This document shows, piece by piece, positions 1-64,000 of a stretch of DNA of 64,000 nucleotides. The notes under the pieces were generated by a model. That model was given only the letters and a program-made list of their open reading frames with translations, was not told where the DNA came from and did no database searches. Positions within the stretch are counted from its first letter, which is position 1, and each line of letters begins with the position of its first letter. Source of the DNA: Gammaproteobacteria bacterium. Lineage in GTDB: Bacteria > Pseudomonadota > Gammaproteobacteria > JBCCGL01. Made by a program: the position numbers and the translations under genes. The stretch spans positions 2,944,001 through 3,008,000 of the forward strand of contig OZ255836.1 of assembly GCA_965277715.1 (NCBI GenBank), read 5' to 3'.

Positions 1-1713
1 GCCACAGCGAACCCCTGGGCGCGCTGGCCGGCGTTGCCGTGGACCGTGGTTGCCGGGGGCGCCATCATTCTCGGCTATGCACTGAATGGACTGCGGCTGG
101 CCATCTTTGTCGGTTTCACATTCGCTTACATCGCGATTTTCGGGCAGTGGGAACCGTCGATGCAAACACTGTCCTTCGTATTAATTGCCGCGCCCATCTC
201 GGTGTTGCTCGGCCTTATTTTGGGTGTCTGGGCCTTTAAAAGTAAGCTTGTGGAAAGTGTACTGAACCCATTGCTCAACGTGGCGCAAATCATGCCGGCC
301 TTTTCCTATCTGATCCCGGTGATGGTATTTTTTGGTATCGGCGACCATGCGGGCGCAATTGCCACAGTCATTTTTGCAACGCCACCAATGGTGCGCCTGA
401 CCGTACTGGGCCTGAAAAAACTGCCCCCCGAGATCGGTGAAGCGGGCATGATGTGCGGCTGCACTAACTGGCAATTGTTGCTCAAAGTGCTGATTCCGAC
501 AGCCCGGCGGGATATTCTCATTGGGGTTAACCAGGTCATCATGCAATGCCTGGCGATGGTGGTCATTGCCTCGCTGATCGGCGCCAAGGGGCTGGGTAAC
601 GATTTGTTAATTGCGCTCAACCAACTGAGGATCGGCCTGGCGCTGGAAATCGGTGTCTGTATCGTTCTAATCGCGATTGTGCTGGACCGGATGTCACTCG
701 CCTGGGCCAATAAGCAGGTCGATTACTTCGCCAACTTATCGTTTATCGAACGGCATAAGTTTGCGCTGATTTTCGCTGTCGTTTTTGTCGTCGGCATCAT
801 TCTCGCCGTTATTGGTTCGTTTATTTTCAAGGAGGGCTTCAATTACCTCAACCTGATTCCGCATAACAAAGGTCTCACCACACAGGATTTCTGGCAGGCC
901 GCCGTCGACTGGGTCTGGGATACCTTTTTTTACACGCTCAAGGGGTTTAATGAGTGGTTGATCATCGGTGTGCTGGTGCCAGTCAAGACCGCCTATCTCG
1001 GTATGCCGGTTGTCGCGACCTTCGTGCTGGCAATGGGCACTGGGTATATTGTCGGTGGCATACGGGTTGCGCTAAGCGTGGGTGGATTTCTGCTGTTTAT
1101 CGCGCTGACCGAGTGGTGGGATAGGGCGCTGATCACCGCCTACCTGATGACCTTAGCCGTTCTGATATCGACCACCATCGGCATCATTACCGGAACCCTG
1201 TGCGCTCAACACCCGGTCACGACCCGCATTATGTTGACGATTTGCGATACCTTTCAGACCTTTCCGTCGTTTATCTACCTGATTCCGGTAATGATGCTGT
1301 TCGGCGTGACGGATACCTCGGTGCTGATTGCGATTGTCGTCTACGCCACCGTCCCGGCCACGCGCTATACGATCCAGGGCCTGTTAACCGTACCCCCATC
1401 GCTGCACGATGCCGGTGCGATGTCCGGCGTTAACCGCGTGCAACGCTATTTGTTCATTGAGCTGCCAATGTCATTCCCACATTTGGCGTTAGGGGTAAAT
1501 CAAACAGTCGTGTTTGCGCTGGCGATGGTCATTATTGGCGCCTTGATCGGCACCGACGATCTCGGCCAATTGATTCTCAAATCCCTGTCGGATAGAGCCG
1601 GTGTCGGCAACGGGCTGGTATTGGGTTTATGTGTTGCTTTTATTGGGTTGGCAATCGATCAGATATTGCGCACCTGGGCTGACCAGAGAAAGCAGGCCTT
1701 GGGGCTGAATTAA
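1..1713 (+). CDS. Glycine betaine/proline/choline-type ABC transporter permease (two fused ProW-like domains), 5' end outside the window
   Basis: Highly hydrophobic with two internal repeats (QIMPAFSYLIP / QTFPSFIYLIP, EAA-like loops, GVNQ twice). The frame is open back to base 1. Confidence 0.85.
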   Translation, partial: ATANPWARWPALPWTVVAGGAIILGYALNGLRLAIFVGFTFAYIAIFGQWEPSMQTLSFVLIAAPISVLLGLILGVWAFKSKLVESVLNPLLNVAQIMPAFSYLIPVMVFFGIGDHAGAIATVIFATPPMVRLTVLGLKKLPPEIGEAGMMCGCTNWQLLLKVLIPTARRDILIGVNQVIMQCLAMVVIASLIGAKGLGNDLLIALNQLRIGLALEIGVCIVLIAIVLDRMSLAWANKQVDYFANLSFIERHKFALIFAVVFVVGIILAVIGSFIFKEGFNYLNLIPHNKGLTTQDFWQAAVDWVWDTFFYTLKGFNEWLIIGVLVPVKTAYLGMPVVATFVLAMGTGYIVGGIRVALSVGGFLLFIALTEWWDRALITAYLMTLAVLISTTIGIITGTLCAQHPVTTRIMLTICDTFQTFPSFIYLIPVMMLFGVTDTSVLIAIVVYATVPATRYTIQGLLTVPPSLHDAGAMSGVNRVQRYLFIELPMSFPHLALGVNQTVVFALAMVIIGALIGTDDLGQLILKSLSDRAGVGNGLVLGLCVAFIGLAIDQILRTWADQRKQALGLN

Positions 1714-2278
1714 GTGCATCGCTGGGCGCCTGTCCGGTTCAGTTTGCGCACTCGATATACGTCGGGCTATCTGACGATATGGCAACTGATCTCTGCATTA
1801 TTGGTGACCTTTCGCGACACACTGCCTAAAACGGGTGTTCGGCAGCGCAACTGTAAAGCGTCTTTTTATCACTTAATAGGGTTGGAATAGACTATGGCTT
1901 CAACCAGCCGCAATCATTGGCTGGATACCCCGCTCAATGTCTTTAAGGCTAAAGCCCGCCAGTACCACAAGCGCCAGGATAGCTGAGAACCCAAGCTCTC
2001 TCTCGGGTAAATATCGTCATCGGTGGCCGGGTATCGCGGCTTTTGATTATGCGGGCCAACTGCCAGGCGAGGTTTTTGGCGCCGAACAGGTCGCGGTTGA
2101 CCAACGCCAGCGGCTTGTCGGTCTGGCCGATACCGGCAGTCGCCCGGCCCTGCGCCTGCCAGTGGCGATAGCCTGTCACCATCGCCAGACCGGTCAGTAG
2201 AAAACCTATCAATGCGTGAAATAGCTGATTTTTTATTTTAAGCTTGGCTTACTCAAGCTTGTCAATGTTAAGAGAATA

Positions 2279-3256
2279 ATGATTATGTCAGAAAACAGCT
2301 ATGAATCCGGGCGGCTGAACCTGCCCTTTGTCGGTCACTGCACCTTTGCCAAGGCACCGATTTGCACCGACTGGGATAATATCGACGCCGATGTAGCGAT
2401 TCTCGGTGTGCCCAACGATATGGGCACGCAGTGGCGATCAGGCGCACGGTTTGGGCCGCGTGGTGTACGCGAGGCATCGACGCTCTTCTCGTTTGGACAC
2501 GGTGGTGCCTATGATTTTGAAGACGACAAGCTCTATTTAACGCAAGATCAGGTACGCATTGTCGATGTGGGTGATGCTGATATCGTCCACACCGATATGG
2601 AAAAGAGCCACCGCAATACCTATGCCGCCGTGCGCAAAATACTCGAAGCCGGGGTGATGCCAATATCGATTGGTGGCGATCACTCGGTACATGCGCCGAT
2701 TATTGAGGCATTTGCCGATCGAGGGCCGATTCATATTCTGCATTTCGATGCGCACCTCGATTTTGTCGATGAGCGCCACGGGGTGCGCTACGGCCACGGC
2801 AACCCACTGCGGCGCGCCTCAGAGATGAACCATATTGTCGGTATGACGCAAATGGGTATCCGCAATGTCTCTTCGTCTAACCGCCAGGATTATGATGCAG
2901 CGCGTGCCGCTGGCTCGACGATTCTTTCGGTGCGCGATATACGGCGGCTCGGTGTGCAGGGCGTGGTTGATCAAATCCCCGATTGCGCGTCTTATTACAT
3001 CACGATTGATATCGATGGCTTCGACCCCTCTATTGCACCCGGCACCGGCACACCCAGCCACGGGGGATTTCAATACTACGAGGTGTTGGAGATTATTCAG
3101 GCAGTGGCAATACGCAACGGCGGCAATATTGTCGGCATCGACCTGGTTGAGATTGCACCACCTTACGACCCAACGGGTATTACCTCCATTTTGGGCGCGC
3201 AGTTGTTGATGAATGTCATTGGCTTTATTTTTCATGCGCGTGCCAATACGGGGTGA
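2279..3256 (+). CDS. speB: Agmatinase/ureohydrolase family protein
   Basis: GGDHS, DAHLD and DIDGFDP metal-binding motifs plus G-A-R-x-G-P. The exact guanidino substrate is uncertain. Confidence 0.8.
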   Translation: MIMSENSYESGRLNLPFVGHCTFAKAPICTDWDNIDADVAILGVPNDMGTQWRSGARFGPRGVREASTLFSFGHGGAYDFEDDKLYLTQDQVRIVDVGDADIVHTDMEKSHRNTYAAVRKILEAGVMPISIGGDHSVHAPIIEAFADRGPIHILHFDAHLDFVDERHGVRYGHGNPLRRASEMNHIVGMTQMGIRNVSSSNRQDYDAARAAGSTILSVRDIRRLGVQGVVDQIPDCASYYITIDIDGFDPSIAPGTGTPSHGGFQYYEVLEIIQAVAIRNGGNIVGIDLVEIAPPYDPTGITSILGAQLLMNVIGFIFHARANTG

Positions 3257-3304
3257 TCAAGCGAAAGCTGCGGCCCTAAGAGTCTGGCCAGGAGCCGTTC
3301 TCAA

Positions 3305-4228
3305 TCAGAGGCAAGAATGAATAAACCCCAGTATTTTTTGATACATCAACTGCACACCAGGGCTGGTTTCTATGGCCCGCAGGCACCCGTGCACCAAGCC
3401 TTTACCCAGGTGTAGAGTGGATTGTGTGCCCGCCGCCAGGAGTTTTTCCTGGTAGGCGTAGGCATCATCCCGCAGGGGGTCGTATTCCACCGGCAACAAC
3501 AGCGCAGGCGGTAGGTTGCCAAAGTCGCTGGCCAGCAAAGGGGTGTTATAGGGGCCTGGAGTACCACCTTCCCCCAGGTAGATCCTGTGATAGAAAGCCA
3601 CGTCACGGGTGCTCAGCATGGGGGCGTTGGCACACTCGGTGTAGGCGGGCAGTGTCAGTGCATGGGTCACCGCCGGGTAAACCATAATCTGCCCCAGCAG
3701 TGGCAGGCCACCCCCGTCCCGGTTGGCGAGCGCGACTGCCGCCGCTAAATTGCCCCCGGCACTGTCGCCACACAGGATTATTTTACGGGCATCGATAGCG
3801 TACTCCTCTGGCGTGCCTTGCAGGGCGTGCACAACCCCAAAACAGTCGTCAAAAGCCGCCGGGAAAACATGCTCCGGGGCCAGCCGGTAATCGACCGAGA
3901 CCACCTTGCAAGCCGTATCGTGGGCCAGCTTTGCACAGATAAAATCGTGGCTGTCCAGCCCGCCAACGACAAAACCACCCCCGTGAAAATAGACAAGGCA
4001 CGGCGCATTGCTGCGCTGCCGCCGCCAATACCAGCGCACGGGTACGCTGTGGTTGGGGGTGTCGATCACCGCATCGTAGCAGTGCAGGCCACTGGGCGGC
4101 GCCGGGGTAAAGTGTGCGCAAACCTGATCGTAGATGGCGCGCTGGTCTTCAATGCGGGCCGCGACGCTGGTGGTGTACAAGGATTCACTGCGTGCGATAA
4201 AGGTTTTTATTTCAGGTTCCAGGTGCAT
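3305..4228 (-). CDS. HSL-family alpha/beta hydrolase (esterase/lipase)
   Basis: HGGGF oxyanion motif, GDSAGG nucleophile elbow, DPLRD and HG catalytic motifs. Confidence 0.9.
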   Translation of the reverse strand: MHLEPEIKTFIARSESLYTTSVAARIEDQRAIYDQVCAHFTPAPPSGLHCYDAVIDTPNHSVPVRWYWRRQRSNAPCLVYFHGGGFVVGGLDSHDFICAKLAHDTACKVVSVDYRLAPEHVFPAAFDDCFGVVHALQGTPEEYAIDARKIILCGDSAGGNLAAAVALANRDGGGLPLLGQIMVYPAVTHALTLPAYTECANAPMLSTRDVAFYHRIYLGEGGTPGPYNTPLLASDFGNLPPALLLPVEYDPLRDDAYAYQEKLLAAGTQSTLHLGKGLVHGCLRAIETSPGVQLMYQKILGFIHSCL

Positions 4229-4260
4229 TGCCCTACGTCCTCATCGAGTTATCTTTATTT

Positions 4261-4439
4261 ATCCTAAATTCCTCAGTTGAATCTACTGCGACCACCTAAT
4301 GCACTGAATCTAAAGCGCTTTTACCAGCATTTCAGCTTCACCTGTAGAATCACTACAGGATGGCTAAAATTCTGGTAAAAACACTTCATCTTCAGCACCT
4401 TAGACGCCCTCGCTACGATTCAACTGCGGAATTTAGGTT
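4261..4439. repeat. Palindromic MITE-like element, family A (long copy)
   Basis: Terminal inverted repeats CCTAAATTCC(T/G)CAGTTGAATC ... GATTCAACTGCGGAATTTAGG with an internal hairpin. Second copy at 10413-10497. Confidence 0.85.
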
Positions 4440-7400
4440 TATATTTTGCTATGTGTGCTTTTAGCGCCGCCACTGCCTGGGTGTAGTTGTCTTGCAGTTG
4501 CTGGCAGTGCACGTCAGGGATGGACACTTGTCGTTTGGCCTGAGCCTCTATTGTGGTCAGCAGTGCACACAATTGTTGCAGGCCAAAGTTCCCCGCCGCG
4601 CCGCGCAGTTTGTGCGCCGCTTTTTCAATGGTCACCGGTACTTGCAGTTCAATCGCTTTCAGTAATACAGCATATTGTGCGCCACCGCTGCGGTGAAAAA
4701 CATCCAGCATTGCCTCGACACGCTCCAGGCCCAGTTTATGAATATCCTCATCGATAACCGATGCATCAAAAATGGGGGCATTTTCCGCCTGTATCTGTGC
4801 GTTGACCTGAATGTTGGCCTGTGAGTTGGCCTGGGTGCCAACCAGGCTATTGGTACAGCCATTACGGTTAACCGCTCTAATGGCACTGTCGAGGTCTTCC
4901 ATCGAAAAGGGCTTGCCCAGGAAACCATTCATTCCCGCGCTCAGATACTGGTCGACTTCTTCTGTAAATACATGCGCAGACATGGCAATAACCGGGGTTG
5001 AGGCGAGCACTTTGTCGGTGTGCGTACGCAGCCGCCTGAGAATTGTCAGGCCGTCAATACCGGGCAGGCTGATGTCGAGCAGTACCAGTGATGGGTACGC
5101 CGGGCCCAATGGCGCCGAATCCAATAACGACAGGGCCTGTTCGCCTGTTTGTGCCGCGATAACCCGGTGCCCCAGCTTTTGCAGGTAATTGTTGGTTACC
5201 ATACGGTTGGCATCGTCATCCTCGACCATAAGTACATCGATACCCGCCTTGTGGTGGCCAGGGGTATCAGAAAACGCCTCAATATCAATGCCAGGTCGTT
5301 TGCTACCAGGTCGCCCGGTGCCAGATCGTTCAGTGTCAGGCTGTAATGAGCACGGCTGTAAAGGCACATCGAAACCGATGCGCGTACCCCCACCCAGTTG
5401 GCTCTCCAGGTGCATGCTCCCGCCCATGGCCGCTACCAGCCGGTCACAAATGGCCAGGCCCAGGCCAATACCACCGTATTGACGCGCACTGGAGGTATCC
5501 ACCTGGGTAAACGCCTGAAAGATTTCGGTGTGTTTGTCTGCGCCAATGCCAATGCCGGTGTCTTCGACGACAAAACGCAGAGCCAGAGCATCGATAGCAT
5601 TGACAACATCGCTATCACCCGCACAGACGCGCAGGGCAATCGCCCCTTTTTCGGTAAATTTATTGGCGTTGCCAATCAGGTTGAGCAATACCTGGTGCAG
5701 CTTGCCGGCATCACCCAGCCATTGCTGAGGTAACGCCGCATCGATGTGCAGGGCCAGTTTATTGCCATTCTCACTGACGGGTACGCGCATTAAATCGACT
5801 ACGTTGTTCAATAACACTGTCAGTTGAAATTCACGTGCGTCAATTTTCAGTTTGCCCGCCTCCAACTGCGAGTAGCCGAGTATGTCGTTAACAATATCCA
5901 GCAGTGTGGTATTGGCTGTATCGATGGTGCGCAGGTAGTCGAGCTGTTGTGCCTGCAACGGGGTGTCTGCGAGCAGGCGCACGCTGCCGAGCGCACCACT
6001 TAGGGGGGTGCGCAGTTCGTGGCTCACGGTGGCTAAAAAGGTCGTCTTGGCCTGGTTTGCCTGCTCGGCTTTTTCGCGGGCAATGGCGTGGTTTTGCACG
6101 GCTTCTGAGAGTTTTTCGTTGGTTTTGCGCAATTGTTCGGTGCGCTCCCCCACCAGCTCTTCGAGGTGTGCCTTGTGCCGCTGCAGCTCTTCATCGACAC
6201 GGCGCTTTTCAATGGCGTTGTTGCGAAAGCCCCGCAGCGCCTGCCCCATATTGGCTAGCTCGTCGCGGCCCTCGTCGATAATTTCAACGGCGTAATTGCC
6301 CGCAGCGATATTGCGGGTTGCCGATTCCAACAAGAGCAAACGGCGGATAACGTTGCGCTTTACAAAGCCCCATAAAATGACGGCGGCGACCAGTAGTGAA
6401 AAAGCTGAAATCCAGTTGAACAGGCTGCGACTGGTATCCAGCGATTGTTTGGCGGTGGTGGAGACGCGGTTAATCAGGGTGCCACCGGCGGTGTTTAGTT
6501 GTTTGACGATGCCGTTGAGCCGCTGCGAGGCCTCGCCGGTTTCAAGCGCCAGTCTGGTCAGTGACTGGTTGATCTCCAACAGCGATACGCGGGTTTCAAA
6601 AATGCCGTAGACGTAGAGCGGGCCATTGTCGACCTCCATCGCATTGAGCAGTTGGTTGGCTTTTTCCCGCCGCTGGGGGTCATTAATTTCACTGACCCGA
6701 CGCTTGAGGATGGTAAGCGTTTCTGCGGTGCGTTGGCGCAATGTGCCGAGCACGGTGATATCAGACTCTTTACCCACCCGGTTAAACAGGCCACGCAAAT
6801 TGGCGCTGCGCAGGCGCAGCTCGTACATACGCTCCATCGCGTCGATATCCACTTCCACCAGGCGGTCAAAAACCTGATACAGCGCCTGCTGGCTGGCGTT
6901 GTTCTCGACCAGGTCATAGAGGTTTGAGGTAATCGCGGTGGTCGTGGCGGCGGCGTTGGCAACCAGTGAGTCGGCCAGCTCGTTTAGCTCGGCGGTGGCG
7001 GCCACCAGTTTGGCCGATAGGCCGGTGAAGTGTTTGTGCTGCTGATTGCGCTGGCGCACCTGTTCGTTTTGCTGGTGCAGTTTGCCGGTGATTTCCTGCA
7101 CGGTATCGCGCAGGGTTTGCAGGAAGGGCTCCTGTCGGGACTCGTTGAGCAGTGTGTTTAAAGCCTCGACATGGGCAAACAATACCGCGCTGATTGCCTG
7201 GCGCTCGGTCTCGTCGCTGGCGCGCACCAATTGCTGGGCGGCGGCACCAATTGATGCGTTTAGCTCAGAGAGGCTATGCGCCCGCCGCAGGTCTGGAATC
7301 GCCTGGTCGATCACCGAATTTTGCGAATCAGAAATACGCTGGAAACCCTGCCAGCCCACCACTACCGACACCGCTGACAGTAAAAATATACTGCCAAAAG

Positions 7401-7440
7401 CGAGGTACAGCTTGGTGGCGATGCCCGGTTTGTTCATCAC
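4420..7440 (-). CDS. torS: TorS-like hybrid sensor histidine kinase (periplasmic sensor, HAMP, HisKA, HATPase, REC, Hpt)
   Basis: TorS-type periplasmic segment (DRLVEVDIDAMERMYELR), SHELRTP, NANKFT/GIGLGL, LLDISLP receiver, AHKLRGAA Hpt. Divergent from torT. Confidence 0.85.
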   Translation of the reverse strand: MMNKPGIATKLYLAFGSIFLLSAVSVVVGWQGFQRISDSQNSVIDQAIPDLRRAHSLSELNASIGAAAQQLVRASDETERQAISAVLFAHVEALNTLLNESRQEPFLQTLRDTVQEITGKLHQQNEQVRQRNQQHKHFTGLSAKLVAATAELNELADSLVANAAATTTAITSNLYDLVENNASQQALYQVFDRLVEVDIDAMERMYELRLRSANLRGLFNRVGKESDITVLGTLRQRTAETLTILKRRVSEINDPQRREKANQLLNAMEVDNGPLYVYGIFETRVSLLEINQSLTRLALETGEASQRLNGIVKQLNTAGGTLINRVSTTAKQSLDTSRSLFNWISAFSLLVAAVILWGFVKRNVIRRLLLLESATRNIAAGNYAVEIIDEGRDELANMGQALRGFRNNAIEKRRVDEELQRHKAHLEELVGERTEQLRKTNEKLSEAVQNHAIAREKAEQANQAKTTFLATVSHELRTPLSGALGSVRLLADTPLQAQQLDYLRTIDTANTTLLDIVNDILGYSQLEAGKLKIDAREFQLTVLLNNVVDLMRVPVSENGNKLALHIDAALPQQWLGDAGKLHQVLLNLIGNANKFTEKGAIALRVCAGDSDVVNAIDALALRFVVEDTGIGIGADKHTEIFQAFTQVDTSSARQYGGIGLGLAICDRLVAAMGGSMHLESQLGGGTRIGFDVPLQPCSLQPDTERSGTGRPGSKRPGIDIEAFSDTPGHHKAGIDVLMVEDDDANRMVTNNYLQKLGHRVIAAQTGEQALSLLDSAPLGPAYPSLVLLDISLPGIDGLTILRRLRTHTDKVLASTPVIAMSAHVFTEEVDQYLSAGMNGFLGKPFSMEDLDSAIRAVNRNGCTNSLVGTQANSQANIQVNAQIQAENAPIFDASVIDEDIHKLGLERVEAMLDVFHRSGGAQYAVLLKAIELQVPVTIEKAAHKLRGAAGNFGLQQLCALLTTIEAQAKRQVSIPDVHCQQLQDNYTQAVAALKAHIAKYKPKFRS

Positions 7441-7512
7441 ATCAGGCTGCCCTTTGCAGTGGCAAAACGCAAGCGTAGAATGGTTTGTTAATCACCTGCG
7501 GAATGTAGCCTC

Positions 7513-8595
7513 TTGATCCATGTTGTTCAAATCCGATTGCCCGGTGCTTTATTGTGTGCCACCCTGTTGATAGCCGCATGGGCACACGCCCCGTCGATAC
7601 ACGCGCAAACCTGGCGCCTGGAAACCTGGTCGATCCCTTTTGATTACACCAGCACCAGCCGTGTGATCAACTATCAGCCCGCCCGGGCCGCCAGTCGCCA
7701 CTGGCATTTGTGCATCGCCTACCCTCATCTCAAAGACTCGTATTGGCTAAACGTCAATTACGGCATGGTGGAAGAGGCGCGGCGACTCGGTATTGAATTT
7801 ACCCTGGTAGAGGCAGGTGGATACCCAAACCTCGAACGCCAGCGCCAACAGATTGAACACTGCGCACAAACGGGCGCCGATGCGCTGATCGTTGGGACGG
7901 TATCGTTTCACGGCCTGAGTGAATCGATTGCCCGCATTGCAGAAAACATGCCTGTGCTCGCCACGGTCAATGACATTGAGGATACCGGCATCACGGCAAA
8001 ATCCGGTGTGTCCTGGGCGACAATGGGGCGTAACGCGGGGGCGTATCTCGCTGCACGGCACCCGGCGGGTAGCCCGCCTGTCAGCGTCGCCTGGTTTCCC
8101 GGCCCCCAGGGTGCGGGCTGGGTGACGTTTATCGAAGCGGGTTTTCAGCAGGGCCTGGCCAATAGCGCGGTGGAAATCGTCGTCACCAAATGGGGGGATA
8201 CCGGTAAGGAGATCCAGCGCACACTGGTACAGGAGGTATTGGAAAGCCATCCACAGGTGGATTATATCGTTGGCAATGCACTGATGGCGGAGGCGGCGAT
8301 CAGCACGCTGCGCAACCGACAGTTGGATAGTGATATTCAGATCATCTCGACCTATTTTACCCCGGCGGTATACCGGGGAATCCGCCGGGGGCGCATCCTG
8401 GCGGCGCCTACCGACGCACCCGTGGTGCAGGGTCGGCTGTCGATTAATCAGGCGGTGAGGGTGCTCGAAGGGCGTGAGTATATTCAACACGCCGGGCCAG
8501 AAATTCGCATGATCGATCAGAACAACTGGCAGAAAATCGATATTGCCGACTCGTTGGCACCGCCATCATTTTTGCCTGCCTTTGTCTGGCCTTGA
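7513..8595 (+). CDS. torT: TorT periplasmic TMAO-binding protein (start approximate)
   Basis: LCIAYPHLKDSYWLNVNYGMVEEA and EAGGY motifs typical of TorT, signal peptide, adjacent to torS. Confidence 0.88.
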   Translation: MIHVVQIRLPGALLCATLLIAAWAHAPSIHAQTWRLETWSIPFDYTSTSRVINYQPARAASRHWHLCIAYPHLKDSYWLNVNYGMVEEARRLGIEFTLVEAGGYPNLERQRQQIEHCAQTGADALIVGTVSFHGLSESIARIAENMPVLATVNDIEDTGITAKSGVSWATMGRNAGAYLAARHPAGSPPVSVAWFPGPQGAGWVTFIEAGFQQGLANSAVEIVVTKWGDTGKEIQRTLVQEVLESHPQVDYIVGNALMAEAAISTLRNRQLDSDIQIISTYFTPAVYRGIRRGRILAAPTDAPVVQGRLSINQAVRVLEGREYIQHAGPEIRMIDQNNWQKIDIADSLAPPSFLPAFVWP

Positions 8596-8607
8596 ATATT
8601 CCTGAGT

Positions 8608-9714
8608 CTACTCTTTGCTGATTACCATATAAGCGTGCACGTATCCCATGCCATGCTCACTGGGGTTTTCCAGCACACGGGCTTTATACGTGTTGTAGTA
8701 ATCTTCAATTAGTGCCTTGCGCGCCGCCAGTGGCCGATCCGTTGAGAGGGCGGCAAAATACGTACTCTCATTCCAGGTGCGAATGGTGGGAATATAATCA
8801 CTGGCGAATTTCCCGGCATCGCCGTGCCGCTTAAAATCTTCGGCAAACGGGCAGGGCACGACGCGGGTTTCGATATGCTCCAACCGCAGGCCCGCCTGAT
8901 AAACCGGGCTGTTGGTATCTATCAGCGGGGCAGAAAACTCTTCGACTGAGTTGTAGTACTGCGGCAGTGTCATCGCCGTGTATTCGCTTTGATCGATACG
9001 CCCCTGATCCAAAAACTGCTGCCAGATTGCCTTAAAGGTATCAAACATATTGACCCCGCCGGTATTGCCCAGGTAGCGCCCCTGTTCATCGATGCCAAAG
9101 TTAATCAACACCAGGCGGCCACCCGGTGCCAACTCAGCGGCGCGGCACAGCAGGATCTGTTGCCAGTCTTTTTTGGCTTGTGCGCGAAACGCATCCAACT
9201 CATCACCGCTGGCACCCACCATATGCACATGGTCTGAAATATCACAGGGTTTGGCACTCAGCCAATGCATGGCCGTTGCTGAAAACCCGACATTGAGCGC
9301 GGCATAAGGCACTATCTGCCGGTAAAACGATGTGCCCGATACCAGGGGAAAGACATTCCCGAAGCGTTCGAGGTAGCTATCAAATGGCCCCAGGCCGTGT
9401 ACATTGGTTACCAACGCGTTGAAATCATTGCGTGGTTGATCGGTGTAGACAACCGATACCGGTACATTAATAACGCGTTCGCGGGCGGCGGCGATAGCCG
9501 CCTCTACCATACTCAACGAAGTACCGCCGTCTGCACACCCCATATCAGAGAGGGTAAAGCCATTTTTTATACTGGCGATGGGAATCGAGTTAATCGCATC
9601 GACCACCAGAGGTGTCGCCATATCGATAACATCTTTCGCGCCTTTGGTCGCGAGAGAATAGACACCACCACCACTCATGGTGATGGATTCGGCTTGTGCA
9701 GATTTTTTTGTCAC
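8608..9714 (-). CDS. SAM-dependent methyltransferase, SABATH/Methyltransf_7-like
   Basis: MSGGG.YS, DMGCADG, DQPRNDFN, GTSFY, SATAMHWLS and RAAELAPGG motifs of the salicylate/jasmonate carboxyl-methyltransferase family. Confidence 0.8.
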   Translation of the reverse strand: MTKKSAQAESITMSGGGVYSLATKGAKDVIDMATPLVVDAINSIPIASIKNGFTLSDMGCADGGTSLSMVEAAIAAARERVINVPVSVVYTDQPRNDFNALVTNVHGLGPFDSYLERFGNVFPLVSGTSFYRQIVPYAALNVGFSATAMHWLSAKPCDISDHVHMVGASGDELDAFRAQAKKDWQQILLCRAAELAPGGRLVLINFGIDEQGRYLGNTGGVNMFDTFKAIWQQFLDQGRIDQSEYTAMTLPQYYNSVEEFSAPLIDTNSPVYQAGLRLEHIETRVVPCPFAEDFKRHGDAGKFASDYIPTIRTWNESTYFAALSTDRPLAARKALIEDYYNTYKARVLENPSEHGMGYVHAYMVISKE

Positions 9715-10097
9715 GGTGGTTTCCCCTTGCAGGTTTGATCGATAAACAATAACCCAACAGTCTGGATTCGGGACGCAGTATAGCTATTTTTAGTGAGCAG
9801 GGATGGGCAGGCAGGCGTATGTATTGTGTGGGTCAGGTATCCTCAGGCGTTGTTGAATCCTTGTCTTTTTGCGCTTCATCCGTTTTCCAGCATTCCACCT
9901 CTCTACTGAGGCAATTAATCGCGCCCTGCAAAAATGGATAATATTGATAGAATTCGGTGAGATCGTGACCAAATAAACAGGCACTACTCTCACGGGACAA
10001 TTTTTCCGGCTTTGGTTTTTTCATAAAATTGCTCCTTATTCAGAACCACATTTACACAAATAACCATCAGAATCAAGCGCTTTTAGCGGAACGCCAC

Positions 10098-10307
10098 ATG
10101 AACCTGGTAGGCCCCAAAATCAAGCATATTCGCACATCACAAAACATTACTCAGGCACAACTGGCAGGACGGTGCAATGTACATAGCTGGGATATCAGCC
10201 GTGGCACCCTGGCGAAAATCGAATCCCAGGTGAGAAGAGTGACAGACCTGGAAGCGGCATTAATAGCAAAAGTGCTCAAAGTGGATATTGCAGAACTGTT
10301 TATGTAG
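10098..10307 (+). CDS. XRE-family HTH transcriptional regulator
   Basis: IKHIR...ITQAQLA...ISRGTLAKIES HTH pattern. ATG at 10098. Confidence 0.8.
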   Translation: MNLVGPKIKHIRTSQNITQAQLAGRCNVHSWDISRGTLAKIESQVRRVTDLEAALIAKVLKVDIAELFM

Positions 10308-10412
10308 TGGAGAATTAGTACACTGTCTACCTTAATAAGGATGTCGGAAAACGACAACACTGACTGGTACGCCATCTACCAACTCAGTAAAGCCTACGCC
10401 AATATCACATTA

Positions 10413-10497
10413 AACCTAAATTCCGCAGTTGAATCTACTGCGACCACCTAATGCGCTGAAGGCGCCCTCGCTACGATTCAACGGCGGAATTTAGGTT
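10413..10497. repeat. Palindromic MITE-like element, family A (internally deleted copy)
   Basis: Same ends and subterminal sequence as 4261-4439 but lacks the central ~95 bp. Confidence 0.85.
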
Positions 10498-10605
10498 AAA
10501 AGCTTTTGCATTAGCGCTTCAGCTCTCTCCGTGCCGACCGATAAAAGGGAAACAGGTCGGTACACACGCCCGACCAAACACAACTGTGGTTACTGGTCAC
10601 TCATT

Positions 10606-11847
10606 ATGCAAGCGACAAACAGTCAACATTTATTCCTACACTCAGAGCAGTTGCTGCCTATTAAAGACCTCTCTGATGCCAATCGCACACTCCTGTGTAA
10701 GTCGGCCAGCATGACGTTGATCCCGGCAAACCATCGCCTGAGTGCCAATGAAGAACACCATTGGCTCACTTATCTTCTGGAGGGCCGGATGGCGATTATG
10801 GAGGGAAAGTCGCAAAAATCTGTGCTGACCGATAACAGCCGGTTGGCGAAAAACCCCATCTTTGCCAACGCCGCCAACCACCAATGGGCCGTGGCAACCA
10901 CACCCTCTACCGTGATGCGCTTCGACCGCGAGCAAATCGAGTTGCTGTTGATAAAGCAACAACAGGAATCGACAACCCTTATTGAGGTCAGTACCACTGA
11001 CGCCGATAACAAAGTATTCGACGCCATTTACACGGCCTTCCAGCAGAAAAAACTGTCTGTACCGAGCCTGCCGGATGTCGCTCTGAAAGTGCGCGATGCA
11101 ATCAAAAAGGCCGATGCAGGGGCCGATGAAGTGGCGCGTATTATCCAGGTTGACCCCGTACTGACCGGGCGCATCATCAAAATTGCCAACAGTCCGGTAT
11201 CACGCGGTACTGAAAAAGTGCAGAACCTGAAGATGGCTATTATGCGCCTGGGTTTTGAGGCAACGCGCAGCCTGGCCTTTACTCTGGCGATAAAACAGTT
11301 ATTTCGCGGCAATAATAAAGCCATCGTCACTTGTATGATGCAGCTATTCAATCACAGCAGTTATATTGCGGCGCTGAGCTATGTGCTGACGCGTAAAACC
11401 TGCCCCCTCAATCCAGAGCGGGCGCAATTGGGTGGCTTGGTACACAATCTGGGCGCCATTCCCATTTTGTACTATGCCGATCAATACCCCGAGCTGTTCA
11501 CTTCCACTGCACAGCTAAATGCTACTGTGATAAACCTTGGACCGATTGTCGGCGAGTGGTTATTGACCGAGTGGGAATTTGACCGGGAATTGTGTGAAAT
11601 TGCGCAGTCGTGCCGCGATTGGTATCGCAACAACGATGCGGAAATTGATTATGTGGACATTGTGATTGCCTCATTGCTGCACCACAATACGCACGATAAA
11701 CGGGTGATCGATGATCAAATACCCGCGCTGGAAAACGTTGCCGTCGGTAGAAAGTTGATGGATCTGGGAGTGGATTTATCCGATACCGATAACTTCTTTG
11801 ATGAGGCAAAAGATGAAATCACCCTGGTTAAGGGGTTGATTGATTAA
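10606..11847 (+). CDS. HDOD-domain signalling protein with cNMP-binding-like N-terminus
   Basis: PSLPDVA...DPVLTGRIIKIANS...LVHNLG HDOD motifs, with YLLEG in the N-terminal domain. Confidence 0.85.
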   Translation: MQATNSQHLFLHSEQLLPIKDLSDANRTLLCKSASMTLIPANHRLSANEEHHWLTYLLEGRMAIMEGKSQKSVLTDNSRLAKNPIFANAANHQWAVATTPSTVMRFDREQIELLLIKQQQESTTLIEVSTTDADNKVFDAIYTAFQQKKLSVPSLPDVALKVRDAIKKADAGADEVARIIQVDPVLTGRIIKIANSPVSRGTEKVQNLKMAIMRLGFEATRSLAFTLAIKQLFRGNNKAIVTCMMQLFNHSSYIAALSYVLTRKTCPLNPERAQLGGLVHNLGAIPILYYADQYPELFTSTAQLNATVINLGPIVGEWLLTEWEFDRELCEIAQSCRDWYRNNDAEIDYVDIVIASLLHHNTHDKRVIDDQIPALENVAVGRKLMDLGVDLSDTDNFFDEAKDEITLVKGLID

Positions 11848-11853
11848 AAACCT

Positions 11854-11916
11854 GGGCGGTGTTCTCAATCACCATGAACAGACCGATTGTGGGTCAGGTA
11901 ATTGAGAACACGCCCT
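11854..11916. repeat. Short inverted-repeat element
   Basis: GGGCG(G)TGTTCTCAAT ... ATTGAGAACACGCCC arms around a ~30-bp spacer, just after the HDOD stop. Confidence 0.6.
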
Positions 11917-12292
11917 AAGCCAACGCACTCAATAACTGCCCCGGGGTGCTTACCGTGGCGGGTGAAATGGTTTGGTGTAACTGATACGCGAGAATGGCAT
12001 CACTCGCCCGATAAGCACGCCCTTCAAAGATGGCACCGCGTACACGCAAGCTGCCCGTTCGCCGCCTATCATGATCGACAATCTCCCCTTGCAAGGTGTC
12101 AGCTTGTTGCGCTGGAAGAGGGGGTATAAGGTTTTTTTTGGGAACGCCATTGCGCAGCCGGGGCGTGCGTACAACACCGGGGGCGCGTCGCCCGGTCGAT
12201 GTGAGTGCCAGTGCCTGTGTATAACGCGGTGTTAGGGTCGAAACTACGTTCATCGCACGGATTGATCGTCACTGCGTGGGCGAGCGGGCATT

Positions 12293-13936
12293 CTACCGCA
12301 ATGCGCGGACAAGCATAAGTACCCCGAATCCACCCATCACCCAGGCGATAACCGGCGCACCCGCGACCATTAAAGGCTGATAACCATCCAAGCCATAGAC
12401 TACCGCACCCGCAACCAACAGAGCGGCCCCACCAATCGCCGTGACACTGCGGCGGTTGTTGCGTTCAAGCTGGGCACGTAGCGCGTCCAATTGCGGTTCA
12501 CCTGCGGCGAGTTGTTTGAGCGCACTGTGGAGTAGCAATGGCAATTCGGGCAGGGTATTGGCCCACTCGGGCGCCTGCCTGGCAAGTTGTCGCAGCAATG
12601 CCTGCGGCCCTTTTTGTTGACTGATCCAGCGCTGCAAAAAAGGCTGGGCGGTCTCCCACAAGTCCAGTTGGGGGTAGAGCTGTCGGCCCAAGCCCTCAAT
12701 ATTCAACAGGGTTTTTTGCAGCAGTACCAGTTGTGGCTGTACCTGCATATCGAAGCGCCGCGCCGTTTGAAACAAACGCAGCAATACCTGGCCAAAGGAG
12801 ATTTCGGCCAGGGGCTTTTGAAAAATTGGTTCACAGACGGTGCGAATCGCCGATTCAAAATCCTCAACGCTGGTGCCTGCCGGCACCCAGGCCGAATCGA
12901 CATGCAACTGTGCCACACGGCGGTAGTCGCGCTTGAAAAAAGCCAGCAGGTTCTCCGCCAGGTAGTGGCGGTCATCACGCGTCAGGGTGCCGACAATACC
13001 AAAGTCGACGGCGATATAAGCGGGGTCATGGGGCTTGCCGGGGTCGACAAAGATATTGCCGGGGTGCATATCAGCGTGGAAGAAATTATCGCGAAATACC
13101 TGAGTGAAAAAAATTTCCACGCCACGCGCCGCCAACAGAGGCATATCCACATCTAAGGCCTGTAAGCGCGCCACCTCACTCACCCGCACGCCCGATACAC
13201 GCTCCATTACCAGGATGTTTTTACGGGTGTAGTGCCAGTGTACCTCTGGCACATAGAGCAGGGATGAACCGGTGAAGTTGCGTCGCAACTGCGCGGCATT
13301 GGCCGCTTCGCGCACTAAATCCAGCTCATCAAAAATAGTTTTTTCAAATTCGCTGACCACCTCGCGCAAGCGCAGACGCGCCCCCTGTGACCAATAGCGC
13401 TCTGCCAGGCTGGCAATGGTGTACATCAACGACACATCGCGGCGAATCGTTTCAGCAATCCCCGGCCTGAGAATTTTCACCACCACCTCTTCACCGCTGT
13501 GCAGTTGCGCGGTATGCACCTGCGCCACCGAGGCAGAGGCGAGTGGCTCGGCGGAAAAACGGGCAAACAGCGTTTCTACCGAACCTGCCAATGCAGTCTC
13601 TACCGCTGCACGCGCCACCTGTGTTGAAAACGGCGGCACCTGGTCTTGCAGTTTGGCCAGCTCATCGGCGACATCATCTGGCAATAAATCGCGGCGTGTC
13701 GAAACGATTTGCCCAAATTTAATAAACACCGGGCCGAGCGCCTCAAGCGCACAGCGAATCCGCTCACCACGCGGTAGGCGGCGGTTGTGGTGGTTAAGCC
13801 AGCGACTGGGAGAGAGATAAAACAACGCCCGCAGCAGACCCACCCCCGGCGTATCGACAAAAAATGACTCCAACGCATAGCGCGCCATCACCTGTTGAAT
13901 GGTGAACACACGCCGCCCACGGTCAAACACACTCAT
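12293..13936 (-). CDS. ubiB: Ubiquinone biosynthesis regulatory kinase-like protein UbiB
   Basis: LGPVFIKFGQ, ASASVAQVH, FFHADMHPGN, DFGIVG. Downstream of ubiE-ubiJ. Confidence 0.95.
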   Translation of the reverse strand: MSVFDRGRRVFTIQQVMARYALESFFVDTPGVGLLRALFYLSPSRWLNHHNRRLPRGERIRCALEALGPVFIKFGQIVSTRRDLLPDDVADELAKLQDQVPPFSTQVARAAVETALAGSVETLFARFSAEPLASASVAQVHTAQLHSGEEVVVKILRPGIAETIRRDVSLMYTIASLAERYWSQGARLRLREVVSEFEKTIFDELDLVREAANAAQLRRNFTGSSLLYVPEVHWHYTRKNILVMERVSGVRVSEVARLQALDVDMPLLAARGVEIFFTQVFRDNFFHADMHPGNIFVDPGKPHDPAYIAVDFGIVGTLTRDDRHYLAENLLAFFKRDYRRVAQLHVDSAWVPAGTSVEDFESAIRTVCEPIFQKPLAEISFGQVLLRLFQTARRFDMQVQPQLVLLQKTLLNIEGLGRQLYPQLDLWETAQPFLQRWISQQKGPQALLRQLARQAPEWANTLPELPLLLHSALKQLAAGEPQLDALRAQLERNNRRSVTAIGGAALLVAGAVVYGLDGYQPLMVAGAPVIAWVMGGFGVLMLVRALR

Positions 13937-14332
13937 ATACGAGTACTCTCCCAACTTTGAACTGATTGATACATGAGACAAGCTACAGATATCGACGTTA
14001 ACTTATTAAAACTAATACCCCATCAATTAAAACCCGACAACGCACTGGGTAAGCAAGCAATACATCAGAGGCACAACCTCATGTTATCAGCAATAAGCAT
14101 CAGCCTGCCTTCCACAGAAAAAGCGTGGATCTATAGGCAACACAGGAGCAGTTGCCGGGGAGCGGTAGCCCTTGGGCACAGACAAAAAATAACTCGCTCT
14201 ACAAAGCGTAAAGAAAACCCCATGCATCGCGAGTGAAACCTCACAAACACCCAGGATTATCGACGTTAGTTTATTGAGACGAACAGCCCACCAATTCAAA
14301 GTTGACGATTTACCCGGTCGTTTTACAGCCGT

Positions 14333-14929
14333 TTAGCTGCGCTCAAGGCGCTGCAAACGCGCTTCAAAACGATCAGCATCGGCGCGCAACGTATCCACAT
14401 CACGGTAAAAATGTTCACACTCGCCCAGCGTGGGTGTCAGTCGGGACTCCTCGCGCAGGTACTCGCCAAGATCGGCACTGAAAGCCTGCGCGGTGCGCTC
14501 CAGCCAACCGTGTACGCCACGCGCAGCATTGCCAATCTGGTGTGCAGCCAAATCACCGGTAAACCGTGAAAGCTGTTCTTCCCAGTCAATTTCCAGCGTA
14601 TCTAGCAGGCGTTTAAACTGCCTGCCGGTCTCAATATCCCCGCCAATATGCACTTCACCGGAAAACAGCGCCCGGTTAGAGGCACCGAGCGAAGCCATCG
14701 ATAGCGGTGTACCACTGATTGTGGCGTCGACCTCGCCGTCGAAAAAACGCATCACCTCAACTTTTTCTGCATGTACCAGTAAATAAACCGACAGCGCCAA
14801 CCCCTGTATTTCCAGCGCGATAATCTTCCCCTGCAAACCGGGCAGGCGCGCACGGGCATTTTCATCCAGAGCGAGCACTGCGTTAAACGCAGCCTCAATA
14901 GCCAGCACGGCGGGGAGCGGTAGCTGCAT
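14333..14929 (-). CDS. ubiJ: Ubiquinone biosynthesis accessory factor UbiJ (SCP2 domain)
   Basis: IDWEEQLSRFTGD and EYLREE motifs. Lies between ubiE and ubiB. Confidence 0.9.
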   Translation of the reverse strand: MQLPLPAVLAIEAAFNAVLALDENARARLPGLQGKIIALEIQGLALSVYLLVHAEKVEVMRFFDGEVDATISGTPLSMASLGASNRALFSGEVHIGGDIETGRQFKRLLDTLEIDWEEQLSRFTGDLAAHQIGNAARGVHGWLERTAQAFSADLGEYLREESRLTPTLGECEHFYRDVDTLRADADRFEARLQRLERS

Positions 14930-14932
14930 AAG

Positions 14933-15730
14933 CTAAAACTTAAACCCTTTGTGCAAGGCGACAATACCACCGGTGAGGTTAAAGTATTCACTGCGCTCAT
15001 ACCCCGCCTCCTGCATCATCGCTTTCAGGGTTTCCTGATCCGGGTGCATACGAATACTCTCAGCGAGGTAGCGGTAACTGTCGGCATCATTGGCCACGAG
15101 CCTGCCCAGGGCGGGCAGTGCAGCAAACGAATAAGCATCGTATACCCTGGATAACAGCGGCAGGACCGGCTTTGAAAACTCTAAAATCAACAGGCGGCCA
15201 CCGGGTTTTAATACACGGTACATCGAGGTCAGCGCGGCCTGCTTATCGGTGACATTACGCAGGCCAAAGGCGATGGTAATGCAGTGAAAGGTATTGTCTG
15301 CAAACGGCAGGCACTCGGCGTTTGCCTGAGCGTAGTCAAGCGTGCTGAGCAGGCCTTTGTCGATTAACTTGTCGCGCCCGGCCTCCAGCATTGAAGCATT
15401 GATATCCGATAAAATCACCCGCCCCTGCGGGCCAACCCGGGCGCACAGCCTGGCCGCCAGATCACCCGTACCACCAGCCAGATCCAGTACTGTATTGCCG
15501 TACTTGACCCCACAGTGCTCTATCGTCACCCGCTTCCATAAACGGTGGATGCCGAACGACATTAAATCGTTCATCGCATCGTACTTCGCCGCGACCGAGT
15601 GAAACACCTCGGCGACGCGCTGCGCTTTTTCGCTAACGGGCACATCCTTAAAACCGAAGTGCGTGGTTTGTTCACCGGAAGCCGCCATACCAGGGGCCGC
15701 CGTAGCGGGGTCTGTATCGGAGTGCTGCAT
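14933..15730 (-). CDS. ubiE: Ubiquinone/menaquinone C-methyltransferase UbiE
   Basis: [44 protein letters not shown] overlaps the upstream stop (TAATG). Confidence 0.96.
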
Positions 15731-16086
15731 TATTCGACCTTGCGGGTAATGCCAGCGTCTTTGAGGCGTTGCAGGTAATGCTGCCAATTGACTTGGTAGT
15801 CCTTGCCGAGTGCATAGAGCGTATCCCAACTGTATAGGCCGCTATCGTGGCCATCATCAAACACCAGCTTGATAGCGTAATTGCCCACCGGCTCAATGGC
15901 GCTGATATTCACATCCTGCTTATCGATTTGCAGTACCTCCTGCCCAGGGCCGTGACCGCGCACCTCTGCCGAGGGCGAATGCACACGCAGGTATTCACAG
16001 GTGAGGTTGCAATCAAAACCGTCGTCAAAGTGCAGTTCCAGCACCCGGCTGGTCTGGTGGAGTTTTATATCGGTGGGCTTGGGCAT
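15730..16086 (-). CDS. DUF971 / gamma-butyrobetaine hydroxylase N-terminal-like protein
   Basis: [36 protein letters not shown]. The usual neighbour of ubiE. Confidence 0.9.
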
Positions 16087-16436
16087 GCTTGTACGCCTTT
16101 TTTCAGTACGGGGCATTCTACGCTTTTAGCGGGGTTAGCGGTATTGGCAGGCGATAAACTGTTAGGTGCTAGTCGATTTTTGTCAATACGATATGATATG
16201 TACGAAATTCATACCCAGGTAATCCAAACATTTCTGAAGACGAGGCGATGGAAATGGCGATTCAGGAAATAGCGGTGTAACGCCGGGAAAAATCGGCTAC
16301 GAAATAATCACTCTTCCTATGAATATTGTTGTAGATTGCAATATCCTGATTTGTGCTGGAATATCCGAGGGCACTTGCCGACGCACCATTCAAAAAGTGC
16401 TGCTACATCATCATTGGCTTATAGCCGTATAACCAC

Positions 16437-16775
16437 TCACTTCAACTTGCGCGCCTTGCGGACAGCTGCTATACCCCCCGCATTAGTAACATTGGTATAT
16501 CCCTTTTGCCTGAGAATATTTAGCGCCACGCTGGCACGCGCACCCACCGCACAATACAGTTTTATCTCGGTGTCTTTATCACCGACAAGCTGCCCAATCA
16601 ATTGGCCAATTTTTTTGTACGGAATATTCGCATCCCCCGCGATATGGCCCGCTTTGTACTCGCCAACGCTACGCACGTCGATCCAAACCGGATCCGTCGA
16701 AGCGGAGGCGGAGTTAGCCAAAACACCCGCAGAAAAAAACAACCCCAGAGCAAATAGTAACAGTGTGAATTTCAT
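16437..16775 (-). CDS. Periplasmic rhodanese (PspE-like)
   Basis: Signal peptide, WIDVRS..EY..GHI, LYCAVGARA. Confidence 0.85.
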   Translation of the reverse strand: MKFTLLLFALGLFFSAGVLANSASASTDPVWIDVRSVGEYKAGHIAGDANIPYKKIGQLIGQLVGDKDTEIKLYCAVGARASVALNILRQKGYTNVTNAGGIAAVRKARKLK

Positions 16776-16982
16776 TGCGATTGATCCTGATGATTAGCGC
16801 CTGTTTGTTATACCCGCTTTCGCTGCAGCATTTTTCAGTTTGTTATCATTGCTAGCTAACGGCGCACCCAACCTGAGAGCTAATTCCAGATAAGCCGCAT
16901 CATATATGGAAAGTAGGAGAAAATCCCTATAGGTGATTTTCTCCTTCTCTTTTCTTTTAACAATGCGATGGTTCGATAAAGG

Positions 16983-17477
16983 TCAACCATCAGCATTGGC
17001 TATCACAGTTGTCAATTGTTGCGCCGTTACCGGCCCTTCGATGCGCCGGTAAAACTGACCGTTGGGGTCGATCAGGAAGGTTGTTGGCAATACCCGGATA
17101 TTGCCAAATGGCGTAACCGGATCACCTCCATTGCTGAGAATCAGGTAATCAACGCCCAGATCAGCCACAAATGCACGGATGTCCTGTGTTTCTGCCTCTT
17201 CAAAAGTAACGCCCCACACGGTGGCCGTTGCTGTGTTGTTTTGGTAAAACGCATTGAGCGCTGGCATTTCATGTATACAAGGCCCACACCAGGTCGCCCA
17301 AAAATTTATCACCACCCACTTTCCCTGATACTGCGACAGGCTGTGATCGACACCATCGAGATCGGCCAGTGTGTAATCTACCGGGTCAGTGGCGTTCACA
17401 GTAGTTGCGTTAAATGCCAGCGTGTTGAATACCAGCGTGATAACAAACAAACGAAAAAGGGTTTTGGTGGCGGGCAT
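16983..17477 (-). CDS. TlpA/ResA-family thiol-disulfide reductase
   Basis: INFWATWCGPC..EMP and LPTTFLID. The true start is likely 17477; the longer ORF reads through a repeat. Confidence 0.9.
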   Translation of the reverse strand: MPATKTLFRLFVITLVFNTLAFNATTVNATDPVDYTLADLDGVDHSLSQYQGKWVVINFWATWCGPCIHEMPALNAFYQNNTATATVWGVTFEEAETQDIRAFVADLGVDYLILSNGGDPVTPFGNIRVLPTTFLIDPNGQFYRRIEGPVTAQQLTTVIANADG

Positions 17478-17499
17478 AGGTAACGCACTCCAGGTGTTC

Positions 17500-17641
17500 A
17501 GAGGGCATCGGAAAGCTACTGCGCTCGATGATGCGGCATTGGAAATTGACAAAAACTGCTCATTTACTGCGTGTAAACTGCGCTTTTTTGTCAATTTCCG
17601 CCTGGCCTCACCTTCGCTCACAACGTTTTCCAAAGCCCTCT
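17500..17641. repeat. Palindromic MITE/RPE-like element, family B
   Basis: Ends AGAGGGC.T.GGAAA / TTTCCAAAGCCCTCT, with internal stem GGAAATTGACAAAAA...TTTTTGTCAATTTCC. Confidence 0.8.
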
Positions 17642-17708
17642 TTAGTCAGTTAATGGCACTATTCGACCAACAATGCACGCGCACGTTCACCTGGCCAGCC
17701 TGTGAATA

Positions 17709-18032
17709 ATGCCATTGTGGACAGCTACGACAAACTCAAACTGCTTGCCATTATTTGATGATTTGTTTCAGCGCCGCAATACCCTTTACCGGGATATTGT
17801 CCAGGCCATCGCTAATGCCCCACTGGATCTGGATGGTTTGTACACGGCACTGAATATCGAAAAAACGGGAAAAATATCTGAATACGTTAACGAGCTTGCC
17901 TTATGCGGGTTTATCACCCGCGAACACACCTGGAAAATTCACAATGGTGTGGAATCAAAACTCAGCCGCATTCGGCTTAACGATAATTATTTGCGGTTTT
18001 ATATCAAAGCCATAACGTGCATGACCTTATGA
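17709..18032 (+). pseudogene. Internal fragment of an AAA/'archaeal-type' ATPase with winged-helix domain
   Basis: LFDDLF...SEYVNEL..CGFI.R..TW...SRIRLNDNYLRFY pattern. No Walker A motif; truncated. Confidence 0.55.
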
Positions 18033-18056
18033 GACACCTCCACCATTCTATTCATA

Positions 18057-18161
18057 CCGAAAGTGAAAGAAATCCTCCGTTTTCTGGAAGGTGTTCCTGT
18101 ACCTGTGGTTAAGCTGCTCTACGGTGGTGGCTTTAGAATTACTGAAGCCATTGGTAGGTTG
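18057..18161 (+). pseudogene. Integron-integrase (IntI)-like tyrosine recombinase fragment
   Basis: Manual translation PKVKEILRFLEGVPVPVVKLLYGGGFRITEAI resembles IntI box I (..L.G.P.LV.KLLYGSGLR..EA). Confidence 0.6.
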
Positions 18162-18199
18162 CCTGATTGTTTATCCACAAAAAATGCCTTTACTGGAAA

Positions 18200-19030
18200 T
18201 TAATAAGCCCGCTTTTTCTTCGCCCCTCTGTATAAAATATCCGCCAGGTTGTCATTGACTTTTTGCCGTTGTGCAACACCCTGTGGGTCGTGATCGAAGC
18301 GTGGACGGCGTAGCACGATGCCGTCTTTATCATCGACTTCACCGCGAATAGGTAAGCGGTACTTTTCACCTATCGACTGCTGCACATGGGCGGGCGTATA
18401 CGACTGAATGGCAAAACCAATGCGCCGCTGGCCACTGTGGTTGGGTTGTGAACCGTGAATAATTTTGGCGTGGTGTAAAGACATCTGCCCAGGCCGCAAG
18501 ATCAAATCGACAGCGCTGGCGGCATCAACCCCAGGTACGACTTGGCCACGTGTGAGAATATTGTCCTCTGCGAAGGTGTCTTCGTGCGGGTGGATCGCGT
18601 CGATATGGCTGCCGGGAATCATACTCATACAGCCGTTGTCACGGTGGCTGTGTGTGAGTGCCAGCCAGGGAGTAACAAAATCGTGTGGCTCAATGCCCAT
18701 ATACGTTGCATCCTGATGCCAGCTTACATACCCGGCACTGTGTGGTTCCTTGATAAACAAAACACTGCCCCATAGTGAAATATTGGCGCCGATTAAATCT
18801 TCCACCGCATCGACAATGACCGGGTGGTGTACCAGCTCATCGAGGCAGGCGAACGACAAATGTGCGTTATTGCGATTCTTTGCGTTGATTTCATCCGGGT
18901 AGTCACGTTCGATGGCTTCCAGCCGGTGCCGGTAAGACAGCGCTTCGTCTTCTGGCATCACATCAATGGGTGAGATAAACCCTTGCTCGTGGTACTGATC
19001 AATTTGTTGTTGTGTAAGGACTTTAGGCAT
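18200..19030 (-). CDS. Phytanoyl-CoA dioxygenase (PhyH) family Fe/2OG enzyme
   Basis: WHQD, NGCM..IPGSH, HGSQPNHS..RR. Confidence 0.88.
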   Translation of the reverse strand: MPKVLTQQQIDQYHEQGFISPIDVMPEDEALSYRHRLEAIERDYPDEINAKNRNNAHLSFACLDELVHHPVIVDAVEDLIGANISLWGSVLFIKEPHSAGYVSWHQDATYMGIEPHDFVTPWLALTHSHRDNGCMSMIPGSHIDAIHPHEDTFAEDNILTRGQVVPGVDAASAVDLILRPGQMSLHHAKIIHGSQPNHSGQRRIGFAIQSYTPAHVQQSIGEKYRLPIRGEVDDKDGIVLRRPRFDHDPQGVAQRQKVNDNLADILYRGAKKKRAY

Positions 19031-19035
19031 AGCGA

Positions 19036-19524
19036 TTATGAATTTGCAGTGTGTTTGTTGTTGAGTGCCGCCAGTATGGTTGGGTGTACAAAGCCACTGA
19101 CATCGCCATTCAAACTGGCGATTTCCCGCACCATACTTGAGGAGAGGAATGCATATTCCTGCGCGGCAGAAATAAAAACAGTTTCAACACCAGGGCACAT
19201 TTGGCGGTTCAGGCCCGCCAACTGCACCTCGTATTCAAAGTCAGACACTGCCCGCAGGCCACGGACAATGACCTTTGCCTGCCACTGCACGGCACACTCA
19301 ACGAGCAGGCCCTTAAAGCTTTTCACTTCAACATTCGGTAAATCCTGAACGACCTCACGCGCCAGCATCTCACGCTGCTCCAGCGCAAAAAAAGGGCGCT
19401 TATCTGGATTGTAAGCGATGGCGACAATAACGCGATCAAACATCTTCGCTGCACGTCTCGCCACATCGATATGCCCATTGGTAATCGGATCAAAAGTGCC
19501 GGGATAGATTGCTGTAATTGTCAT
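19036..19524 (-). CDS. coaD: Phosphopantetheine adenylyltransferase
   Basis: YPGTFDPITNGH, RGLRAVSDFEYE, SSSMVREIA. Confidence 0.97.
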   Translation of the reverse strand: MTITAIYPGTFDPITNGHIDVARRAAKMFDRVIVAIAYNPDKRPFFALEQREMLAREVVQDLPNVEVKSFKGLLVECAVQWQAKVIVRGLRAVSDFEYEVQLAGLNRQMCPGVETVFISAAQEYAFLSSSMVREIASLNGDVSGFVHPTILAALNNKHTANS

Positions 19525-20156
19525 ACCTGCCTACTGTCATTTCATCAGCGGCAAGATTGCATGATTTCACCGTTTTCGACAACTCATTTAGTTAGAATTA
19601 ATTTAGGGCACGCCCTCGACGTAAGCACTCATTTATCAACCGTGTCGGCATACGAATTTGGGACTGAGTGGCACTGATAGCAGTAAACGCCATTAATATT
19701 TCCGGCGCAGCACTGTGACTAAACGCCAGCTTGATAAAAACTGGTTTAAAAAAGCAAGAGGGTCAGGCTTGAATGGCACTTCCTTAAGCTGTAAGTATTT
19801 GAAGTAATTACAAAAAAAGCTGGTTCTATGGTAGGTTATTTGTTGCCAACACAAATACCCTTGATCCCACAGGAACCAGCCATCATGCAGAGTAATGTAA
19901 AAGTCAACATTCTTCAACGTCGCATCAAAAGCCGAGCTCAATCCTCGGATGCATTGAGTTTTTATCACTTGCTGACATCCTCTCAGTTACTTACGAAACT
20001 GGAAGAATTACAACCGGATTTTCGAGCGCGTCGCTATCCTCCTCTAGACACCTTATCGCTGTTTTTATACCAAACAATGAGTGCAGATCAGCCCTGCCAA
20101 CAAGTTGTCAACACACTCGCTGTACAGCGATTAAGTGAAGGTTTATCAGTGAGTAA
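19179..20156 (+). repeat. 978-bp direct duplication, copy 1 (copy 2 at 21756-22733)
   Basis: Near-identical sequence at a constant offset of 2577 with scattered SNPs. Covers the 5' part of coaD, its upstream region and the IS4 left end. Confidence 0.93.
19771..20156 (+). mobile_element. Truncated IS4-family element (left end and 5' of transposase)
   Basis: Starts with TIR GAATGGCACTTCCTTAAGCT; matches the element starting at 22348. Confidence 0.9.
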
Positions 20157-20706
20157 GAGTTCCAGGAACAGGCATCAAATAAAGTATATTCCAATTCAGA
20201 AATGAGCCTGAAGGAGAGGGTAATTAAGTCCCGGTCTTGAGGCGTTCATGAAATTGTTGGAAGAGTTTGTTTCGTGCTGAATGGCGTATTTCAACGGCTT
20301 CGTTGTCTGTCATTTCACGGGCAAATTCATCCCGTTTTTTAAAGGTCATCCCTTTTTTCAAGTATTGACTGGGGCGAGGGAGTGAGCGGAATTTCTCATA
20401 GGGTGTCATCCTATCTTCATAACGATATTTTTTGTGTTGTTTACCTTTGTCATCGGTCACGGTGGAAGGGAAATAGCAGGGGTGGTGGAAGTTGAGATAA
20501 CGGTGGAGAGGGCCGCTGTTAAGATCAGTAAATTGTTCAGCATACTGTTGTGGTATATGGCTGTAGCCATAGAGTTTGCGGATAACAGACCCATTTTTGC
20601 TTTCCACCAACCCGTTGTCGTTACTGTGTCGAGGACGTGATTTGGTGAGTTTAATACGCAGTTTTTCCAGTAGTTCAGCCACACTGTAGTTGATGTATTC
20701 ACCCCC
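20157..20706 (-). mobile_element. C-terminal remnant of an ISNCY/rve-type DDE transposase
   Basis: GGEYIN...TKSRPRHSNDNGLVESKNGSVIRK..GY...TPYEK. Fused in frame to the RAYT-like ORF. Confidence 0.75.
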
Positions 20707-20717
20707 AAAAAGGAAAA

Positions 20718-21748
20718 GGGGGCAATCGTATTTAATATTTTTCAAACGGTTGCAAACCTGCTCAAACACGCCCTTCAAGCTGCCGTCTGACAGCCCACTC
20801 TTTACATAATCAATTGCAGGAGAAAGGCTACTAACACGACTATATACAAACATATCAACCAGCGTTTTTAACGGCATATCTCCCAATTGCTGACAACAAT
20901 ATATCGCTACTTTACGAGGCAGATTCGCCCGTTGTCTCCCCCGCTGTCGCGTAAGTACATCACTCGCGTTAACGCCAAACACCGCTGCCACTGCATCGAC
21001 TATAGCTGCACCGTTTGGCTTGTCCGTCACAATACGGGACAAGTCCCCCGATATGTGCATCGACTCCCGGTTTTCGGCAATATACGTCTTGAAGGATTTG
21101 TCACCCAGTATCGTCGCCACATTGCCTTTGTTATAAAAACGGCCAATGTCCTCATCAATACCTTGACCAACATATGCCTTATAAGCAACGTAACGTTGTT
21201 TAGCACCGAGTGCACTATGGGTTGCCTCTCGATACAACCATTCCGGTGCTTTGGCTTGGTTGATGTAAGCGTGGTAACTCGACCAGGAATAGCTATCGAG
21301 CTTATCCGCTGTTACACCCTTTACTTCTATTGGGTTACGATGAATGTAACGGCTTAAGGGTAATAAGTAGTCGTCTGCATCCACAATAATCGCTTTATAA
21401 CGACTGCGAAAAAGAGGCCCATCCATGCGTCTAAGCCGGTTGTAGCGTTGTGTGTAGATACCATTGATATGCCGCATGATGCGATCCAGATTAGCACGAG
21501 GGGTTTCGATCAATAGATGATAATGATTACCCATCAAACAGTAAGCGTGGGTGTAGGCATCAAAGCGTTTATGTGCTTCATCGAGCGTTTGTAGAAATGC
21601 TTGGTAGTAAATTTCGCCATGAAAGATGGTCTGTCTGGCTTTGCCACGATTCATAACGTGGTAGTAGGCATTTTCGTATTGTATTCGAGTAGGTCTAGGC
21701 ATCGTTTAAATTTATACTATTTTGAAAATATTAAATAGGATTGACCCC
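20718..21748 (-). mobile_element. RAYT-like HUH Y1 transposase with DnaA-domain-IV-like C-terminal HTH, bounded by GGGGTCAATC / GATTGCCCCC ends (CDS start 21702)
   Basis: MPRP.R....YYHVMNRG, AYCLMGNHYHLL (HUH), RYIHRNP (Y1), YSWSSY, C-terminal PRKVAIY..QQL...L. Confidence 0.85.
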
Positions 21749-21750
21749 TT

Positions 21751-22101
21751 TTATTCAGTTTCAACACTAGGGCACATTTGGCGGTTCAGGCCCGCCAACT
21801 GCACCTCATATTCAAAATCAGACACTGCCCGCAGGCCACGGACAATGACCTTTGCCTGCCACTGCACGGCACACTCAACGAGCAGGCCCTTAAAGCTTTT
21901 CACTTCAACATTCGGTAGATCCTGAACGACCTCACACGCCAGGATCTCACGCTGCTCCAGCGCAAAAAAAGGGCGCTTATCTGGATTGTAAGCGATGGCG
22001 ACAATAACGCGATCAAACATCTTCGCTGCACGTCTCGCCACATCGATATGACCATTGGTAATCGGATCAAAAGTGCCGGGATAGATTGCTGTAATTGTCA
22101 T
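21751..22101 (-). pseudogene. coaD: 3'-truncated duplicate of coaD
   Basis: Nearly identical to the first ~115 codons of coaD; cut next to the TGACCCC end of the RAYT-like element. Confidence 0.92.
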
Positions 22102-22347
22102 ACCTGCCTACTGTCATTTCATCAGCGGCAAGATTGCATGATTTCACCGTTTTCGACAACTCATTTAGTTAGAATTAATTTAGGGCACGCCCTCGACGTA
22201 AGCACCCATTTATCAACCGTGTCGGCATACGAATTTGGGACTGAGTGGCACTGATAGCAGTAAACGCCATTAATATTTGCGGCGCAACACTGTGACTAAA
22301 CACCAGCTTGATAAAAACTGGTTTAAAAAAGCAAGGGGGGCAGGCTA

Positions 22348-23913
22348 GAATGGCACTTCCTTAAGCTGTAAGTATTTGAAGTAATTACAAAAAAAGCTGG
22401 TTCTATGGTAGGTTATTTATTGCCAACACAAATACCCTTTATCCCACAGGAACCAGCCATCATGCAGAGTAATGTAAAAGTCAACATTCTTCAACGTCGC
22501 ATCAAAAGCCGAGCTCAATCCTCGGATGCATTGAGTTTTTATCACTTGCTGACATCCTCTCAGTTACTTACGAAACTGGAAGAATTACAACCGGATTTTC
22601 GAGCGCGTCGCTATCCTCCTCTAGACACCTTATCGCTGTTTTTATACCAAACAATGAGTGCAGATCAGTCCTGCCAACAAGCTGTCAACACACTCGCTGT
22701 ACAGCGATTAAGTGAAGGTTTATCAGTGAGTAATACGTATACAGGGAGTTATTGTAAAGCGCGACAAAGGCTGCCAACCCCCCTCGTCTCAGGGCTTGCC
22801 CGTTGTACAGGCGAGTGTGTGGCGAATGAAGCGGCCAGTCACTGGCACTGGCAAGGGCGTTCAGTTAAATTGGTTGACGGCACCACTGTGACAATGCCCG
22901 ATACGCCTGAAAATCAGGTAGTTTATCCGCAACAGTCAGGCCAGCAAGTGGGGATCGGTTTTCCTCTTTGTCGCTGGGTAGGAATTATTTGTTTAGCCAG
23001 TGGTGGTGTTCTCGATGCGGCAATGGGTCCTTTTAAAGGTAAGGGAGCGGATGAGCAAACGTTATTGAGAAAAATACAAAATGCGCTTAAACCGGGTGAT
23101 ATTGTGGTGGGTGATGCCTATTTTGCGGGTTATTTTTTTCTAGCAAACCTTATAGAGCAAGGAGTAGACGGTGTATTTGAGCCGCATGGTGCGCGGCGTA
23201 AATCCACAGATTTTCGAGAAGGCAAAAGGCTTGGATCGAAGGATCACCTGATTTGTTATACAAAGCCCAAGAAGAGACCAGAGTGGATGAGCGAAGAAGC
23301 CTATGAAGCGGCTGCTGATGAAGTGGTTATACGTGAACTGAAAGTGGGTAAAAAACTGTTGGTGACAACGTTGTTATCAGTTAAATCGGCGTCTAAAGAG
23401 GCGCTTAAACAGCTCTACAAAGAACGCTGGCATGTCGAACTTGATTTACGCCATATAAAAACGACAATGAAGATGCACACCTTCCGTTGTAAGACGCCAG
23501 AAATGGTTGAGAAGGAAATGTGGGTACACATATTAGCTTACAACCTTATTCGCTTATTAATGGCGCAATCTGCCTTACTAGTGGACATACTGCCTCGACA
23601 GATAAGTTTTAAGCATACGTTACAAATTTGGGTAGCGTATCGTTATCAGAAAGGCGGTAGCCCTCTGGGTAGTGATAAGGTGTTGGCGCTATGTGCGTTG
23701 ATTGCAGAAAACTGTGTGGGTAATCGACCGGGGCGTATTGAACCAAGAGTGGTTAAACGAAGACCCAAACCGTATCCTTTATTGATGCAGCCAAGGGACG
23801 TGGCCAGAAGTGTTGTTAAAAAATATGGCCATCCCAAAAAACAGAAATAGGTCATTTACAATGAAAGTACTTCCATATTTTTCATGTACTTAGAGCTTAA
23901 GGAAGTGCCATTC
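22348..23913 (+). mobile_element. Complete IS4-family element (transposase 22462-23850)
   Basis: TIRs GAATGGCACTTCCTTAAGCT / AGCTTAAGGAAGTGCCATTC; 11-bp TSD GGGGCAGGCT(A/T); LVDGT, GDAYF and Y..RW.VE...R..K (YREK) motifs. Confidence 0.93.
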
Positions 23914-24000
23914 GGGGCAGGCTTATTATTCACCATACAACGACTAATACGTATAAAAACAGTGATTTCCAGCAAGAAATATAAGAAATAACTGCCTTGA
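23914..24000 (+). repeat. ~92-bp GGGGTCAGG...CCTTGACCCC mini-element, copy 1 (end interrupted by IS1111)
   Basis: Nearly identical to 29289-29379. Its terminal TGA|CCCC is split by the IS1111 and continues at 25421. Confidence 0.85.
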
Positions 24001-25420
24001 TGGGATGGACCCGCTCCCTTTGAATCGGCATCACAATGTGCCAAGATTGAGCGGTAACACAACCAATCTATTATCACCTAATAAAGGTAGGAGCGAGTCC
24101 ATGAACGAGAATATCACCCGATTGGGTATTGATCTAGCCAAAACTATTTTTCAAGTGTGTGGTGCTAATAAACACGGTAAAGTGGTGTTTAATAAAAAAC
24201 TCAAACGCGATCAGCTACCGTCTTATATCGCCAATGTACCGGCCTGTGAGGTGGTGATGGAAGCGTGTGCGACGTCCAGTTATTGGTCGCAGGTTTTCAC
24301 ACGCTACGGCCACACCGTCAAACTCATTAACCCAGCCTATGTACGCCCTTACGTTAAAACAAACAAGAACGATGCAGCGGATGCAGAGGCCCTGTGTGAA
24401 GCAGCCTCACGTCCGAGTATGCGATTTGTTCAGCCCAAAACACCCGACCAACAAGACAGCCAATTATTCCACCGGGTGCGCAGTCGGCTAGTGTCAAAAC
24501 GGACGAGTTTAAGTAATCAGATAAGAGGGTTACTGGGTGAGTATGGGCTGATTATTCCGGTGGGTATTCACCACGTTCGCCAGCACTTGCCTGCGCTTTT
24601 AGAGGATGCTGAAAATGCCTTGTCAGCCACAGCACGTGAAGTGTTCAGTGCTTTGTATGATGAACGAGTGGAGATTGATAAACGCGTAACACACTACACA
24701 AAACGGTTAACCCAGTTGAGCAACCAGCATGAGCGCTGTCAACAATTAAAAACACTGCCGGGTGTAGGGCCTCTGGTCGCCACTGCCTTGTTTACAGCAA
24801 TGGGCGATCCGGGTTTTTATAAAAACGGGCGTGAGTTTTCCGCCTTTTTGGGTCTCGTTCCTCGTCAATATAGTTCGGGGGGCAAAACACAACTCAAAGG
24901 TATCAGTAAACGCGGGGACGAACACGTGCGCACTTTGTTGATACAGGGGGCGCAAGCGGCATTAAGTCGAATGCCTAAACACGATGATGGGCTAAGTCGT
25001 TGGGCCTGTCGTGTCAAAGCACGTCGGGGCCATTGTGTGGCGGCGGTGGCATTGGCCAATAAGCTCGCCAGAATTAGCTGGGCGGTAGCGGCTAATAATA
25101 CAACTTACGTGCATAAAACAGTTTAATAACATCGTTGAAGATTTCTTACCACGAGGTAGCGAAAGAGCAGTAAAGGGTATAACAGGTTAAACCGGCTCAG
25201 ACAGAACCTGGAGGGGGTCATGGTCTTCACAGACCGATTGCTTGATGAGGTGTCTGAGCACGGTTCCCATTATGGCTCTGGACGGATAAACAAATACAAT
25301 CCGTCCTATCGAGAAGCCGGATATATGACTGCTAACCTTATTTACTGTGTCTGCTCTGAACGCTAAAAAATGAATGAACGATTAAAAAATTGTTGAATTT
25401 AACTGCGGGTCCATATATGA
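24001..25420 (+). mobile_element. IS110-family, IS1111-type element (transposase 24101-25126)
   Basis: GIDLAK, MEAC, KNDAADA (DEDD RuvC) and GLVP..YSSGG motifs; subterminal IRs TGGACCCGC / GCGGGTCCA; TGA core on both sides; long right non-coding end. Confidence 0.92.
25190..25335 (+). ncRNA. Predicted bridge/seek RNA in the IS1111 right end
   Basis: Two stem-internal-loop-hairpin modules (CTCAGACA/TGTCTGAG around GGTCT-TCAC-AGACC; GGACGGAT/ATCCGTCC). Loops match the target (GGGGTCA, CTTGA) and the donor ends (CCCAT, ATATATGA). Confidence 0.72.
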
Positions 25421-25458
25421 CCCCTTTTTTTCATTCTGCTATGGTGTATTATTGAGAA

Positions 25459-25803
25459 ATGAAAGAAAAAACACCTATACGGGTTACTCTTCGACTGCCC
25501 GCTGATGTGCATGAAGAGATAGCCTCCGCATCCTCCTTGGCTGGCCTTAGCCTGAATCAAGAGATAGTGTCACGCCTCAAGGAAACGCTTAGGCAAGATA
25601 AATTCTTGGTCGATTCCAATGAATGGATAAATAATCACACGGCTACTTATGATGATTTGTTAGCCTTATATGAAACAGCTACTGTAGAGGTGGAGGAGTG
25701 GAAAGAAAAAGACTACAGCGTTACAACTGCTATGCAAGGTTTTGAGGCTGTAAGCGATATTAAAAACCGCCTTGCCGCTATAGAGAAAAAGCTAGATAAA
25801 TAG
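25459..25803 (+). CDS. Arc-like ribbon-helix-helix DNA-binding protein
   Basis: VTLRLPADVHEEI...A...GLSLNQEIVSRL. Confidence 0.75.
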   Translation: MKEKTPIRVTLRLPADVHEEIASASSLAGLSLNQEIVSRLKETLRQDKFLVDSNEWINNHTATYDDLLALYETATVEVEEWKEKDYSVTTAMQGFEAVSDIKNRLAAIEKKLDK

Positions 25804-25820
25804 CTTTAGGAGCGTGACTA

Positions 25821-26657
25821 GTGGAAATAGCCTATAGCACTATTGAGAAATCCCCAGTATCCATCCATGTCTTTTGCAAAAAGTCTGACGCTGAAATAGA
25901 AAAATTGCGGAGATCATTGTTATGTCCCAAGTGTGAAGTTAAGGCGTGGTTCCGCAAAAAATCAAAAGATGGTAAATCAGCCTGCTTTAATGCGTATCAT
26001 GCAGAAGGCTGTACTGCATCGACACAAAAGCATCAAATAAAAAATAATACCGAAGTTGTCGAAGACGTAAGGCAAATCATTACAAACAATGATACGGTGG
26101 ATTTAAATTTCGTTGTGTATAGCAGTCCAATTGCTGATGGTGAAAATACGTTTCAACAGTCACTTACTATTAAAAACGTCGATTCTGCAAGTTCTCGACA
26201 CAGTATTACACCAGCAATAGAAAGAAACCAAACAAGAAGGTTATCCTCTATATTAAAGCTACTTACAGGCTCGGAGGATTTTGCCAAATCTAATATCAAG
26301 ATTGACACAGGGCCACCAGCTAAACATCCATATTATGCTAGAAATCTGTTTGTGAGCTTTGATGCAATAATCGAAGAGCATATAGGGAAATGGCGCGGTT
26401 TTTGGGGTGTGATCAGTCATGCCAATGAAGAAGTTACATGGTTAAATATTGCAAACAGTTTAGATGTTAGCATCCCTATATCAGCTATTAAGGCTTATTT
26501 GTTAAAAACGTTTAGGATAATGGAAGCAGAAGATTTGGCTGGGGCGCAAGTGCTAGTCTTTGGCTATCTCAACGTTTCAAAAACCAAAGCTAAAAAATAT
26601 TTCATAAAGCTTCGGAATAATAATCCTGCTCATATTTTTCTCAAACTGGACAACTAA
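25821..26657 (+). CDS. Hypothetical protein with N-terminal CxxC...H...C zinc-finger (CoiA-N-like)
   Basis: LLCPKC...WFRKKSKDGKSACF.AYH..GC. Long intact ORF within an operon. Confidence 0.6.
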   Translation: MEIAYSTIEKSPVSIHVFCKKSDAEIEKLRRSLLCPKCEVKAWFRKKSKDGKSACFNAYHAEGCTASTQKHQIKNNTEVVEDVRQIITNNDTVDLNFVVYSSPIADGENTFQQSLTIKNVDSASSRHSITPAIERNQTRRLSSILKLLTGSEDFAKSNIKIDTGPPAKHPYYARNLFVSFDAIIEEHIGKWRGFWGVISHANEEVTWLNIANSLDVSIPISAIKAYLLKTFRIMEAEDLAGAQVLVFGYLNVSKTKAKKYFIKLRNNNPAHIFLKLDN

Positions 26658-26663
26658 CCTCAA

Positions 26664-28631
26664 ATGGAAATAGAAAAGAAATTTAAAGTCCAAGTCCAAA
26701 AGGATCATCTGTCTAAGGTGGCTTCTGGAAAGCCAATAATCGGGTTGTGTGAACTTATTTGGAATGCTTTTGACGCTGACGCAAGCAATGTAAACGTTTA
26801 TTTTAATGAAGGTCAATTTGGTGTTGACCGGGTAATTATTTCCGACGATGGCACCGGCATTAAATATGGTGAAGCTGAAAAATTATTCATTGGTTTAGGT
26901 GGTTCGTGGAAGTCCAGTGGCAAGCAGACAGAAAAAGGGCGGTTTTTACACGGCCAAGAGGGTCAGGGGCGCTTCAAAGCTTTTACCATTGGGCGTGTAA
27001 CTGATTGGAAAGTTGTTTATAAAGAAGACAACAAGTTCTATGAATACACGATTGAAGGTAAAGCGGAGGCTATTGACGAATTTTTATTAAGTTCTAATAA
27101 AGATTCAGACCAACGCAAAACTGGTGTAACTGTCGAAATAACTGAAATCAATAAAAATTTCCATATCCTTGATGAAAACAAGGCACTTGAAAAACTTGCA
27201 CCAGTCTTTGCCTTGTACCTTAAAAATTATAGTGGGGTAATCCTCCGTATAGGTAGTCAAAAGCTGGATGCTTCAATAGCTATCAAGGATATTAAAAGTA
27301 TTGATCTGCCGGCATTGAGTATTGAAGATAAGGAACATTTTGTAAGCGTTGAAATAGTAGAGTGGAACGGTATTTCAGCGCGCGAAATATGGTTTGCTGA
27401 TTCAAAAGGCTTTCCACTTGAATCTTATGATAAACAAGTTCGAGGTATTGGAGAGAGTGGATTCAGTGCCTATATAAAATCGGACTACTTCCGTGAATTA
27501 AAAAACAAGGATTTATTATCATTACGCGACCTTGAAGCAAGCATTAGCGCCTGCTGCGAGACAGCAATCAATGCGGTCAAAGAACACTTCTTATTAAGGG
27601 CCTTGGAACAAGCAAGAAACCAAATTGACGAATGGAAAGATGAAGAAATCTACCCGTTCAAGGGTGAACCTGTGTCCCCTATTGAAGATGCTGAAAGAAA
27701 AATTTTTGATATTGTCGCCATTAATGTAAATAAAAGCCTTCCAGATTTTAAAAATTTAAATAAAAAATCTAAACAGTTTCAGTTAAGAATGCTGAAACAG
27801 GCGATAGAAAAAAGTCCTGAAGACCTTCAGATCATTATGACTGAAGTTCTAAATCTACCAAAAAATACACGGGAAAGTTTAGCTGAATTACTTCAAGGAA
27901 CAAGTCTTTCGTCAATTATTAATGCATCTAAGGTGGTGTCAGACCGAATAAAATTCATAACCGGTTTAGACCAGCTTGTTTTTAATCACAAAGACAACTT
28001 AAAAGAACGTACACAACTGCATAGAATCTTAGCTCAAAACACTTGGATTTTTGGTGATGGATTTACTTTGTCGGTTGACGATCAAGCACTAACTGAAGTT
28101 CTTAAACAACATGCTTCTTGCTTGGAAAATGATGTTGTAATTAACGATCCGGTAACAAGAGTTGACGGTCGTCGCGGCATTGTTGACTTGATGTTATCAA
28201 GACAACTGCCCCGAAACCGTGCCGACGAATTAGAACATTTAGTTATAGAGTTGAAAGCCCCTAAAGTTGTTATTGGTAAAAAGGAAATTGACCAGATAGA
28301 AAGTTATGCTTTTGCTGTTTCTAATGATGAACGATTTAGAAGTCTTAATACAAAGTGGGACTTCTGGATCATTTCAAATGACTATGATGATTATGCAGAA
28401 CTCAAACTTGAGAATGACAGCTTTGAATATGGCGTGATTTATAAAACCAGTAAAAAGCGTAATGTTACTATCTGGCTAAAAACATGGTCTGAACTAATTG
28501 CTGAAAATAAACACCGTCTTGAATTTATTCGTGACAAGCTAAATTATAATGTCGATAAAGAAAGCGCAATGAATCACCTGAAATCGACATATTCTGAATA
28601 TATTGATGGTGTGGTTTTGGAAAATAAATGA
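26664..28631 (+). CDS. GHKL (MORC/HATPase_c_3) ATPase fused to a C-terminal PD-(D/E)xK nuclease
   Basis: ELIWNAFDADA, DDGTG, G..GQGRF, TGVTVEI; C-terminal VDLML...VIELK.P...QIESYA. Confidence 0.8.
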   Translation: MEIEKKFKVQVQKDHLSKVASGKPIIGLCELIWNAFDADASNVNVYFNEGQFGVDRVIISDDGTGIKYGEAEKLFIGLGGSWKSSGKQTEKGRFLHGQEGQGRFKAFTIGRVTDWKVVYKEDNKFYEYTIEGKAEAIDEFLLSSNKDSDQRKTGVTVEITEINKNFHILDENKALEKLAPVFALYLKNYSGVILRIGSQKLDASIAIKDIKSIDLPALSIEDKEHFVSVEIVEWNGISAREIWFADSKGFPLESYDKQVRGIGESGFSAYIKSDYFRELKNKDLLSLRDLEASISACCETAINAVKEHFLLRALEQARNQIDEWKDEEIYPFKGEPVSPIEDAERKIFDIVAINVNKSLPDFKNLNKKSKQFQLRMLKQAIEKSPEDLQIIMTEVLNLPKNTRESLAELLQGTSLSSIINASKVVSDRIKFITGLDQLVFNHKDNLKERTQLHRILAQNTWIFGDGFTLSVDDQALTEVLKQHASCLENDVVINDPVTRVDGRRGIVDLMLSRQLPRNRADELEHLVIELKAPKVVIGKKEIDQIESYAFAVSNDERFRSLNTKWDFWIISNDYDDYAELKLENDSFEYGVIYKTSKKRNVTIWLKTWSELIAENKHRLEFIRDKLNYNVDKESAMNHLKSTYSEYIDGVVLENK

Positions 28632-28885
28632 ACCAAGTCCAGGCCATTGACGAACAAAAAACTATTGAAGATTACCGGGAGCTGATCAATGAGGTTTCAG
28701 GTAGCCCAACGTCTGAAAATATCCGAAAACTAGCATTGTGGGTTTACTATATCGCTCCCAAGTTACCCAACGAGGTTGAAAGCGGTGTTTGGGAAAGCCT
28801 ATATACCGCGTTACCTATTCAAGCTGTTATTGAAATTAACGAGCTAATTAGCAATAACTCTCAACCCCCGGTTACTAGAAACTAG
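28628..28885 (+). CDS. Small hypothetical protein, translationally coupled to the GHKL gene
   Basis: ATGA overlap with the upstream stop; 85 aa. Confidence 0.55.
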   Translation: MNQVQAIDEQKTIEDYRELINEVSGSPTSENIRKLALWVYYIAPKLPNEVESGVWESLYTALPIQAVIEINELISNNSQPPVTRN

Positions 28886-29029
28886 GCTTAAATTTCTGGT
28901 TGCGGCCTGTTCTATAAAATCAGACCACCAGCACATAACCACTTTGCGGCGTTCCAAATAATCCGCACGATTATAAGCGCGGCGTACGTCATTGCTGTCT
29001 GCATGGGCGAAAGCGGATTCTATAACGTC
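28883..29029 (-). pseudogene. C-terminus of a P4/CP4-57-type tyrosine integrase
   Basis: Manual translation DVIESAFAHADSNDVRRAYNRADYLERRKVVMCWWSDFIEQAA (H...Y catalytic box). Cut by the IS66 end. Confidence 0.85.
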
Positions 29030-29283
29030 GTAAGCGCCCTTAAATCAGCCTCTATTCCAAGGTAATGTCCAAAACGACATGCCAAGGTAGCAAGGCCTCT
29101 CTCTTTTCAAGAGTATCGGCACTGCCGATATGATTAAGGGCGTGCAGTATGTACGCATAGGGTTCAAGCCCATTAGCTTTGGCCGTTTCGATCAATGAGT
29201 AACATGTGGCACTGGCATGGGCGCCACGGGTTGAATCGGCAAACAACCAGGCTTTTCTACCCACGGCAAAAGGCCTGATAGAA
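29030..29283 (-). mobile_element. IS66-family remnant (TnpC C-terminus and terminal IR)
   Basis: IRPFAVGRKAWLF...YSLIETAKANGLEPYAY...LLPW; TIR GTAAGCGCCC at 29030. Confidence 0.88.
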
Positions 29284-29287
29284 GCAA

Positions 29288-29379
29288 GGGGGTCAGGCTT
29301 ATTATTCACCATACAACGACTAATACGGATAAAAACAGTGGTTTCCAGCAAGAAATATAGGAAATAACTGCCTTGACCC
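29288..29379 (+). repeat. ~92-bp GGGGTCAGG...CCTTGACCC mini-element, copy 2
   Basis: Direct repeat of 23914-24000 with inverted GGGGTCA/TGACCC ends. Confidence 0.85.
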
Positions 29380-31270
29380 GAATGGCACTTCCTTAAGACG
29401 TAAGCAACTGATAGTAAAGAGTTTATTTATTCTTTCTAAGAAAAAAAATGATATTTTGAAAGTTGCCGCCAATGATAACCGGGATAGTTTTACAAATATT
29501 GCTTTCAAGAACCGGTGTTTGTCAAGGTAGTTGTCCGTTTTACTGTGCTACTTGCTTTTCAATTCCATTGTGCTTTTGTCTCATGGCCAAGCCTTCCTTT
29601 TCCGGGTTTAACCACACCCCCGATACCGGTTCGAGGTGTTTAATATCCTGGCTCCAGCGTTCAGGGTGTTTGGCCTTTGCTTGTTCATAAACTGCTTTTC
29701 TGGCTGCCAGTATCGCGTGATCTTCGCCTTTATGACGCGAGGCTGGTGTCACAAACCCAATGCCGCTATGGCAATGAGAGTCGTTGTACCATTGCACAAA
29801 TCCATGCACCCAGTTTCGGGCAGAGGCTAAACTATCAAATGGCTTTGACGGATAGGCAGGCGTGTATTTTAAGGTTCTAAACAGACTTTCTGAATAAGGA
29901 TTATCATCGCTTACCGATGGCCTGCTAAACGAAGGTATCACACCCAACCATTGCAGTTTTGCTAACATGGTAGCACCTTTCATCGGGCCACCATTATCCG
30001 CGTGTAATACCAATTGACTCTGGCTGCATCCCTCCGCTAAACAGGCACGCTGGATCAGCGCCGCTGCCAGATCAGCCGATTCACTGTCATGCACTTCCCC
30101 GGCAACAATTTTACGACTGTAAATATCCATCATCATGTAAAGCCGGTAAAACCACCCGGTTATGTTCGATTTCAAAAAGGTAATATCCCAAGACCACACC
30201 TCGTTTGGCCTTGATGCCAGGTAGCTGTTAGGTTTGTGCCGTTTTTTAGGCGCCGCCGCCTTACCTCGCCGCTGCAGTTGGTTTTCCGACTTTAACACCC
30301 GATAGAAGCTTGACTCTGATCCAATATACACACCTTCATCCGCCAATTTGGGCACAATTTGCGAGGGGGGTAGCGCTTGGTATTTCGCTTCATTACAAGT
30401 GGTGACGATCAATGCCCGCTCTTCTGCTGTGAACTTATTACCAGGCGCCTGTCGATGAGCGCTGGGTCTGCCATCAGCACGGACAGTACCCGCGTTTGCC
30501 CAGCGTCGGTACGTCTTAGGGTGTCACTCAAGCACTTTGCACGCTTTGCTTAATGTAGCGCCAGCGACAACGGCCTCTTTGATTAAACGGATACTATTTT
30601 GGCGATCTGAATGGCAGGTCATTCGTCCTCTCCCTCCCCCCAGATCGCTTGGGCCTTTTTTCTAAGCACCAGCAAAGCGGCTGTTTCGGCTAACGCTTTC
30701 TCCTTTCGGTGCAGGTCTTGTTCGAGACGTTTAATACGTTTATCCGCTTCTCTACGACTGGTTTGTAAACGTTTCGTTTGGGCGCGATCCCAGTCATTGG
30801 CTTGTTCACAAGCCATTCGCCATGCCTTAATCTGATCAGGGTACAAACCACGATGACGGCAATAAGCTGAAAGGTCTGTTTCGCTTAATGACGCACTTTC
30901 CAGAACCGCTGAAAACTTATCCGAAGAACCCCAACCTGCTGGTGTCAAATCGCCATCTGGCATGAGTTCGCCTTTCGCTCTTGCTGGGGCTCGCCAACTA
31001 TAAAGCGTACCTTGTGCAATGCCTTCTTCTTTGGCTAACCGGGAAATTGTCTGATTGTTCGGCGGCAGCATCTTCTTTAAAACAGCGGCCTTTCTTTCTA
31101 TTGGATAACGCATACCACTCTCTCTTTGCCTCCTGTAATAACTTATTGAATCCCAATTTAGGGAGGGGGACAACTACCCTGACACAGGGGGGAACCATAT
31201 GCCAAGTTATCTGAACCAAGCACATAATACCAATACTTTCAAATACTTACAGCTTAAGGAAGTGCCATTC
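29380..31270. mobile_element. Non-autonomous IS4-end derivative carrying an IS3 element
   Basis: GAATGGCACTTCCTTAAG at 29380 and CTTAAGGAAGTGCCATTC ending at 31270; no IS4 transposase inside. Confidence 0.75.
29520..31184 (-). mobile_element. IS3-family element (orfA ~30619-31113; orfB to 29540 with a premature stop)
   Basis: TIRs TGTCA(A/G)GGTAGTTGTCC; WSWDIT, HADNG and SESLFRTLK DDE motifs; in-frame TGA near 30525. Confidence 0.88.
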
Positions 31271-31356
31271 GTGCCTGTCCTATTTTTCTTCTGTTTTTCC
31301 TATTTCTATATAGTGCCTGTCCTATTTTTCCTAGGTCTGTAAAAAGACTGCGAGCT

Positions 31357-31437
31357 TCATGTGGCGATTTCGTCAGCGCTCCAGAGTAGAAAATGGGGTG
31401 GATCGTCTATATACGACGGGATGGATACCGGTTCCAT
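31357..31437 (-). pseudogene. traL: N-terminal remnant of F-type T4SS protein TraL
   Basis: Manual translation MEPVSIPSYIDDPPHFLLWSADEIA* resembles the SXT/IncC-type TraL N-terminus (IP..D.PPH.LLWSADE). Confidence 0.7.
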
Positions 31438-31464
31438 GTTGGCCTCAGTTAAATTAGATATGCA

Positions 31465-32783
31465 GGTTCTTCCCCGGTTTGTGTGAGGTTATAGTATTTC
31501 ATCCCCCCTTTGCTATTGAGAGACTCCGGTGCTATCGAGCCTTGAAGAACACTACAGCCAGCTCCTGGGCCTGACAGATGACTGGTCAGTGACATCAGTT
31601 GATTTAGACCCTTCAGGGTTAAAAGTATCCATTTCGTTGGCATTTAGCGGCAACCACGGCCCTTGTTCGCACTGTGGCGAAGTGAGTCCGTTCTATGATC
31701 ACCGTTCACAAGAGCGATCCTGGAGACACCTGGATACTATGCAGTTTGAAACGCGCCTACACAGTCGCATTCCCCGAGTAAATTGTCTGGAGCATGGTGT
31801 TAAAAGTATGGTGTTACCCTGGGCAAGCAAGCGCAGTCGTTTTACGTTGTTGTTTGAATTATTTTCCATCAGGGTGTTGCAAGCCTCACGTAGCGTCGAA
31901 GAGGCGCGTAAGTTACTGGGGCTTAGCTGGAACGCAGTGGAAGCCATCAAAGCCCGCGCTGTCGAGCGGGGACTTTCGCGTCGGGAATTGGTGACAATTG
32001 AGTACCTGGGTATTGATGAGAAGTCCCACCGTAAAGGGCATGACTATGTGACGCTCATCAATGATATCGATGGAGGGCGAGTATTGGATGGAGTGAAAGA
32101 TCGCACCCAGGCAACCTGTGAGGAGGCGTTGGAGGTTGCGCTGACGGATAACCAGCGAGAACAGGTGAAAGCTGTCGCGATTGATAGGTGGCCTGCGTTC
32201 ATTAATGCTGTTGAGGTAAAACTGTCAGACAGTGCGATTGTTCACGACCGTTTTCATATTAGCCAACACCTGAATAAGGCGGTGGATCAGGTCCGTCGTG
32301 ATGAACATAGAGACCTTTTGTCACAGGGCGATAGCCGGTTGAAAAAGAGTCGTTATCACTGGTTAAAAAATGAAGAAAATTTGTCTAACAAAGCAGCCGA
32401 GCACTTTGAGTCACTCAAGCATGATCAGTTATTGACAGCCCGAGCCTGGGCGATAAAAGAACTGTTTCGTGATTTTTGGACGTATAAGACAGCGGGTTGG
32501 GCAAAGCGTTTCTTTAGCGCATGGTATGCGTGGGCAATTCGGTGCCGATTGGACAGCATAAAGAAAGTGGCCAAGATGATAAAAACGCACATGCCGAACA
32601 TATTGACATGGTTTAAGCACACAATAAGTAATGCCGTGTCAGAGGGTTTGAATTCAAAAATTCAGACAGTCAAATCGAATGCAAGAGGGTTTCGTTCGTT
32701 TGAAAGCTACCGGCGGAGTATTTTGTTTTACTGCGGAAAGCTGGATAGGGAACCAGTGGCTTCACAATAATCGGGGAAGAACC
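31465..32783 (+). mobile_element. Complete ISL3-family element (transposase ~31529-32770)
   Basis: TIRs GGTTCTTCCCCG / CGGGGAAGAACC; 8-bp TSD GATATGCA; zinc finger CxxC..C..H, GIDE, DRFH, SNAVSEGLN. Confidence 0.93.
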
Positions 32784-32944
32784 GATATGCATAGGATGGG
32801 GGGGTGGGTTTGCTCAGCGGTGGGTTAAGTGCAGATTTTTATCATGTTTTGCGTGTCTGGTGCGGACACCGAATTTCTATACATGATTACCATCTGCACC
32901 ATTAACCCCTTTACCTTTAATAGCATCCGGGTATATTGGCAAGT

Positions 32945-33811
32945 ATGAATGACAACATCGCCCACCTACCGGAATCCAAACAGGACGAGCTAAGACGTAT
33001 TGCCGAAGTAATACGCAAAGAATGCGATAACGTGGAAATGGTTGTTCTATTTGGCTCCTATGCGCGTGGCGACTGGAAGGACGGCCCGCACGAACAGGGT
33101 CGGGGCCGAATGCTTATTCATAAAAAAAGTGACTACGATATTCTTGCTATTACCCGCAACGAGTACATTGCAAAAGATGTGACGCTTTGGCATAAGATCA
33201 AAGATGAATGTGCCAAACTGAACGTCAGCGCCTATGTTCGCATTCTCGCCCGTGATATTGAGTTTATCAATTACAAGCTTCATCAGGGACAGTACTTTTT
33301 TACCGAGATCATACAACAGGGTGTCGCGCTTTATGACAGTGGAAATGTAGAGCTGGATGAAAAGCGACCGCTTGACCCTGCTGAAGAAAAGCGGATCATT
33401 CAGGCGGATTTGGATGAGGTTTTCACCAGCGCAAAAGAATTCCTTATTGATTCAGACAGCGCTTTCGACAGGGGCAGTTATAAAAATTCTGCATTTCATC
33501 TCCATCAAGCATGTGAGCATGCTTATAAAACTATTCTGCTGATTTTCGCGGGAGAAAGTCCGCAAGAGCACCACCTGGATGTTTTAGGCGATATAGCAGC
33601 TGACTATTGCCCGGATTTGATTGGTGTAATACCCCGTGAAACCCCCGAACAAAAAGCGCTGTTTGAATTGTTGGACTATGCGTATATTGGTGCTCGTTAT
33701 GATCGGAGTTATAAAATCACCCAAGAGCAGTTAGCAGCTTTAATCCCCTGCGTGAAAAAACTGCATGAAGTGGTCGAAAAATGTAGTAGTGAGCGTATGG
33801 TGGGTTTTTAA
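32945..33811 (+). CDS. Fused MNT nucleotidyltransferase-HEPN protein
   Basis: LFGSYARG...SDYDIL; AFHLHQACE...H.L...AYIGARY. Confidence 0.85.
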   Translation: MNDNIAHLPESKQDELRRIAEVIRKECDNVEMVVLFGSYARGDWKDGPHEQGRGRMLIHKKSDYDILAITRNEYIAKDVTLWHKIKDECAKLNVSAYVRILARDIEFINYKLHQGQYFFTEIIQQGVALYDSGNVELDEKRPLDPAEEKRIIQADLDEVFTSAKEFLIDSDSAFDRGSYKNSAFHLHQACEHAYKTILLIFAGESPQEHHLDVLGDIAADYCPDLIGVIPRETPEQKALFELLDYAYIGARYDRSYKITQEQLAALIPCVKKLHEVVEKCSSERMVGF

Positions 33812-34691
33812 GGGGGCAAACCAATTATTCAATATTCAACTGACTTTCAATCTGGTAGATCATCTCATAGAACTCTCCGGTGTCTAACTGCTTTCTGATA
33901 TAGGCTATTGCGCTTGATACACCACCAGGATGACTTAGACCGAAAATAGTGAGTAATCGCTTTTAGTGACATACCGCTAAACCGCTGGCAGTAATACATC
34001 GCCAGTTTATGGGGAATGTTCACACTGCTTGCCTTGACTGAACAAAATACTGCCTTCGCTCACCCGGCAACAACTTGCCACAGTGCTTACTATCAAGTGG
34101 CTGGCCAACTTTTCCCGCAACTAAAGCGTTGTATATCCTCATCAACCCCTTGACCTACATAGTCTGCGTAGCGTTGATAGCTGTTTCGCGCCGGTAAACA
34201 GGTATAAACGTGATTGCGGCACAACCAAGCGGGGCTCGATGTCTTTCCTATATAAGCTGGGTAACGAGACCAGGGATAGCTCTCTAGCGATTGAACCAGA
34301 GTGGCAATAGATAGGCGCCTTCATCGACATTCAGGGCCTTAAACCGTCCTCTAAACTAATAGCCATCGGTTTTTTTAAGACGGTTATAACGTTATGTATA
34401 AACACCATCGACGTGCTGCATGATGCGACTGAGGTTAGCATCCGGTGTTTCCAGTGGTAGGTGGTAGTGGTTGCCCATTAGGCGGTATATGTGAATTACT
34501 GCCCGGAAACGGTCTGCGGCTTCGGCCAATGTAGTGAGAAACGCTTGGTAGTAAGCTTCGCCATGAAAAATCGCCTTACGCTCCCGACCACGGTTCATTA
34601 TGTGGTAGAAGGCGTTTTCGTATTCTATGCGCTGAGGCCTTGGCATCGGTTGATATTCACACAATCTATACGAAATAACTAGACTGACCCC
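33812..34691 (-). mobile_element. Decayed second RAYT-like Y1 transposase element with the same end motifs
   Basis: MPRPQRIEYENAFYHIMNRG...MGNHYHL, FRGRFKA, YVGQGVDEDI and DnaA-C-like pieces in shifted frames; TGACCCC at 34685 and GGGGGCAA at 33812. Confidence 0.82.
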
Positions 34692-34704
34692 TTTTGCTCT
34701 GCTT

Positions 34705-34843
34705 TTGCTCAAGGCCTTAGCCCGACATACTTCTTCGGCAGAGGAAGCCTGTATCTCAGGAATATTCATAAACTCCTTCTTGTTTAAAGATTTAATTTGC
34801 ATCAGAAAACTTTCGAGTGTTACCCGTTATAAATTCGAGCATT
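34705..34843 (-). pseudogene. N-terminal remnant of a Ham1/RdgB-type non-canonical purine NTP pyrophosphatase
   Basis: MLEFITGNTRKF... and IPEIQASSAEEVCRAKA match the Ham1 TGNxxK and PEIQ...E....KA motifs; interrupted by a stop and a frameshift. Confidence 0.6.
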
Positions 34844-35714
34844 TTCTTTTCTCCTGAGCAATAAGCGAGCTGCCTATGATTAATGTAATGGCAGCTAAAA
34901 GTAGAATAGAAAAACTCTGAGAGAAGAACAATACCGACAAAACAAAAGAAAACATAAGATTTGCATAGTTAGAAAAACTTAATTCGAAGGGGCTCATTCG
35001 TCCTGCAACAAAAAGCATCAAACAGATGGCAGATATGTTAATAGCAATTCCCGAGAGATAGATTATGCTTTGCCCGTCGCCATACAAACTGGGTAAACCT
35101 CCATTTAATAAGAGAAACAATCCAGCTGATACTAAGTTGGTCACAAGTAGCATCTGAATATAAGAGGTTTTCAGATCTGCACATTTTCTAAGAAAGTACC
35201 CGCTAGCAGCATAAGATAAAGGTACGAAAAGCATCATCGTGTACCACATAGCCTCACCCTTGCCAACACCTTCTTCCAGGCGGGGAATAATAATAAGCCC
35301 TACTCCAATAATACCTAGTGCTAGAGCCAATAGTGAAATATATTTAATGCGTGTGCGGAATAAAACTATGCCAAGCAGCATGGAAAATACTGGTGTCAGA
35401 CTGGTAATAAGAGATGCTTCTGCCGGGGTTATTGAACGCAGGGAAAGATAGAGTATACAATAAGGTACAAATACTAGGCTTAATGCAACACACACCACCC
35501 AAGGAAGCACCTCAATTTTCCATTCGTATAAACAACTTCTATATTTTGGAAACAAACAAATCAAAGATACAGCAATAACGGTACCAGTATTAAGTATCAA
35601 AGGAAATTCATATGGAGTTGCATTGTAAACAAGAGTCAGCTTTCCGAGCACAGACTCTAATGCCCAAAGCAACCCCAAAAATAAAACTAGCATTCCATTT
35701 ATTAATAACTTCAT
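34827..35714 (-). CDS. DMT/EamA-family exporter
   Basis: ~10 TM helices, ASLITSLTPVF, AT-rich coding. Confidence 0.8.
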   Translation of the reverse strand: MKLLINGMLVLFLGLLWALESVLGKLTLVYNATPYEFPLILNTGTVIAVSLICLFPKYRSCLYEWKIEVLPWVVCVALSLVFVPYCILYLSLRSITPAEASLITSLTPVFSMLLGIVLFRTRIKYISLLALALGIIGVGLIIIPRLEEGVGKGEAMWYTMMLFVPLSYAASGYFLRKCADLKTSYIQMLLVTNLVSAGLFLLLNGGLPSLYGDGQSIIYLSGIAINISAICLMLFVAGRMSPFELSFSNYANLMFSFVLSVLFFSQSFSILLLAAITLIIGSSLIAQEKRKCSNL

Positions 35715-36058
35715 AATGTTTTTTCAAAGTAGTCACTAATATTGGAAAAAACCCTAAAAGTATCACGTCCTTCAGTGATAATCATCTCTTCAGTCTCGGC
35801 AACTTTAATGAAATCAAATAATTTATTCCAGTAACAATTAACGTTGATGAAACTAATTGGAAAAGAAACCAAGCCTAATTGTTTCATAGTGATTATTTCG
35901 CAAGCTTCATCTAGTGTGCCAAAACCACCTGGCAAAATAATAAATTCGTCCGACAATTCCATCATCTTTTGTTTCCTCCGCCCCAGTGTCTGCATTTCAA
36001 ATACTTCTTGGCCGCTAATTGAGGTCGGTTCTACTGGTCTTATATCCGGACAAGTCAC
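35711..36058 (-). pseudogene. LOG-family nucleotide phosphoribohydrolase, C-terminal part
   Basis: RKQKM..LSD.FIILPGGFGTLDE; N-terminus missing. Confidence 0.75.
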
Positions 36059-36085
36059 ACCGATATGAAACGGGTTCTTCGTAGA

Positions 36086-36631
36086 TTAGAGAACATATAA
36101 TGTTTGATCGTCTATATCGGCGTGCAAAAGTCCGAAGCGTAAGGTTTGTGAAGCACCATCAATGGCCAGCACAAGCGGCAGTGGCTGCATTAACAAATCG
36201 GGTAGCGTGGGCTTAGCCACGACATTGGCGATTACTTGGTCAAGTGAAGTGCTAAACGTCAAGGTGTGGTAGCCAAGCGCGACACCCTGAGTCAGGGTTA
36301 ATGTAAACTCGGCGCGATTGGCGGTGGTTTCTATTTCACTGGTTAGTAGGTTGTGAGTGTCGTCGCTAGGGATGTCGACGTTGCGCAAGCCGATGTAAGC
36401 CGCAACCAGTATGGCGGAAAAACCAATGCGTACTTCTTGAGGGGAAAGCGCGGTAACCGTCAGTGAGCCAATATCGACTTCTCGCTGGATGCTGATGATA
36501 TTGCCCGCAGCGCCACAGCCGTACTCGATCACCTCGCGGTCATCACCGCATGCAGAATGAAACAGCGGCACGGCGATAAACGCAGCCAACGCGACTAAGC
36601 GTATATACAAGAAAAATCTGACTATTTCCAA
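36086..36631 (-). CDS. Hypothetical, lipoprotein-like beta-rich protein (probably truncated)
   Basis: Hydrophobic N-terminus ending in SAC-G; no recognisable family. Confidence 0.35.
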   Translation of the reverse strand: MEIVRFFLYIRLVALAAFIAVPLFHSACGDDREVIEYGCGAAGNIISIQREVDIGSLTVTALSPQEVRIGFSAILVAAYIGLRNVDIPSDDTHNLLTSEIETTANRAEFTLTLTQGVALGYHTLTFSTSLDQVIANVVAKPTLPDLLMQPLPLVLAIDGASQTLRFGLLHADIDDQTLYVL

Positions 36632-36974
36632 CGTCTGTTCCTACGCAAAAATCTTGATAAAGTTTCCTGGCGGTTTCTAGATCACCATCCAATCTATTTT
36701 TAGAATATCCATAAAAAATATTAATGCAAGTTATTTTTTATATATTTCCTCTCTTTACAGAAAAAAACATATTAAGGTATTGAAATACGTAAAGAAAAAA
36801 TATTTAGTGATCAAATCAACTGGTAACATCTCTAGATAGGTAAAAAATGGCCGCTTTTCTCTGGAAAATATTTCATATTGGGCTAATCAGCAAAGACTGG
36901 TTTAAACTTATAAGTATTTGAAATAAAGTCACTGCTGTCCCGCTAAGAAGAAATAAGGAGACCTGAATATTCGA

Positions 36975-38150
36975 TTATTTTTTTACAATGAATTCACCAT
37001 AAACCATTAAATCAACAAAAGGTTGATTCGGGTAGGCTGGCCGATATTTCAATGTACAAAATAGCGATTCAGAATGCGGGTTGTCGTTACTGACAGATGG
37101 ACGGCTAAACGAGGGAATCACACCTAATTGCTGTAATGTGGCTAACATCGTTGTCCCTTTCATTGGACTGCCATTATCAGAATGCAGCGTGACTTGTTGC
37201 TGTTTGATCTTTTCCCTTAAACAAATATCTACCAGTAGATTGGCTGCCAAGGCGCTTGATTCTTCTTCAAACACTTGTCAACCCACTATCTTCCGGTTGT
37301 AAATATCCATCACTAAATACAGATAGAAAAATAGCTCTTTGATGGCCGTTGGTAGATAAGTGATATCCCAAGAGTAAATTTCATTGGGTCTTGTGCCAAG
37401 CAATGCACGAGGTTTGTTAATCGCCCTAGGCTTTGATTTTTGTCGGTGTGTTAACTATTTTTCATCCTTTAGTATCCTATAAAAACTGTACTCTGACGCC
37501 AAATAACGACTGTTATCGGCAAGACGAGGAACTTATCTTACCAGGCGGTAAATCCGCGTATTCAGGCTCATTAGCGACCTTGAGCAGCTGTTGCCGTTCC
37601 CACTCACTCAACTTATTGCCCGGCTTGTGTGTAGGCTCCAAACGACGATCCTTCGTTTGTTCAGTTCGCGTCCAACGCTGATAGGTTTTTGCACTGATGC
37701 CCACCATACTGCAAGCTTCTGACTGCCTAGCCCCTGCCGCTCTGGCTTGGTCTATTAACACTATAATCTCATCGCGTTCTTCACTCATGGTGAGTCGCCC
37801 TCGTCGTTTCCCCATATCGCGTTGACTTTTTTTTCAACACCAACAGCGCTGCTGTTTCTGCCAGCGCTTTGTCTTCACGATGTAATTCCTTTTTCAGTTC
37901 TTGGTTCTCTACTTTCAACTGCCAGGTTTCTGCTCGCTCTGCAACTTTGTCTTGGTTTGATGAGCTACCTAAAAATTCGTTTTTCCATTGTTCGATATGA
38001 TGCAGGTAAATACCTTTTGCTCGACACGTTTCACTGACTTGTGCTTCGTCCAAGGCACCACAACTTATCACCATATCCAACTTATCTTCTTTACTCCAAT
38101 CTTGTGATCACCTTTCTTTTTTCATAACGGTTTTATCGCATTGAGTCGAT
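36975..38150 (-). mobile_element. Fragmented IS3-family element
   Basis: orfA remnant (KALAETAALLVLKKK) and orfB remnants (SWDITYL, HSDNGSPMKG, SRPSVSNDNP.SESLF), with several frameshifts. Confidence 0.85.
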
Positions 38151-38178
38151 TTCAATATATATGCTCTCGATTCTCTTA

Positions 38179-39326
38179 AAAGGCTGCCAACCCCCCTCGT
38201 CTCAGGGCTTGCCCGTTGTACAGGCGAGTGTGTGGCGAATGAAGCGGCCAGTCACTGGCACTGGCAAGGGCGTTCAGTTAAATTGGTTGACGGCACCACT
38301 GTGACAATGCCCGATACGCCTGAAAATCAGGTAGTTTATCCGCAACAGTCAGGCCAGCAAGTGGGGATCGGTTTTCCTCTTTGTCGCTGGGTAGGAATTA
38401 TTTGTTTAGCCAGTGGTGGTGTTCTCGATGCGGCAATGGGTCCTTTTAAAGGTAAGGGAGCGGATGAGCAAACGTTATTGAGAAAAATACAAAATGCGCT
38501 TAAACCGGGTGATATTGTGGTGGGTGATGCCTATTTTGCGGGTTATTTTTTTCTAGCAAACCTTATAGAGCAAGGAGTAGACGGTGTATTTGAGCCGCAT
38601 GGTGCGCGGCGTAAATCCACAGATTTTCGAGAAGGCAAAAGGCTTGGATCGAAGGATCACCTGATTTGTTATACAAAGCCCAAGAAAAGACCAGAGTGGA
38701 TGAGCGAAGAAGCCTATGAAGCGGCTGCTGATGAAGTGGTTATACGTGAACTGAAAGTGGGTAAAAAACTGTTGGTGACAACGTTGTTATCAGTTAAATC
38801 GGCGTCTAAAGAGGCGCTTAAACAGCTCTACAAAGAACGCTGGCATGTCGAACTTGATTTACGCCATATAAAAACGACAATGAAGATGCACACTTTCCGT
38901 TGTAAGACGCCAGAAATGGTTGAGAAGGAAATGTGGGTACACATATTAGCTTACAACCTTATTCGCTTATTAATGGCGCAATCTGCCTTACTAGTGGACA
39001 TACTGCCTCGACAGATAAGTTTTAAGCATACGTTACAAATTTGGGTAGCATATCGTTATCAGAAAGGCGGTAGCCCTCTGGGTAGTGATAAGGTGTTGGC
39101 GCTATGTGCGTTGATTGCAGAAAACTGTGTGGGTAATCGACCGGGGCGTATTGAACCAAGAGTGGTTAAACGAAGACCCAAACCATATCGTTTATTGATG
39201 CAGCCAAGGGACGTGGCCAGAAGTGTTGTTAAAAAATATGGCCATCCCAAAAAACAGAAATAGGTCATTTACAATGAAAGTACTTCCATATTTTTCATGT
39301 ACTTAGAGCTTAAGGAAGTGCCATTC
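38179..39326 (+). mobile_element. 5'-truncated copy of the IS4-family element
   Basis: Near-identical to ~22766-23913, including the right TIR. Confidence 0.92.
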
Positions 39327-39360
39327 TAACCTGATCCTCTTTTTTCTCTTTTTTAATAAA

Positions 39361-39402
39361 GGTGCGAACTTGCGAGCATCCTAGTGCTTGGCCTTGTTAG
39401 CT
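39361..39402 (-). other. Truncated attC site of the yefM-yoeB cassette
   Basis: Minus strand AGCTAACAAGGCCAAGCACTAGGATGCTCGCAAG...; R'' box present, distal half lost. Confidence 0.6.
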
Positions 39403-39416
39403 GATGAGCTTTAAGA

Positions 39417-39683
39417 TTACTCATAATGTGTCCACAAGCGTAATACTTTAACCGTTTTGTCTTTATCTAAAACCTCATATACCAATCTATGTTGAATATT
39501 GATCCTACGCGAATACACACCAAATAAATTACCAACCAATTTTTCATATGGAGGAGGGGTTTGATATGGATTTGATTTCAGAACAGCAAGCAATTTTTGA
39601 GCTTTAGGCTTTAACCCTGAAGATACGAGTTTTTTAGCATCTTTTTGGGCTTGCTTAGTATATACAACTTGCCATGTCACCAA
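39417..39683 (-). CDS. yoeB: Txe/YoeB-family toxin
   Basis: P.EKLVGNL.G.YSRRINIQHRLVY...W.HYE. Confidence 0.92.
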   Translation of the reverse strand: MVTWQVVYTKQAQKDAKKLVSSGLKPKAQKLLAVLKSNPYQTPPPYEKLVGNLFGVYSRRINIQHRLVYEVLDKDKTVKVLRLWTHYE

Positions 39684-39919
39684 TCTAGTTCCTTGGCACA
39701 GTCATCAGTTTTTTCAGTAAGACCATTTTTTATACTTTCACGCATACCGGGGACAGCTAAAAGATATAAAGTTTCTTGAATTGCATCCCAGTCTTCAGAA
39801 GAAACTAAGACAGCATTATTCCTTTTCCCAGAAATAATTATTGGCTCATGAGTTTCTGAAGTTTGATCTAAAAGCCTGTAGAGGTTTGTACGAGCTTCAC
39901 TAGCTGTAAGAGTTTGCAT
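39677..39919 (-). CDS. yefM: Phd/YefM antitoxin
   Basis: TASEARTNLYRLLD...AVLVS.EDW.AIQETLYLL. Confidence 0.92.
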   Translation of the reverse strand: MQTLTASEARTNLYRLLDQTSETHEPIIISGKRNNAVLVSSEDWDAIQETLYLLAVPGMRESIKNGLTEKTDDCAKELDW

Positions 39920-39946
39920 CTAGTCACCCTTAAAAACAAAAACAAT

Positions 39947-39976
39947 ATAGTACGTTATTTCGTACGACTTTGTAAA
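39947..39976 (-). promoter_or_regulatory. Cassette-internal sigma70 promoter with GTAC operator repeats for yefM-yoeB
   Basis: TTTACA-18 bp-TACTAT overlapping two CGTAC motifs. Confidence 0.6.
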
Positions 39977-39977
39977 C

Positions 39978-40050
39978 GGCTAACGCCCAAAGCAGCGGCG
40001 TGCGTTAGCACGTCCAGCCCGCAGGGCGATGCTGCCTTTGCTTGTTATGA
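39978..40050 (-). other. Integron attC site (73 bp)
   Basis: TCATAAC AAGCAAAGGCAGC...GCTGCTTTGGGC GTTAGCC imperfect palindrome whose R'' overlaps the stop of the 147-aa ORF. Confidence 0.85.
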
Positions 40051-40488
40051 GTTTTGCCACTGCTCCATGCGCTCTCTTGAAATGCTTACTGCTTGCTCGC
40101 TAAAAAGATCTGGGTAGCGAAGGATGACGTTTTCGAATGCATAGTCTTCTAGCCCCATTTCCACGAGAGAAGTGTAACCTTGCGTTTCAGTTGGACGATT
40201 TACAGCTCTTTCTACGGCACCAATAATCCCGTGACGAGTAATCATTTGCCAAGTGCGGACCGCTCGAGTCTTTTTTCCGTTCTTGGTACTCAATACTTCT
40301 TCGTATGCGTATACCGCTTCAAGCGCCTCACGCTCCGCCTGTGTTTCAGCACCATAAGCTTTTGCGCGAAGTTGAACGGCTCTCTCTTTCGCCTCTTGAG
40401 CTAAATCCTCACGGCCTCGCTCGATACAGTTTTTTGCAAAAACCTCGCATTTTTCAGGTGTATCTATTTTTTTAACTCTATCGTCCAT
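40045..40488 (-). CDS. Hypothetical integron cassette protein
   Basis: Intact 147-aa ORF between GTTATGAG (40511-40518) and an attC with the complementary CTCATAAC. Confidence 0.75.
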   Translation of the reverse strand: MDDRVKKIDTPEKCEVFAKNCIERGREDLAQEAKERAVQLRAKAYGAETQAEREALEAVYAYEEVLSTKNGKKTRAVRTWQMITRHGIIGAVERAVNRPTETQGYTSLVEMGLEDYAFENVILRYPDLFSEQAVSISRERMEQWQNS

Positions 40489-40510
40489 TCATAGTCTCAA
40501 TTTTGAGTGA

Positions 40511-40550
40511 CTCATAACAGCATGTTAATGAGGCCTGCGGCCTCATAATT
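40511..40550 (-). other. attI-like site
   Basis: AATTATGAGGCCGCAGGCCTCATTAACATGCT|GTTATGAG: core site preceded by non-attC AT-rich sequence. Confidence 0.55.
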
Positions 40551-40977
40551 ATTATTATCGGGCCATTTATGAAATACTCTAAATACGTGATATATATAGC
40601 ATTAATTGTATTCCTAGCTGTCTTATTTAAAAATAAGAGGCCATGTTTGTAGAGTCAGTATAGCTGTTTCTCAAATAAACAGTCACTATGTAGACCGCTT
40701 TATTTAGAAAGAATTATCCTATGCCTGCACCTTAGTCTCTCTCCTTTCACAGAATTAATAGCGGTAGAATAATAAAGCCCTATTTGTATTGGGTTAAGTA
40801 TTTCATTATTTATTAGCCGTGATATCTGCAAAGTCGGTTGGTTACACCCACACACTTGGATGTTTAAACATTTATTTTTTGAAATTTTCTTCTGCCGTTA
40901 CTTGCAGTGCTTTAATAGACTTGCATATATAACATCAACTATCATTTGTTGCACTTTATTGGGTCGACACACATGCC

Positions 40978-41281
40978 AACTGATTTTCAATCTGGTACAC
41001 CATCTCATAGAACTCTCCGGTGTCTAACTGCTTCTTGATATAGGCTATTGCGTTCGATACACCACCAGGATGACTTAGACCAAAATAGTGAGTAATCGCT
41101 TTTAGTGACATACCGCTAAACCGCTGGCAGTAATACATCGCCAGTTTACGGGGAATGTTCACACTGCTTGCCTTGACTGAACAACATACTGCCTTCGCTC
41201 ACCCGGCAACAACTTGCCACAGTGCTTACTGTCAAGTGGCTGGCCAACTTTTCCCGCAACTGTGGCCACATATCAAGGCCA
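40978..41281 (-). pseudogene. Third RAYT-like C-terminal (DnaA-IV-like HTH) fragment
   Basis: NIPRKLAMYYCQRFSGMSLKAITHYFGLSH; nearly identical to ~33838-34122. Confidence 0.78.
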
Positions 41282-41435
41282 CTATGGGTTTCCGACGGGC
41301 TTGAAGAGAAGCGAACAGTGCTAAAAATGACCTTCACAGGCTCATTAATATGGGATCGAAAAGGCCTGTATCGAACTCCGAAATCATCCTTACCTTTCAA
41401 GGTTTTAGGAGTCCTTTCAGCACCCAAAAAAGAAA
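41282..41435 (+). pseudogene. C-terminal remnant of a large serine recombinase abutting the tRNA
   Basis: LWVSDGLEEKRTVLKMTF...YRTPKSSLPFKVL...EMAEKVGFEP resembles the tail of tRNA-integrating serine recombinases, reading into the tRNA 3' end. Confidence 0.6.
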
Positions 41436-41525
41436 TGGCGGAGAAGGTGGGATTCGAACCCACGGTACCCGCGAGGGTACAACGGATTTCGAATCCGTCC
41501 CATTCGGCCACTCTGGCACCTCTCC
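41436..41525 (-). tRNA. tRNA-Ser(CGA)
   Basis: GGAGAGGTG...ACGGA-TTCGAAA-TCCGT anticodon arm, long variable arm, GGTTCGAATCCC, CCA end; 90 nt. Confidence 0.97.
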
Positions 41526-41562
41526 GGCGGGATGCATTGTAACGGGTGTTAGGCGTGGTCTC

Positions 41563-43980
41563 CTAACATTTAAGCCGTTCATTAGCGGGGTCATAGAGTA
41601 CTTCGTCAACCACCGTGGCGGGGCAAGGCATGCCTATAATATCAACCTGTAATACACTGCCCACGGCGCAAAACGCGGTATCGACAAATCCCATTGCGAT
41701 ATTTTTATCGACGCGAAATCCCCACCCCGCTGAACTGATAGTGCCTACCAGCGTATCACCAGCGTAAATTGAATCGCCTGGATGCGCCGCTGCACTATTA
41801 TTATCGATCAACAAAGTAACCCGTTTTCGCCGCAGTGGCGCAGTGGCCAGGGCAATCAGTTTGTCACGCCCTATAAATGCTTTTTTATCGCACTTCACAA
41901 ACCGTTCCAATCCTGATTCGTAAGGTGTGTATTCACTGATTAGATCCGCTTTCCAGTGACAGTACCCCTTCTCCAGGCGCATCGATTCGACGGCGTATAA
42001 TCCAAATTGTGTGAGACCAAGTGGTTCGCCCGCCTGTTGCAGGGTGTTGTAAACCAGCAGTAGGTGTTCGTTGGGTATATGCAGCTCATAGGCAAGCTCG
42101 CCGGAAAAGCTGACGCTCATCGCCACTGCACGTACAAAGCCGATGTCGACGGGTTTGACTGACAACCAGGCAAACCCCTGTGCCGACCAGTCGTTACGTG
42201 GTGAAACACGTTGCAGCAGGGCACGCGACTTCGGCCCGGCAATCACCAGGATGGTGTGGCTGTGTGTGAGGTTTTTTAATGTCACGCCCGTTGGTAGTTG
42301 ATCAGACAGCCAGTCCCAATCGTGCAGTTCAGCGGCGGCGGCAGAGCCAAACCAAAAGGTGTTTTCACGCAGCCGGGCCAGGGTAAATTCACCCAGCACA
42401 TGCCCTTTTTCGGTAACCGAGTAACACAGGGCCACTTTGCCATCACGTGAGGGAATACGGCTACAGGTGAGTGTATCCAGCCAGGCGGCAGCGCCGTCGC
42501 CCACTATTTCAAAACGATTAAACCCGGAGACTTCCATCATGCCGACATTTTCCTGTACCGCTTTCACCTCGGCGGCAACTACGGCCTTTGTCGGCGTAAA
42601 CCGAAAGCTGTGCCGGTCGACAAAATCGTTAGTCGGTTTAAAAAAGGCCACACGCTCCCACCCGGCAACCACTGAAAACTCAGCCCGCTGATTTTCCAAC
42701 ACAGTGTATAGTGGTGTGGTTTTCGCCAGGCGGCCCGCCGGGCGGTGTTCATGCGGCATATGAAAACGAAATTCGTTTTGGTAGTCCTCGATGGCTTTTA
42801 GTGCGGTGTATTCAACGGTGGTGTGATCGAGAAACCGACGCGGATCCAGACACCAGGTGTCATAGCAGGCCTCGCCTTCGGTCATTATCTGCGCCAACAG
42901 CCAGCCATGGCCACCGCCCTCACCCAATCCGGCGCGCAGGCCGATAATGCAATAGGCATTGCGTTTACCGGGGATTTTTCCGACCAGGGGCAGGCCGTCT
43001 GCGGTGTAGGTAATTGGCCCATTAATCACGGTGTGGATACCCGTTTCTTCAAGGCAGGGCAGGCGCTTAAAAACACGCTCCATATTGTCCAGACAACGGT
43101 CCAGGTCATTGGGACACAAGGCATTGGCAAAGCCGGGGTCGATACCATCCATCCCCCAGGTTTTACAGCTCTGCTCGTAGATACCAACCAGCAGGCCGTG
43201 CTTTTCCTGGCGCGAGTAGAAGTCGTCTAGTGGATCGCGAATCAAGGGTACTTTGCCATCGTGCGCTACCAGTGCCGGGATGGGGTCAGTGAGGAAGTAT
43301 TGGTGCTCCATCGACATAACCGGGTGTTGCATACCGTACATAGCCGCGACTTCGTTAACCCGGTAACCACAGGCGTTAACAATCATCTCACAGTGAATAT
43401 CACCTTTTTCAGTGTGTACTATCCAGGTGCCATCCGCTTTTTGGGTAAGGTTTATCACGGGCGTATGCCGGTAAATTTCCGCCCCTGCCCGGCGCGCACG
43501 GCGCGCCAGTGCCTGGCACAGTTGTGCCGGGTCTATATCACCATCGAGTGGGTCCCACAGCGCGCCGAGCAATTCGTGGGTTTCAATCAATGGGTGCCGA
43601 CGCTTGCACTCAACGGCGTCGATGACTTCAAAATCCACTCCCATACCCTTCGCCATTGAGACAAAATGATGGTAGCCATCGAGGTGATCCTGGCTCGCCG
43701 CCAAACGAATCCCCCCACAGGCGTGGTGGTAGTTGATGGGGTAATCGGGGTCTTCGGCGAGTGTTTTATACAGATCAATTGAATGGGTTTTTAAGCCAAT
43801 CATGGTTTGATTGGGGCCGAAGTTGGTGACTTGCGCCGCCGAATGCCAGGTGGTGCCGGATGTTAGCTCATCGCGCTCAACCAACACCACATCGCACCAG
43901 CCCATTGTGGTCAGATGGTAGAGCGTACTGCACCCGGCGATACCGCCACCGATAACGACGACGCGTGTTTGTGATTTCAT
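41563..43980 (-). CDS. GcvT-family FAD-dependent oxidoreductase (dimethylglycine/sarcosine dehydrogenase-like)
   Basis: VIGGGIAG, LTSGTTWHSA, NGPITYTADG, SFSGELAYELH, SMRLEKGY. Start at MKSQ. Confidence 0.9.
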   Translation of the reverse strand: MKSQTRVVVIGGGIAGCSTLYHLTTMGWCDVVLVERDELTSGTTWHSAAQVTNFGPNQTMIGLKTHSIDLYKTLAEDPDYPINYHHACGGIRLAASQDHLDGYHHFVSMAKGMGVDFEVIDAVECKRRHPLIETHELLGALWDPLDGDIDPAQLCQALARRARRAGAEIYRHTPVINLTQKADGTWIVHTEKGDIHCEMIVNACGYRVNEVAAMYGMQHPVMSMEHQYFLTDPIPALVAHDGKVPLIRDPLDDFYSRQEKHGLLVGIYEQSCKTWGMDGIDPGFANALCPNDLDRCLDNMERVFKRLPCLEETGIHTVINGPITYTADGLPLVGKIPGKRNAYCIIGLRAGLGEGGGHGWLLAQIMTEGEACYDTWCLDPRRFLDHTTVEYTALKAIEDYQNEFRFHMPHEHRPAGRLAKTTPLYTVLENQRAEFSVVAGWERVAFFKPTNDFVDRHSFRFTPTKAVVAAEVKAVQENVGMMEVSGFNRFEIVGDGAAAWLDTLTCSRIPSRDGKVALCYSVTEKGHVLGEFTLARLRENTFWFGSAAAAELHDWDWLSDQLPTGVTLKNLTHSHTILVIAGPKSRALLQRVSPRNDWSAQGFAWLSVKPVDIGFVRAVAMSVSFSGELAYELHIPNEHLLLVYNTLQQAGEPLGLTQFGLYAVESMRLEKGYCHWKADLISEYTPYESGLERFVKCDKKAFIGRDKLIALATAPLRRKRVTLLIDNNSAAAHPGDSIYAGDTLVGTISSAGWGFRVDKNIAMGFVDTAFCAVGSVLQVDIIGMPCPATVVDEVLYDPANERLKC

Positions 43981-44032
43981 GGTTTTATTCCGATAACCCA
44001 ATCTGGCCGCTGTGAGTACTCGTGATGTGTTT

Positions 44033-44383
44033 TTATTGTGCTGGAGGGTTGGCGTTTTCCAGTTGAGTATAGGAGTACGCCCGCTCGACCTTGCAAATCC
44101 GCGTAGTGTACTGGCTATACCACTGATTGCGTCCCTTATCCTGGGCAATCAGATGTTCAGCGTTCTGTTTCCAATGTTGGATCGATGCCAAGTCACGCCA
44201 GTAGGAGATTGCAATACCAAGGCCGTCCCGGGCTGATTCAAAACCCAGATAGCCTGGCTGTTGCGCCGCCAACTCGCACATGCGTGTGGCCATATCGTCG
44301 TACCCTTCGAGGCGGTCGGTTTGTAAATTGGTAAATATCACTGCGTAGTAAGGTGGTTCGGGGGTGTTGGCTATCTCACTCAT
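44033..44383 (-). CDS. Antibiotic biosynthesis monooxygenase (ABM) family protein
   Basis: PPYYAVIF, QPGYLG.ES, SYW, H..AQ..GR..WY. Confidence 0.85.
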   Translation of the reverse strand: MSEIANTPEPPYYAVIFTNLQTDRLEGYDDMATRMCELAAQQPGYLGFESARDGLGIAISYWRDLASIQHWKQNAEHLIAQDKGRNQWYSQYTTRICKVERAYSYTQLENANPPAQ

Positions 44384-44410
44384 AGAATTTCTCACTCGTA
44401 CTATCAGTGC

Positions 44411-44458
44411 CTAGACTCCATGTATTAACTTGCATACAAGTAAATGTATGGAGTCTAG
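44411..44458. repeat. 48-bp CTAG-bounded palindrome, family C, copy 1
   Basis: CTAGACTCCATGTATTAACTTG-CATA-CAAGTAAATGTATGGAGTCTAG. Confidence 0.88.
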
Positions 44459-44728
44459 TGCTCGTTATGTCACTGTAAGCAACTGAATATATATAACTTC
44501 ACGGCGCCAGCAACTATAATCCCGTTACTATGTTGGGGAAACAGTTATTGCTGCGTATGCTTTGCACCTCAATAAGTGCTAAATATCTGTTCAAATTTAC
44601 CTATTGCCAGGTGTATTTTCCAGACAGAATTAAAGCCCTGCGCAATCAGACCGCTACTGTGCCTATCAATTGGCACATAATGCAAACACACTTAACGTCT
44701 TTTTTAAAACCCAGTGAAGGATATTTCA

Positions 44729-46243
44729 ATGTCACACTCTCTTGGTAGTGCGCTTACGCACAACTTTTTAGGCCATGCGCCAGACTGGTACAAACAGTCT
44801 ATTATTGCGTTCCTGATTATTAACCCAATAGTGCTATACGCACTGGGGCCAGAAACCGGCCCTGTCGTCACCGGCTGGTTACTGATCGGTGAGTTTATTT
44901 TCACCCTCGCGATGGCGTTGAAATGCTACCCATTACAGCCCGGTGGGCTGCTGGCGATTGAGGCCGTTGTCATTGGTTTAACCAGTGGTGAGTCTGTTTA
45001 TCATGAGGCGGTAAATAATTTCAAGGTGATCCTACTGCTGGTTTTTATGGTGGCGGGGATTTACTTTATGAAAGACCTGCTGATGTTTGTGTTTACCAAC
45101 CTACTGACTAAGGTGCGATCAAAGGTCATACTGTCTTTACTGTTCAGTATATCCGCTGCCGTTTTATCGGCTTTTTTGGATGCGTTAACAGTCACCGCCG
45201 TGCTAATCAGTGTGGGTGTCGGTTTTTACGGCGTGTTTCACCGCTTCGCCTCCGATGCACACAACCACGCCTCACACGACCACGGCTGCGATCACGGCGT
45301 GAAAGAATATCACCGCGAAGACCTGGAAAGCTTTCGTGCCTTTTTGCGCAGTTTGCTGATGCATGGGGCTGTGGGCACAGCGCTTGGCGGTGTTTGCACG
45401 ATTGTTGGCGAGCCACAAAATCTGCTGATTGCCAGCAAAATGAACTGGAGTTTCATCGAGTTTTTTCTGTTGATGGCACCCATTACCATGCCCGTATTGG
45501 TCGCCGGTTTGATTACCTGCGCCCTATTGGAAAAACTAAAATGGTTTGACTACGGCACAACGCTACCAGATGCAGTGCGCAATGAGCTTGAGGCGTATGC
45601 TGAAAAAGAAAATAACGACCGCAGCACCAAGCACACTGCCGCCTTACTGGTACAGGGTGCTGTCGGAATAATACTGGTTATCGCGCTGGCGACACACGTG
45701 GCAGAGGTCGGGCTGGTGGGCTTGATGGTGATTGTATTGCTAACTGCCTTCAATGGCGTAATCGACGAGCACAAAATCGGCAAAGCATTTGAAGAGGCGC
45801 TGCCGTTTACCGCGCTCTTGGTGGTATTTTTCGTGATTGTCGCGGTGATTCACGATCAACACCTTTTCTCACCGGTGATTAATTTAGTACTGGCCATGGA
45901 TATCGCCGTGCAGCCCGCGATGTTCTTTATCGCCAACGGGGTGCTATCGATGATCAGCGACAATGTGTTCGTCGCCACGGTTTATATTAATGAGGTCGTC
46001 GCGGCCTTTAACGCTGGCACAATCTCCGCGCAGCAGCTCGAACACATGGCCATTGCCATCAACACCGGCACCAACCTGCCCAGCGTTGCCACGCCTAACG
46101 GCCAGGCGGCTTTCCTGTTTTTACTGACTTCGGCACTGGCACCGCTGATCCGTCTGTCATACGGCAAAATGGTGTTTATGGCGCTGCCCTATACCTTTGT
46201 GCTGGGTGGGGTTGGCTTAGTCGCGGTGATTTATACGCTGTAA
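44729..46243 (+). CDS. nhaB: Na+/H+ antiporter NhaB
   Basis: [56 protein letters not shown]. Confidence 0.96.
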
Positions 46244-47103
46244 GTCAGGAACTCACACACTGCTCGGGTAAAGGCATCATTGCGGTCGCCCGCGACCATA
46301 TGCCCGGCACCGCTGACATCGACAGTGTGTGCATGCGGTACTACGTCCAATAGTTCGCGAACGGCTGATTCGCTGACCACATCGCTCATGCGTCCCCGCA
46401 CAATCAGTGTGGGGATCGTCAACCGGGCAGCCGCTGTAAGCATGTTTTGTACGTCATCATCCCGTAGGTGGCCAATATGATCGAGAAAGCGTGGATCCCA
46501 GTGCCAGTAGTAACGGCCATCGTCACGCTGTCTCAGGTTTTTCGACAGCCGGGATGTATCCGTGCCGGGCTTGCGTGCCGGTAGGTAGCTTGCAACGGCC
46601 TGTGCGGCTTCGTCCAGGTTTGCAAATCCCCCCAAATGCGCACGCATAAAATGCAAAATGCGCGCTACCCCGTCCACTTCCAGGCGCGGTGTTACATCGA
46701 CAAGGGTCAGGCTGGAAAACACGGAATCAACTGTGGCACCACAGGCCAGTAGCGCAGTAATACCACCCAGCGAAGCGCCGACGACGGCTGGCTTTTGGGT
46801 CGGCTTTTGGGTCGACTCAGGGGTAAGTTGCGCGCACACCGCGAGCAAATCGTCGACGTAGTTTTCCAGCTTATACAGTCCCTGTGGGTGCCACTGGCTG
46901 TCGCCGTGCCCACGCATATCCAGTGCATATGCCCGGTGGCCTTTTTCTGCCAACGCCTGCGCCGTGCCACCCCAAGCATGGCGAGTTTGCCCGCCACCGT
47001 GCAACAGCAACACCGGCGGGGCATCAGCCGGACCAAAAACCTCTGCCAGTAGCCTATTGTTGTCACTACCACGAAATTCGAGGGTATAGCTGGGTTTACT
47101 CAC
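46231..47103 (-). CDS. Alpha/beta hydrolase
   Basis: [30 protein letters not shown]. Confidence 0.88.
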
Positions 47104-47126
47104 AGGCGCTACTCACGGGCTTAACC

Positions 47127-47873
47127 TTACAAAGCAGGCGATGGCAATACGCCACCCACCTTAAATTCAGATTGTTCAAACACCAGGGATGGTTGGTGGG
47201 GGGTGGAAAAGCTGACCGTATCCGGGGTCGTCAGGCATAGCCAGTTGTCGCTTTGCTGCGGTGTATTTGATCGAATAACACTTGGTTGGGCTAACGCCAG
47301 ATTGACCCCGTGTCTATGCCGGGCAGAATAGTAACGAATCAGCTCTGTACGCTGTTCACTCACTAGCCACTGACCGATTTTTTGACTGTACTGATACTGC
47401 GAAGGGTGTGTTAGCTGGCGTTGTACTTCAGCCGCTGCCAATTGGGTCAAATCACTGCACTGTGTCGATTTTACCCTGACGTAGAACAGGGCGTGTTGTG
47501 AGCGAACGGGGTTGGGGTAGCGCGGAACCGTATGATGCATAAAAACAAAACGGTAGTACGCCGCCTCTACCAATGCCGTGTGGGGGGTTTCACTGGCATA
47601 AAAAAAACTGGGCATTTGCCTGCTGCCGAAACGCGAGCCGTATTTAAGTGGGGGGTATCTAAAAGGTGTTTTAAGCAGGTAATGCATCGATTCCGTGCCC
47701 TTGCGGTAACGCGGCTTTACCTCATCTAACAAGGTTTCAAGTACGTCTTGTTCCGCCTGGTTATTCACCAGTCCCGCCGTTGCGGCGTATTCCTGTGTCT
47801 CGACAAACCGATAGGCTTTGCCTGAATAATGGGTGAGAGGTGTAGCAGGAAATCCTTCTTCGGTGGTGTGCAC
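47127..47873 (-). CDS. RES-domain toxin
   Basis: R.VE.Q, TPFRYPPL.YGSRFG, E.AYYR, Y.SAR. Confidence 0.85.
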   Translation of the reverse strand: MHTTEEGFPATPLTHYSGKAYRFVETQEYAATAGLVNNQAEQDVLETLLDEVKPRYRKGTESMHYLLKTPFRYPPLKYGSRFGSRQMPSFFYASETPHTALVEAAYYRFVFMHHTVPRYPNPVRSQHALFYVRVKSTQCSDLTQLAAAEVQRQLTHPSQYQYSQKIGQWLVSEQRTELIRYYSARHRHGVNLALAQPSVIRSNTPQQSDNWLCLTTPDTVSFSTPHQPSLVFEQSEFKVGGVLPSPAL

Positions 47874-48241
47874 TAAACTTTTCCACGCATCCCATCGAGG
47901 TACTCGTTAATGCGGATCAGGCCATCGACCCTCTGGCAAAGCTCAGCAGGCGCCCCACCCAATGCCGTATTCTCGCTACTAAACCAGTGGCGCATAAAAC
48001 GGTTGTCTCCGCCCGATAAGGCCGATAAGGAGCGATACAATCGAATAAAGTGCAGACATAATTCACCCGTTTTGGATTCAGGGGCAAAGCCCTTCCCTGT
48101 ATTGCGTGCCAGTGTCGAGGCATTGACACCAATAATTTTTCCGGCAATGAATTTACTCACGGCCAGCTCACGGCAAGCATTGTTAAACGCCAAAATCAAC
48201 ACGGCGGCGGCATCAGGTTGGTATTTTGCGGCTATTGTCAT
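47873..48241 (-). CDS. Xre/MbcA/ParS antitoxin
   Basis: HTH plus W...N.ALGG.P...G......YLD; coupled to the RES gene. Confidence 0.85.
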   Translation of the reverse strand: MTIAAKYQPDAAAVLILAFNNACRELAVSKFIAGKIIGVNASTLARNTGKGFAPESKTGELCLHFIRLYRSLSALSGGDNRFMRHWFSSENTALGGAPAELCQRVDGLIRINEYLDGMRGKV

Positions 48242-48407
48242 AGGAGTGAAACCGGGTTAGATGCTGCTTATTTTAGAAAGGGGGTTTATTAAATGCAATT
48301 TTTTTTGCGGAAAAAGTGCATTTGCACAATATCATACCCGTTGACGTCCTACCCTTTTATTGTGCATTCTCTCCCAACACTACACCAAGGCAAAGTGGGG
48401 CAGCGCA

Positions 48408-50093
48408 GTGGAAAAACCGTGGCTTAAATCATACCCGCCGGGTATACCTGAGACAGTCGATGTGCACTATTTTGCATCGTTGCTGGCCGTCTACCAAGAC
48501 GCCGTTACACGCTTTGGCGATGCACCGGCTTTCATTAATATGGGGACGACACTCAGCTTTAATGCACTGGCCAAGGCATCACGTGATATGGCAGCCTGGT
48601 TACAGCAGGCGGGGCTGAAAAAGGGTGACCGGATCGCTATTATGATGCCCAATTGCCTGCAATACCCCACTTCGCTGTTTGCCGCCCTCAGTGCCGGGTT
48701 GACCGTGGTTAACACCAACCCACTCTACACTCCGCGTGAATTACACCACCAGCTCAGCGATTCGGGCGCAGTGGCGATCGTCATCATGGAGAATTTTTGC
48801 CACACGCTGGAACAGGTCATCGACGACACGCAAATCAACACAGTGATTACCACCCGGCTCGGCGATCAACTGGCCTTCCCCAAATCAAAGCTGGTCAATT
48901 TTGTCGTCAAATATATAAAGAAAATGGTGCCTCATTACCACTTGCCAACCGCCGTTTCCCTATCCGCTGTGTTGGCACAGGGTGCCCGCCTGACACTCGA
49001 CACCCCACCTCTCAACCATCAGGATATCGCCTTTTTACAATACACCGGCGGCACCACAGGTGTTTCCAAAGGCGCCATGTTGACACACGGCAATATGGTC
49101 GCCAACATTATGCAGATCGATGCCTGGTTACCGGGCGATCTGACTGACAGCCATAATACGATTGTCACCGCGCTACCGATGTACCATATCTTTGCACTGA
49201 CCGCCAATGTGATGGTGTTTATGCACTATGGTGCAAGCAATTTATTGATTACCAACCCGCGTGATATTCCCGCTTTTGTGCGCGAGCTGTCGAAATACCC
49301 GTTTACGGTGATGACCGGCGTCAATACCCTCTTTAACGCCCTGTTGAACGATGCCGGTTTTTGTGCACTCGATTTCAGCCGGTTCAAACTGGGTTTTGGC
49401 GGCGGCATGGCCGTACAGCGCACTGTGGCGGAGCAGTGGAAAGCAGTGACAGGCAGAAGCCTTGTCGAAGCGTATGGTTTAACGGAAACTTCACCCGCAG
49501 CGGTGATTAACCCGATGCAGAACCCACAGTACACAGGGGCCATCGGCCTGCCGATTCCCGCTACCGATTGCATTATCCGCGATCAACAGGGCAATGACCT
49601 GCCGATAGGTGAATCGGGCGAGCTGTGCATTCGCGGCCCACAGGTGATGCGCGGCTACTGGCAGCGGGCAGAGGCGACCGACCGCGCTATCGACAAAGAC
49701 GGTTGGTTTCGCAGCGGTGATATTGCGCGCATGGACGAGCGCGGCTATTTCTATATTGTCGACCGCTTGAAAGATATGATTCTGGTTTCCGGTTTTAACG
49801 TCTACCCCAACGAAATTGAGGAAGTGGTGGCCATGCACCCCGGCGTGCTGGAAGTGGCGGCGATTGCCGCACCCGACGACTATTCCGGCGAGGTGGTAAA
49901 AATTGTCGTGGTAAAGAAAGACGCCGCGCTCAACAGCGATGCATTGATTGCACACTGCAAACAACACCTCACCGGCTATAAAAGACCGAAATACATTACC
50001 TTTATGGATGAACTGCCAAAATCCAATGTGGGTAAAATACTCCGCCGCGCACTGCGTGAACCGACACCCTCTAGAGGAGAAGACCATGTCTGA
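48408..50093 (+). CDS. fadD: Long-chain fatty acid-CoA ligase
   Basis: QYTGGTTGVSKG, YGLTETSP, DRLKDMILVSGFNVYP, PKSNVGKILRR. Confidence 0.93.
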   Translation: MEKPWLKSYPPGIPETVDVHYFASLLAVYQDAVTRFGDAPAFINMGTTLSFNALAKASRDMAAWLQQAGLKKGDRIAIMMPNCLQYPTSLFAALSAGLTVVNTNPLYTPRELHHQLSDSGAVAIVIMENFCHTLEQVIDDTQINTVITTRLGDQLAFPKSKLVNFVVKYIKKMVPHYHLPTAVSLSAVLAQGARLTLDTPPLNHQDIAFLQYTGGTTGVSKGAMLTHGNMVANIMQIDAWLPGDLTDSHNTIVTALPMYHIFALTANVMVFMHYGASNLLITNPRDIPAFVRELSKYPFTVMTGVNTLFNALLNDAGFCALDFSRFKLGFGGGMAVQRTVAEQWKAVTGRSLVEAYGLTETSPAAVINPMQNPQYTGAIGLPIPATDCIIRDQQGNDLPIGESGELCIRGPQVMRGYWQRAEATDRAIDKDGWFRSGDIARMDERGYFYIVDRLKDMILVSGFNVYPNEIEEVVAMHPGVLEVAAIAAPDDYSGEVVKIVVVKKDAALNSDALIAHCKQHLTGYKRPKYITFMDELPKSNVGKILRRALREPTPSRGEDHV

Positions 50094-50514
50094 TAGTAAG
50101 CAAGCCGGAGGTAGCTGCCTCTGCGGTAAAGTCCAGATAACCGCCGCCACCTGCCATCAGCACGTCCACGCCTGCCATTGTTCGATGTGCCGAAAATGGG
50201 GCGGTGGGCCAGCATTATCTGTCGATTGCGGCACCGATGTGGCTTTTCAGGGCGAGGAGCATATCCGTGTGTTTAGCTCATCTGTGTGGGCCGAGCGCGG
50301 CTTTTGCACACACTGCGGCAGCCATTTATTCTACCGGCTGAAAGAAACCCAGCAGTATATTATGCCGGTTGGCCTGTTCGACGACGGCAGTACATTCACA
50401 CTCGACCAGCAAATATTTATTGACGAAAAGCCAGAATGGTATACATTCGCAAACCGCACCGAAGATATGACGGGGGCAGAAGTATTTGCCAAATACGCAC
50501 CGCCCACCGATTGA
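50086..50514 (+). CDS. GFA (glutathione-dependent formaldehyde-activating/CENP-V) family protein
   Basis: GSCLCG, CHCSMCRK, RGFC..CGS. Confidence 0.9.
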   Translation: MSDSKQAGGSCLCGKVQITAATCHQHVHACHCSMCRKWGGGPALSVDCGTDVAFQGEEHIRVFSSSVWAERGFCTHCGSHLFYRLKETQQYIMPVGLFDDGSTFTLDQQIFIDEKPEWYTFANRTEDMTGAEVFAKYAPPTD

Positions 50515-50547
50515 GGCCCATTCTGACAACCCGACGATCACCTCATT

Positions 50548-51396
50548 ATGTTAACCACGCTCGCCAGCGTTACACAGCTTCACGCCCTATCCACTAATCA
50601 CTGCATCGTCGACTGCCGGTTTTCCCTGATGGAACCGACACTTGGCGCGCAACAATATGCACACTCGCATATTCCCGGCGCCCACTACGCCCACCTCGAC
50701 GATGACCTGTCTGGCGAAATCGTATTCGCCCGTTCTGGTCGCCACCCACTGCCGGGCCGGGACGACCTGACCAAAACCCTGCGTAGCTGGGGAATTGGCA
50801 AGCGCACCCAGGTCATTTGCTACGACGATGCCGGCGGCCCCTTTGCCGCAAGGCTCTGGTGGTTATTGCGCTGGATGGGCCACGAGGCAGCCGCTGTACT
50901 CGACGGCGGACTCAACGCCTGGCGCGAAGCCGGGCTACCACTCAGCGACGAAGTGCCCTCGTCCAGACCCGGTAAATTTACCCCTGGGGAGCCTGCCACT
51001 ACAGTAGTCAGCGCACAGGATATTCTCACAAACCCCCACTGGCAATTAATCGATGCACGCGAAGGCGCCCGCTACCGGGGGGAGGCCGAGCCAATCGACC
51101 CCGTTGCCGGGCGCATCCCCGGCGCGCTGAACATCCCCTTTCAGCGCAACCTTGACGAACGTGGAAAATTCAAACCTGCCAGCGACTTATCGGCGCTTTA
51201 CCAACACTATATTGGCGACAACAGCACCGACAATATAGTGTGCTATTGCGGCTCAGGTGTCACCGCAGCCCACAACGCACTGGCAATGACACACGCTGGC
51301 CTCGGCACACCCGGCATCTATGCCGGATCCTGGAGTGAATGGATTACCGACCCTGAAAGGCCAATTGAACGCGGCCTGGGATCCGCTACTGGATAA
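50548..51396 (+). CDS. sseA: Thiosulfate/3-mercaptopyruvate sulfurtransferase
   Basis: HIPGA, GRHPLP, YCGSGVTA, YAGSWSEW. Confidence 0.9.
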   Translation: MLTTLASVTQLHALSTNHCIVDCRFSLMEPTLGAQQYAHSHIPGAHYAHLDDDLSGEIVFARSGRHPLPGRDDLTKTLRSWGIGKRTQVICYDDAGGPFAARLWWLLRWMGHEAAAVLDGGLNAWREAGLPLSDEVPSSRPGKFTPGEPATTVVSAQDILTNPHWQLIDAREGARYRGEAEPIDPVAGRIPGALNIPFQRNLDERGKFKPASDLSALYQHYIGDNSTDNIVCYCGSGVTAAHNALAMTHAGLGTPGIYAGSWSEWITDPERPIERGLGSATG

Positions 51397-51489
51397 ACAG
51401 GCAATACATCAAGGCACAATCAGCAATCAGCGTCGGTCTACGTTACACAGAAACAATTGGCGCACGCCGGTCTTGGTTAGCACGGCATA

Positions 51490-52053
51490 CTAATAGCGCA
51501 CAATATCCATAACCTGCCCCGGCCGACTATGGATATCCGCACGATGTATTCGCATCACCCCATTCCTCTTATCTTCAAAATAGCGCTGCAACGACTCAAC
51601 CACCACCGGAAACGCCAGATCATCCCAGGGAATCTCACTTTCCTGATAAAGCCCGACCGCCAGTGACTCACTCCCCACTGACGACTCACCACCACGCAAG
51701 GTACCGTGGTACATAACATAAACCTGACTAATCTCCGGCAGACTATACAGCGCAAACAACTGCAAATTATCACAGTGTGCATTCGCCTCCTCGACAGCTT
51801 CACGAGCCGCACCGTCTGCCATCGTTTCCCTATTTTCCATAAACCCGGCGGGCAGTGTCCACCAGCCATAACGCGGCTCAATAGCCCGCTTACACAACAG
51901 AATCTTACCCTGCCACTCCAATATGCAGCCGCACACATTCTTAGGATTTGAATAAAACACCTCATCACAGGCGGTACACACATCGCGCTCGCGATTATCC
52001 CCCTCGGGCACTTTACGAATTACCGCTGCACCGCACTGCGAACAATAATTCAT
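51490..52053 (-). CDS. NUDIX hydrolase with N-terminal zinc ribbon
   Basis: YCSQCG..C..C, PAGFME..ET...GA.RE..EEA. Confidence 0.9.
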   Translation of the reverse strand: MNYCSQCGAAVIRKVPEGDNRERDVCTACDEVFYSNPKNVCGCILEWQGKILLCKRAIEPRYGWWTLPAGFMENRETMADGAAREAVEEANAHCDNLQLFALYSLPEISQVYVMYHGTLRGGESSVGSESLAVGLYQESEIPWDDLAFPVVVESLQRYFEDKRNGVMRIHRADIHSRPGQVMDIVRY

Positions 52054-53238
52054 TTACTCAGCTTCCAGCACGGCAGGTAGCGCACGCTGCAGGGCCATCT
52101 TCTCAATCACCATCGAACCGGTAAGTGCAAACCCTAACAATTCACCTGTCACACCCTCAAAACGGCTTTTAACGCCGACTTCCGCACCACCTTCAGCTAT
52201 TTCACTGCGCCACTCCCCAGCACCAAAATCGGCGGGTGGGGAAACCACAATAGGATAAGAGGGTGTCTTCACCGCTACCGGCATAGCGGGAAAAACCACT
52301 TTACCCGGCTCACCCTGCAGGGTTTTTGCCAGCACTTTCGAGGCCAGCATAATCGGCATAACATAAGGCATCACCAAGCCACAAATTTCGGCACAGTCAC
52401 CCAGTGCATAGACATTATCAGCACTGGTTTGCAGGTATTGATCGGTCACAATACCGCGCTGTGTATCAATGCCCGCCGAGCGGGCAAGCGCCGTATTAGG
52501 CACCAGCCCGGCGGCAGATAACACCAGATCGGCATCCAGCGTTGTACCACTGTCCAGGGTTAACCTAAGCACACCCTCACCGTGATTGACCTCAGCAACT
52601 GTATTGCCAAGCACCCACTCAACACCTTGCTTTGACAGCACCACCTTGAGTGCTTCACCCGCACACTGTGGCATCAGCCGCTCCAGCGGCCAGCGGTCTG
52701 GCCCGATCACCGTGACCCGCTTACCAATATTCGACAAATCATTGGCAAACTCACAACCGATCAAACCTGGGCCAATCAATGCAACGCGTGACGCCGTTTC
52801 CAGCTGCTGGCGAAACACTGCGTAATCGGCCAAATCGTTCACACTGATAATCTCAGCTACTCCATCCCCTCGAATCGGCAGGCAGACCTGACTGGCCCCT
52901 GTAGCCAACACCAGCGATGAATAAGACAATGTTTCTGTACCTTCATCACGCTGAATATCCACTTGCCGGGAAACCGTATCAATCGCCAATACGGTGGCAT
53001 TATTCAACACATTCAGCAGCAACGATTCAGCCATCTGTGCAGCATTTTGTGTGGCCAGTTGATCGGCTGTCTTTTGCTTACTCAAGCCATTGGAAAGCAT
53101 CGGCTTTGAATAGAACCGGCCATCATCACGGGAAATAATTGCAATAGGCGTTTGTTTATCTTTTTTGCGCAACTCTTTCGCCAAGGTGTACCCTGCCAGA
53201 CCGCTGCCGATAATAATAATGGGTTCCAATACTGTCAC
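52054..53238 (-). CDS. Rubredoxin-NAD(+) reductase-like FAD oxidoreductase
   Basis: IIGSGLAGY, YSKPMLS, GLIGCEFANDL, ALGDCAE, MPVAVKTP. Confidence 0.88.
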   Translation of the reverse strand: MTVLEPIIIIGSGLAGYTLAKELRKKDKQTPIAIISRDDGRFYSKPMLSNGLSKQKTADQLATQNAAQMAESLLLNVLNNATVLAIDTVSRQVDIQRDEGTETLSYSSLVLATGASQVCLPIRGDGVAEIISVNDLADYAVFRQQLETASRVALIGPGLIGCEFANDLSNIGKRVTVIGPDRWPLERLMPQCAGEALKVVLSKQGVEWVLGNTVAEVNHGEGVLRLTLDSGTTLDADLVLSAAGLVPNTALARSAGIDTQRGIVTDQYLQTSADNVYALGDCAEICGLVMPYVMPIMLASKVLAKTLQGEPGKVVFPAMPVAVKTPSYPIVVSPPADFGAGEWRSEIAEGGAEVGVKSRFEGVTGELLGFALTGSMVIEKMALQRALPAVLEAE

Positions 53239-53653
53239 TCTGTGGTTTTACCAAGACGCGAAAGATAGCCTTGCAGCTCACATTTGTCTATGCCTGAACA
53301 CCAGTACACCGTCTACCTTATATTGTCGGGTTCAGCGTTGTTTTTGCTCACCATAGCACCACAATGATTGCGCAAAAACGCCTTGCTCTGCATCGATATA
53401 TGACTGCCAGATGGATTCATGCGGGTAGGTATCGACTCGCCACAGCCCGCTTAAACACACGATATGACAAAAAAGTAATTCTGGCCCAAAACCAAAAAAA
53501 TATTTTTTTATGATAAAAATCAATAGGTTATATGTTTTCAACCCGCTCTATCGAATATTGCAAAAGTTAAATTGACTGGAACTATTGCGTATTTATGCCT
53601 ACTTATCTACATATGTAGTTAAAGATAGCTGGGTAAATGCCTGTTTACTTTGC

Positions 53654-53701
53654 CGAGACCCCATGTATTGACTTGTGTGCAAGTCAATACATGGGGTCTA
53701 G
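53654..53701. repeat. 48-bp palindrome, family C, copy 2
   Basis: CGAGACCCCATGTATTGACTTG-TGTG-CAAGTCAATACATGGGGTCTAG (near-perfect). Confidence 0.9.
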
Positions 53702-53765
53702 CGCATCAACCCATATATCAAACCTGGCTGGCAGCCATTTATATAACAACCGAGGGATAGCGTAA

Positions 53766-55208
53766 ATGAACGACCAAGACCCACTATCAACCAAACCTGC
53801 AACCCATCGGCAACAACGGGATAGCGACGAGGTACATCGGCTGCATGCAATGCTTGAGGCATTGCCTGTTTCAACAGAGCTATGCACACTGGAAGACGGC
53901 CGTATCGTCTTTGCCAATCCATCAGTGCTACAAAATTTTCTCACAACCCTGACCGGTATAAGCGAGAGCGAAGAAAAATACCGGCGAATATTTGAACTGC
54001 AATCAGATGCTGTATTTATTATGGAGGGGGAATCGCTGGCTATCATCGATTGCAATCAAGCGGCGATGACAATGTATGGCTATACCCAGGAGGCTTTCCT
54101 GTTATTGCGCCAGCGCGATTTATCCGCTGAACCAGAGGACAGCGCGGCGTTTATTTTCAACCTTCAAGACACTGACCGCAGTCAACACTTCGAACGCCAG
54201 CACAAGCGATCTGACGGAACCGTTTTCCCTGTAGAGGGCACCACCGCCTGCTTCACCGTTGCCGGGAAGAAAATCTTTTGCTCGATTGTGCGCGATGTCA
54301 GTTTACGCAAACGCTTTGAACAAGCATTGCAGGAAAGCAGTACACGCTTTCACGCCATTGCCGAGGCATCCCCACTGCCATTGGTGATCAGTCGACTGAG
54401 CGATGGTTGTATCGTCTACGCCAACGATAAAGCGGAGAGCGAGCTGTTGCTTTCAAAAGCATCCATTACCGGTGCCAATATCAAAGAAATATTCCGCAAC
54501 GAAAATCAACACAATCAGATTATTGAAGCTATGCGCAAACATACGCGGGTCAGCGATATCGAGGTCTCATTTCGTGACCGCAACAAGAAAAAGCGCTGGC
54601 TCTCAGCCACTGCCAGCCTGATCACATTCCTGGGCGAGGAGTGTGTTGCCACCGGGTTTATCGATGTTACCGAATCGCACCAAATGGCCAAACAACTGAA
54701 GTATCAGGCCAGCCATGACTCATTGACCGGGTTGGTCAACCGCCGTGAATTTGAAGCCCGGCTAAAGCGCACGCTAATCAGTGCAAAACGCAATAAAACA
54801 CACCATGTGCTGTGTTATCTCGACCTCGATAAATTCAAACAGGTTAACGATGCAGCGGGGCATGAAGCGGGGGATGCACTGTTAAAGTCTCTATCGAACC
54901 GATTGCGCCAATCACTCAGGCACCGCGATACACTGGCACGCCTCGGTGGTGACGAATTTGCAGTGATTGTCGAACACTGTTCACTGGAAGAAGCGCTTAT
55001 CGTTTCCAGTAATTTGCGCAAGGCCATCCAATCAGTTGCATTTTCGTGGCATGGGCAAGATTTTGAAATAGGTGTAAGTATTGGGCTGGTTACAATCGAT
55101 TCATCCAGCGGCAATGCATCCTCTGTGCTGAAAGCCGCAGACCGGGCCTGTTATGCAGCTAAAAATACCGGTAGAAATCGCATACACACGTTTGACCCAC
55201 ACACTTAA
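53766..55208 (+). CDS. PAS-PAS-GGDEF diguanylate cyclase
   Basis: PAS/PAC repeats, HDSLTGLVNR, DLDKFKQVND, RLGGDEF. Confidence 0.92.
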   Translation: MNDQDPLSTKPATHRQQRDSDEVHRLHAMLEALPVSTELCTLEDGRIVFANPSVLQNFLTTLTGISESEEKYRRIFELQSDAVFIMEGESLAIIDCNQAAMTMYGYTQEAFLLLRQRDLSAEPEDSAAFIFNLQDTDRSQHFERQHKRSDGTVFPVEGTTACFTVAGKKIFCSIVRDVSLRKRFEQALQESSTRFHAIAEASPLPLVISRLSDGCIVYANDKAESELLLSKASITGANIKEIFRNENQHNQIIEAMRKHTRVSDIEVSFRDRNKKKRWLSATASLITFLGEECVATGFIDVTESHQMAKQLKYQASHDSLTGLVNRREFEARLKRTLISAKRNKTHHVLCYLDLDKFKQVNDAAGHEAGDALLKSLSNRLRQSLRHRDTLARLGGDEFAVIVEHCSLEEALIVSSNLRKAIQSVAFSWHGQDFEIGVSIGLVTIDSSSGNASSVLKAADRACYAAKNTGRNRIHTFDPHT

Positions 55209-55307
55209 TGCACCTCAACATATTGCACGCTATTGGCGTGGATTACTGTCAAGGGTTTGCACTGAACCGCCCTGTACCTATTGGCGCCTAAGTAGATAAA
55301 TAAACAC

Positions 55308-55336
55308 AAAAAAAACGCACTCCAGGGAGTGCGTTT
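55308..55336 (-). terminator. Rho-independent terminator after the cold-shock gene
   Basis: AAACGCACTCC/GGAGTGCGTTT stem followed by a U-tract on the minus strand. Confidence 0.8.
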
Positions 55337-55374
55337 CGACTCTATCAGGATTACCTCAACGCGTTATACCCTGG

Positions 55375-55587
55375 TCACTCGACGGGGGTAACATCCTCGG
55401 CCTGCAAACCCTTCTGTCCCTGTGTAACGGAAAACTCAACGTGTTGGCCTTCATTAAGTGAGCGATACCCATCGCCTTGAATAGCGCGAAAATGTACAAA
55501 AACATCCTCGCCTTCAGCGCGCTGGATAAACCCAAAGCCTTTAGAATTGTCGAACCATTTAACGGTTCCAGTTTCGCGTTCTGACAT
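55375..55587 (-). CDS. Cold-shock protein
   Basis: GTVKWF..SKGFGFI, DVFVHF. Confidence 0.96.
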
Positions 55588-55999
55588 CTTATTTGCCCCT
55601 CTACTCCTCGTTATATTTTATGTACATGCGTGCATAACCATACACACCGTAGCATTATCTACCAAATGACCTCAAAACGGAAAAAATAACGCGCCCGTTA
55701 TTCTGGCTAAAGCCACTTTTGAATCGAATTCACGCTGCCTTATCACCCAATAACTCCAGAAAACCACCCTATCATCACTTCCACGGTTGTGCGTATAGCC
55801 CCTCTTTTTCCACCCGCTCATATTGTGTTCCCTACTCGGCAATACGCCCCTGACCGGTAACCACCAACCGATCCAGTGCCGCAATAGTCAATACACGGTG
55901 GGCGGCGGGCGATGGTCATCACTATCACTGTAAAGCAAACATCACCCGACGAGGCATTCTGTTCGTCGAGGGGTATTTAATACGCAACCTTGTGATTAG

Positions 56000-57157
56000 T
56001 TACTCACTCAATCGCTCCAACAGCGCCGACAACATAGCATCACACTGCGCAAGTTGATTCAACGCAACATATTCATCCGCCCGGTGTGCCTGCAATATGC
56101 TGCCGGGACCACAGACCACGGCGGGTACACCGAGGCGATCACTGAATAACCCCCCTTCAGTACCAAAACTGACTTTGCCGTGTGATTGGTCACTGAGCAG
56201 GCTTTTTACAAAGCCAACAATGTCAGCATCTGGCGCGGTAAATAGCCCGGGGTATTGGGTTTTTTCGGTGAGTTCGATGCTGGCATCCGCAAATACGCTA
56301 CGCATTTCCGGTAGTAAAGTTTGTTCGATAAAGCGTTTGATTTGGTCGATGAGTGCCTGCGGGTTTTGCTGTGGCAAATGGCGAATTTCAAAGTCGAAGC
56401 GGCAGTGGGCGGGCACGATATTAGCCGCCGTACCACCAGCGATAGTGCCAACATTGAGTGTGGTATAAGGCACGCGGTAATCGTGTTCAAACGGGCCATC
56501 GCTGATGATTGTTTGTTGCAGTTGGTGGATGCAGTGGATTATTCGTGCCGCGTAGATCACGGCATTGACGCCTTCGGTGGTGTACGCAGAGTGTGCGTTG
56601 CGGCCCTTGACGGCAACATCAAAGGCACATTTACCCTTGTGGCCGATCACAACCTGCATTGAAGTCGGCTCGCCGATAATCGCCATAGCGGGCCTGATGG
56701 GCTGATGGGCCAGCATATCGATCAGCGTGCGCACACCGATACAGCCGATTTCTTCATCGTAGGAAAAAGCCAGATGGATGGGAGTGTGCAGGTTCCGCGA
56801 GGCCATCTCCGGCACGGCGGCGAGCACGCAGGCGATAAAGCCTTTCATATCGGCTGAGCCACGTGCGTATAAGCGATCATCTTTTTCGGTCAATTGAAAA
56901 GGATCACTCGACCAGCTTTGCCCGTCGACGGGCACCACATCAGTATGCCCGGATAACATCACTCCCGGCTTATCCTGCGGGCCTATAGTGGCGTATAGAT
57001 TCGCTTTTTCACCGCTGGCGTCATGCACCCGTTGACTATTGATGCCGTACTCGCTCAGATAGCTTTGCAGATAGTCGATCAGCGCCAGATTGGAATTGCG
57101 GCTAGTCGTGTCAAAAGCCACCAGCGTTTGCAGAATATCGTGGGTTTTATTATTCAT
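56000..57157 (-). CDS. argE: ArgE/M20-family N-acyl amino acid deacylase
   Basis: SGHTDVVP, RGSADMKG, DEEIGC, GEPT, AHRADE. Its role is probably catabolic in this cluster. Confidence 0.85.
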   Translation of the reverse strand: MNNKTHDILQTLVAFDTTSRNSNLALIDYLQSYLSEYGINSQRVHDASGEKANLYATIGPQDKPGVMLSGHTDVVPVDGQSWSSDPFQLTEKDDRLYARGSADMKGFIACVLAAVPEMASRNLHTPIHLAFSYDEEIGCIGVRTLIDMLAHQPIRPAMAIIGEPTSMQVVIGHKGKCAFDVAVKGRNAHSAYTTEGVNAVIYAARIIHCIHQLQQTIISDGPFEHDYRVPYTTLNVGTIAGGTAANIVPAHCRFDFEIRHLPQQNPQALIDQIKRFIEQTLLPEMRSVFADASIELTEKTQYPGLFTAPDADIVGFVKSLLSDQSHGKVSFGTEGGLFSDRLGVPAVVCGPGSILQAHRADEYVALNQLAQCDAMLSALLERLSE

Positions 57158-57210
57158 AATGAGTTCAGCGTTGCGTTGTTTTTACTCATCCGCAGAAACA
57201 AAAATCAAAC

Positions 57211-57258
57211 CTGGGCCCCGTGTATTAACATGTACACAAGTAAATACATGGGGTAGCG
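57211..57258. repeat. Palindrome family C, copy 3 (degenerate)
   Basis: CTGGGCCCCGTGTATTAACATGTACACAAGTAAATACATGGGGTAG. Confidence 0.8.
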
Positions 57259-58290
57259 TTATGCCCCCTCGAAACCACTAAGCACATTAACAGCATTAAC
57301 ACCAATTTCCTCAACGGCATAACCGCCTTCCATAATAAACAGTGTAGGCCGTTTAAGCGTCGCAATACGCGCACCATAGTCGCTAAAATCATCACTTTTG
57401 AGCTTAAAAAATGAGATAGGATCGTTTTCAAACGTATCGACACCCAATGAAATAATCAGGGCATCCGGCGAATAACCGGCGATTTTTTTGATGGCATCGT
57501 CGAGCGCCGCTGACCAGCGGGCGTAATCAGTATTGGGGGGGAGTGGGTAATTGATATTGTAGCCTTCAGCACCACTGCCCCCACGCTCGTCGGCGTAGCC
57601 CAGAAAGTGCGGAAAGGCATCGAGTGGATCACCGTGCAGCGAGACAAACAAAACATCGGGGCGGTCATAAAAAATCGCCTGGGTGCCGTTGCCGTGATGG
57701 AAGTCAACATCGAGCACCGCCACGCGTTTGGCCCCCTGATCAATAAAGGTTTGCGCGCAGACAGCGGCGTTGTTAATAAAACAGTAACCACCGTAGGCAT
57801 CGCGTGAGGCGTGGTGCCCCGGTGGTCGACACAGGGCAAACGCCGAGCTGGCACCGCTAGCGATTTGCGCCTGCGCGGTTAAGGCAACATTGGCACTGGC
57901 TTTTGCCGCCTCCCAGGTGCCATCAGAAATCGAGGTCTCGGTCGCCAGGCAGTAGTAACCCATTTTGCCTTCGATGTGCTTGGGTACACGGGTGCCCGGC
58001 ATTGAACGGCTCGGTGATACCGTGGGGATGGCCTCGCCATTCATGCCCAACGCTTTCCACTCACTCCAGCAGCTTTGTAAAAAGTCGATAAACTCTGGAT
58101 CGTGTACCCGGCAGATTTGTGACAGGCCAAATTCATCGGGGGCATCGACAGCACCCAGACCGACTTCTTTTACCCGTGCAAGCACGTATTCTGCACGCAC
58201 CGGACACTCGAATGGCGGGACAAACTCACCACCGTAGAGCTCTGTTTTGGCGGCGCGAAGGGCGTGTTTTTCTGTGTAAACCGTGCGCAT
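57259..58290 (-). CDS. Histone-deacetylase-family acetylpolyamine amidohydrolase-like protein
   Basis: RPPGHHA, GGYC..NN, DVDFHHGNGTQ, SLGVD, MEGGY. Confidence 0.9.
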   Translation of the reverse strand: MRTVYTEKHALRAAKTELYGGEFVPPFECPVRAEYVLARVKEVGLGAVDAPDEFGLSQICRVHDPEFIDFLQSCWSEWKALGMNGEAIPTVSPSRSMPGTRVPKHIEGKMGYYCLATETSISDGTWEAAKASANVALTAQAQIASGASSAFALCRPPGHHASRDAYGGYCFINNAAVCAQTFIDQGAKRVAVLDVDFHHGNGTQAIFYDRPDVLFVSLHGDPLDAFPHFLGYADERGGSGAEGYNINYPLPPNTDYARWSAALDDAIKKIAGYSPDALIISLGVDTFENDPISFFKLKSDDFSDYGARIATLKRPTLFIMEGGYAVEEIGVNAVNVLSGFEGA

Positions 58291-58330
58291 TTATTCCTCC
58301 ACTGTGTAGTAGTCAACGGCAGTTTTTAGG

Positions 58331-59479
58331 TCAGTGCATCCAGCGGGCAAAGAAGTCTTGCGTGTGTTGAATGAATGACTGTAGTGCGGTACTTATTGTC
58401 AGGTCACGCCGGTGTATCAGTGCCATACGGGCGGGTGTGACCGGCTCGACAATTGGCCGGGTCACTACCGCAGAGCCGTCATAGGTCATCGCGTTTGCCG
58501 GTTTAGAGACCAGGATGCTGTAACCCAAACCGTTGCCGACCATACCGCGCACCATTTCAAACGAGGGCGAGCGAAAGGCAATGTTTGGCGATAAGCCCAG
58601 CTCCGAAAACAGCGAGGTGAAGTAATCTCTGCTCGGTGAAATATCCAGCAGTACCATAGGCTCATCAGCCAGTTCGTGCAGGGATATCTGCGCTTTTTGC
58701 GCCAGCGGGTGGGCGGCGGGTAGCAGCACCAGTGCAGCGACTTCGGCGAGCAGGGTGGAGGTGAATTCATCACCCAGCAGGTAATCGTAGCCGAGTGCAA
58801 TATCAAACTGGCGCTCTTTCAAACCTTTGAGCAGGCGGTCTTGGGTGCCTTCATGCAGGTCAAATGTCGCCTGGTGGGTTTTCAGGTAGCTAGTGATGAG
58901 CTGCGGCATAAAAAATGGCCCCAGGGTCACAAAGCAGCCGAGTTTTAGTGCATTGCTCTCTGCGCTTTGGCCGCGCAGATCCACGAAGTCATCGATCTGT
59001 ACCGCCCGGCCATAGGCGCGGTTGGCGTAAACCAGCGCCCGGCCTTCCTCCTGGTAGCGAATATCTTCAACGGTAGCGATAAAAATAAAGTGCGAGCCAA
59101 ATTGTGAGAACTGCTCAACGCGGCAATCAAAATTGGCCAGGGCATCGGCCAGGGCCGGGGCGGCGGTTTTACAGGTGATCCATTCGGCACAGGAGAAGGG
59201 GTCGCCTTCTGTCGGGGCCGGGCGGCGACCGGCAAAGGTGTCTGAGACGTAGGATTGGTCATCGCGCAGTATATTCACACACAGTACACCGTTCTTTTGC
59301 AGGGCATCGCAGGCTTTGCTCTGGTGGTGAACGCAAACCAATAGCGAAGGCGGGTCCGCAGAGACCGAGCACATGGCACTGACTGTTACACCCATGCGCC
59401 CGTGTTCGCCGTCAGTAGTAATCACCGAAACGGTCGAAGCCGCGTGGCTCATGCCCTGTAAAAAACTATCACGCATCAT
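58331..59479 (-). CDS. Flavin reductase (HpaC/RutF-like) fused to a LysR substrate-binding domain, no HTH
   Basis: N-terminal V.VITT...G.TVSA.CSVS.DPPSLLVC...GSH.IF; C-terminal LysR effector domain (EG.Q..L...L...DIAL, HPLA...SL.EL..EP, EMVRGMV..GLGYSIL). Confidence 0.85.
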   Translation of the reverse strand: MMRDSFLQGMSHAASTVSVITTDGEHGRMGVTVSAMCSVSADPPSLLVCVHHQSKACDALQKNGVLCVNILRDDQSYVSDTFAGRRPAPTEGDPFSCAEWITCKTAAPALADALANFDCRVEQFSQFGSHFIFIATVEDIRYQEEGRALVYANRAYGRAVQIDDFVDLRGQSAESNALKLGCFVTLGPFFMPQLITSYLKTHQATFDLHEGTQDRLLKGLKERQFDIALGYDYLLGDEFTSTLLAEVAALVLLPAAHPLAQKAQISLHELADEPMVLLDISPSRDYFTSLFSELGLSPNIAFRSPSFEMVRGMVGNGLGYSILVSKPANAMTYDGSAVVTRPIVEPVTPARMALIHRRDLTISTALQSFIQHTQDFFARWMH

Positions 59480-59519
59480 AAGGTTAAACCCTTTAATCTA
59501 TACCCTTGTAGCGTAAAAA

Positions 59520-60926
59520 TCAGCCATTCCAGACACCTTCGTTGCGCATATCGTCCATCACCTCTTCGATGCCACTGCGCAAGGTGCTGACCAGTGTATC
59601 AATTTGCGCCGTCGTCATGACCAGCGGCGGTGAGAGTACATTGAGGTGTGCGATGGGGCGCACTAATACGCCGCGCTTTTCACAGGCATCAGCGATGCGG
59701 TTGCCGACATTAACCGATGGGTCGATTAGCGTCTTGGTGGTTTTGTCCGCGACATTTTCCACGCACATCATAAAGTGGCTACCGCGCACATCACCGACAA
59801 TGGGCAGATCACTCAGCGTGGCGAGCTGCTGTTCGAGGTACGGCCCGACTTTGCGCACATGACCGCAGATGTCTTCACGCTGCATAATGTCGATATTTTT
59901 CAGGCTCGCCGCACAGCACACCGGGTGACCGGAATAGGTAAAGCCGTGGGTGAACATAGCGCCCTCGGCCTGGGGCACACTGATAACATCGTAAAACGCA
60001 TCGGCTAACAGGTTGGCGGACAGCGGCGCATAAGCAGAGGTGAGCCCCTTGGCACAGCTGATAATATCCGGCTGGATGCCAAATACGTCTTCAGAGGCAA
60101 AGAAGTGGCCGAGCCGACCAAAGGCGGTGACGACTTCATCGGCGACATAGATAACGTCGTATTTTTTGCACAGGTCGAAGGTGCGTTTGTTATAGCCCTC
60201 GGGGGGTACTATCACCCCGCCAGCACCCATAATCGGTTCGGCAAAGAAAGCGGCAACATTTTCAGGGCCGAGGTCGAGTATTTTATTTTCCAGTTCATCG
60301 ACCAGGTGGTCACAAAAAGCGGCTTCTGACATGCCCTCTGGTCGGCGGTATACATTGGGTGAGGAGACGCGGTGCACCATATCCTCACCGACCAGATCAA
60401 ATCCCTGGTGGTCAAATGCCACGCCGGTCAATGACATAGCCATATAGGTGCTGCCGTGGTAGCCATCGTGGCGGGTGATGATTTTCTTTTTGGTTTTTTT
60501 GCCGAGGCGGTTGAAGTAAAAGTGAATCATGCGTACAGCGGTGTCGTTGGCCATAGAGCCACCGGTACCGAAGAATACATGGTTCATATGGCTGGGAGCC
60601 AGGCTGGCGAGTTTGGCCGCCAGCTCCGCCGCCGGAATCGATGTATGGTGCCCAAACGAGGAGTAGTACACCATCTTTTTTGCCTGCGCGGCCATCGCAT
60701 CGGCAATTTCATCGCGGCCATAACCGACGTTTACGCACCACAGGCCGGCAATGCCGTCGAGGTAGCGGTTGCCGTCTGAGTCGACGACATAACACCCTTC
60801 TGCCTCGGCAACCACTAGTGAACCGTGCTCTTTAAACGAGGCAAAATCCGTCCAGGGGTGCATGTAATGGTCTTTGTCCTTTTGCCAGATATCGCGGGTA
60901 TCGTAATGCGTTGGTGCTGTCGTCAT
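59520..60926 (-). CDS. Class III (omega) aminotransferase
   Basis: YLDGIAGLWCVN.G, YHGST, EPIMGAGG, DEVVTAFGRLG, AKGLTS.Y.P. Confidence 0.93.
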   Translation of the reverse strand: MTTAPTHYDTRDIWQKDKDHYMHPWTDFASFKEHGSLVVAEAEGCYVVDSDGNRYLDGIAGLWCVNVGYGRDEIADAMAAQAKKMVYYSSFGHHTSIPAAELAAKLASLAPSHMNHVFFGTGGSMANDTAVRMIHFYFNRLGKKTKKKIITRHDGYHGSTYMAMSLTGVAFDHQGFDLVGEDMVHRVSSPNVYRRPEGMSEAAFCDHLVDELENKILDLGPENVAAFFAEPIMGAGGVIVPPEGYNKRTFDLCKKYDVIYVADEVVTAFGRLGHFFASEDVFGIQPDIISCAKGLTSAYAPLSANLLADAFYDVISVPQAEGAMFTHGFTYSGHPVCCAASLKNIDIMQREDICGHVRKVGPYLEQQLATLSDLPIVGDVRGSHFMMCVENVADKTTKTLIDPSVNVGNRIADACEKRGVLVRPIAHLNVLSPPLVMTTAQIDTLVSTLRSGIEEVMDDMRNEGVWNG

Positions 60927-60976
60927 GCTGCCTCCAGTGAAGGATGTTATTTTAGTTGAGTGGATTTGATGTGGGT

Positions 60977-61357
60977 TTAATCGTCCGCAATGTTATCTTC
61001 GGGTGTTTCGATATAGACCGCGAGCACGCAGCCATCCTGTGTGTATGAGGTGTGTTGGGTGCCCGCTTTCAACCAGACCAGATCACCCGCACGGTAGACC
61101 GTGCCGTCGTTATCGACCAGCTCGCCGCTGAGCACAAGAAACTCTTCATCGGCGGTGTGCTCGTGTGCCTCAGTTTGACAACCGGGGTCCATCTTGTAGA
61201 CATGGAAGCCCACGCCATCGGGTTTGCTGGTGTTAAGTTGTAACAGACTGCTGCCGCTTTCGTCGCCGTTCTCCATCAGCCAGGGCTTGAACGCCGAGGT
61301 GTGGATATTGGCTATGCGGCGGTCTTCAGGGGCGGTTATTTTTAGCGGCATTGGCAT
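60977..61357 (-). CDS. ChrR-like cupin protein
   Basis: PG....HEH..EEFLVLSGEL.D..G....GD.V...GT.H. Confidence 0.8.
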   Translation of the reverse strand: MPMPLKITAPEDRRIANIHTSAFKPWLMENGDESGSSLLQLNTSKPDGVGFHVYKMDPGCQTEAHEHTADEEFLVLSGELVDNDGTVYRAGDLVWLKAGTQHTSYTQDGCVLAVYIETPEDNIADD

Positions 61358-61511
61358 TAGTCGGTTTGGGTGGTTTTCTTATCATATAACATGACTTGCC
61401 CATAGGCAGTAAATCCACAAAAATTCTGTGTAATAACCACGCTATAAACCGGTAAACTCGCCATTTTTTGATTGGGTTTCCCCGCCCGCTGTGGCCGGAA
61501 GAGTAGCGCAG

Positions 61512-63536
61512 ATGACAACATACACCATTGGCATTGATACCGGTGGCACTTATACCGACGCGGCGATTGTTGACGCACGCAGCCACAAGGTGATCGCCTC
61601 GGCAAAAGCCTTGACCACTAAGGGTGATTTATCCCTGGGTGTCAGCGCAGCACTGGAAAACGTATTGCACGCCACCAGTGAGGGGTTTTCACGCAGTGAT
61701 ATTTCGCTGGTGTCGCTGTCGACCACCCTGGCCACCAATGCGCTGGTCGAGGGGCACGGTTCATCGGTGGCGACGTTTTTGATTGGTTTTGATCAGGGCA
61801 TGGTAGCGCGCACCGAGATCGATAGGGCAATACCCAGTGCACAGCTTGTCTGTGTCGATGGTGGGCATCTGTACACCGGCCAGGAACAGGCACCGCTGGA
61901 TGTTGCCGGGATCGAAACAGCACTGGCCGGGGCGGCGGGCAAGGTCGATGCCTACGCTGTCGCCTCGCACTATTCGGTGCGCAACCCTAACCATGAGCGC
62001 CGCGCCGCCGCGTTGATTAGCGAAAAAACCGGCTGCCCGGTCACTGCCTCCTGCGATTTATCCGATGCTCTCAATGGCCCACGGCGGGCGCTGACCGCGA
62101 CCTTTAATGCGCGCATTATTTCACTGATTGTGGCGCTCGAAGCGGCGGTGCGCACGGCGCTGAAAAACCTGGAAATCGATGCACAAATTATGATCGTAAA
62201 AGGCGATGGCTCAATTGCCAGCGCTGAGTCGGTCACCACCAAGCCTATCGAAACCATTCTCTCTGGCCCGGCGGCCAGCGTCATCGGGGCGCGCTTTCTA
62301 TCCGGTTTATCCGATTTTATTATCGCCGACATTGGCGGCACCACCTCTGACGTCGCCACGGTGAGAAAAGGCTGGCCAAGCCTCAACGAGCAAGGCTCTG
62401 ATGTGGGTGGGTTTCGCACCTTGGTTCAGGCCATCGATATGCAAACTGTCGGGCTTGGAGGTGACAGTGAGGTCGAGGTCGATTTCAAAGGCGTGGTCAG
62501 CTTGCGCAGTAATCGCGTGGTGCCGGTGGCATTGGTGGCGGATAAATGGCCACAGGTGTTGAGTCAGTTAGCGGCTGCCCTGAGTGAAAGTGGTGGTATG
62601 CGCGGCGCGATCAATTACATCCTGCTAACTGACGGGGCATCGGCAGGTGTGCTACCGGAGGATTTGAGCGATGCAGACCGGAAATTTCTCGCACGGCTCA
62701 ACCCGCAACAGCCCACCTTATATAGTGATGTTGTATACGGTGCGGCGGATCGTTCGCGGGTGCCACGGCTAGTGGATCGCGGCATTATTCAAATATCCGG
62801 CTTTACGCCAAGCGATGCTGCGCATGTGCTCGGCCTGCAATCACAGTGGTCACTACAGGGGGCGAGGCTGGCTTGCGAGCTTATGGGCAGGGCGACCGGT
62901 AAGGTAATCGGTGTCGATGTGCAGGAGGATGTGGAGAAATTTGCCGGGGATGTTCACCACGCCGTTGCGGCAAAAAGTGCCCGCCTATTAATCGAGCGAC
63001 TTGCGGGCAGGCGTTTCAGTGGCGATGATTCGTTGGTTAATGCGACTGCGCATGGCCAGTATTTTGTCGGTGACTTGAGCGTATCCTTAAAACCCACTAT
63101 CGACGTAATTGCGGTAGGTGGCCCGGCGGCTGTGTTTTATCCTGAAGTGGGTAAGCGGTTGGGTACTCAGGTCATTATCCCCAGCGGCAGTGAAGTTGCC
63201 AATGCCATTGGGGCGGCCATTGGCATGATTAAAGTGCGTGCGCTGGTGGAGATTACCAGCAGCGAGGCGGGGGGGTATTTGATTCACAGTGGTGGTGAGC
63301 CGGAATACTGCGAGCACAGCGCTGAGGCGATTGCCCGCGCTGAGGTGCTGGCGCGGGCAGCGGCGCAGCGTGAATCGATGATTATGGGAGGGAGTGAAGT
63401 GGAGATTGACGTTTCGGTTGAGCGTATTGATATTCCCGATATGGGTGAGGATATTAGTTTGATGGCGGCGACAATATGTGCTGAGGTGGTGAGTTTGCCG
63501 GATGAAAAAATAGTGCCTGGCACTCCCCAACCTTGA
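61512..63536 (+). CDS. Hydantoinase/oxoprolinase A-family protein
   Basis: GIDTGGTYTDA, STTLATNALVE, SGPAAS, DIGGTTSD, GLGGDS, VANAIGAA. Confidence 0.9.
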   Translation: MTTYTIGIDTGGTYTDAAIVDARSHKVIASAKALTTKGDLSLGVSAALENVLHATSEGFSRSDISLVSLSTTLATNALVEGHGSSVATFLIGFDQGMVARTEIDRAIPSAQLVCVDGGHLYTGQEQAPLDVAGIETALAGAAGKVDAYAVASHYSVRNPNHERRAAALISEKTGCPVTASCDLSDALNGPRRALTATFNARIISLIVALEAAVRTALKNLEIDAQIMIVKGDGSIASAESVTTKPIETILSGPAASVIGARFLSGLSDFIIADIGGTTSDVATVRKGWPSLNEQGSDVGGFRTLVQAIDMQTVGLGGDSEVEVDFKGVVSLRSNRVVPVALVADKWPQVLSQLAAALSESGGMRGAINYILLTDGASAGVLPEDLSDADRKFLARLNPQQPTLYSDVVYGAADRSRVPRLVDRGIIQISGFTPSDAAHVLGLQSQWSLQGARLACELMGRATGKVIGVDVQEDVEKFAGDVHHAVAAKSARLLIERLAGRRFSGDDSLVNATAHGQYFVGDLSVSLKPTIDVIAVGGPAAVFYPEVGKRLGTQVIIPSGSEVANAIGAAIGMIKVRALVEITSSEAGGYLIHSGGEPEYCEHSAEAIARAEVLARAAAQRESMIMGGSEVEIDVSVERIDIPDMGEDISLMAATICAEVVSLPDEKIVPGTPQP

Positions 63537-63700
63537 ATTAATATATGAGTTATCGCAGTTAATCTATTGAAATAAATAGTCTTCAATTCAAAATCGACAG
63601 CGCATTGGGTAAAGAACCTGCACGAAATAAATTCCGGGATTCGCAAATATATCGATTCACCTTATACAACCCACATAGAAACAAAAACCGGATACGCCAC

Positions 63701-63747
63701 CTAGACCTCATGTATTAACTGCACACAAGTAAATACATGATGTCTAG
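63701..63747. repeat. Palindrome family C, copy 4
   Basis: CTAGACCTCATGTATTAACTGCACACAAGTAAATACATGATGTCTAG. Confidence 0.85.
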
Positions 63748-64000
63748 CCACCCCCACGCCGATAATAAAAATCAAACCGCTGCATAAACTGCTCAGCGTC
63801 GGTTTGCGACGCACCACTAAAAACAAAATCCACCTGCATACGCGGCAGTACCATCAGGGCTGAGAGTCGTCGGGTGCTTTCAGCCCCCAGTGTAATCGTC
63901 AATACCCCGTGCCCGGCAATCGGCCCGATAACAATGTCATCACCATCAGCCCGGTAAGTACTGTCACCAATTGCCGTGGGCAGGATGCGAAAAAAATCCC
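63744..64000 (-). CDS. Hypothetical protein, C-terminal part (runs off the window)
   Basis: Manual translation DFFRILP...F..RFDFYYRRGGG*; the stop is the TAG of the repeat. Confidence 0.6.
   Translation of the reverse strand, partial: DFFRILPTAIGDSTYRADGDDIVIGPIAGHGVLTITLGAESTRRLSALMVLPRMQVDFVFSGASQTDAEQFMQRFDFYYRRGGG

What the first reader, a model, noticed from the sequence alone, without database searches (positions are those of the whole stretch)
19754..39345. A TGACCCC 'landing-pad' system: RAYT-like Y1 transposase ends mark island junctions and are shared by three unrelated mobile-element types
Seen: a GGGGTCA/TGACCCC-type motif, usually followed by a T-rich tail that is often stuttered, lies at the breakpoints 19758, 20718, 21742, 22337, 23914, 23998/25418, 29288, 29374, 31271/31314, 33812, 34685 and 39327. 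A weaker CTGTCCC match lies at 36935. Two RAYT-like HUH-Y1 genes with a DnaA-IV-like HTH are each bracketed by the motif in inverted orientation. Unrelated sequences start or stop at it: truncated coaD, ISNCY, IS66, the HEPN stop codon, the Ham1 remnant and a half attC. Established: HUH-Y1 enzymes cut ssDNA at short motifs and leave no TSD. Inference: these transposases mobilise or join DNA at TGACCCC ends without the usual REP hairpins, capturing and truncating neighbouring genes, while IS4 and IS1111 exploit the same sites. I know of no full mechanistic description of this end type.
Basis: partly seen in the sequence, partly recalled or inferred. Interest (0 to 1): 0.8.

Follow-up and report, generated by a model that had tools for sequence, protein, structure and literature searches.

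The report
Known TIRtron ends targeted by insertion sequences
The repeated GGGGTCA/TGACCCC motif is the inverted-repeat tip of an already described but little-studied family of small mobile elements (TIRtrons), and it recurs at junctions here largely because a site-specific IS4-type insertion sequence inserts at that kind of sequence.

Summary
The motif is real but of mixed origin. The 7-mer alone is weak: 13 copies against 6.4 expected, and only 5 lie in the region. TGMCCCCTT occurs 5 times, and all five are element tips.

Two Y1_Tnp+Bac_DnaA_C elements are bracketed by inverted GGGG(T/G)CA tips: one near-intact (20714-21752) and one decayed (33812-34691). This is the TIRtron/TIRYT family, with tip consensus GGGGWSAS (Di Nocera 2013; subclass 2.1 of Quentin 2018). 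In 34 of 61 homologous loci, exact GGGGTCA and TGACCCC flank the gene. The elements are about 1.03 kb and none of 35 shows a target duplication.

A tip-to-tip mini-element of about 92 bp occurs twice. Most other "motif" sites flank an IS4-subgroup IS with a 19-bp end. All 6 such ends in the window abut the motif. So do 71 of 115 ends in other genomes (0.9% at random), with 11-bp duplications.

One IS1111-type element splits a tip. The IS3-family element sits inside an IS4-derived MITE, not in a tip. I found no evidence for gene capture by the Y1 enzyme.

Verdict: new members of known kinds. The IS4 preference for this motif is the only modestly new point.

The parts
19036..19524 (-). Complete coaD, at the left border of the IS-rich, low-GC stretch.
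   Evidence: ORF list. 19179-20156 is duplicated at 21756-22733 (98.2%). GC drops from about 19 kb to 41 kb.
19754..19770 (+). Degenerate left tip of the mini-element (AAGAGGGTCAGGCTT), abutting IS4 copy A.
19771..20156 (+). IS4-subgroup IS, copy A: only the first 386 bp.
   Evidence: Identical IR at 19771-19802. Homology to copy B ends at 20156.
20227..20718 (-). C-terminal remnant of an integrase-type transposase, read through from the Y1 ORF.
   Evidence: Weak rve_3 hit, E 0.0039, below cut-off.
20714..21752 (-). TIRtron A, 1031 bp tip to tip (20718-21748), with 33-nt terminal inverted repeats.
   Evidence: IR pair I9. No hairpin at either end. Length matches the homologue mode of 1033 bp.
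20719..21702 (-). TIRYT gene of 328 aa (Y1 HUH + DnaA-IV-like HTH). The tip stop codon is changed from TGA to TGC, so the ORF runs on to 20224.
   Evidence: Y1_Tnp 54.1 bits; Bac_DnaA_C 29.4 bits against a cut-off of 31.5. HUH H60-Y61-H62 and Y119 are invariant, and paralogue P0002 ends ...KYD. The stop lies in the tip in 19 of 66 homologues.
21751..22101 (-). Truncated duplicate of coaD (116 aa), ending at the right tip of TIRtron A.
22348..23913 (+). IS4-subgroup IS, copy B: complete, 1566 bp, 481-aa DDE transposase (22405-23850), inserted in the left tip of mini-element copy 1.
   Evidence: DDE_Tnp_1. Target duplication GGGGCAGGCT[A/T], 10 of 11. Best plasmid hits are annotated IS4 family.
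23914..24000 (+). Body of mini-element (MITE-T) copy 1, up to ...GCCTTGA.
   Evidence: 95.5% identical to 29289-29376.
24001..25417 (+). IS110-family (IS1111-type) element splitting the right tip of MITE-T copy 1. Transposase at 24005-25126.
   Evidence: DEDD_Tnp_IS110 + Transposase_20. Subterminal ATGGACCCGC / GCGGGTCCAT ends.
25418..25428 (+). Right tip of MITE-T copy 1 (TGACCCCTTTT).
   Evidence: Several contigs diverge just after 25428.
25459..28885 (+). Cargo between the two MITE-T copies: Arc-like protein, 278-aa protein with no family, 655-aa HATPase_c_3 protein, 85-aa ORF.
   Evidence: One contig in run X4 joins 25428 to 29282 (side 29, weak).
29052..29276 (-). IS66 TnpC C-terminal fragment, cut at the left edge of MITE-T copy 2.
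   Evidence: DDE_Tnp_IS66_C. Contigs of 4 of 4 runs continue differently behind 29276.
29277..29379 (+). MITE-T copy 2. The left tip is intact (GGGGGTCAGGC); the right tip is cut after TTGACCC.
   Evidence: Its ends resemble TIRtron B ends at 21/34 and 23/34 positions.
29380..31270 (.). IS4-derived MITE of 226 bp (29380-29519 + 31185-31270), carrying an IS3-family element.
   Evidence: 38-nt IRs with the 19-bp tip, and inner IS3 IRs. A joint 29508->31192 lacking the IS3 occurs in 4 of 4 runs.
29520..31184 (-). IS3-family element (orfA 30619-31173, orfB 29540-30412) with its own 17-nt IRs, TGTCAAGGTAGTTGTCC.
   Evidence: rve/rve_3 and HTH_Tnp_1. IR pair I2.
31271..31331 (+). Two copies of GTGCCTGTCCTATTTTTC (31271 and 31314). 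These are weak, solo tip-like motifs; the first abuts the MITE.
31465..32783 (+). ISL3-family IS with its own IRs; not linked to the motif.
   Evidence: IR pair I13. DDE_Tnp_ISL3.
33812..34691 (-). TIRtron B, decayed: 880 bp, with the Y1 gene broken by frame changes and stops.
   Evidence: tblastn pieces fall in two frames and in-frame stops are present. Y1_Tnp lies in 34392-34802. Tips.
38179..39326 (+). IS4-subgroup IS, copy C: the last 1148 bp. The flank TAACCTGATCC is motif-like.
   Evidence: 99.6% identical to 22766-23913. Flank.
40977..41261 (-).
   Evidence: 96.2% identical to 33837-34122. tblastn hit to Y1 residues 259-320.
41436..41525 (-). tRNA-Ser(CGA), at the right border of the IS-rich stretch.

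Best explanation
The stretch between coaD and tRNA-Ser is an IS graveyard in a sponge-associated bacterium.

**What the motif is.** GGGGTCA/TGACCCC is the tip of the terminal inverted repeat of TIRtrons. These are elements of about 1.03 kb that encode one protein, a TIRYT: a RAYT-like HUH Y1 transposase with a C-terminal DnaA-domain-IV-like helix-turn-helix. The window holds one near-intact TIRtron, one decayed copy, one fragment, and two copies of a tip-to-tip derivative of about 92 bp with no gene.

**Likely mechanism (inferred, not shown).**
- The HTH positions the enzyme on the inverted repeat.
- The Y1 domain cuts one strand at or next to the GGGG tip.
- The element moves as single-stranded DNA, as IS200/IS605 and REP/RAYT systems do. 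This leaves no duplication.
- The gene-less derivative is moved in trans.

**Why the motif sits at so many junctions.**
- Element ends are junctions by definition.
- An IS4-subgroup DDE insertion sequence, with a highly conserved 19-bp end, inserts sequence-specifically at G|GGGWCWGNNNC|C followed by a T-rich run. It duplicates 11 bp. GGGGTCAG-type tips satisfy this target.
- One IS1111-type element has also inserted into a tip.

Later insertions, a 978-bp duplication and deletions produced the chimeric flanks.
For: **Family identity**
- Y1_Tnp plus Bac_DnaA_C, with the HUH motif and catalytic Tyr invariant.
- 6230 homologues; 115 of the 120 listed carry both Pfam domains.
- The literature describes TIRYT/TIRtrons with GGGGWSAS tips and equates them with subclass 2.1, which carries Bac_DnaA_C.

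**Architecture across genomes**
- Of 61 homologous loci with 150 nt or more on both sides, 34 have exact GGGGTCA upstream and TGACCCC downstream. Background is 0.23 per kb, about 0.02 per side.
- 35 have inverted-repeat pairs identical at 15 or more of 24 positions.
- 26 of those 35 elements are 997-1066 bp long. None of the 35 shows a duplication of 3 bp or more.
- The flanks read AA|GGGG...CCCC|TT.
- The ORF stops at the TGA of the tip in 19 of 66 loci, and 8 nt later in 12 more.
- The ends show no hairpin.

**Multi-copy state**
- Paralogues at 95%, 93% and 54% identity are listed with the same longest-contig length.
- Contigs from 4 sponge-metagenome runs break or diverge at element ends.

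**IS4 targeting**
- 6 of 6 IS4-type ends in the window abut the motif.
- 71 of 115 ends in 106 loci from many phyla do so, against 186 of 21200 random positions.
- 13 of 29 end pairs have flanking direct repeats identical at 9 or more of 11 positions; 6 are perfect.
- Size, GAATG end and 11-bp repeat fit the IS4 subgroup table. That paper notes "spectacular apparent insertion specificity" for some members.
Against: - No biochemical data exist for any TIRYT, so cleavage at the tip and single-strand transposition are inference.
- The window's tips deviate from the consensus. The left tips are GGGGGCA, and the change destroys the stop codon of copy A.
- The Bac_DnaA_C score (29.4 bits) is below Pfam's cut-off (31.5).
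- 27 of the 61 homologous loci lack the exact motif pair.
- The IS4 target is not identical to TIRtron tips:
  - No IS4-type end occurs in the 80 Y1 homologue loci (440 kb).
  - Only 8 of 39 class-A flanks have an inverted partner within 2.5 kb.
  - In genome G001 only 9 of 32 ends fit the motif. Ten carry GGGACGCCTG/CAGGCGTCCC instead, and that genome's TIRtron tips (GGGGTCAAG) are unoccupied in the one locus read.
- 44 of 115 ends fit neither motif class.
- Some IS copies have inverted rather than direct flanks (L037, L070).
- The search for the exact 19-mer biases the sample towards one IR type.
Confidence: 0.78

Rival explanations
1. One reading: a previously undescribed Y1 end type. Its enzyme actively joins, captures and truncates neighbouring genes at TGACCCC, and three unrelated IS types share it as a landing pad.
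For: - Unrelated sequences do abut the tips: the rve fragment at 20714, coaD' at 21752, the IS66 fragment at 29276 and the HEPN stop at 33811.
- One contig in run X4 joins 25428 to 29282, tip edge to tip edge, without the 3.85-kb cargo.
Against: - The end type is in print.
- The IS3-family element is nested in an IS4-derived MITE.
- coaD' belongs to a 978-bp duplication that also includes IS4 sequence.
- The X4 joint rests on one contig with a 29-nt side, and could come from another locus with adjacent mini-elements.
- No cargo-carrying TIRtron was seen: 26 of 35 homologous elements are 997-1066 bp, room for the transposase alone.
Confidence: 0.08
2. The GGGWCWG sequences next to the IS4-type ends belong to the IS itself, as an extended or variable end. 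They are not a chosen target, so there is no targeting.
For: - Flanks are inverted rather than direct in L037 and L070, and differ between the two sides in the Pseudomonas veronii plasmid copy.
- The 19-bp end is invariant while the transposases are as little as 25% identical.
Against: - 13 of 29 pairs have direct repeats identical at 9 or more of 11 positions, with sequences that differ between copies. That is the signature of duplication.
- The window's copy B splits a mini-element whose uninterrupted form exists at 29289.
- Unoccupied motif copies exist at 29288 and 31314.
Confidence: 0.07
3. The TIRYT genes are domesticated, immobile host genes, as is argued for REP-associated RAYTs. The tips would be a dispersed host repeat family rather than transposon ends.
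For: - The literature reports tip repeats as singles, dimers and groups.
- Solo tip-like motifs occur at 31271 and 31314.
- Most IS4 targets elsewhere are solo motifs.
Against: - The window holds three copies in different states of decay, inside a mobile-DNA dump.
- Near-identical paralogues appear to lie in one genome.
- Contigs diverge right after the tips in several runs.
- Gene and TIRs form a compact unit of constant length across phyla.
Confidence: 0.1
4. Chance: a G/C-rich 7-mer that happens to fall near some junctions.
For: - The exact 7-mer is only twofold enriched.
- 8 of the 13 copies lie outside the finding's interval.
Against: - The tips lie in extended inverted repeats of 33 nt.
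- The same arrangement is found in 34 of 61 homologous loci, against about 0.02 expected per side.
- IS4 flanks show the motif about 70-fold over random positions.
Confidence: 0.02

Closest known systems
TIRtrons / TIRYT (Di Nocera, De Gregorio & Rocco 2013, BMC Genomics 14:522), equated with TnpAREP subclass 2.1 (Quentin et al. 2018, BMC Genomics 19:475)
   Same: - A RAYT-like Y1 HUH protein of about 320 aa with a C-terminal Bac_DnaA_C/HTH domain.
- Terminal inverted repeats in place of REP hairpins.
- A GGGGWSAS tip.
- Tip repeats that also occur as dimers or singles.
- TIRs that overlap the gene's 3' end.
   Different: - The window's left tips read GGGGGCA, which costs copy A its stop codon.
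- The host is a sponge-associated gammaproteobacterium-like organism.
- The tips here are heavily colonised by other ISs, which I did not see described in the passages I read.
REP/RAYT (REPtrons, REPINs) and REP sequences as IS targets (Tobes & Pareja 2006, BMC Genomics 7:62)
   Same: - A Y1 enzyme flanked by inverted copies of its cognate repeat.
- Gene-less two-repeat derivatives (REPIN-like).
- The repeat is a preferred target for ISs of several families; IS3, IS110, IS4, IS256 and IS5 are reported.
   Different: - There is no palindromic hairpin and no GTAG/CGTC tag at the ends.
- The protein is longer and has an HTH.
- The unit behaves like a multi-copy IS rather than a single-copy host gene.
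IS4 family, IS4 subgroup (De Palmenaer, Siguier & Mahillon 2008, BMC Evol Biol 8:18)
   Same: - A single DDE ORF in an element of 1566 bp.
- An end that starts -AATG.
- An 11-bp direct repeat.
- Marked insertion specificity, as noted for some members of the subgroup.
   Different: - I did not find the target consensus G|GGGWCWGNNNC|C, or its overlap with TIRYT tips, stated in the text I could read. Figure 3 of that paper, which shows target consensuses, is not held.
- The 19-bp end is exact across many phyla.
IS1111 group of the IS110 family (site-specific; bridge-RNA guided per Durrant et al. 2024; abstract and listing seen only)
   Same: - DEDD + Transposase_20 domains.
- Subterminal inverted repeats.
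- Insertion at one precise place in a repeated sequence.
- A long 3' non-coding end.
   Different: - There is only one insertion to judge from.
- Relatives (41% identity or less over the full length) use other targets.
- A guide RNA was not demonstrated.
IS231 inserting into the terminal repeats of Tn4430 (recalled; IS231A insertion specificity is cited in PMC2266710)
   Same: An IS4-family element that prefers the end of another transposon.
   Different: - A different subgroup, target sequence and host.
- The Tn4430 detail is from memory, not from a call.

Membership tests
TIRtron / TIRYT (subclass 2.1) | Y1 HUH nuclease domain with HUH motif and catalytic tyrosine, RAYT-like. | tested here: met
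   Y1_Tnp scores 54.1 bits. H60-Y61-H62 and R118-Y119-I120-H121-R122-N123-P124 are invariant in 8 sequences.
TIRtron / TIRYT (subclass 2.1) | C-terminal HTH similar to Bac_DnaA_C / HTH_23 / HTH_28. | tested here: met
   Bac_DnaA_C E 7.9e-07, 29.4 bits, just under the 31.5 cut-off. PF08299 is precomputed for 115 of the 120 listed homologues.
TIRtron / TIRYT (subclass 2.1) | Gene flanked by terminal inverted repeats rather than REP hairpins. | tested here: met
   33-nt arms, 88% complementary. Fold z-scores at the four ends are -0.87 to +1.32. The arrangement holds in 35 of 61 homologous loci.
TIRtron / TIRYT (subclass 2.1) | TIR tip fits GGGGWSAS. | tested here: inconclusive
   - Right tips GGGGTCAA (A) and GGGGTCAG (B): 7/8 and 8/8.
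- Left tips GGGGGCAA: 6/8.
- Mini-element tips GGGGTCAG and GGGGTCAA.
REP/RAYT (REPtron) | Flanking repeats are short GC-rich palindromes (REP) with a GTAG or CGTC tag. | tested here: not met
   No hairpin at the ends. No GTAG tag in the ends as read.
IS200/IS605 | Short TnpA (about 150 aa), subterminal hairpins, no inverted repeats. | tested here: not met
   The protein has 328 aa with an HTH. The ends are inverted repeats without hairpins.
IS4 family, IS4 subgroup | Single DDE_Tnp_1 transposase; 1400-1650 bp; ends -AATR; direct repeats of 10-13 bp. | tested here: met
   DDE_Tnp_1. 1566 bp, end GAATG, 11-bp repeat at 10/11 in the window and 11/11 in 6 other copies. Criteria taken from the table.
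IS4 family, IS4 subgroup | YREK motif in the C1 region. | not tested
   I did not align the C1 region.
IS110 family, IS1111 group | DEDD_Tnp_IS110 + Transposase_20 domains; subterminal IRs; site-specific insertion without long duplication. | tested here: met
   Domains. ATGGACCCGC / GCGGGTCCAT lie near the ends, and only TGA is repeated at the junctions.
IS110 family, IS1111 group | Non-coding bridge RNA with guides matching target and donor. | tested here: inconclusive
   The 3' end holds GGAGGGGGTCATGG, complementary to 10 of 12 target bases; I estimate chance at about 0.2. Relatives gave no covariation support. Rfam found nothing there.
IS3 family (for 29520-31184) | orfA (HTH_Tnp_1) + orfB (rve), IRs starting TG... 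| tested here: met
   17-nt IR TGTCAAGGTAGTTGTCC, 94% complementary.
   I made no attC or intI search. No integrase was seen among the ORFs scanned.

The most novel reading that the evidence does not exclude
A cross-phylum lineage of IS4-subgroup insertion sequences keeps an exact 19-bp end even where the transposases are only about 25% identical. On this reading it is a dedicated "parasite of a parasite". It homes to the GGGGWSAS tip that TIRYT enzymes use, so that one short sequence serves as a shared landing pad for Y1, DDE and DEDD recombinases. The dispersed solo GGGTCAG...TTTT motifs that it also hits would then be footprints of TIRYT activity.
Probability: 0.25. Interest if true: 0.55.

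Novelty: new member of a known kind. Interest (0 to 1): 0.35.

Why it matters
TIRtrons are widespread: this search found 6230 homologues. In the held library they are named in only two works (three records), and no biochemistry was found, so well-resolved copies with a gene-less derivative are useful material for a first assay.

The practical lesson is for annotation. A GGGGTCA...TGACCCC pair about 1 kb apart around a Y1+HTH gene is one element. GAATGGCACTTCCTTAAG next to GGGWCWG marks an IS4-type insertion.

The IS4 target preference across phyla adds one more case to the known habit of ISs to insert into other repeats. It could be exploited as a natural site-specific DDE system if confirmed.

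Tried and rejected
**Genome-wide count.** No whole genome is held for this window, so the motif was counted only in the window and in related loci.

**IS1111 as a general user of the tip.**
- Protein relatives (19 loci; 41% identity or less over the full length) have other flanks.
- A 15-base end pattern gave 116 stretches with no IS110 homologue among them. They are chance hits, because the pattern was too short for that collection.
- A 23-base pattern found nothing in the metagenome contigs.
- The question stays open.

**Bridge-RNA guide.**
- One 10-of-12 complement to the target lies in the 3' non-coding end. I estimate chance at about 0.2.
- An alignment with relatives gave no support.
- Rfam found nothing in the ISs.

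**IS3 as a third landing-pad user.** Rejected. It has its own IRs and sits inside an IS4-derived MITE.

**REP-like hairpins at the tips.** None.

**Reciprocal tests of "IS4 homes to TIRtrons".**
- There are 0 IS4-type ends in the 80 Y1 loci.
- In genome G001 only 9 of 32 ends fit the motif, and its TIRtron in L029 is unoccupied.
- I therefore claim only a sequence preference that some tips satisfy.

**Literature search by sequence strings.** It returned only unrelated primer hits.

**PADLOC on the cargo.** Only two weak hits.

**Read laying.**
- All four runs are contigs, so depth is not copy number.
- Run X4 has no cover over 25434-28862. I report this only together with its single bridging contig (side 29), which may come from another locus.
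- The joint 21740->29373 (X6, side 23) is too short to rely on.

**Not visible.** Supplements of the papers, and Figure 3 of PMC2266710 and Figure 9 of PMC3733652, could not be seen. They may already list this target consensus or these tips.

**Not used.** Structure prediction, complex prediction, the search of protein representatives and the Atlas.

**First submission.** One search was returned for a missing confidence field. This report is the same with that field added.

Full report
**Observation.**
- Exact TGACCCC is only twofold enriched in the window: 13 copies against 6.40 expected. Five lie in the reported interval and eight lie outside it.
- With its T tail (TGMCCCCTT) it occurs five times against 1.21 expected. 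All five are element tips inside the interval.

**Map.** The stretch from coaD (19036-19524) to tRNA-Ser (41436-41525) has lower G+C and is packed with mobile DNA. In order:
- The first 386 bp of an IS4-type IS (19771-20156).
- An rve remnant.
- TIRtron A (20714-21752).
- A duplicated, truncated coaD. 21756-22733 equals 19179-20156 at 98.2%.
- A complete IS4-type IS (22348-23913), inserted in the left tip of a mini-element.
- The mini-element body (23914-24000).
- An IS1111-type element (24001-25417) splitting the mini-element's right tip (25418-25428).
- 3.4 kb of cargo.
- An IS66 fragment.
- A second mini-element copy (29277-29379).
- An IS4-derived MITE (29380-31270) carrying an IS3-family element (29520-31184, with its own IRs).
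- ISL3 (31465-32783).
- An NTase-HEPN gene.
- The decayed TIRtron B (33812-34691).
- A degraded IS3-like copy.
- The last 1148 bp of the IS4-type IS (38179-39326).
- A TIRtron B-like fragment (40977-41261).

**What the Y1 elements are.**
- The 328-aa protein has Y1_Tnp and a Bac_DnaA_C-like HTH, with invariant HUH and Tyr.
- Quentin et al. 2018 (passages read) place Y1 proteins with this C-terminal domain in subclass 2.1. They found no REP nearby and equate the subclass with the TIRYTs of Di Nocera et al. 2013.
- Di Nocera et al. 2013 (passages read) define TIRtrons: RAYT-like genes flanked by terminal inverted repeats whose tips fit GGGGWSAS, with tip repeats also found as singles, dimers or groups.
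- The held library has three records with the word TIRYT, which are these two works. A further search found no later mechanistic paper.

**Comparative test.**
- The scan confirmed 575 stretches encoding a relative, and the best 80 loci were kept. Of these, 61 had 150 nt or more on both sides.
- Exact GGGGTCA lay upstream in 43, TGACCCC downstream in 38, and both in 34. The background in the same loci was 0.23 per kb.
- 35 had inverted-repeat pairs identical at 15 or more of 24 positions.
- 26 of those 35 elements are 997-1066 bp long; the window's copy is 1031 bp.
- None of the 35 has a direct repeat of 3 bp or more. The flanks read AA|GGGG...CCCC|TT.
- The T-rich tail has a plain reason. In 19 of 66 loci the ORF's stop is the TGA of TGACCCC, and in 12 more it is the TAG/TAA/TGA 8 nt on.
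- In the window's copy A the tip reads TGC, so the ORF runs 165 codons into the neighbouring remnant. Paralogue P0002 (95% identical) ends ...KYD.
- No end folds better than shuffles.
- TIRtron B is a pseudogene.
- The mini-element's two ends resemble the two ends of TIRtron B at 21/34 and 23/34 positions. This fits a deletion derivative but does not prove it.

**The IS4-type element.**
The complete copy is 1566 bp with a DDE_Tnp_1 transposase and a 10/11 direct repeat, GGGGCAGGCT.
- Its nearest annotated relatives are IS4-family. Its size, -AATG end and 11-bp repeat fit the IS4 subgroup. De Palmenaer et al. 2008 note striking insertion specificity for some members of that subgroup.
- The exact 19-mer occurs in more than 106 stretches from Planctomycetota, Verrucomicrobiota, Gammaproteobacteria, Desulfobacterota and others. 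21 of the 106 loci encode a relative of the transposase at 25-66% identity, and 6 hold a Y1 gene.
- Of 115 ends, 39 are followed by GGGWCWG at +1 and 32 by CWGWCCC at +5 (one mismatch or fewer). At random positions the figure is 186 of 21200. 44 ends fit neither class.
- Thirteen of 29 end pairs have flanking repeats identical at 9 or more of 11 positions.
- The target reads G|GGGWCWGNNNC|C followed by a T-rich run.
- All six such ends in the window abut the motif.

**Limits of the "landing pad".**
- The IS4 target overlaps tips of the GGGGTCAG type but is not the same thing as them.
- No IS4-type end lies in the 80 Y1 loci.
- Only 8 of 39 class-A flanks have an inverted partner within 2.5 kb, one of them around a Y1 gene.
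- In genome G001, which has 43 ends, only 9 of the 32 I examined fit the motif. Ten carry GGGACGCCTG/CAGGCGTCCC, and the TIRtron in L029 is unoccupied.
- The IS1111-type insertion is a single case. Relatives have other targets, and closer ones were not found.
- REP sequences as shared targets of IS3, IS110, IS4, IS256 and IS5 members have been known since 2006.

**Population data (contigs only).**
- The stretch is held in sponge-metagenome runs of four studies.
- Contigs break or diverge right after the tips (21752, 25428) and at IS ends.
- A form of the IS4-derived MITE without the IS3 element occurs in 4 of 4 runs.
- IS66 continues past 29276 in 4 of 4 runs.
- One contig in X4 joins 25428 to 29282 with no cargo. 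The evidence is weak (29-nt side).

**Verdict.**
- These are new members of known kinds.
- The mechanism proposed for the Y1 element is inference from the family: HTH-guided, single-strand, no duplication.
- Gene capture is unsupported.
- The cross-phylum IS4 preference for a GGGWCWG target is the one point I did not find stated in the text I could read.

Noticed in passing
44411-44458, 53656-53699, 57209-57254, 63699-63747: A separate family of 44-48-nt near-perfect palindromes (CTAGACCCCATGTATTGACTTG...CAAGTCAATACATGGGGTCTAG) lies in the ordinary part of the window. It looks REP-like, and the GGGGTC faces outward, the opposite of TIRtron tips.
   Followed up: no
4257-4439 and 10409-10497: Two copies of another small repeat with inverted ends (CCTAAATTCCGCAGTTGAATC...GATTCAACGGCGGAATTTAGG). 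One is about 90 nt and the other about 183 nt. It looks like a MITE.
   Followed up: no
20224-21702 (-): The stop codon of the TIRYT gene normally lies in the inverted-repeat tip (TGA of TGACCCC). In this copy it reads TGC, which gives a 492-aa read-through ORF fused to an rve remnant.
   Followed up: yes
25205-25225, in the 3' non-coding end of the IS1111-type element: The segment GGAGGGGGTCATGG is complementary to 10 of 12 bases of the tip the element sits in. It lies in a stretch that varies among relatives. It may be a bridge-RNA guide, but chance is not excluded.
   Followed up: partly
25459-28885: A cargo operon sits between the two mini-element copies: an Arc-like protein, a 278-aa protein with no family, a 655-aa HATPase_c_3 protein (weak PADLOC REase_II hit) and an 85-aa ORF. 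Run X4 contigs do not cover it.
   Followed up: partly
L029:7521-7556: A 36-bp element made only of two fused IS4-type ends, flanked by a 10/11 direct repeat (GGGACAGTT.A). It appears to be the smallest possible derivative of this IS.
   Followed up: partly
G001 (genome behind L029), loci L324-L353: In this genome an IR variant (TTAAGGCAGTGCCATTC) sits almost always next to GGGACGCCTG/CAGGCGTCCC. This shows lineage-specific retargeting of the IS4-type element.
   Followed up: partly
32936-33811: An NTase (Polbeta) + HEPN fusion gene has its TAA stop in the TTAA that directly abuts the left tip of TIRtron B.
   Followed up: no
19000-41500: G+C falls from about 0.55 to 0.36-0.50 across the IS-rich stretch, which ends at tRNA-Ser(CGA). 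This may be an island at a tRNA gene; no integrase was seen among the ORFs scanned.
   Followed up: no

Follow-up and report, generated by a model that had tools for sequence, protein, structure and literature searches.

At positions 24001-25420, the window (the whole stretch of 64,000 nucleotides of DNA that was analysed) carries a mobile element with a single transposase gene and a long non-coding right end. The host replicon is the chromosome of a marine gammaproteobacterium. An assignment to the Enterobacterales was rejected, since nhaB of this organism shares only 64% identity with its E. coli counterpart. We classify the stretch as one copy of an unnamed insertion sequence (IS) of the IS1111 group within the IS110 family, distinct from IS1111 itself. 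The predicted transposase matches the Pfam families PF01548 (5.2e-19) and PF02371 (3.8e-23), both above their cut-offs, and reaches 342 bits with the NCBIfam model NF033542 ("IS110 family RNA-guided transposase"), for which the cut-off is 140. These matches bear out the original prediction of an IS1111-type element, which had been made from the letters of the window. Among 15 aligned sequences, residues D11, E54, D91, D94, P254 and G260 are invariant, as is the pattern G251-L-x-P...G260, while S258 is nearly so; the motif GLVPRQYSSG is found in the window protein. Relatives of the same architecture align over 97-100% of the 341-aa protein. Similarity to the solved bridge recombinases is found only in the C-terminal part of the protein (E 5e-13 and 1e-11; PDB 8wt6 and 9t56).

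A megablast search of plasmids with the whole element gave no match, and the best plasmid protein found by tblastn is 52% identical. A scan of genome contigs, a set to which the source genome does not belong, gave no close copy, the best match reaching 69%. Closest among the proteins are two relatives from metagenomes, with 80% and about 72% identity, which are known as proteins. For the source genome, the 90% protein cluster holds 13 variants, 2 full-length and 11 fragmentary, so that the element family is largely in decay there. With PADLOC, the block of four genes next to the element yielded nothing beyond a weak match to a restriction enzyme.

The left junction reads ...CTGCCTTGA|TGGGATGGACCCGC and the right junction GCGGGTCCATATATGA|CCCC. 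Copies of TGA stand at both (23998-24000 and 25418-25420), which makes the element boundary ambiguous by 3 nt. The junctions have only these three nucleotides in common, and the insertion is site-specific without a conventional target duplication. The two subterminal inverted repeats pair perfectly (10/10). With 10 nt each and short terminal extensions, they have the form that the IS1111 group requires; the passages of PMC11208160 on that group give a length of 7-17 bp for such repeats. The non-coding ends measure 100 nt upstream of the gene and 294 nt downstream of it, as is characteristic of the IS1111 group. The motifs that the original prediction had picked out are all present exactly where it placed them: CTCAGACA at 25196-25203, TGTCTGAG at 25251-25258, GGGGTCA at 25214-25220, CTTGA at 25241-25245, CCCAT at 25266-25270 and ATATATGA at 25321-25328.

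Table 1. Features of the element and of its target repeat, in window coordinates.
Feature	Position	Strand	Remarks
87-nt repeat unit, copy 1	23914..24000	+	left target half formed by the right tip, ...GCCTTGA; last TGA (23998-24000) is the overlap with the element
IS1111-group insertion sequence, 1420 bp	24001..25420	+	3-nt boundary ambiguity (TGA)
Left subterminal inverted repeat ATGGACCCGC, 10 nt	24005..24014	+	4 nt inside the left end
Promoter-like TTGAGC-16-TATTAT	24047..24074	+	upstream of the transposase gene; weak, 1 site versus 3.0 expected in shuffles
Transposase gene, 341 aa + stop	24101..25126	+	AGGAG upstream of ATG; DEDD/RuvC-like and Transposase_20 domains
Bridge/seekRNA-like structured RNA (predicted)	25184..25339	+	covariance model R1, 151 bits
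Module 1, putatively target-binding	25195..25259	+	outer stem 25195-25202/25252-25259; ACCU/AGGU stem 25206-25209/25248-25251; apical hairpin 25221-25225/25232-25236
Target loop, 5' strand GGAGGGGGTCA	25210..25220	+	GGGGTCA complementary to the top strand of TGA + CCCC
Target loop, 3' strand ATTGCTTGATG	25237..25247	+	CTTGA is the left flank + TGA; the next TG is the element's first two bases
Module 2, putatively donor-binding	25260..25332	+	stem 25260-25265/25327-25332; stem 25273-25277/25315-25319; variable hairpin 25283-25287/25299-25303
Donor loop, 5' strand CCCATTA	25266..25272	+	complementary to TGA + TGGG of the left junction, one G-U
Donor loop, 3' strand GATATATGA	25320..25328	+	8/9 bases identical to the right end CATATATGA
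Predicted circle-junction promoter, TTGAAT, 17-nt spacer, TATGA at the right end	25393..25420	+	with the first T of the left end gives the -10 hexamer TATGAT
Right subterminal inverted repeat GCGGGTCCAT, 10 nt	25405..25414	+	6 nt inside the right end
Right half of target, CCCC then T-run	25421..25431	+	
87-nt repeat unit, copy 2	29290..29379	+	uninterrupted target CTGCCTTGACCC at 29368-29379; broken off behind CCC, where another IS begins its inverted repeat at 29380

The right end contains a structured RNA region organised in two modules. Its minimum free energy of -55.7 kcal/mol (z = -3.68) is equalled by none of 200 shuffles. Searches with the covariance model R1, in which 50 of the 79 loci were used (the 29 omitted being further copies from one Rickettsia-endosymbiont assembly), show that the structure is kept at the same position of the element in 44 of the 51 sources searched, with strong covariation. 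In a five-sequence MAFFT alignment, 13 of the 35 consensus pairs stay paired despite changes on both sides. With 39 distinct sequences, in an alignment that was fitted to the covariance model, 28 of the 35 pairs are changed on both sides and 86.4% of the cells are paired, compared with 62.2% in shuffles (none of 500 reaching the observed value) and 30-38% in slid controls. Helix 1 of module 1 has 96.4% of its cells paired and changes on both sides in 8/8 pairs. Rfam 15 gave no match at E <= 1 in the interval 23500-26000, and a scan upstream of the RNA found no sigma-70-like promoter in the integrated state. Conservation in relatives and covariation support the proposal that the right end holds a two-module RNA of the guide type; folding and covariation across homologous right ends, the check suggested along with it, yielded a stable fold and pairs changed on both sides.

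In the window copy, the fit between the loop strands and the DNA is imperfect. The 5' strand of the target loop has five G where the site has four C, and the 3' strand reads GCUUGA against GCCTTGA in the site. Because of these imperfections on the left and in the 5' strand, the guide-specified site amounts to only 9 nt, and among the 2167 TGA sites in the window three others share the highest score with the empty site as reconstructed. In 5000 shuffles of the 278-nt non-coding region, the 5-nt match to the left flank was reached by 4507, the 7-nt match to the right flank by 933, the 6-nt match to the left end by 790, the 8-nt match to the right end by 108, and all four jointly by none. On its own, the left-flank match of the window is at chance level. 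The matches of a single sequence are therefore weak when taken one by one, and it is the comparative evidence that makes them real.

For this comparison, element-end anchors were located for 36 of the 44 plus-strand RNA matches, and 23 representatives, one per group of near-identical guides, were chosen by hand for both the target-loop and the donor-loop tests. At the same position, the 3' target strand of relatives reads AGATTTGA, CTGGCTGA or TGGCTGA, each fitting its own left flank. Between the relatives L002 and L003, one guide base beside GGGG differs and tracks the right flank (CCCCAT versus CCCCTT); the guides of another relative, L001, fit their own site less well, with one 5'-guide mismatch in the CCCC part. 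When the longest exact matches of the target-loop strands are summed, the 23 elements score a mean of 12.78 against their own flanks, 8.20 against the flanks of others (n=506) and 8.17 in the wrong sense. For 17 of these 23 non-redundant elements, the window included, no foreign flanks match as well as the element's own. In the donor loop, the 5' strand changes with the left end (TTCATCA with TGAG in L018, ACCATCA with TGGT in L027, TTCATCA with TGAA in L015 and L023). The 3' strand is identical to its own end at 7.22 of 9 positions, versus 5.77 for the ends of other elements, and with both strands combined none of 5000 permutations reaches the observed identity.

By this comparison, the target-loop strands track the flanks of each element and the donor-loop strands its ends. 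The anatomy of the element, the conserved structure and the way in which guide strands vary together with flanks and ends are all directly observed, and the four segments named in the original prediction do sit in internal loops, whose strands change in relatives together with flanks and ends. We consider it very probable that the locus is one element copy, combining an IS1111-group DEDD recombinase with a structured RNA of about 155 nt in two modules that would read the target and the element's own ends. One further relative, 63% identical, has a masked middle, a degenerate right end and the left junction CGA|TGGG, and stands outside the comparison.

The insertion site is TGA|CCCC in all five of the closest relatives in which both ends are readable, and this, with the covariation of guide strands and flanks, supports the view of a guide apparently programmed against TGACCCC. 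Uninterrupted sites with a single TGA were found at three places: adjoining L002, adjoining L018 and at 29368-29379 in the window. This last copy had been put forward as confirming the empty site; it is followed at once by GAATGGCAC..., an inverted repeat that belongs to another IS, and for this reason it confirms 12 of the 13 reconstructed bases and leaves out the fourth C.

Following the published mechanism of the family, we infer that the RNA would be made and bound, that a circle would form and that strands would be exchanged by the same chemistry. Module 1 would read the target site, and module 2 would read the joined ends of the element, with CCCAUUA pairing with TGA and TGGG of the left end and AUAUAUGA matching the right end. 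The element would excise as a circle, and the junction of right and left ends is predicted to create a TTGAAT-17-TATGAT promoter. The corresponding TTGAAT-17-TATGA(T) pattern occurs in four of the five clade members and is absent in the integrated state. Integration of the circle at TGA|CCCC would be carried out by the complex of recombinase and RNA, and TGA would stand at both junctions after insertion because it is the overlap present in donor and target.

The window copy had been described as seemingly intact, which holds for its open reading frame, catalytic residues and inverted repeats but not for two single positions. A25260 is private to this copy (1 of 45 aligned RNAs), a G-to-A change that breaks the closing G-C pair of module 2 kept in the other 44. 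In the protein, R189 stands where 12 of the 14 aligned relatives have the hydrophobic Leu. Because of these two changes, the copy may be impaired. It is unlikely, though it deserves weight, that the element belongs to the IS1111 family while this copy is a dead relic, A25260, L189R or both having abolished its activity and the guide match recording a past insertion. Such a reading would draw on the uniqueness of A25260, on the rarity of R189 among the relatives, on the 11 fragments among the 13 protein variants of the source genome and on the imperfect guide match to the left flank. On the other hand, the 341-aa frame is open with all catalytic residues there, the subterminal repeats are perfect (10/10), the RNA helices are otherwise all intact, and a 6-bp helix may tolerate an A-C mismatch in its terminal pair. 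The recombinase or RNA of another copy could also work in trans, as is considered for IS621 in the pertinent passages of PMC13626964.

The target, a short GC-rich repeat that leads into a T-run, lies where an 87-nt repeat unit has its right tip. An IS4-family element strikes this target as well. Copy 1 of the unit (repeat family D6) is 95% identical to 29290-29376. More widely, the target belongs to a short motif, an A-rich stretch plus GGGGTCAGGC on one strand, seen at 8 places that all lie at 19-40 kb of the window. The original prediction took the natural target to be the end of another mobile element, a claim that finds no support here: the inverted repeat of the IS4 element reaches no further than 23913, which leaves 87 nt up to the insertion point. 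An IS4 inverted repeat reaching further outward over GGGTCAGGC was rejected; a complete IS4 copy is flanked on either side by GGGTCAGGC as a direct repeat of 10 nt, consistent with a target duplication. A Y1 transposase gene near the target repeats has a weak match to the REP-associated (RAYT) type, with 54.7 bits versus a cut-off of 80.

With such a repeat as the target, site choice might depend mainly on the DNA shape or sequence of a palindromic repeat that the protein would recognise as a REP-like hairpin, the matches between RNA and flanks being secondary or coincidental. We regard this as improbable. The target does lie at the tip of a unit whose ends form imperfect inverted repeats (GGGGCAGGC ... 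GCCTTGACCCC), the IS4-family element uses the same motif, and TGACCCC is constant in the clade, so that this half shows little covariation. The flank bases beyond it, however, covary with the loop strands across relatives. Folded as single-stranded DNA, the unit (106 nt as folded) does no better than shuffles (z = -0.46; 65 of 200 fold as well), and a strong REPIN-like hairpin at this place was accordingly dropped as a candidate. Furthermore, the same RNA scaffold is kept in relatives with quite different targets, and reprogramming of ISEc11 needed a change of the seekRNA, according to the passages of PMC11187229 that deal with it. Very unlikely indeed is a right-end structure that serves as a DNA or mRNA feature of another role (transposase binding sites, a terminator or a translational regulator) and yields no guide RNA: no Rfam family matches it and the RNA is known here from sequence alone, but the hypervariable loop strands fit their own flanks in a fixed sense (12.78 versus 8.17), which is unexpected for a terminator or protein site, the sole terminator-like site of the element sits at its very end (25407-25423), and RNAs of the corresponding region co-purify with the transposases of ISEc11, ISPa11, ISKpn4 and ISPst6 in the purifications that PMC11187229 describes.

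Within the preferred reading of an RNA-guided element, a more far-reaching proposal is possible, though on balance we doubt it: together with relatives that come from at least three further assemblies (L001, L002-L004 and L018), the window element might make up a distinct IS1111 subgroup. Its members would have in common a fixed half-site, TGA|CCCC, and an overlap of three bases that each of the four guide strands reads, and in this genome they would live on repeats. The 3' target strand reads across the integrated left junction (7 nt for the window element, 11 nt for L001, 10 nt for L002), and the 3' donor strand equals the integrated right end in the proposed subgroup. One RNA would consequently fit both junctions, the empty site and the circle. 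If true, this would shift the balance of insertion and excision relative to IS621, and the subgroup would live on a repeat that is also an IS4 hot spot, beside Y1 transposase genes, in a layered parasitism of one repeat family.

With the window element, the family gains a compact recombinase of 341 aa together with a predicted guide RNA of about 155 nt, and the sequence by itself suffices to assign all four guide strands. Among its relatives, single guide bases change along with the flank and provide natural examples of retargeting. It could help annotators as a worked example and designers of programmable recombination as a further candidate scaffold. Our view of the family stays as it was: bridge RNAs have already been predicted for 93% of IS1111 elements, a figure given in the IS1111 passages of PMC11208160.

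Compared with known systems, the element resembles in several respects ISEc11, ISPa11, ISKpn4 and ISPst6 as they are portrayed in the relevant sections of Siddiquee et al. 2024 (PMC11187229). It shares with them a transposase in the range of 330-350 aa with a GL-P----S(t)G motif, subterminal inverted repeats and a long non-coding region downstream of the gene. As in the IS1111 seekRNAs of the same sections, the match to the top strand lies 5' of the match to the bottom strand, with an overlap at the insertion point. The covariance model matches about 155 nt in the window, close to the 154 nt of the long seekRNA. Its target TGA|CCCC differs from those of ISEc11-type elements. To the plasmid-borne relatives found, its protein is at most about 52% identical.

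The location of the RNA at the right end agrees with the IS1111 passages of PMC11208160. With the bridge recombinases IS621 and ISCro4 of the IS110 group, as far as they are described in the corresponding parts of PMC11208160 and PMC13626964, the element shares an RNA of two loops, each pairing with both DNA strands, pairings that overlap in a core common to donor and target, and a circle-junction promoter, which in the window element is predicted. In contrast to those accounts, its RNA lies in the right and not the left end, the two strands of every loop come in the opposite order, its subterminal repeats are long, and the overlap is TGA instead of the CT dinucleotide.

The guides of the relative L082 match the inverted repeat of an adjacent IS903B, a case of an IS1111-family element landing in the end of a mobile element. 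IS4321 and IS5075 were reportedly found by Partridge and Hall in 2003 in the inverted repeats of the Tn21 family. The window element is like these in being site-specific for a short repeat associated with mobile DNA, but its motif, 87 nt past the IS4 repeat, lies outside any recognised IS inverted repeat. It differs from the REP-targeting members of the family in that its repeat is seen only 8 times, as counted within the window, and the nearby RAYT match is below the cut-off. It is nevertheless like ISPa11 and ISPpu9, as presented in the passages on REP targets of PMC11187229 and PMC12288879, respectively, in using a short GC-rich intergenic repeat with palindromic partners and in having a Y1 transposase gene with a weak RAYT match near its target.

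The element, at window positions 24001-25420, encodes a transposase carrying the domains DEDD_Tnp_IS110 and Transposase_20. Its score with NCBIfam's model 'IS110 family RNA-guided transposase' is 342 bits (cut-off 140). Alignment with 14 relatives revealed conservation of D11, E54, D91 and D94, and of the G-L-x-P...G motif around S259-G260. Solved structures are, to our knowledge, restricted to IS110-group proteins, and similarity to them extends only over the C-terminal part of the transposase (IS621, E = 1e-11; ISCro4, E = 5e-13). Of the two non-coding ends, the left measures 100 nt and the right 294 nt. Subterminal repeats and a long downstream non-coding end are named as features parting the IS1111 from the IS110 group in PMC11187229 and PMC11208160, and, judged by its sequence, the element has both IS1111-group features. 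We regard it as a new, unnamed member of this known kind, and the original prediction of an IS1111 element with a guide RNA as a real finding, correctly read.

The left junction reads ...CTGCCTTGA followed by TGGGATGGACCCGC, and the right junction GCGGGTCCATATATGA followed by CCCC and a T-run. Since TGA is present at both (23998-24000 and 25418-25420), the boundary can be placed anywhere within three bases. Allowing up to three mismatches, each of the two ends occurs once in the window. All six motifs on which the prediction was built lie where it had placed them. The uninterrupted target it proposed at 29368-29379 is also present and reads CTGCCTTGACCC, but its fourth C is unconfirmed there, because the next base opens the inverted repeat of another insertion sequence (GAATGGCAC...).

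Scanning a genome collection without the source genome confirmed 559 relatives of the transposase, of which 79 loci were kept, the best at 69% identity. The element was absent from the plasmid records searched, where the best protein relative is 52% identical. Five loci have ends of the same kind, namely L001 (69% protein identity), L002, L003 and L004 (61%, one assembly), and L018 (53%). In all five the insertion lies between TGA and CCCC, so that the expectation of further copies in this site holds at the level of the clade, while the left flanks vary (...GATTTGA, ...CTGGCTGA, ...CTGGTTGA, ...TGGCTGA). In L002 and L018 an intact site with a single TGA lies immediately upstream of the element; TGA is single in empty sites and double, one at each junction, after insertion. 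In L003, whose right flank runs from 3848, tandem 8-nt units (CCTTGATG) adjoin the insertion site and are followed by an ORF that by appearance resembles a serine recombinase N-terminus.

The right non-coding end contains a predicted structured RNA. The segment 25184-25336 folds at -55.7 kcal/mol (z = -3.68), a value as low being reached by none of 200 shuffles. In a MAFFT alignment of five clade members, 13 of the 35 consensus pairs stay paired through two-sided changes, as in the outer stem (window, CTCAGAC/GTCTGAG; L002, CCCAAGC/GCTTGGG; L018, CACCTGC/GCAGGTG). We derived a covariance model from this alignment and applied it to the window together with 50 of the 79 loci, the other 29 being further copies of one endosymbiont assembly. 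Of the 51 sources, 44 gave a match at E <= 0.01 (45 matches in all, exactly one of them in the window), and all matches lie 3' of a transposase match except a second, minus-strand copy in L019. In the resulting alignment of 39 distinct rows, 86.4% of cells are paired, compared with 62.2% in column shuffles (0/500 reaching the observed value) and 30-38% when partners are shifted by 1-3 columns. Two-sided changes affect 28 of the 35 pairs; this alignment was fitted to the covariance model, which favours the structure, and the independent MAFFT alignment agrees. The folding and covariation check suggested for the right end finds the structure kept. No Rfam 15 family matches the RNA. The fold comprises a target-binding module 1 and a donor-binding module 2, and shows that four motifs singled out in the original prediction are exactly the four loop strands. 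In module 2, GAUAUAU continues into the GA of the closing stem.

Coordinates of features in the window (1-based)
Feature	Position	Strand	Description
Segmental duplication	19179-19770 and 21756-22347		~592 bp, 98% identical over 300 nt listed
Y1 (IS200-like) transposase	20224-21702	-	492 aa, with DnaA C-terminal helix-turn-helix
Complete IS4-family element	22348-23913		481-aa transposase; 10-nt direct repeat GGGGCAGGCT on both sides
Other IS4-type inverted-repeat ends	19771, 29380, 31270, 39326		All abut a GGGKCAGGC-like motif
87-nt unit	23914-24000		Right tip is the insertion point
Promoter-like site	24047-24074		Before the transposase gene; sole site found, no better than chance
Transposase ORF	24101-25126		341 aa
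Subterminal inverted repeats			10 nt each, 4 and 6 nt from the element ends
Module 1	25195-25259		Outer stem, short ACCU/AGGU stem, internal loop, apical hairpin
Module 1 internal loop			5' strand GGAGGGGGUCA; 3' strand AUUGCUUGAUG
Module 2	25260-25332		Stem, loop strand CCCAUUA, second stem, variable hairpin, loop strand GAUAUAU
Four-gene block	~25459-28885		Arc-like, 114 aa; 278 aa, no family; GHKL-type ATPase, 655 aa; 85 aa
87-nt unit, second copy	29290-29376		95% identical to 23914-24000
IS3-family genes	29380-31270		rve-domain protein, 290 aa, and upstream 184-aa ORF, between IS4-type inverted repeats
ISL3-family transposase, then fused nucleotidyltransferase-HEPN	31529-33811		413 aa and 291 aa
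Second Y1 transposase copy	34392-34802	-	Truncated

On their own, the four guide matches of this one copy are not impressive. In shuffles of the 278-nt non-coding region, the left-flank match of 5 nt was reached 4507 times in 5000, the right-flank match of 7 nt 933 times, the left-end match of 6 nt 790 times and the right-end match of 8 nt 108 times; all four were never reached jointly. Comparison of relatives is more telling. The 3' target strand contains the element's own left flank in the window (CTTGA), in L001 (AGATTTGA), in L002-L004 (CTGGCTGA) and in L018 (TGGCTGA), and within this clade the 5' target strand contains the complement of TGA or GA plus the right flank. A single guide base sets L002 (AUGGGG) apart from L003 (AAGGGG), mirroring CCCCAT and CCCCTT.

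End anchors were available for 36 of the 44 plus-strand matches, from which we chose 23 elements so that each group of near-identical guides is represented once. Summing the longest exact matches of inner module 1 to the two flanks gave a mean of 12.78 for own flanks, compared with 8.20 for those of other elements (506 pairs) and 8.17 for own flanks in the wrong sense; own flanks were strictly best in 17 of the 23, including the window. The 3' donor strand tracks the right end (ATATATG, ATCTATG, ATGTATG, ATGTACG, ATGCATG, ATACATG), with an identity of 7.22/9 to own ends and 5.77/9 to others. The 5' donor strand tracks the four-base left extension (TGGG, TGAG, TGAA, TGGT), clearly in L018, L015, L023 and L027, although its overall signal is weaker (5.48/7 versus 5.22/7); for the donor strands combined, none of 5000 permutations reaches the observed value. 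As a positive control, the IS1111-type element of L082, on the Klebsiella pneumoniae plasmid NZ_CP142901.1, is matched by the same covariance model, and its target-loop strands fit its own flanks over 8 + 8 nt. Many distant relatives, among them L017, L027, L061, L023, L006, L066, L078 and L069, have the left junction TAA; their 3' target and 5' donor strands both read TGA, the 3' donor strand agrees in its final one or two bases with the start of the right flank, and the crossover position is not obvious. The value of the finding lies in a clean assignment of the four guide strands and in natural covariation among relatives.

TGA is covered by both target strands and the 3' donor strand, and also by the 5' donor strand, whose pairing is perfect in L018 and includes one G-U in the window. 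Given this coverage, and its occurrence singly in empty sites and at both junctions, we read TGA as the probable core common to donor and target. Strict guide pairing specifies CT+TGA+CCCC, or 9 nt. When the 2167 TGA sites of the two strands were scored (window minus the element), three others shared the top score with the real site. The guide would pair better with five C, for example at the left tip of the second repeat unit (29295, minus strand), which extends the right-hand match by two bases. Together with the guide reading GCUUGA against a left flank of GCCTTGA, this preference indicates that the copy sits in a slightly off-consensus site.

The natural target had been taken for the end of another mobile element. 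IS4321 and IS5075 are family members that reportedly target such ends, and in our set the L082 element (~1420-2775 of its locus) interrupts the terminal inverted repeat of an adjacent IS903B. For the window this reading is not established. The two tips of the 87-nt units repeat each other imperfectly in inverted orientation (GGGGCAGGC... and ...GCCTTGACCCC), a T-run follows, and the units fold no better than shuffles. We located their short motif, which on one strand reads as an A-rich stretch plus GGGGTCAGGC, eight times in the interval 19-40 kb: at the left and right tips of the units, adjoining four ends of IS4-type inverted repeats, and ~40 nt upstream of two Y1-transposase genes. The complete IS4-family element is bracketed by a direct repeat of this motif, which is therefore its target and not its end, and the other IS4-type ends suggest that the GGGKCAGGC-like motif is a preferred target. 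TGACCCC occurs 13 times in the window, only twofold the expected 6.4, and 1 of 100 shuffles reaches that number. The target is best described as a short repeated motif at which at least two IS families preferentially insert; it may be a REP or may form the end either of a small non-autonomous element or of the Y1 element.

TGACCCC plus a T-run lies ~40 nt upstream of the start in both Y1 copies, and the 492-aa protein matches the REP-associated transposase model weakly (54.7 bits, cut-off 80). The four-gene block has an 87-nt unit on each side, both in the same orientation, and may be a cassette bounded by this repeat; its ATPase has weak restriction-enzyme matches. The segmental duplication spans the 5' part of coaD and the IS4 junction; the first IS4 copy ends abruptly near 20190, and its other half lies at 38179-39326. 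The IS3-family genes represent either a nested insertion or a chimera.

The copy was called seemingly intact, and its ORF, motifs and repeats are indeed whole, but two private changes urge caution. The A at 25260, the sole A among 45 aligned RNAs, disrupts the G-C pair closing module 2, and R189 replaces a hydrophobic residue of the transposase (L in 12 of the 14 aligned relatives). In the protein collection, the source genome (4.29-Mb contig) has 13 distinct variants in one 90% cluster, two of full length and 11 fragments of 66-300 aa, from which we conclude that this genome carries the element in multiple, mostly decayed copies. The window's housekeeping genes (torS, ubiB, nhaB, fadD) place the host among marine gammaproteobacteria: the closest named relatives of NhaB, at 70-81% identity, belong to groups such as Halieaceae and Oceanicoccus, and nhaB is 64% identical in DNA to that of E. 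coli.

The promoter scan found no sigma-70-like site upstream of the RNA in the integrated state. Joining of the ends would bring TTGAAT, 17 nt and TATGA of the right end next to the T of the left end, creating a TATGAT junction promoter. This predicted pattern is absent in the integrated state and occurs in four of five clade members, the exception being L001, whose end has an additional T. PMC11187229 and PMC13626964 describe a junction promoter for the family.

In both modules the strand complementary to the top strand of the DNA comes first, as in the IS1111 seekRNAs described in PMC11187229, whereas PMC11187229 and PMC11208160 give the opposite order for the IS621 bridge RNA. The presumed core TGA is longer than the CT of IS621. 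The match of the 3' target strand runs on into the element (CTTGA+TG in the window, 11 nt in L001, 10 nt in L002), and this continuation past the junction resembles the 'handshake' dinucleotides of IS621, which according to PMC13626964 pair after strand exchange, and may by analogy serve in the same way.
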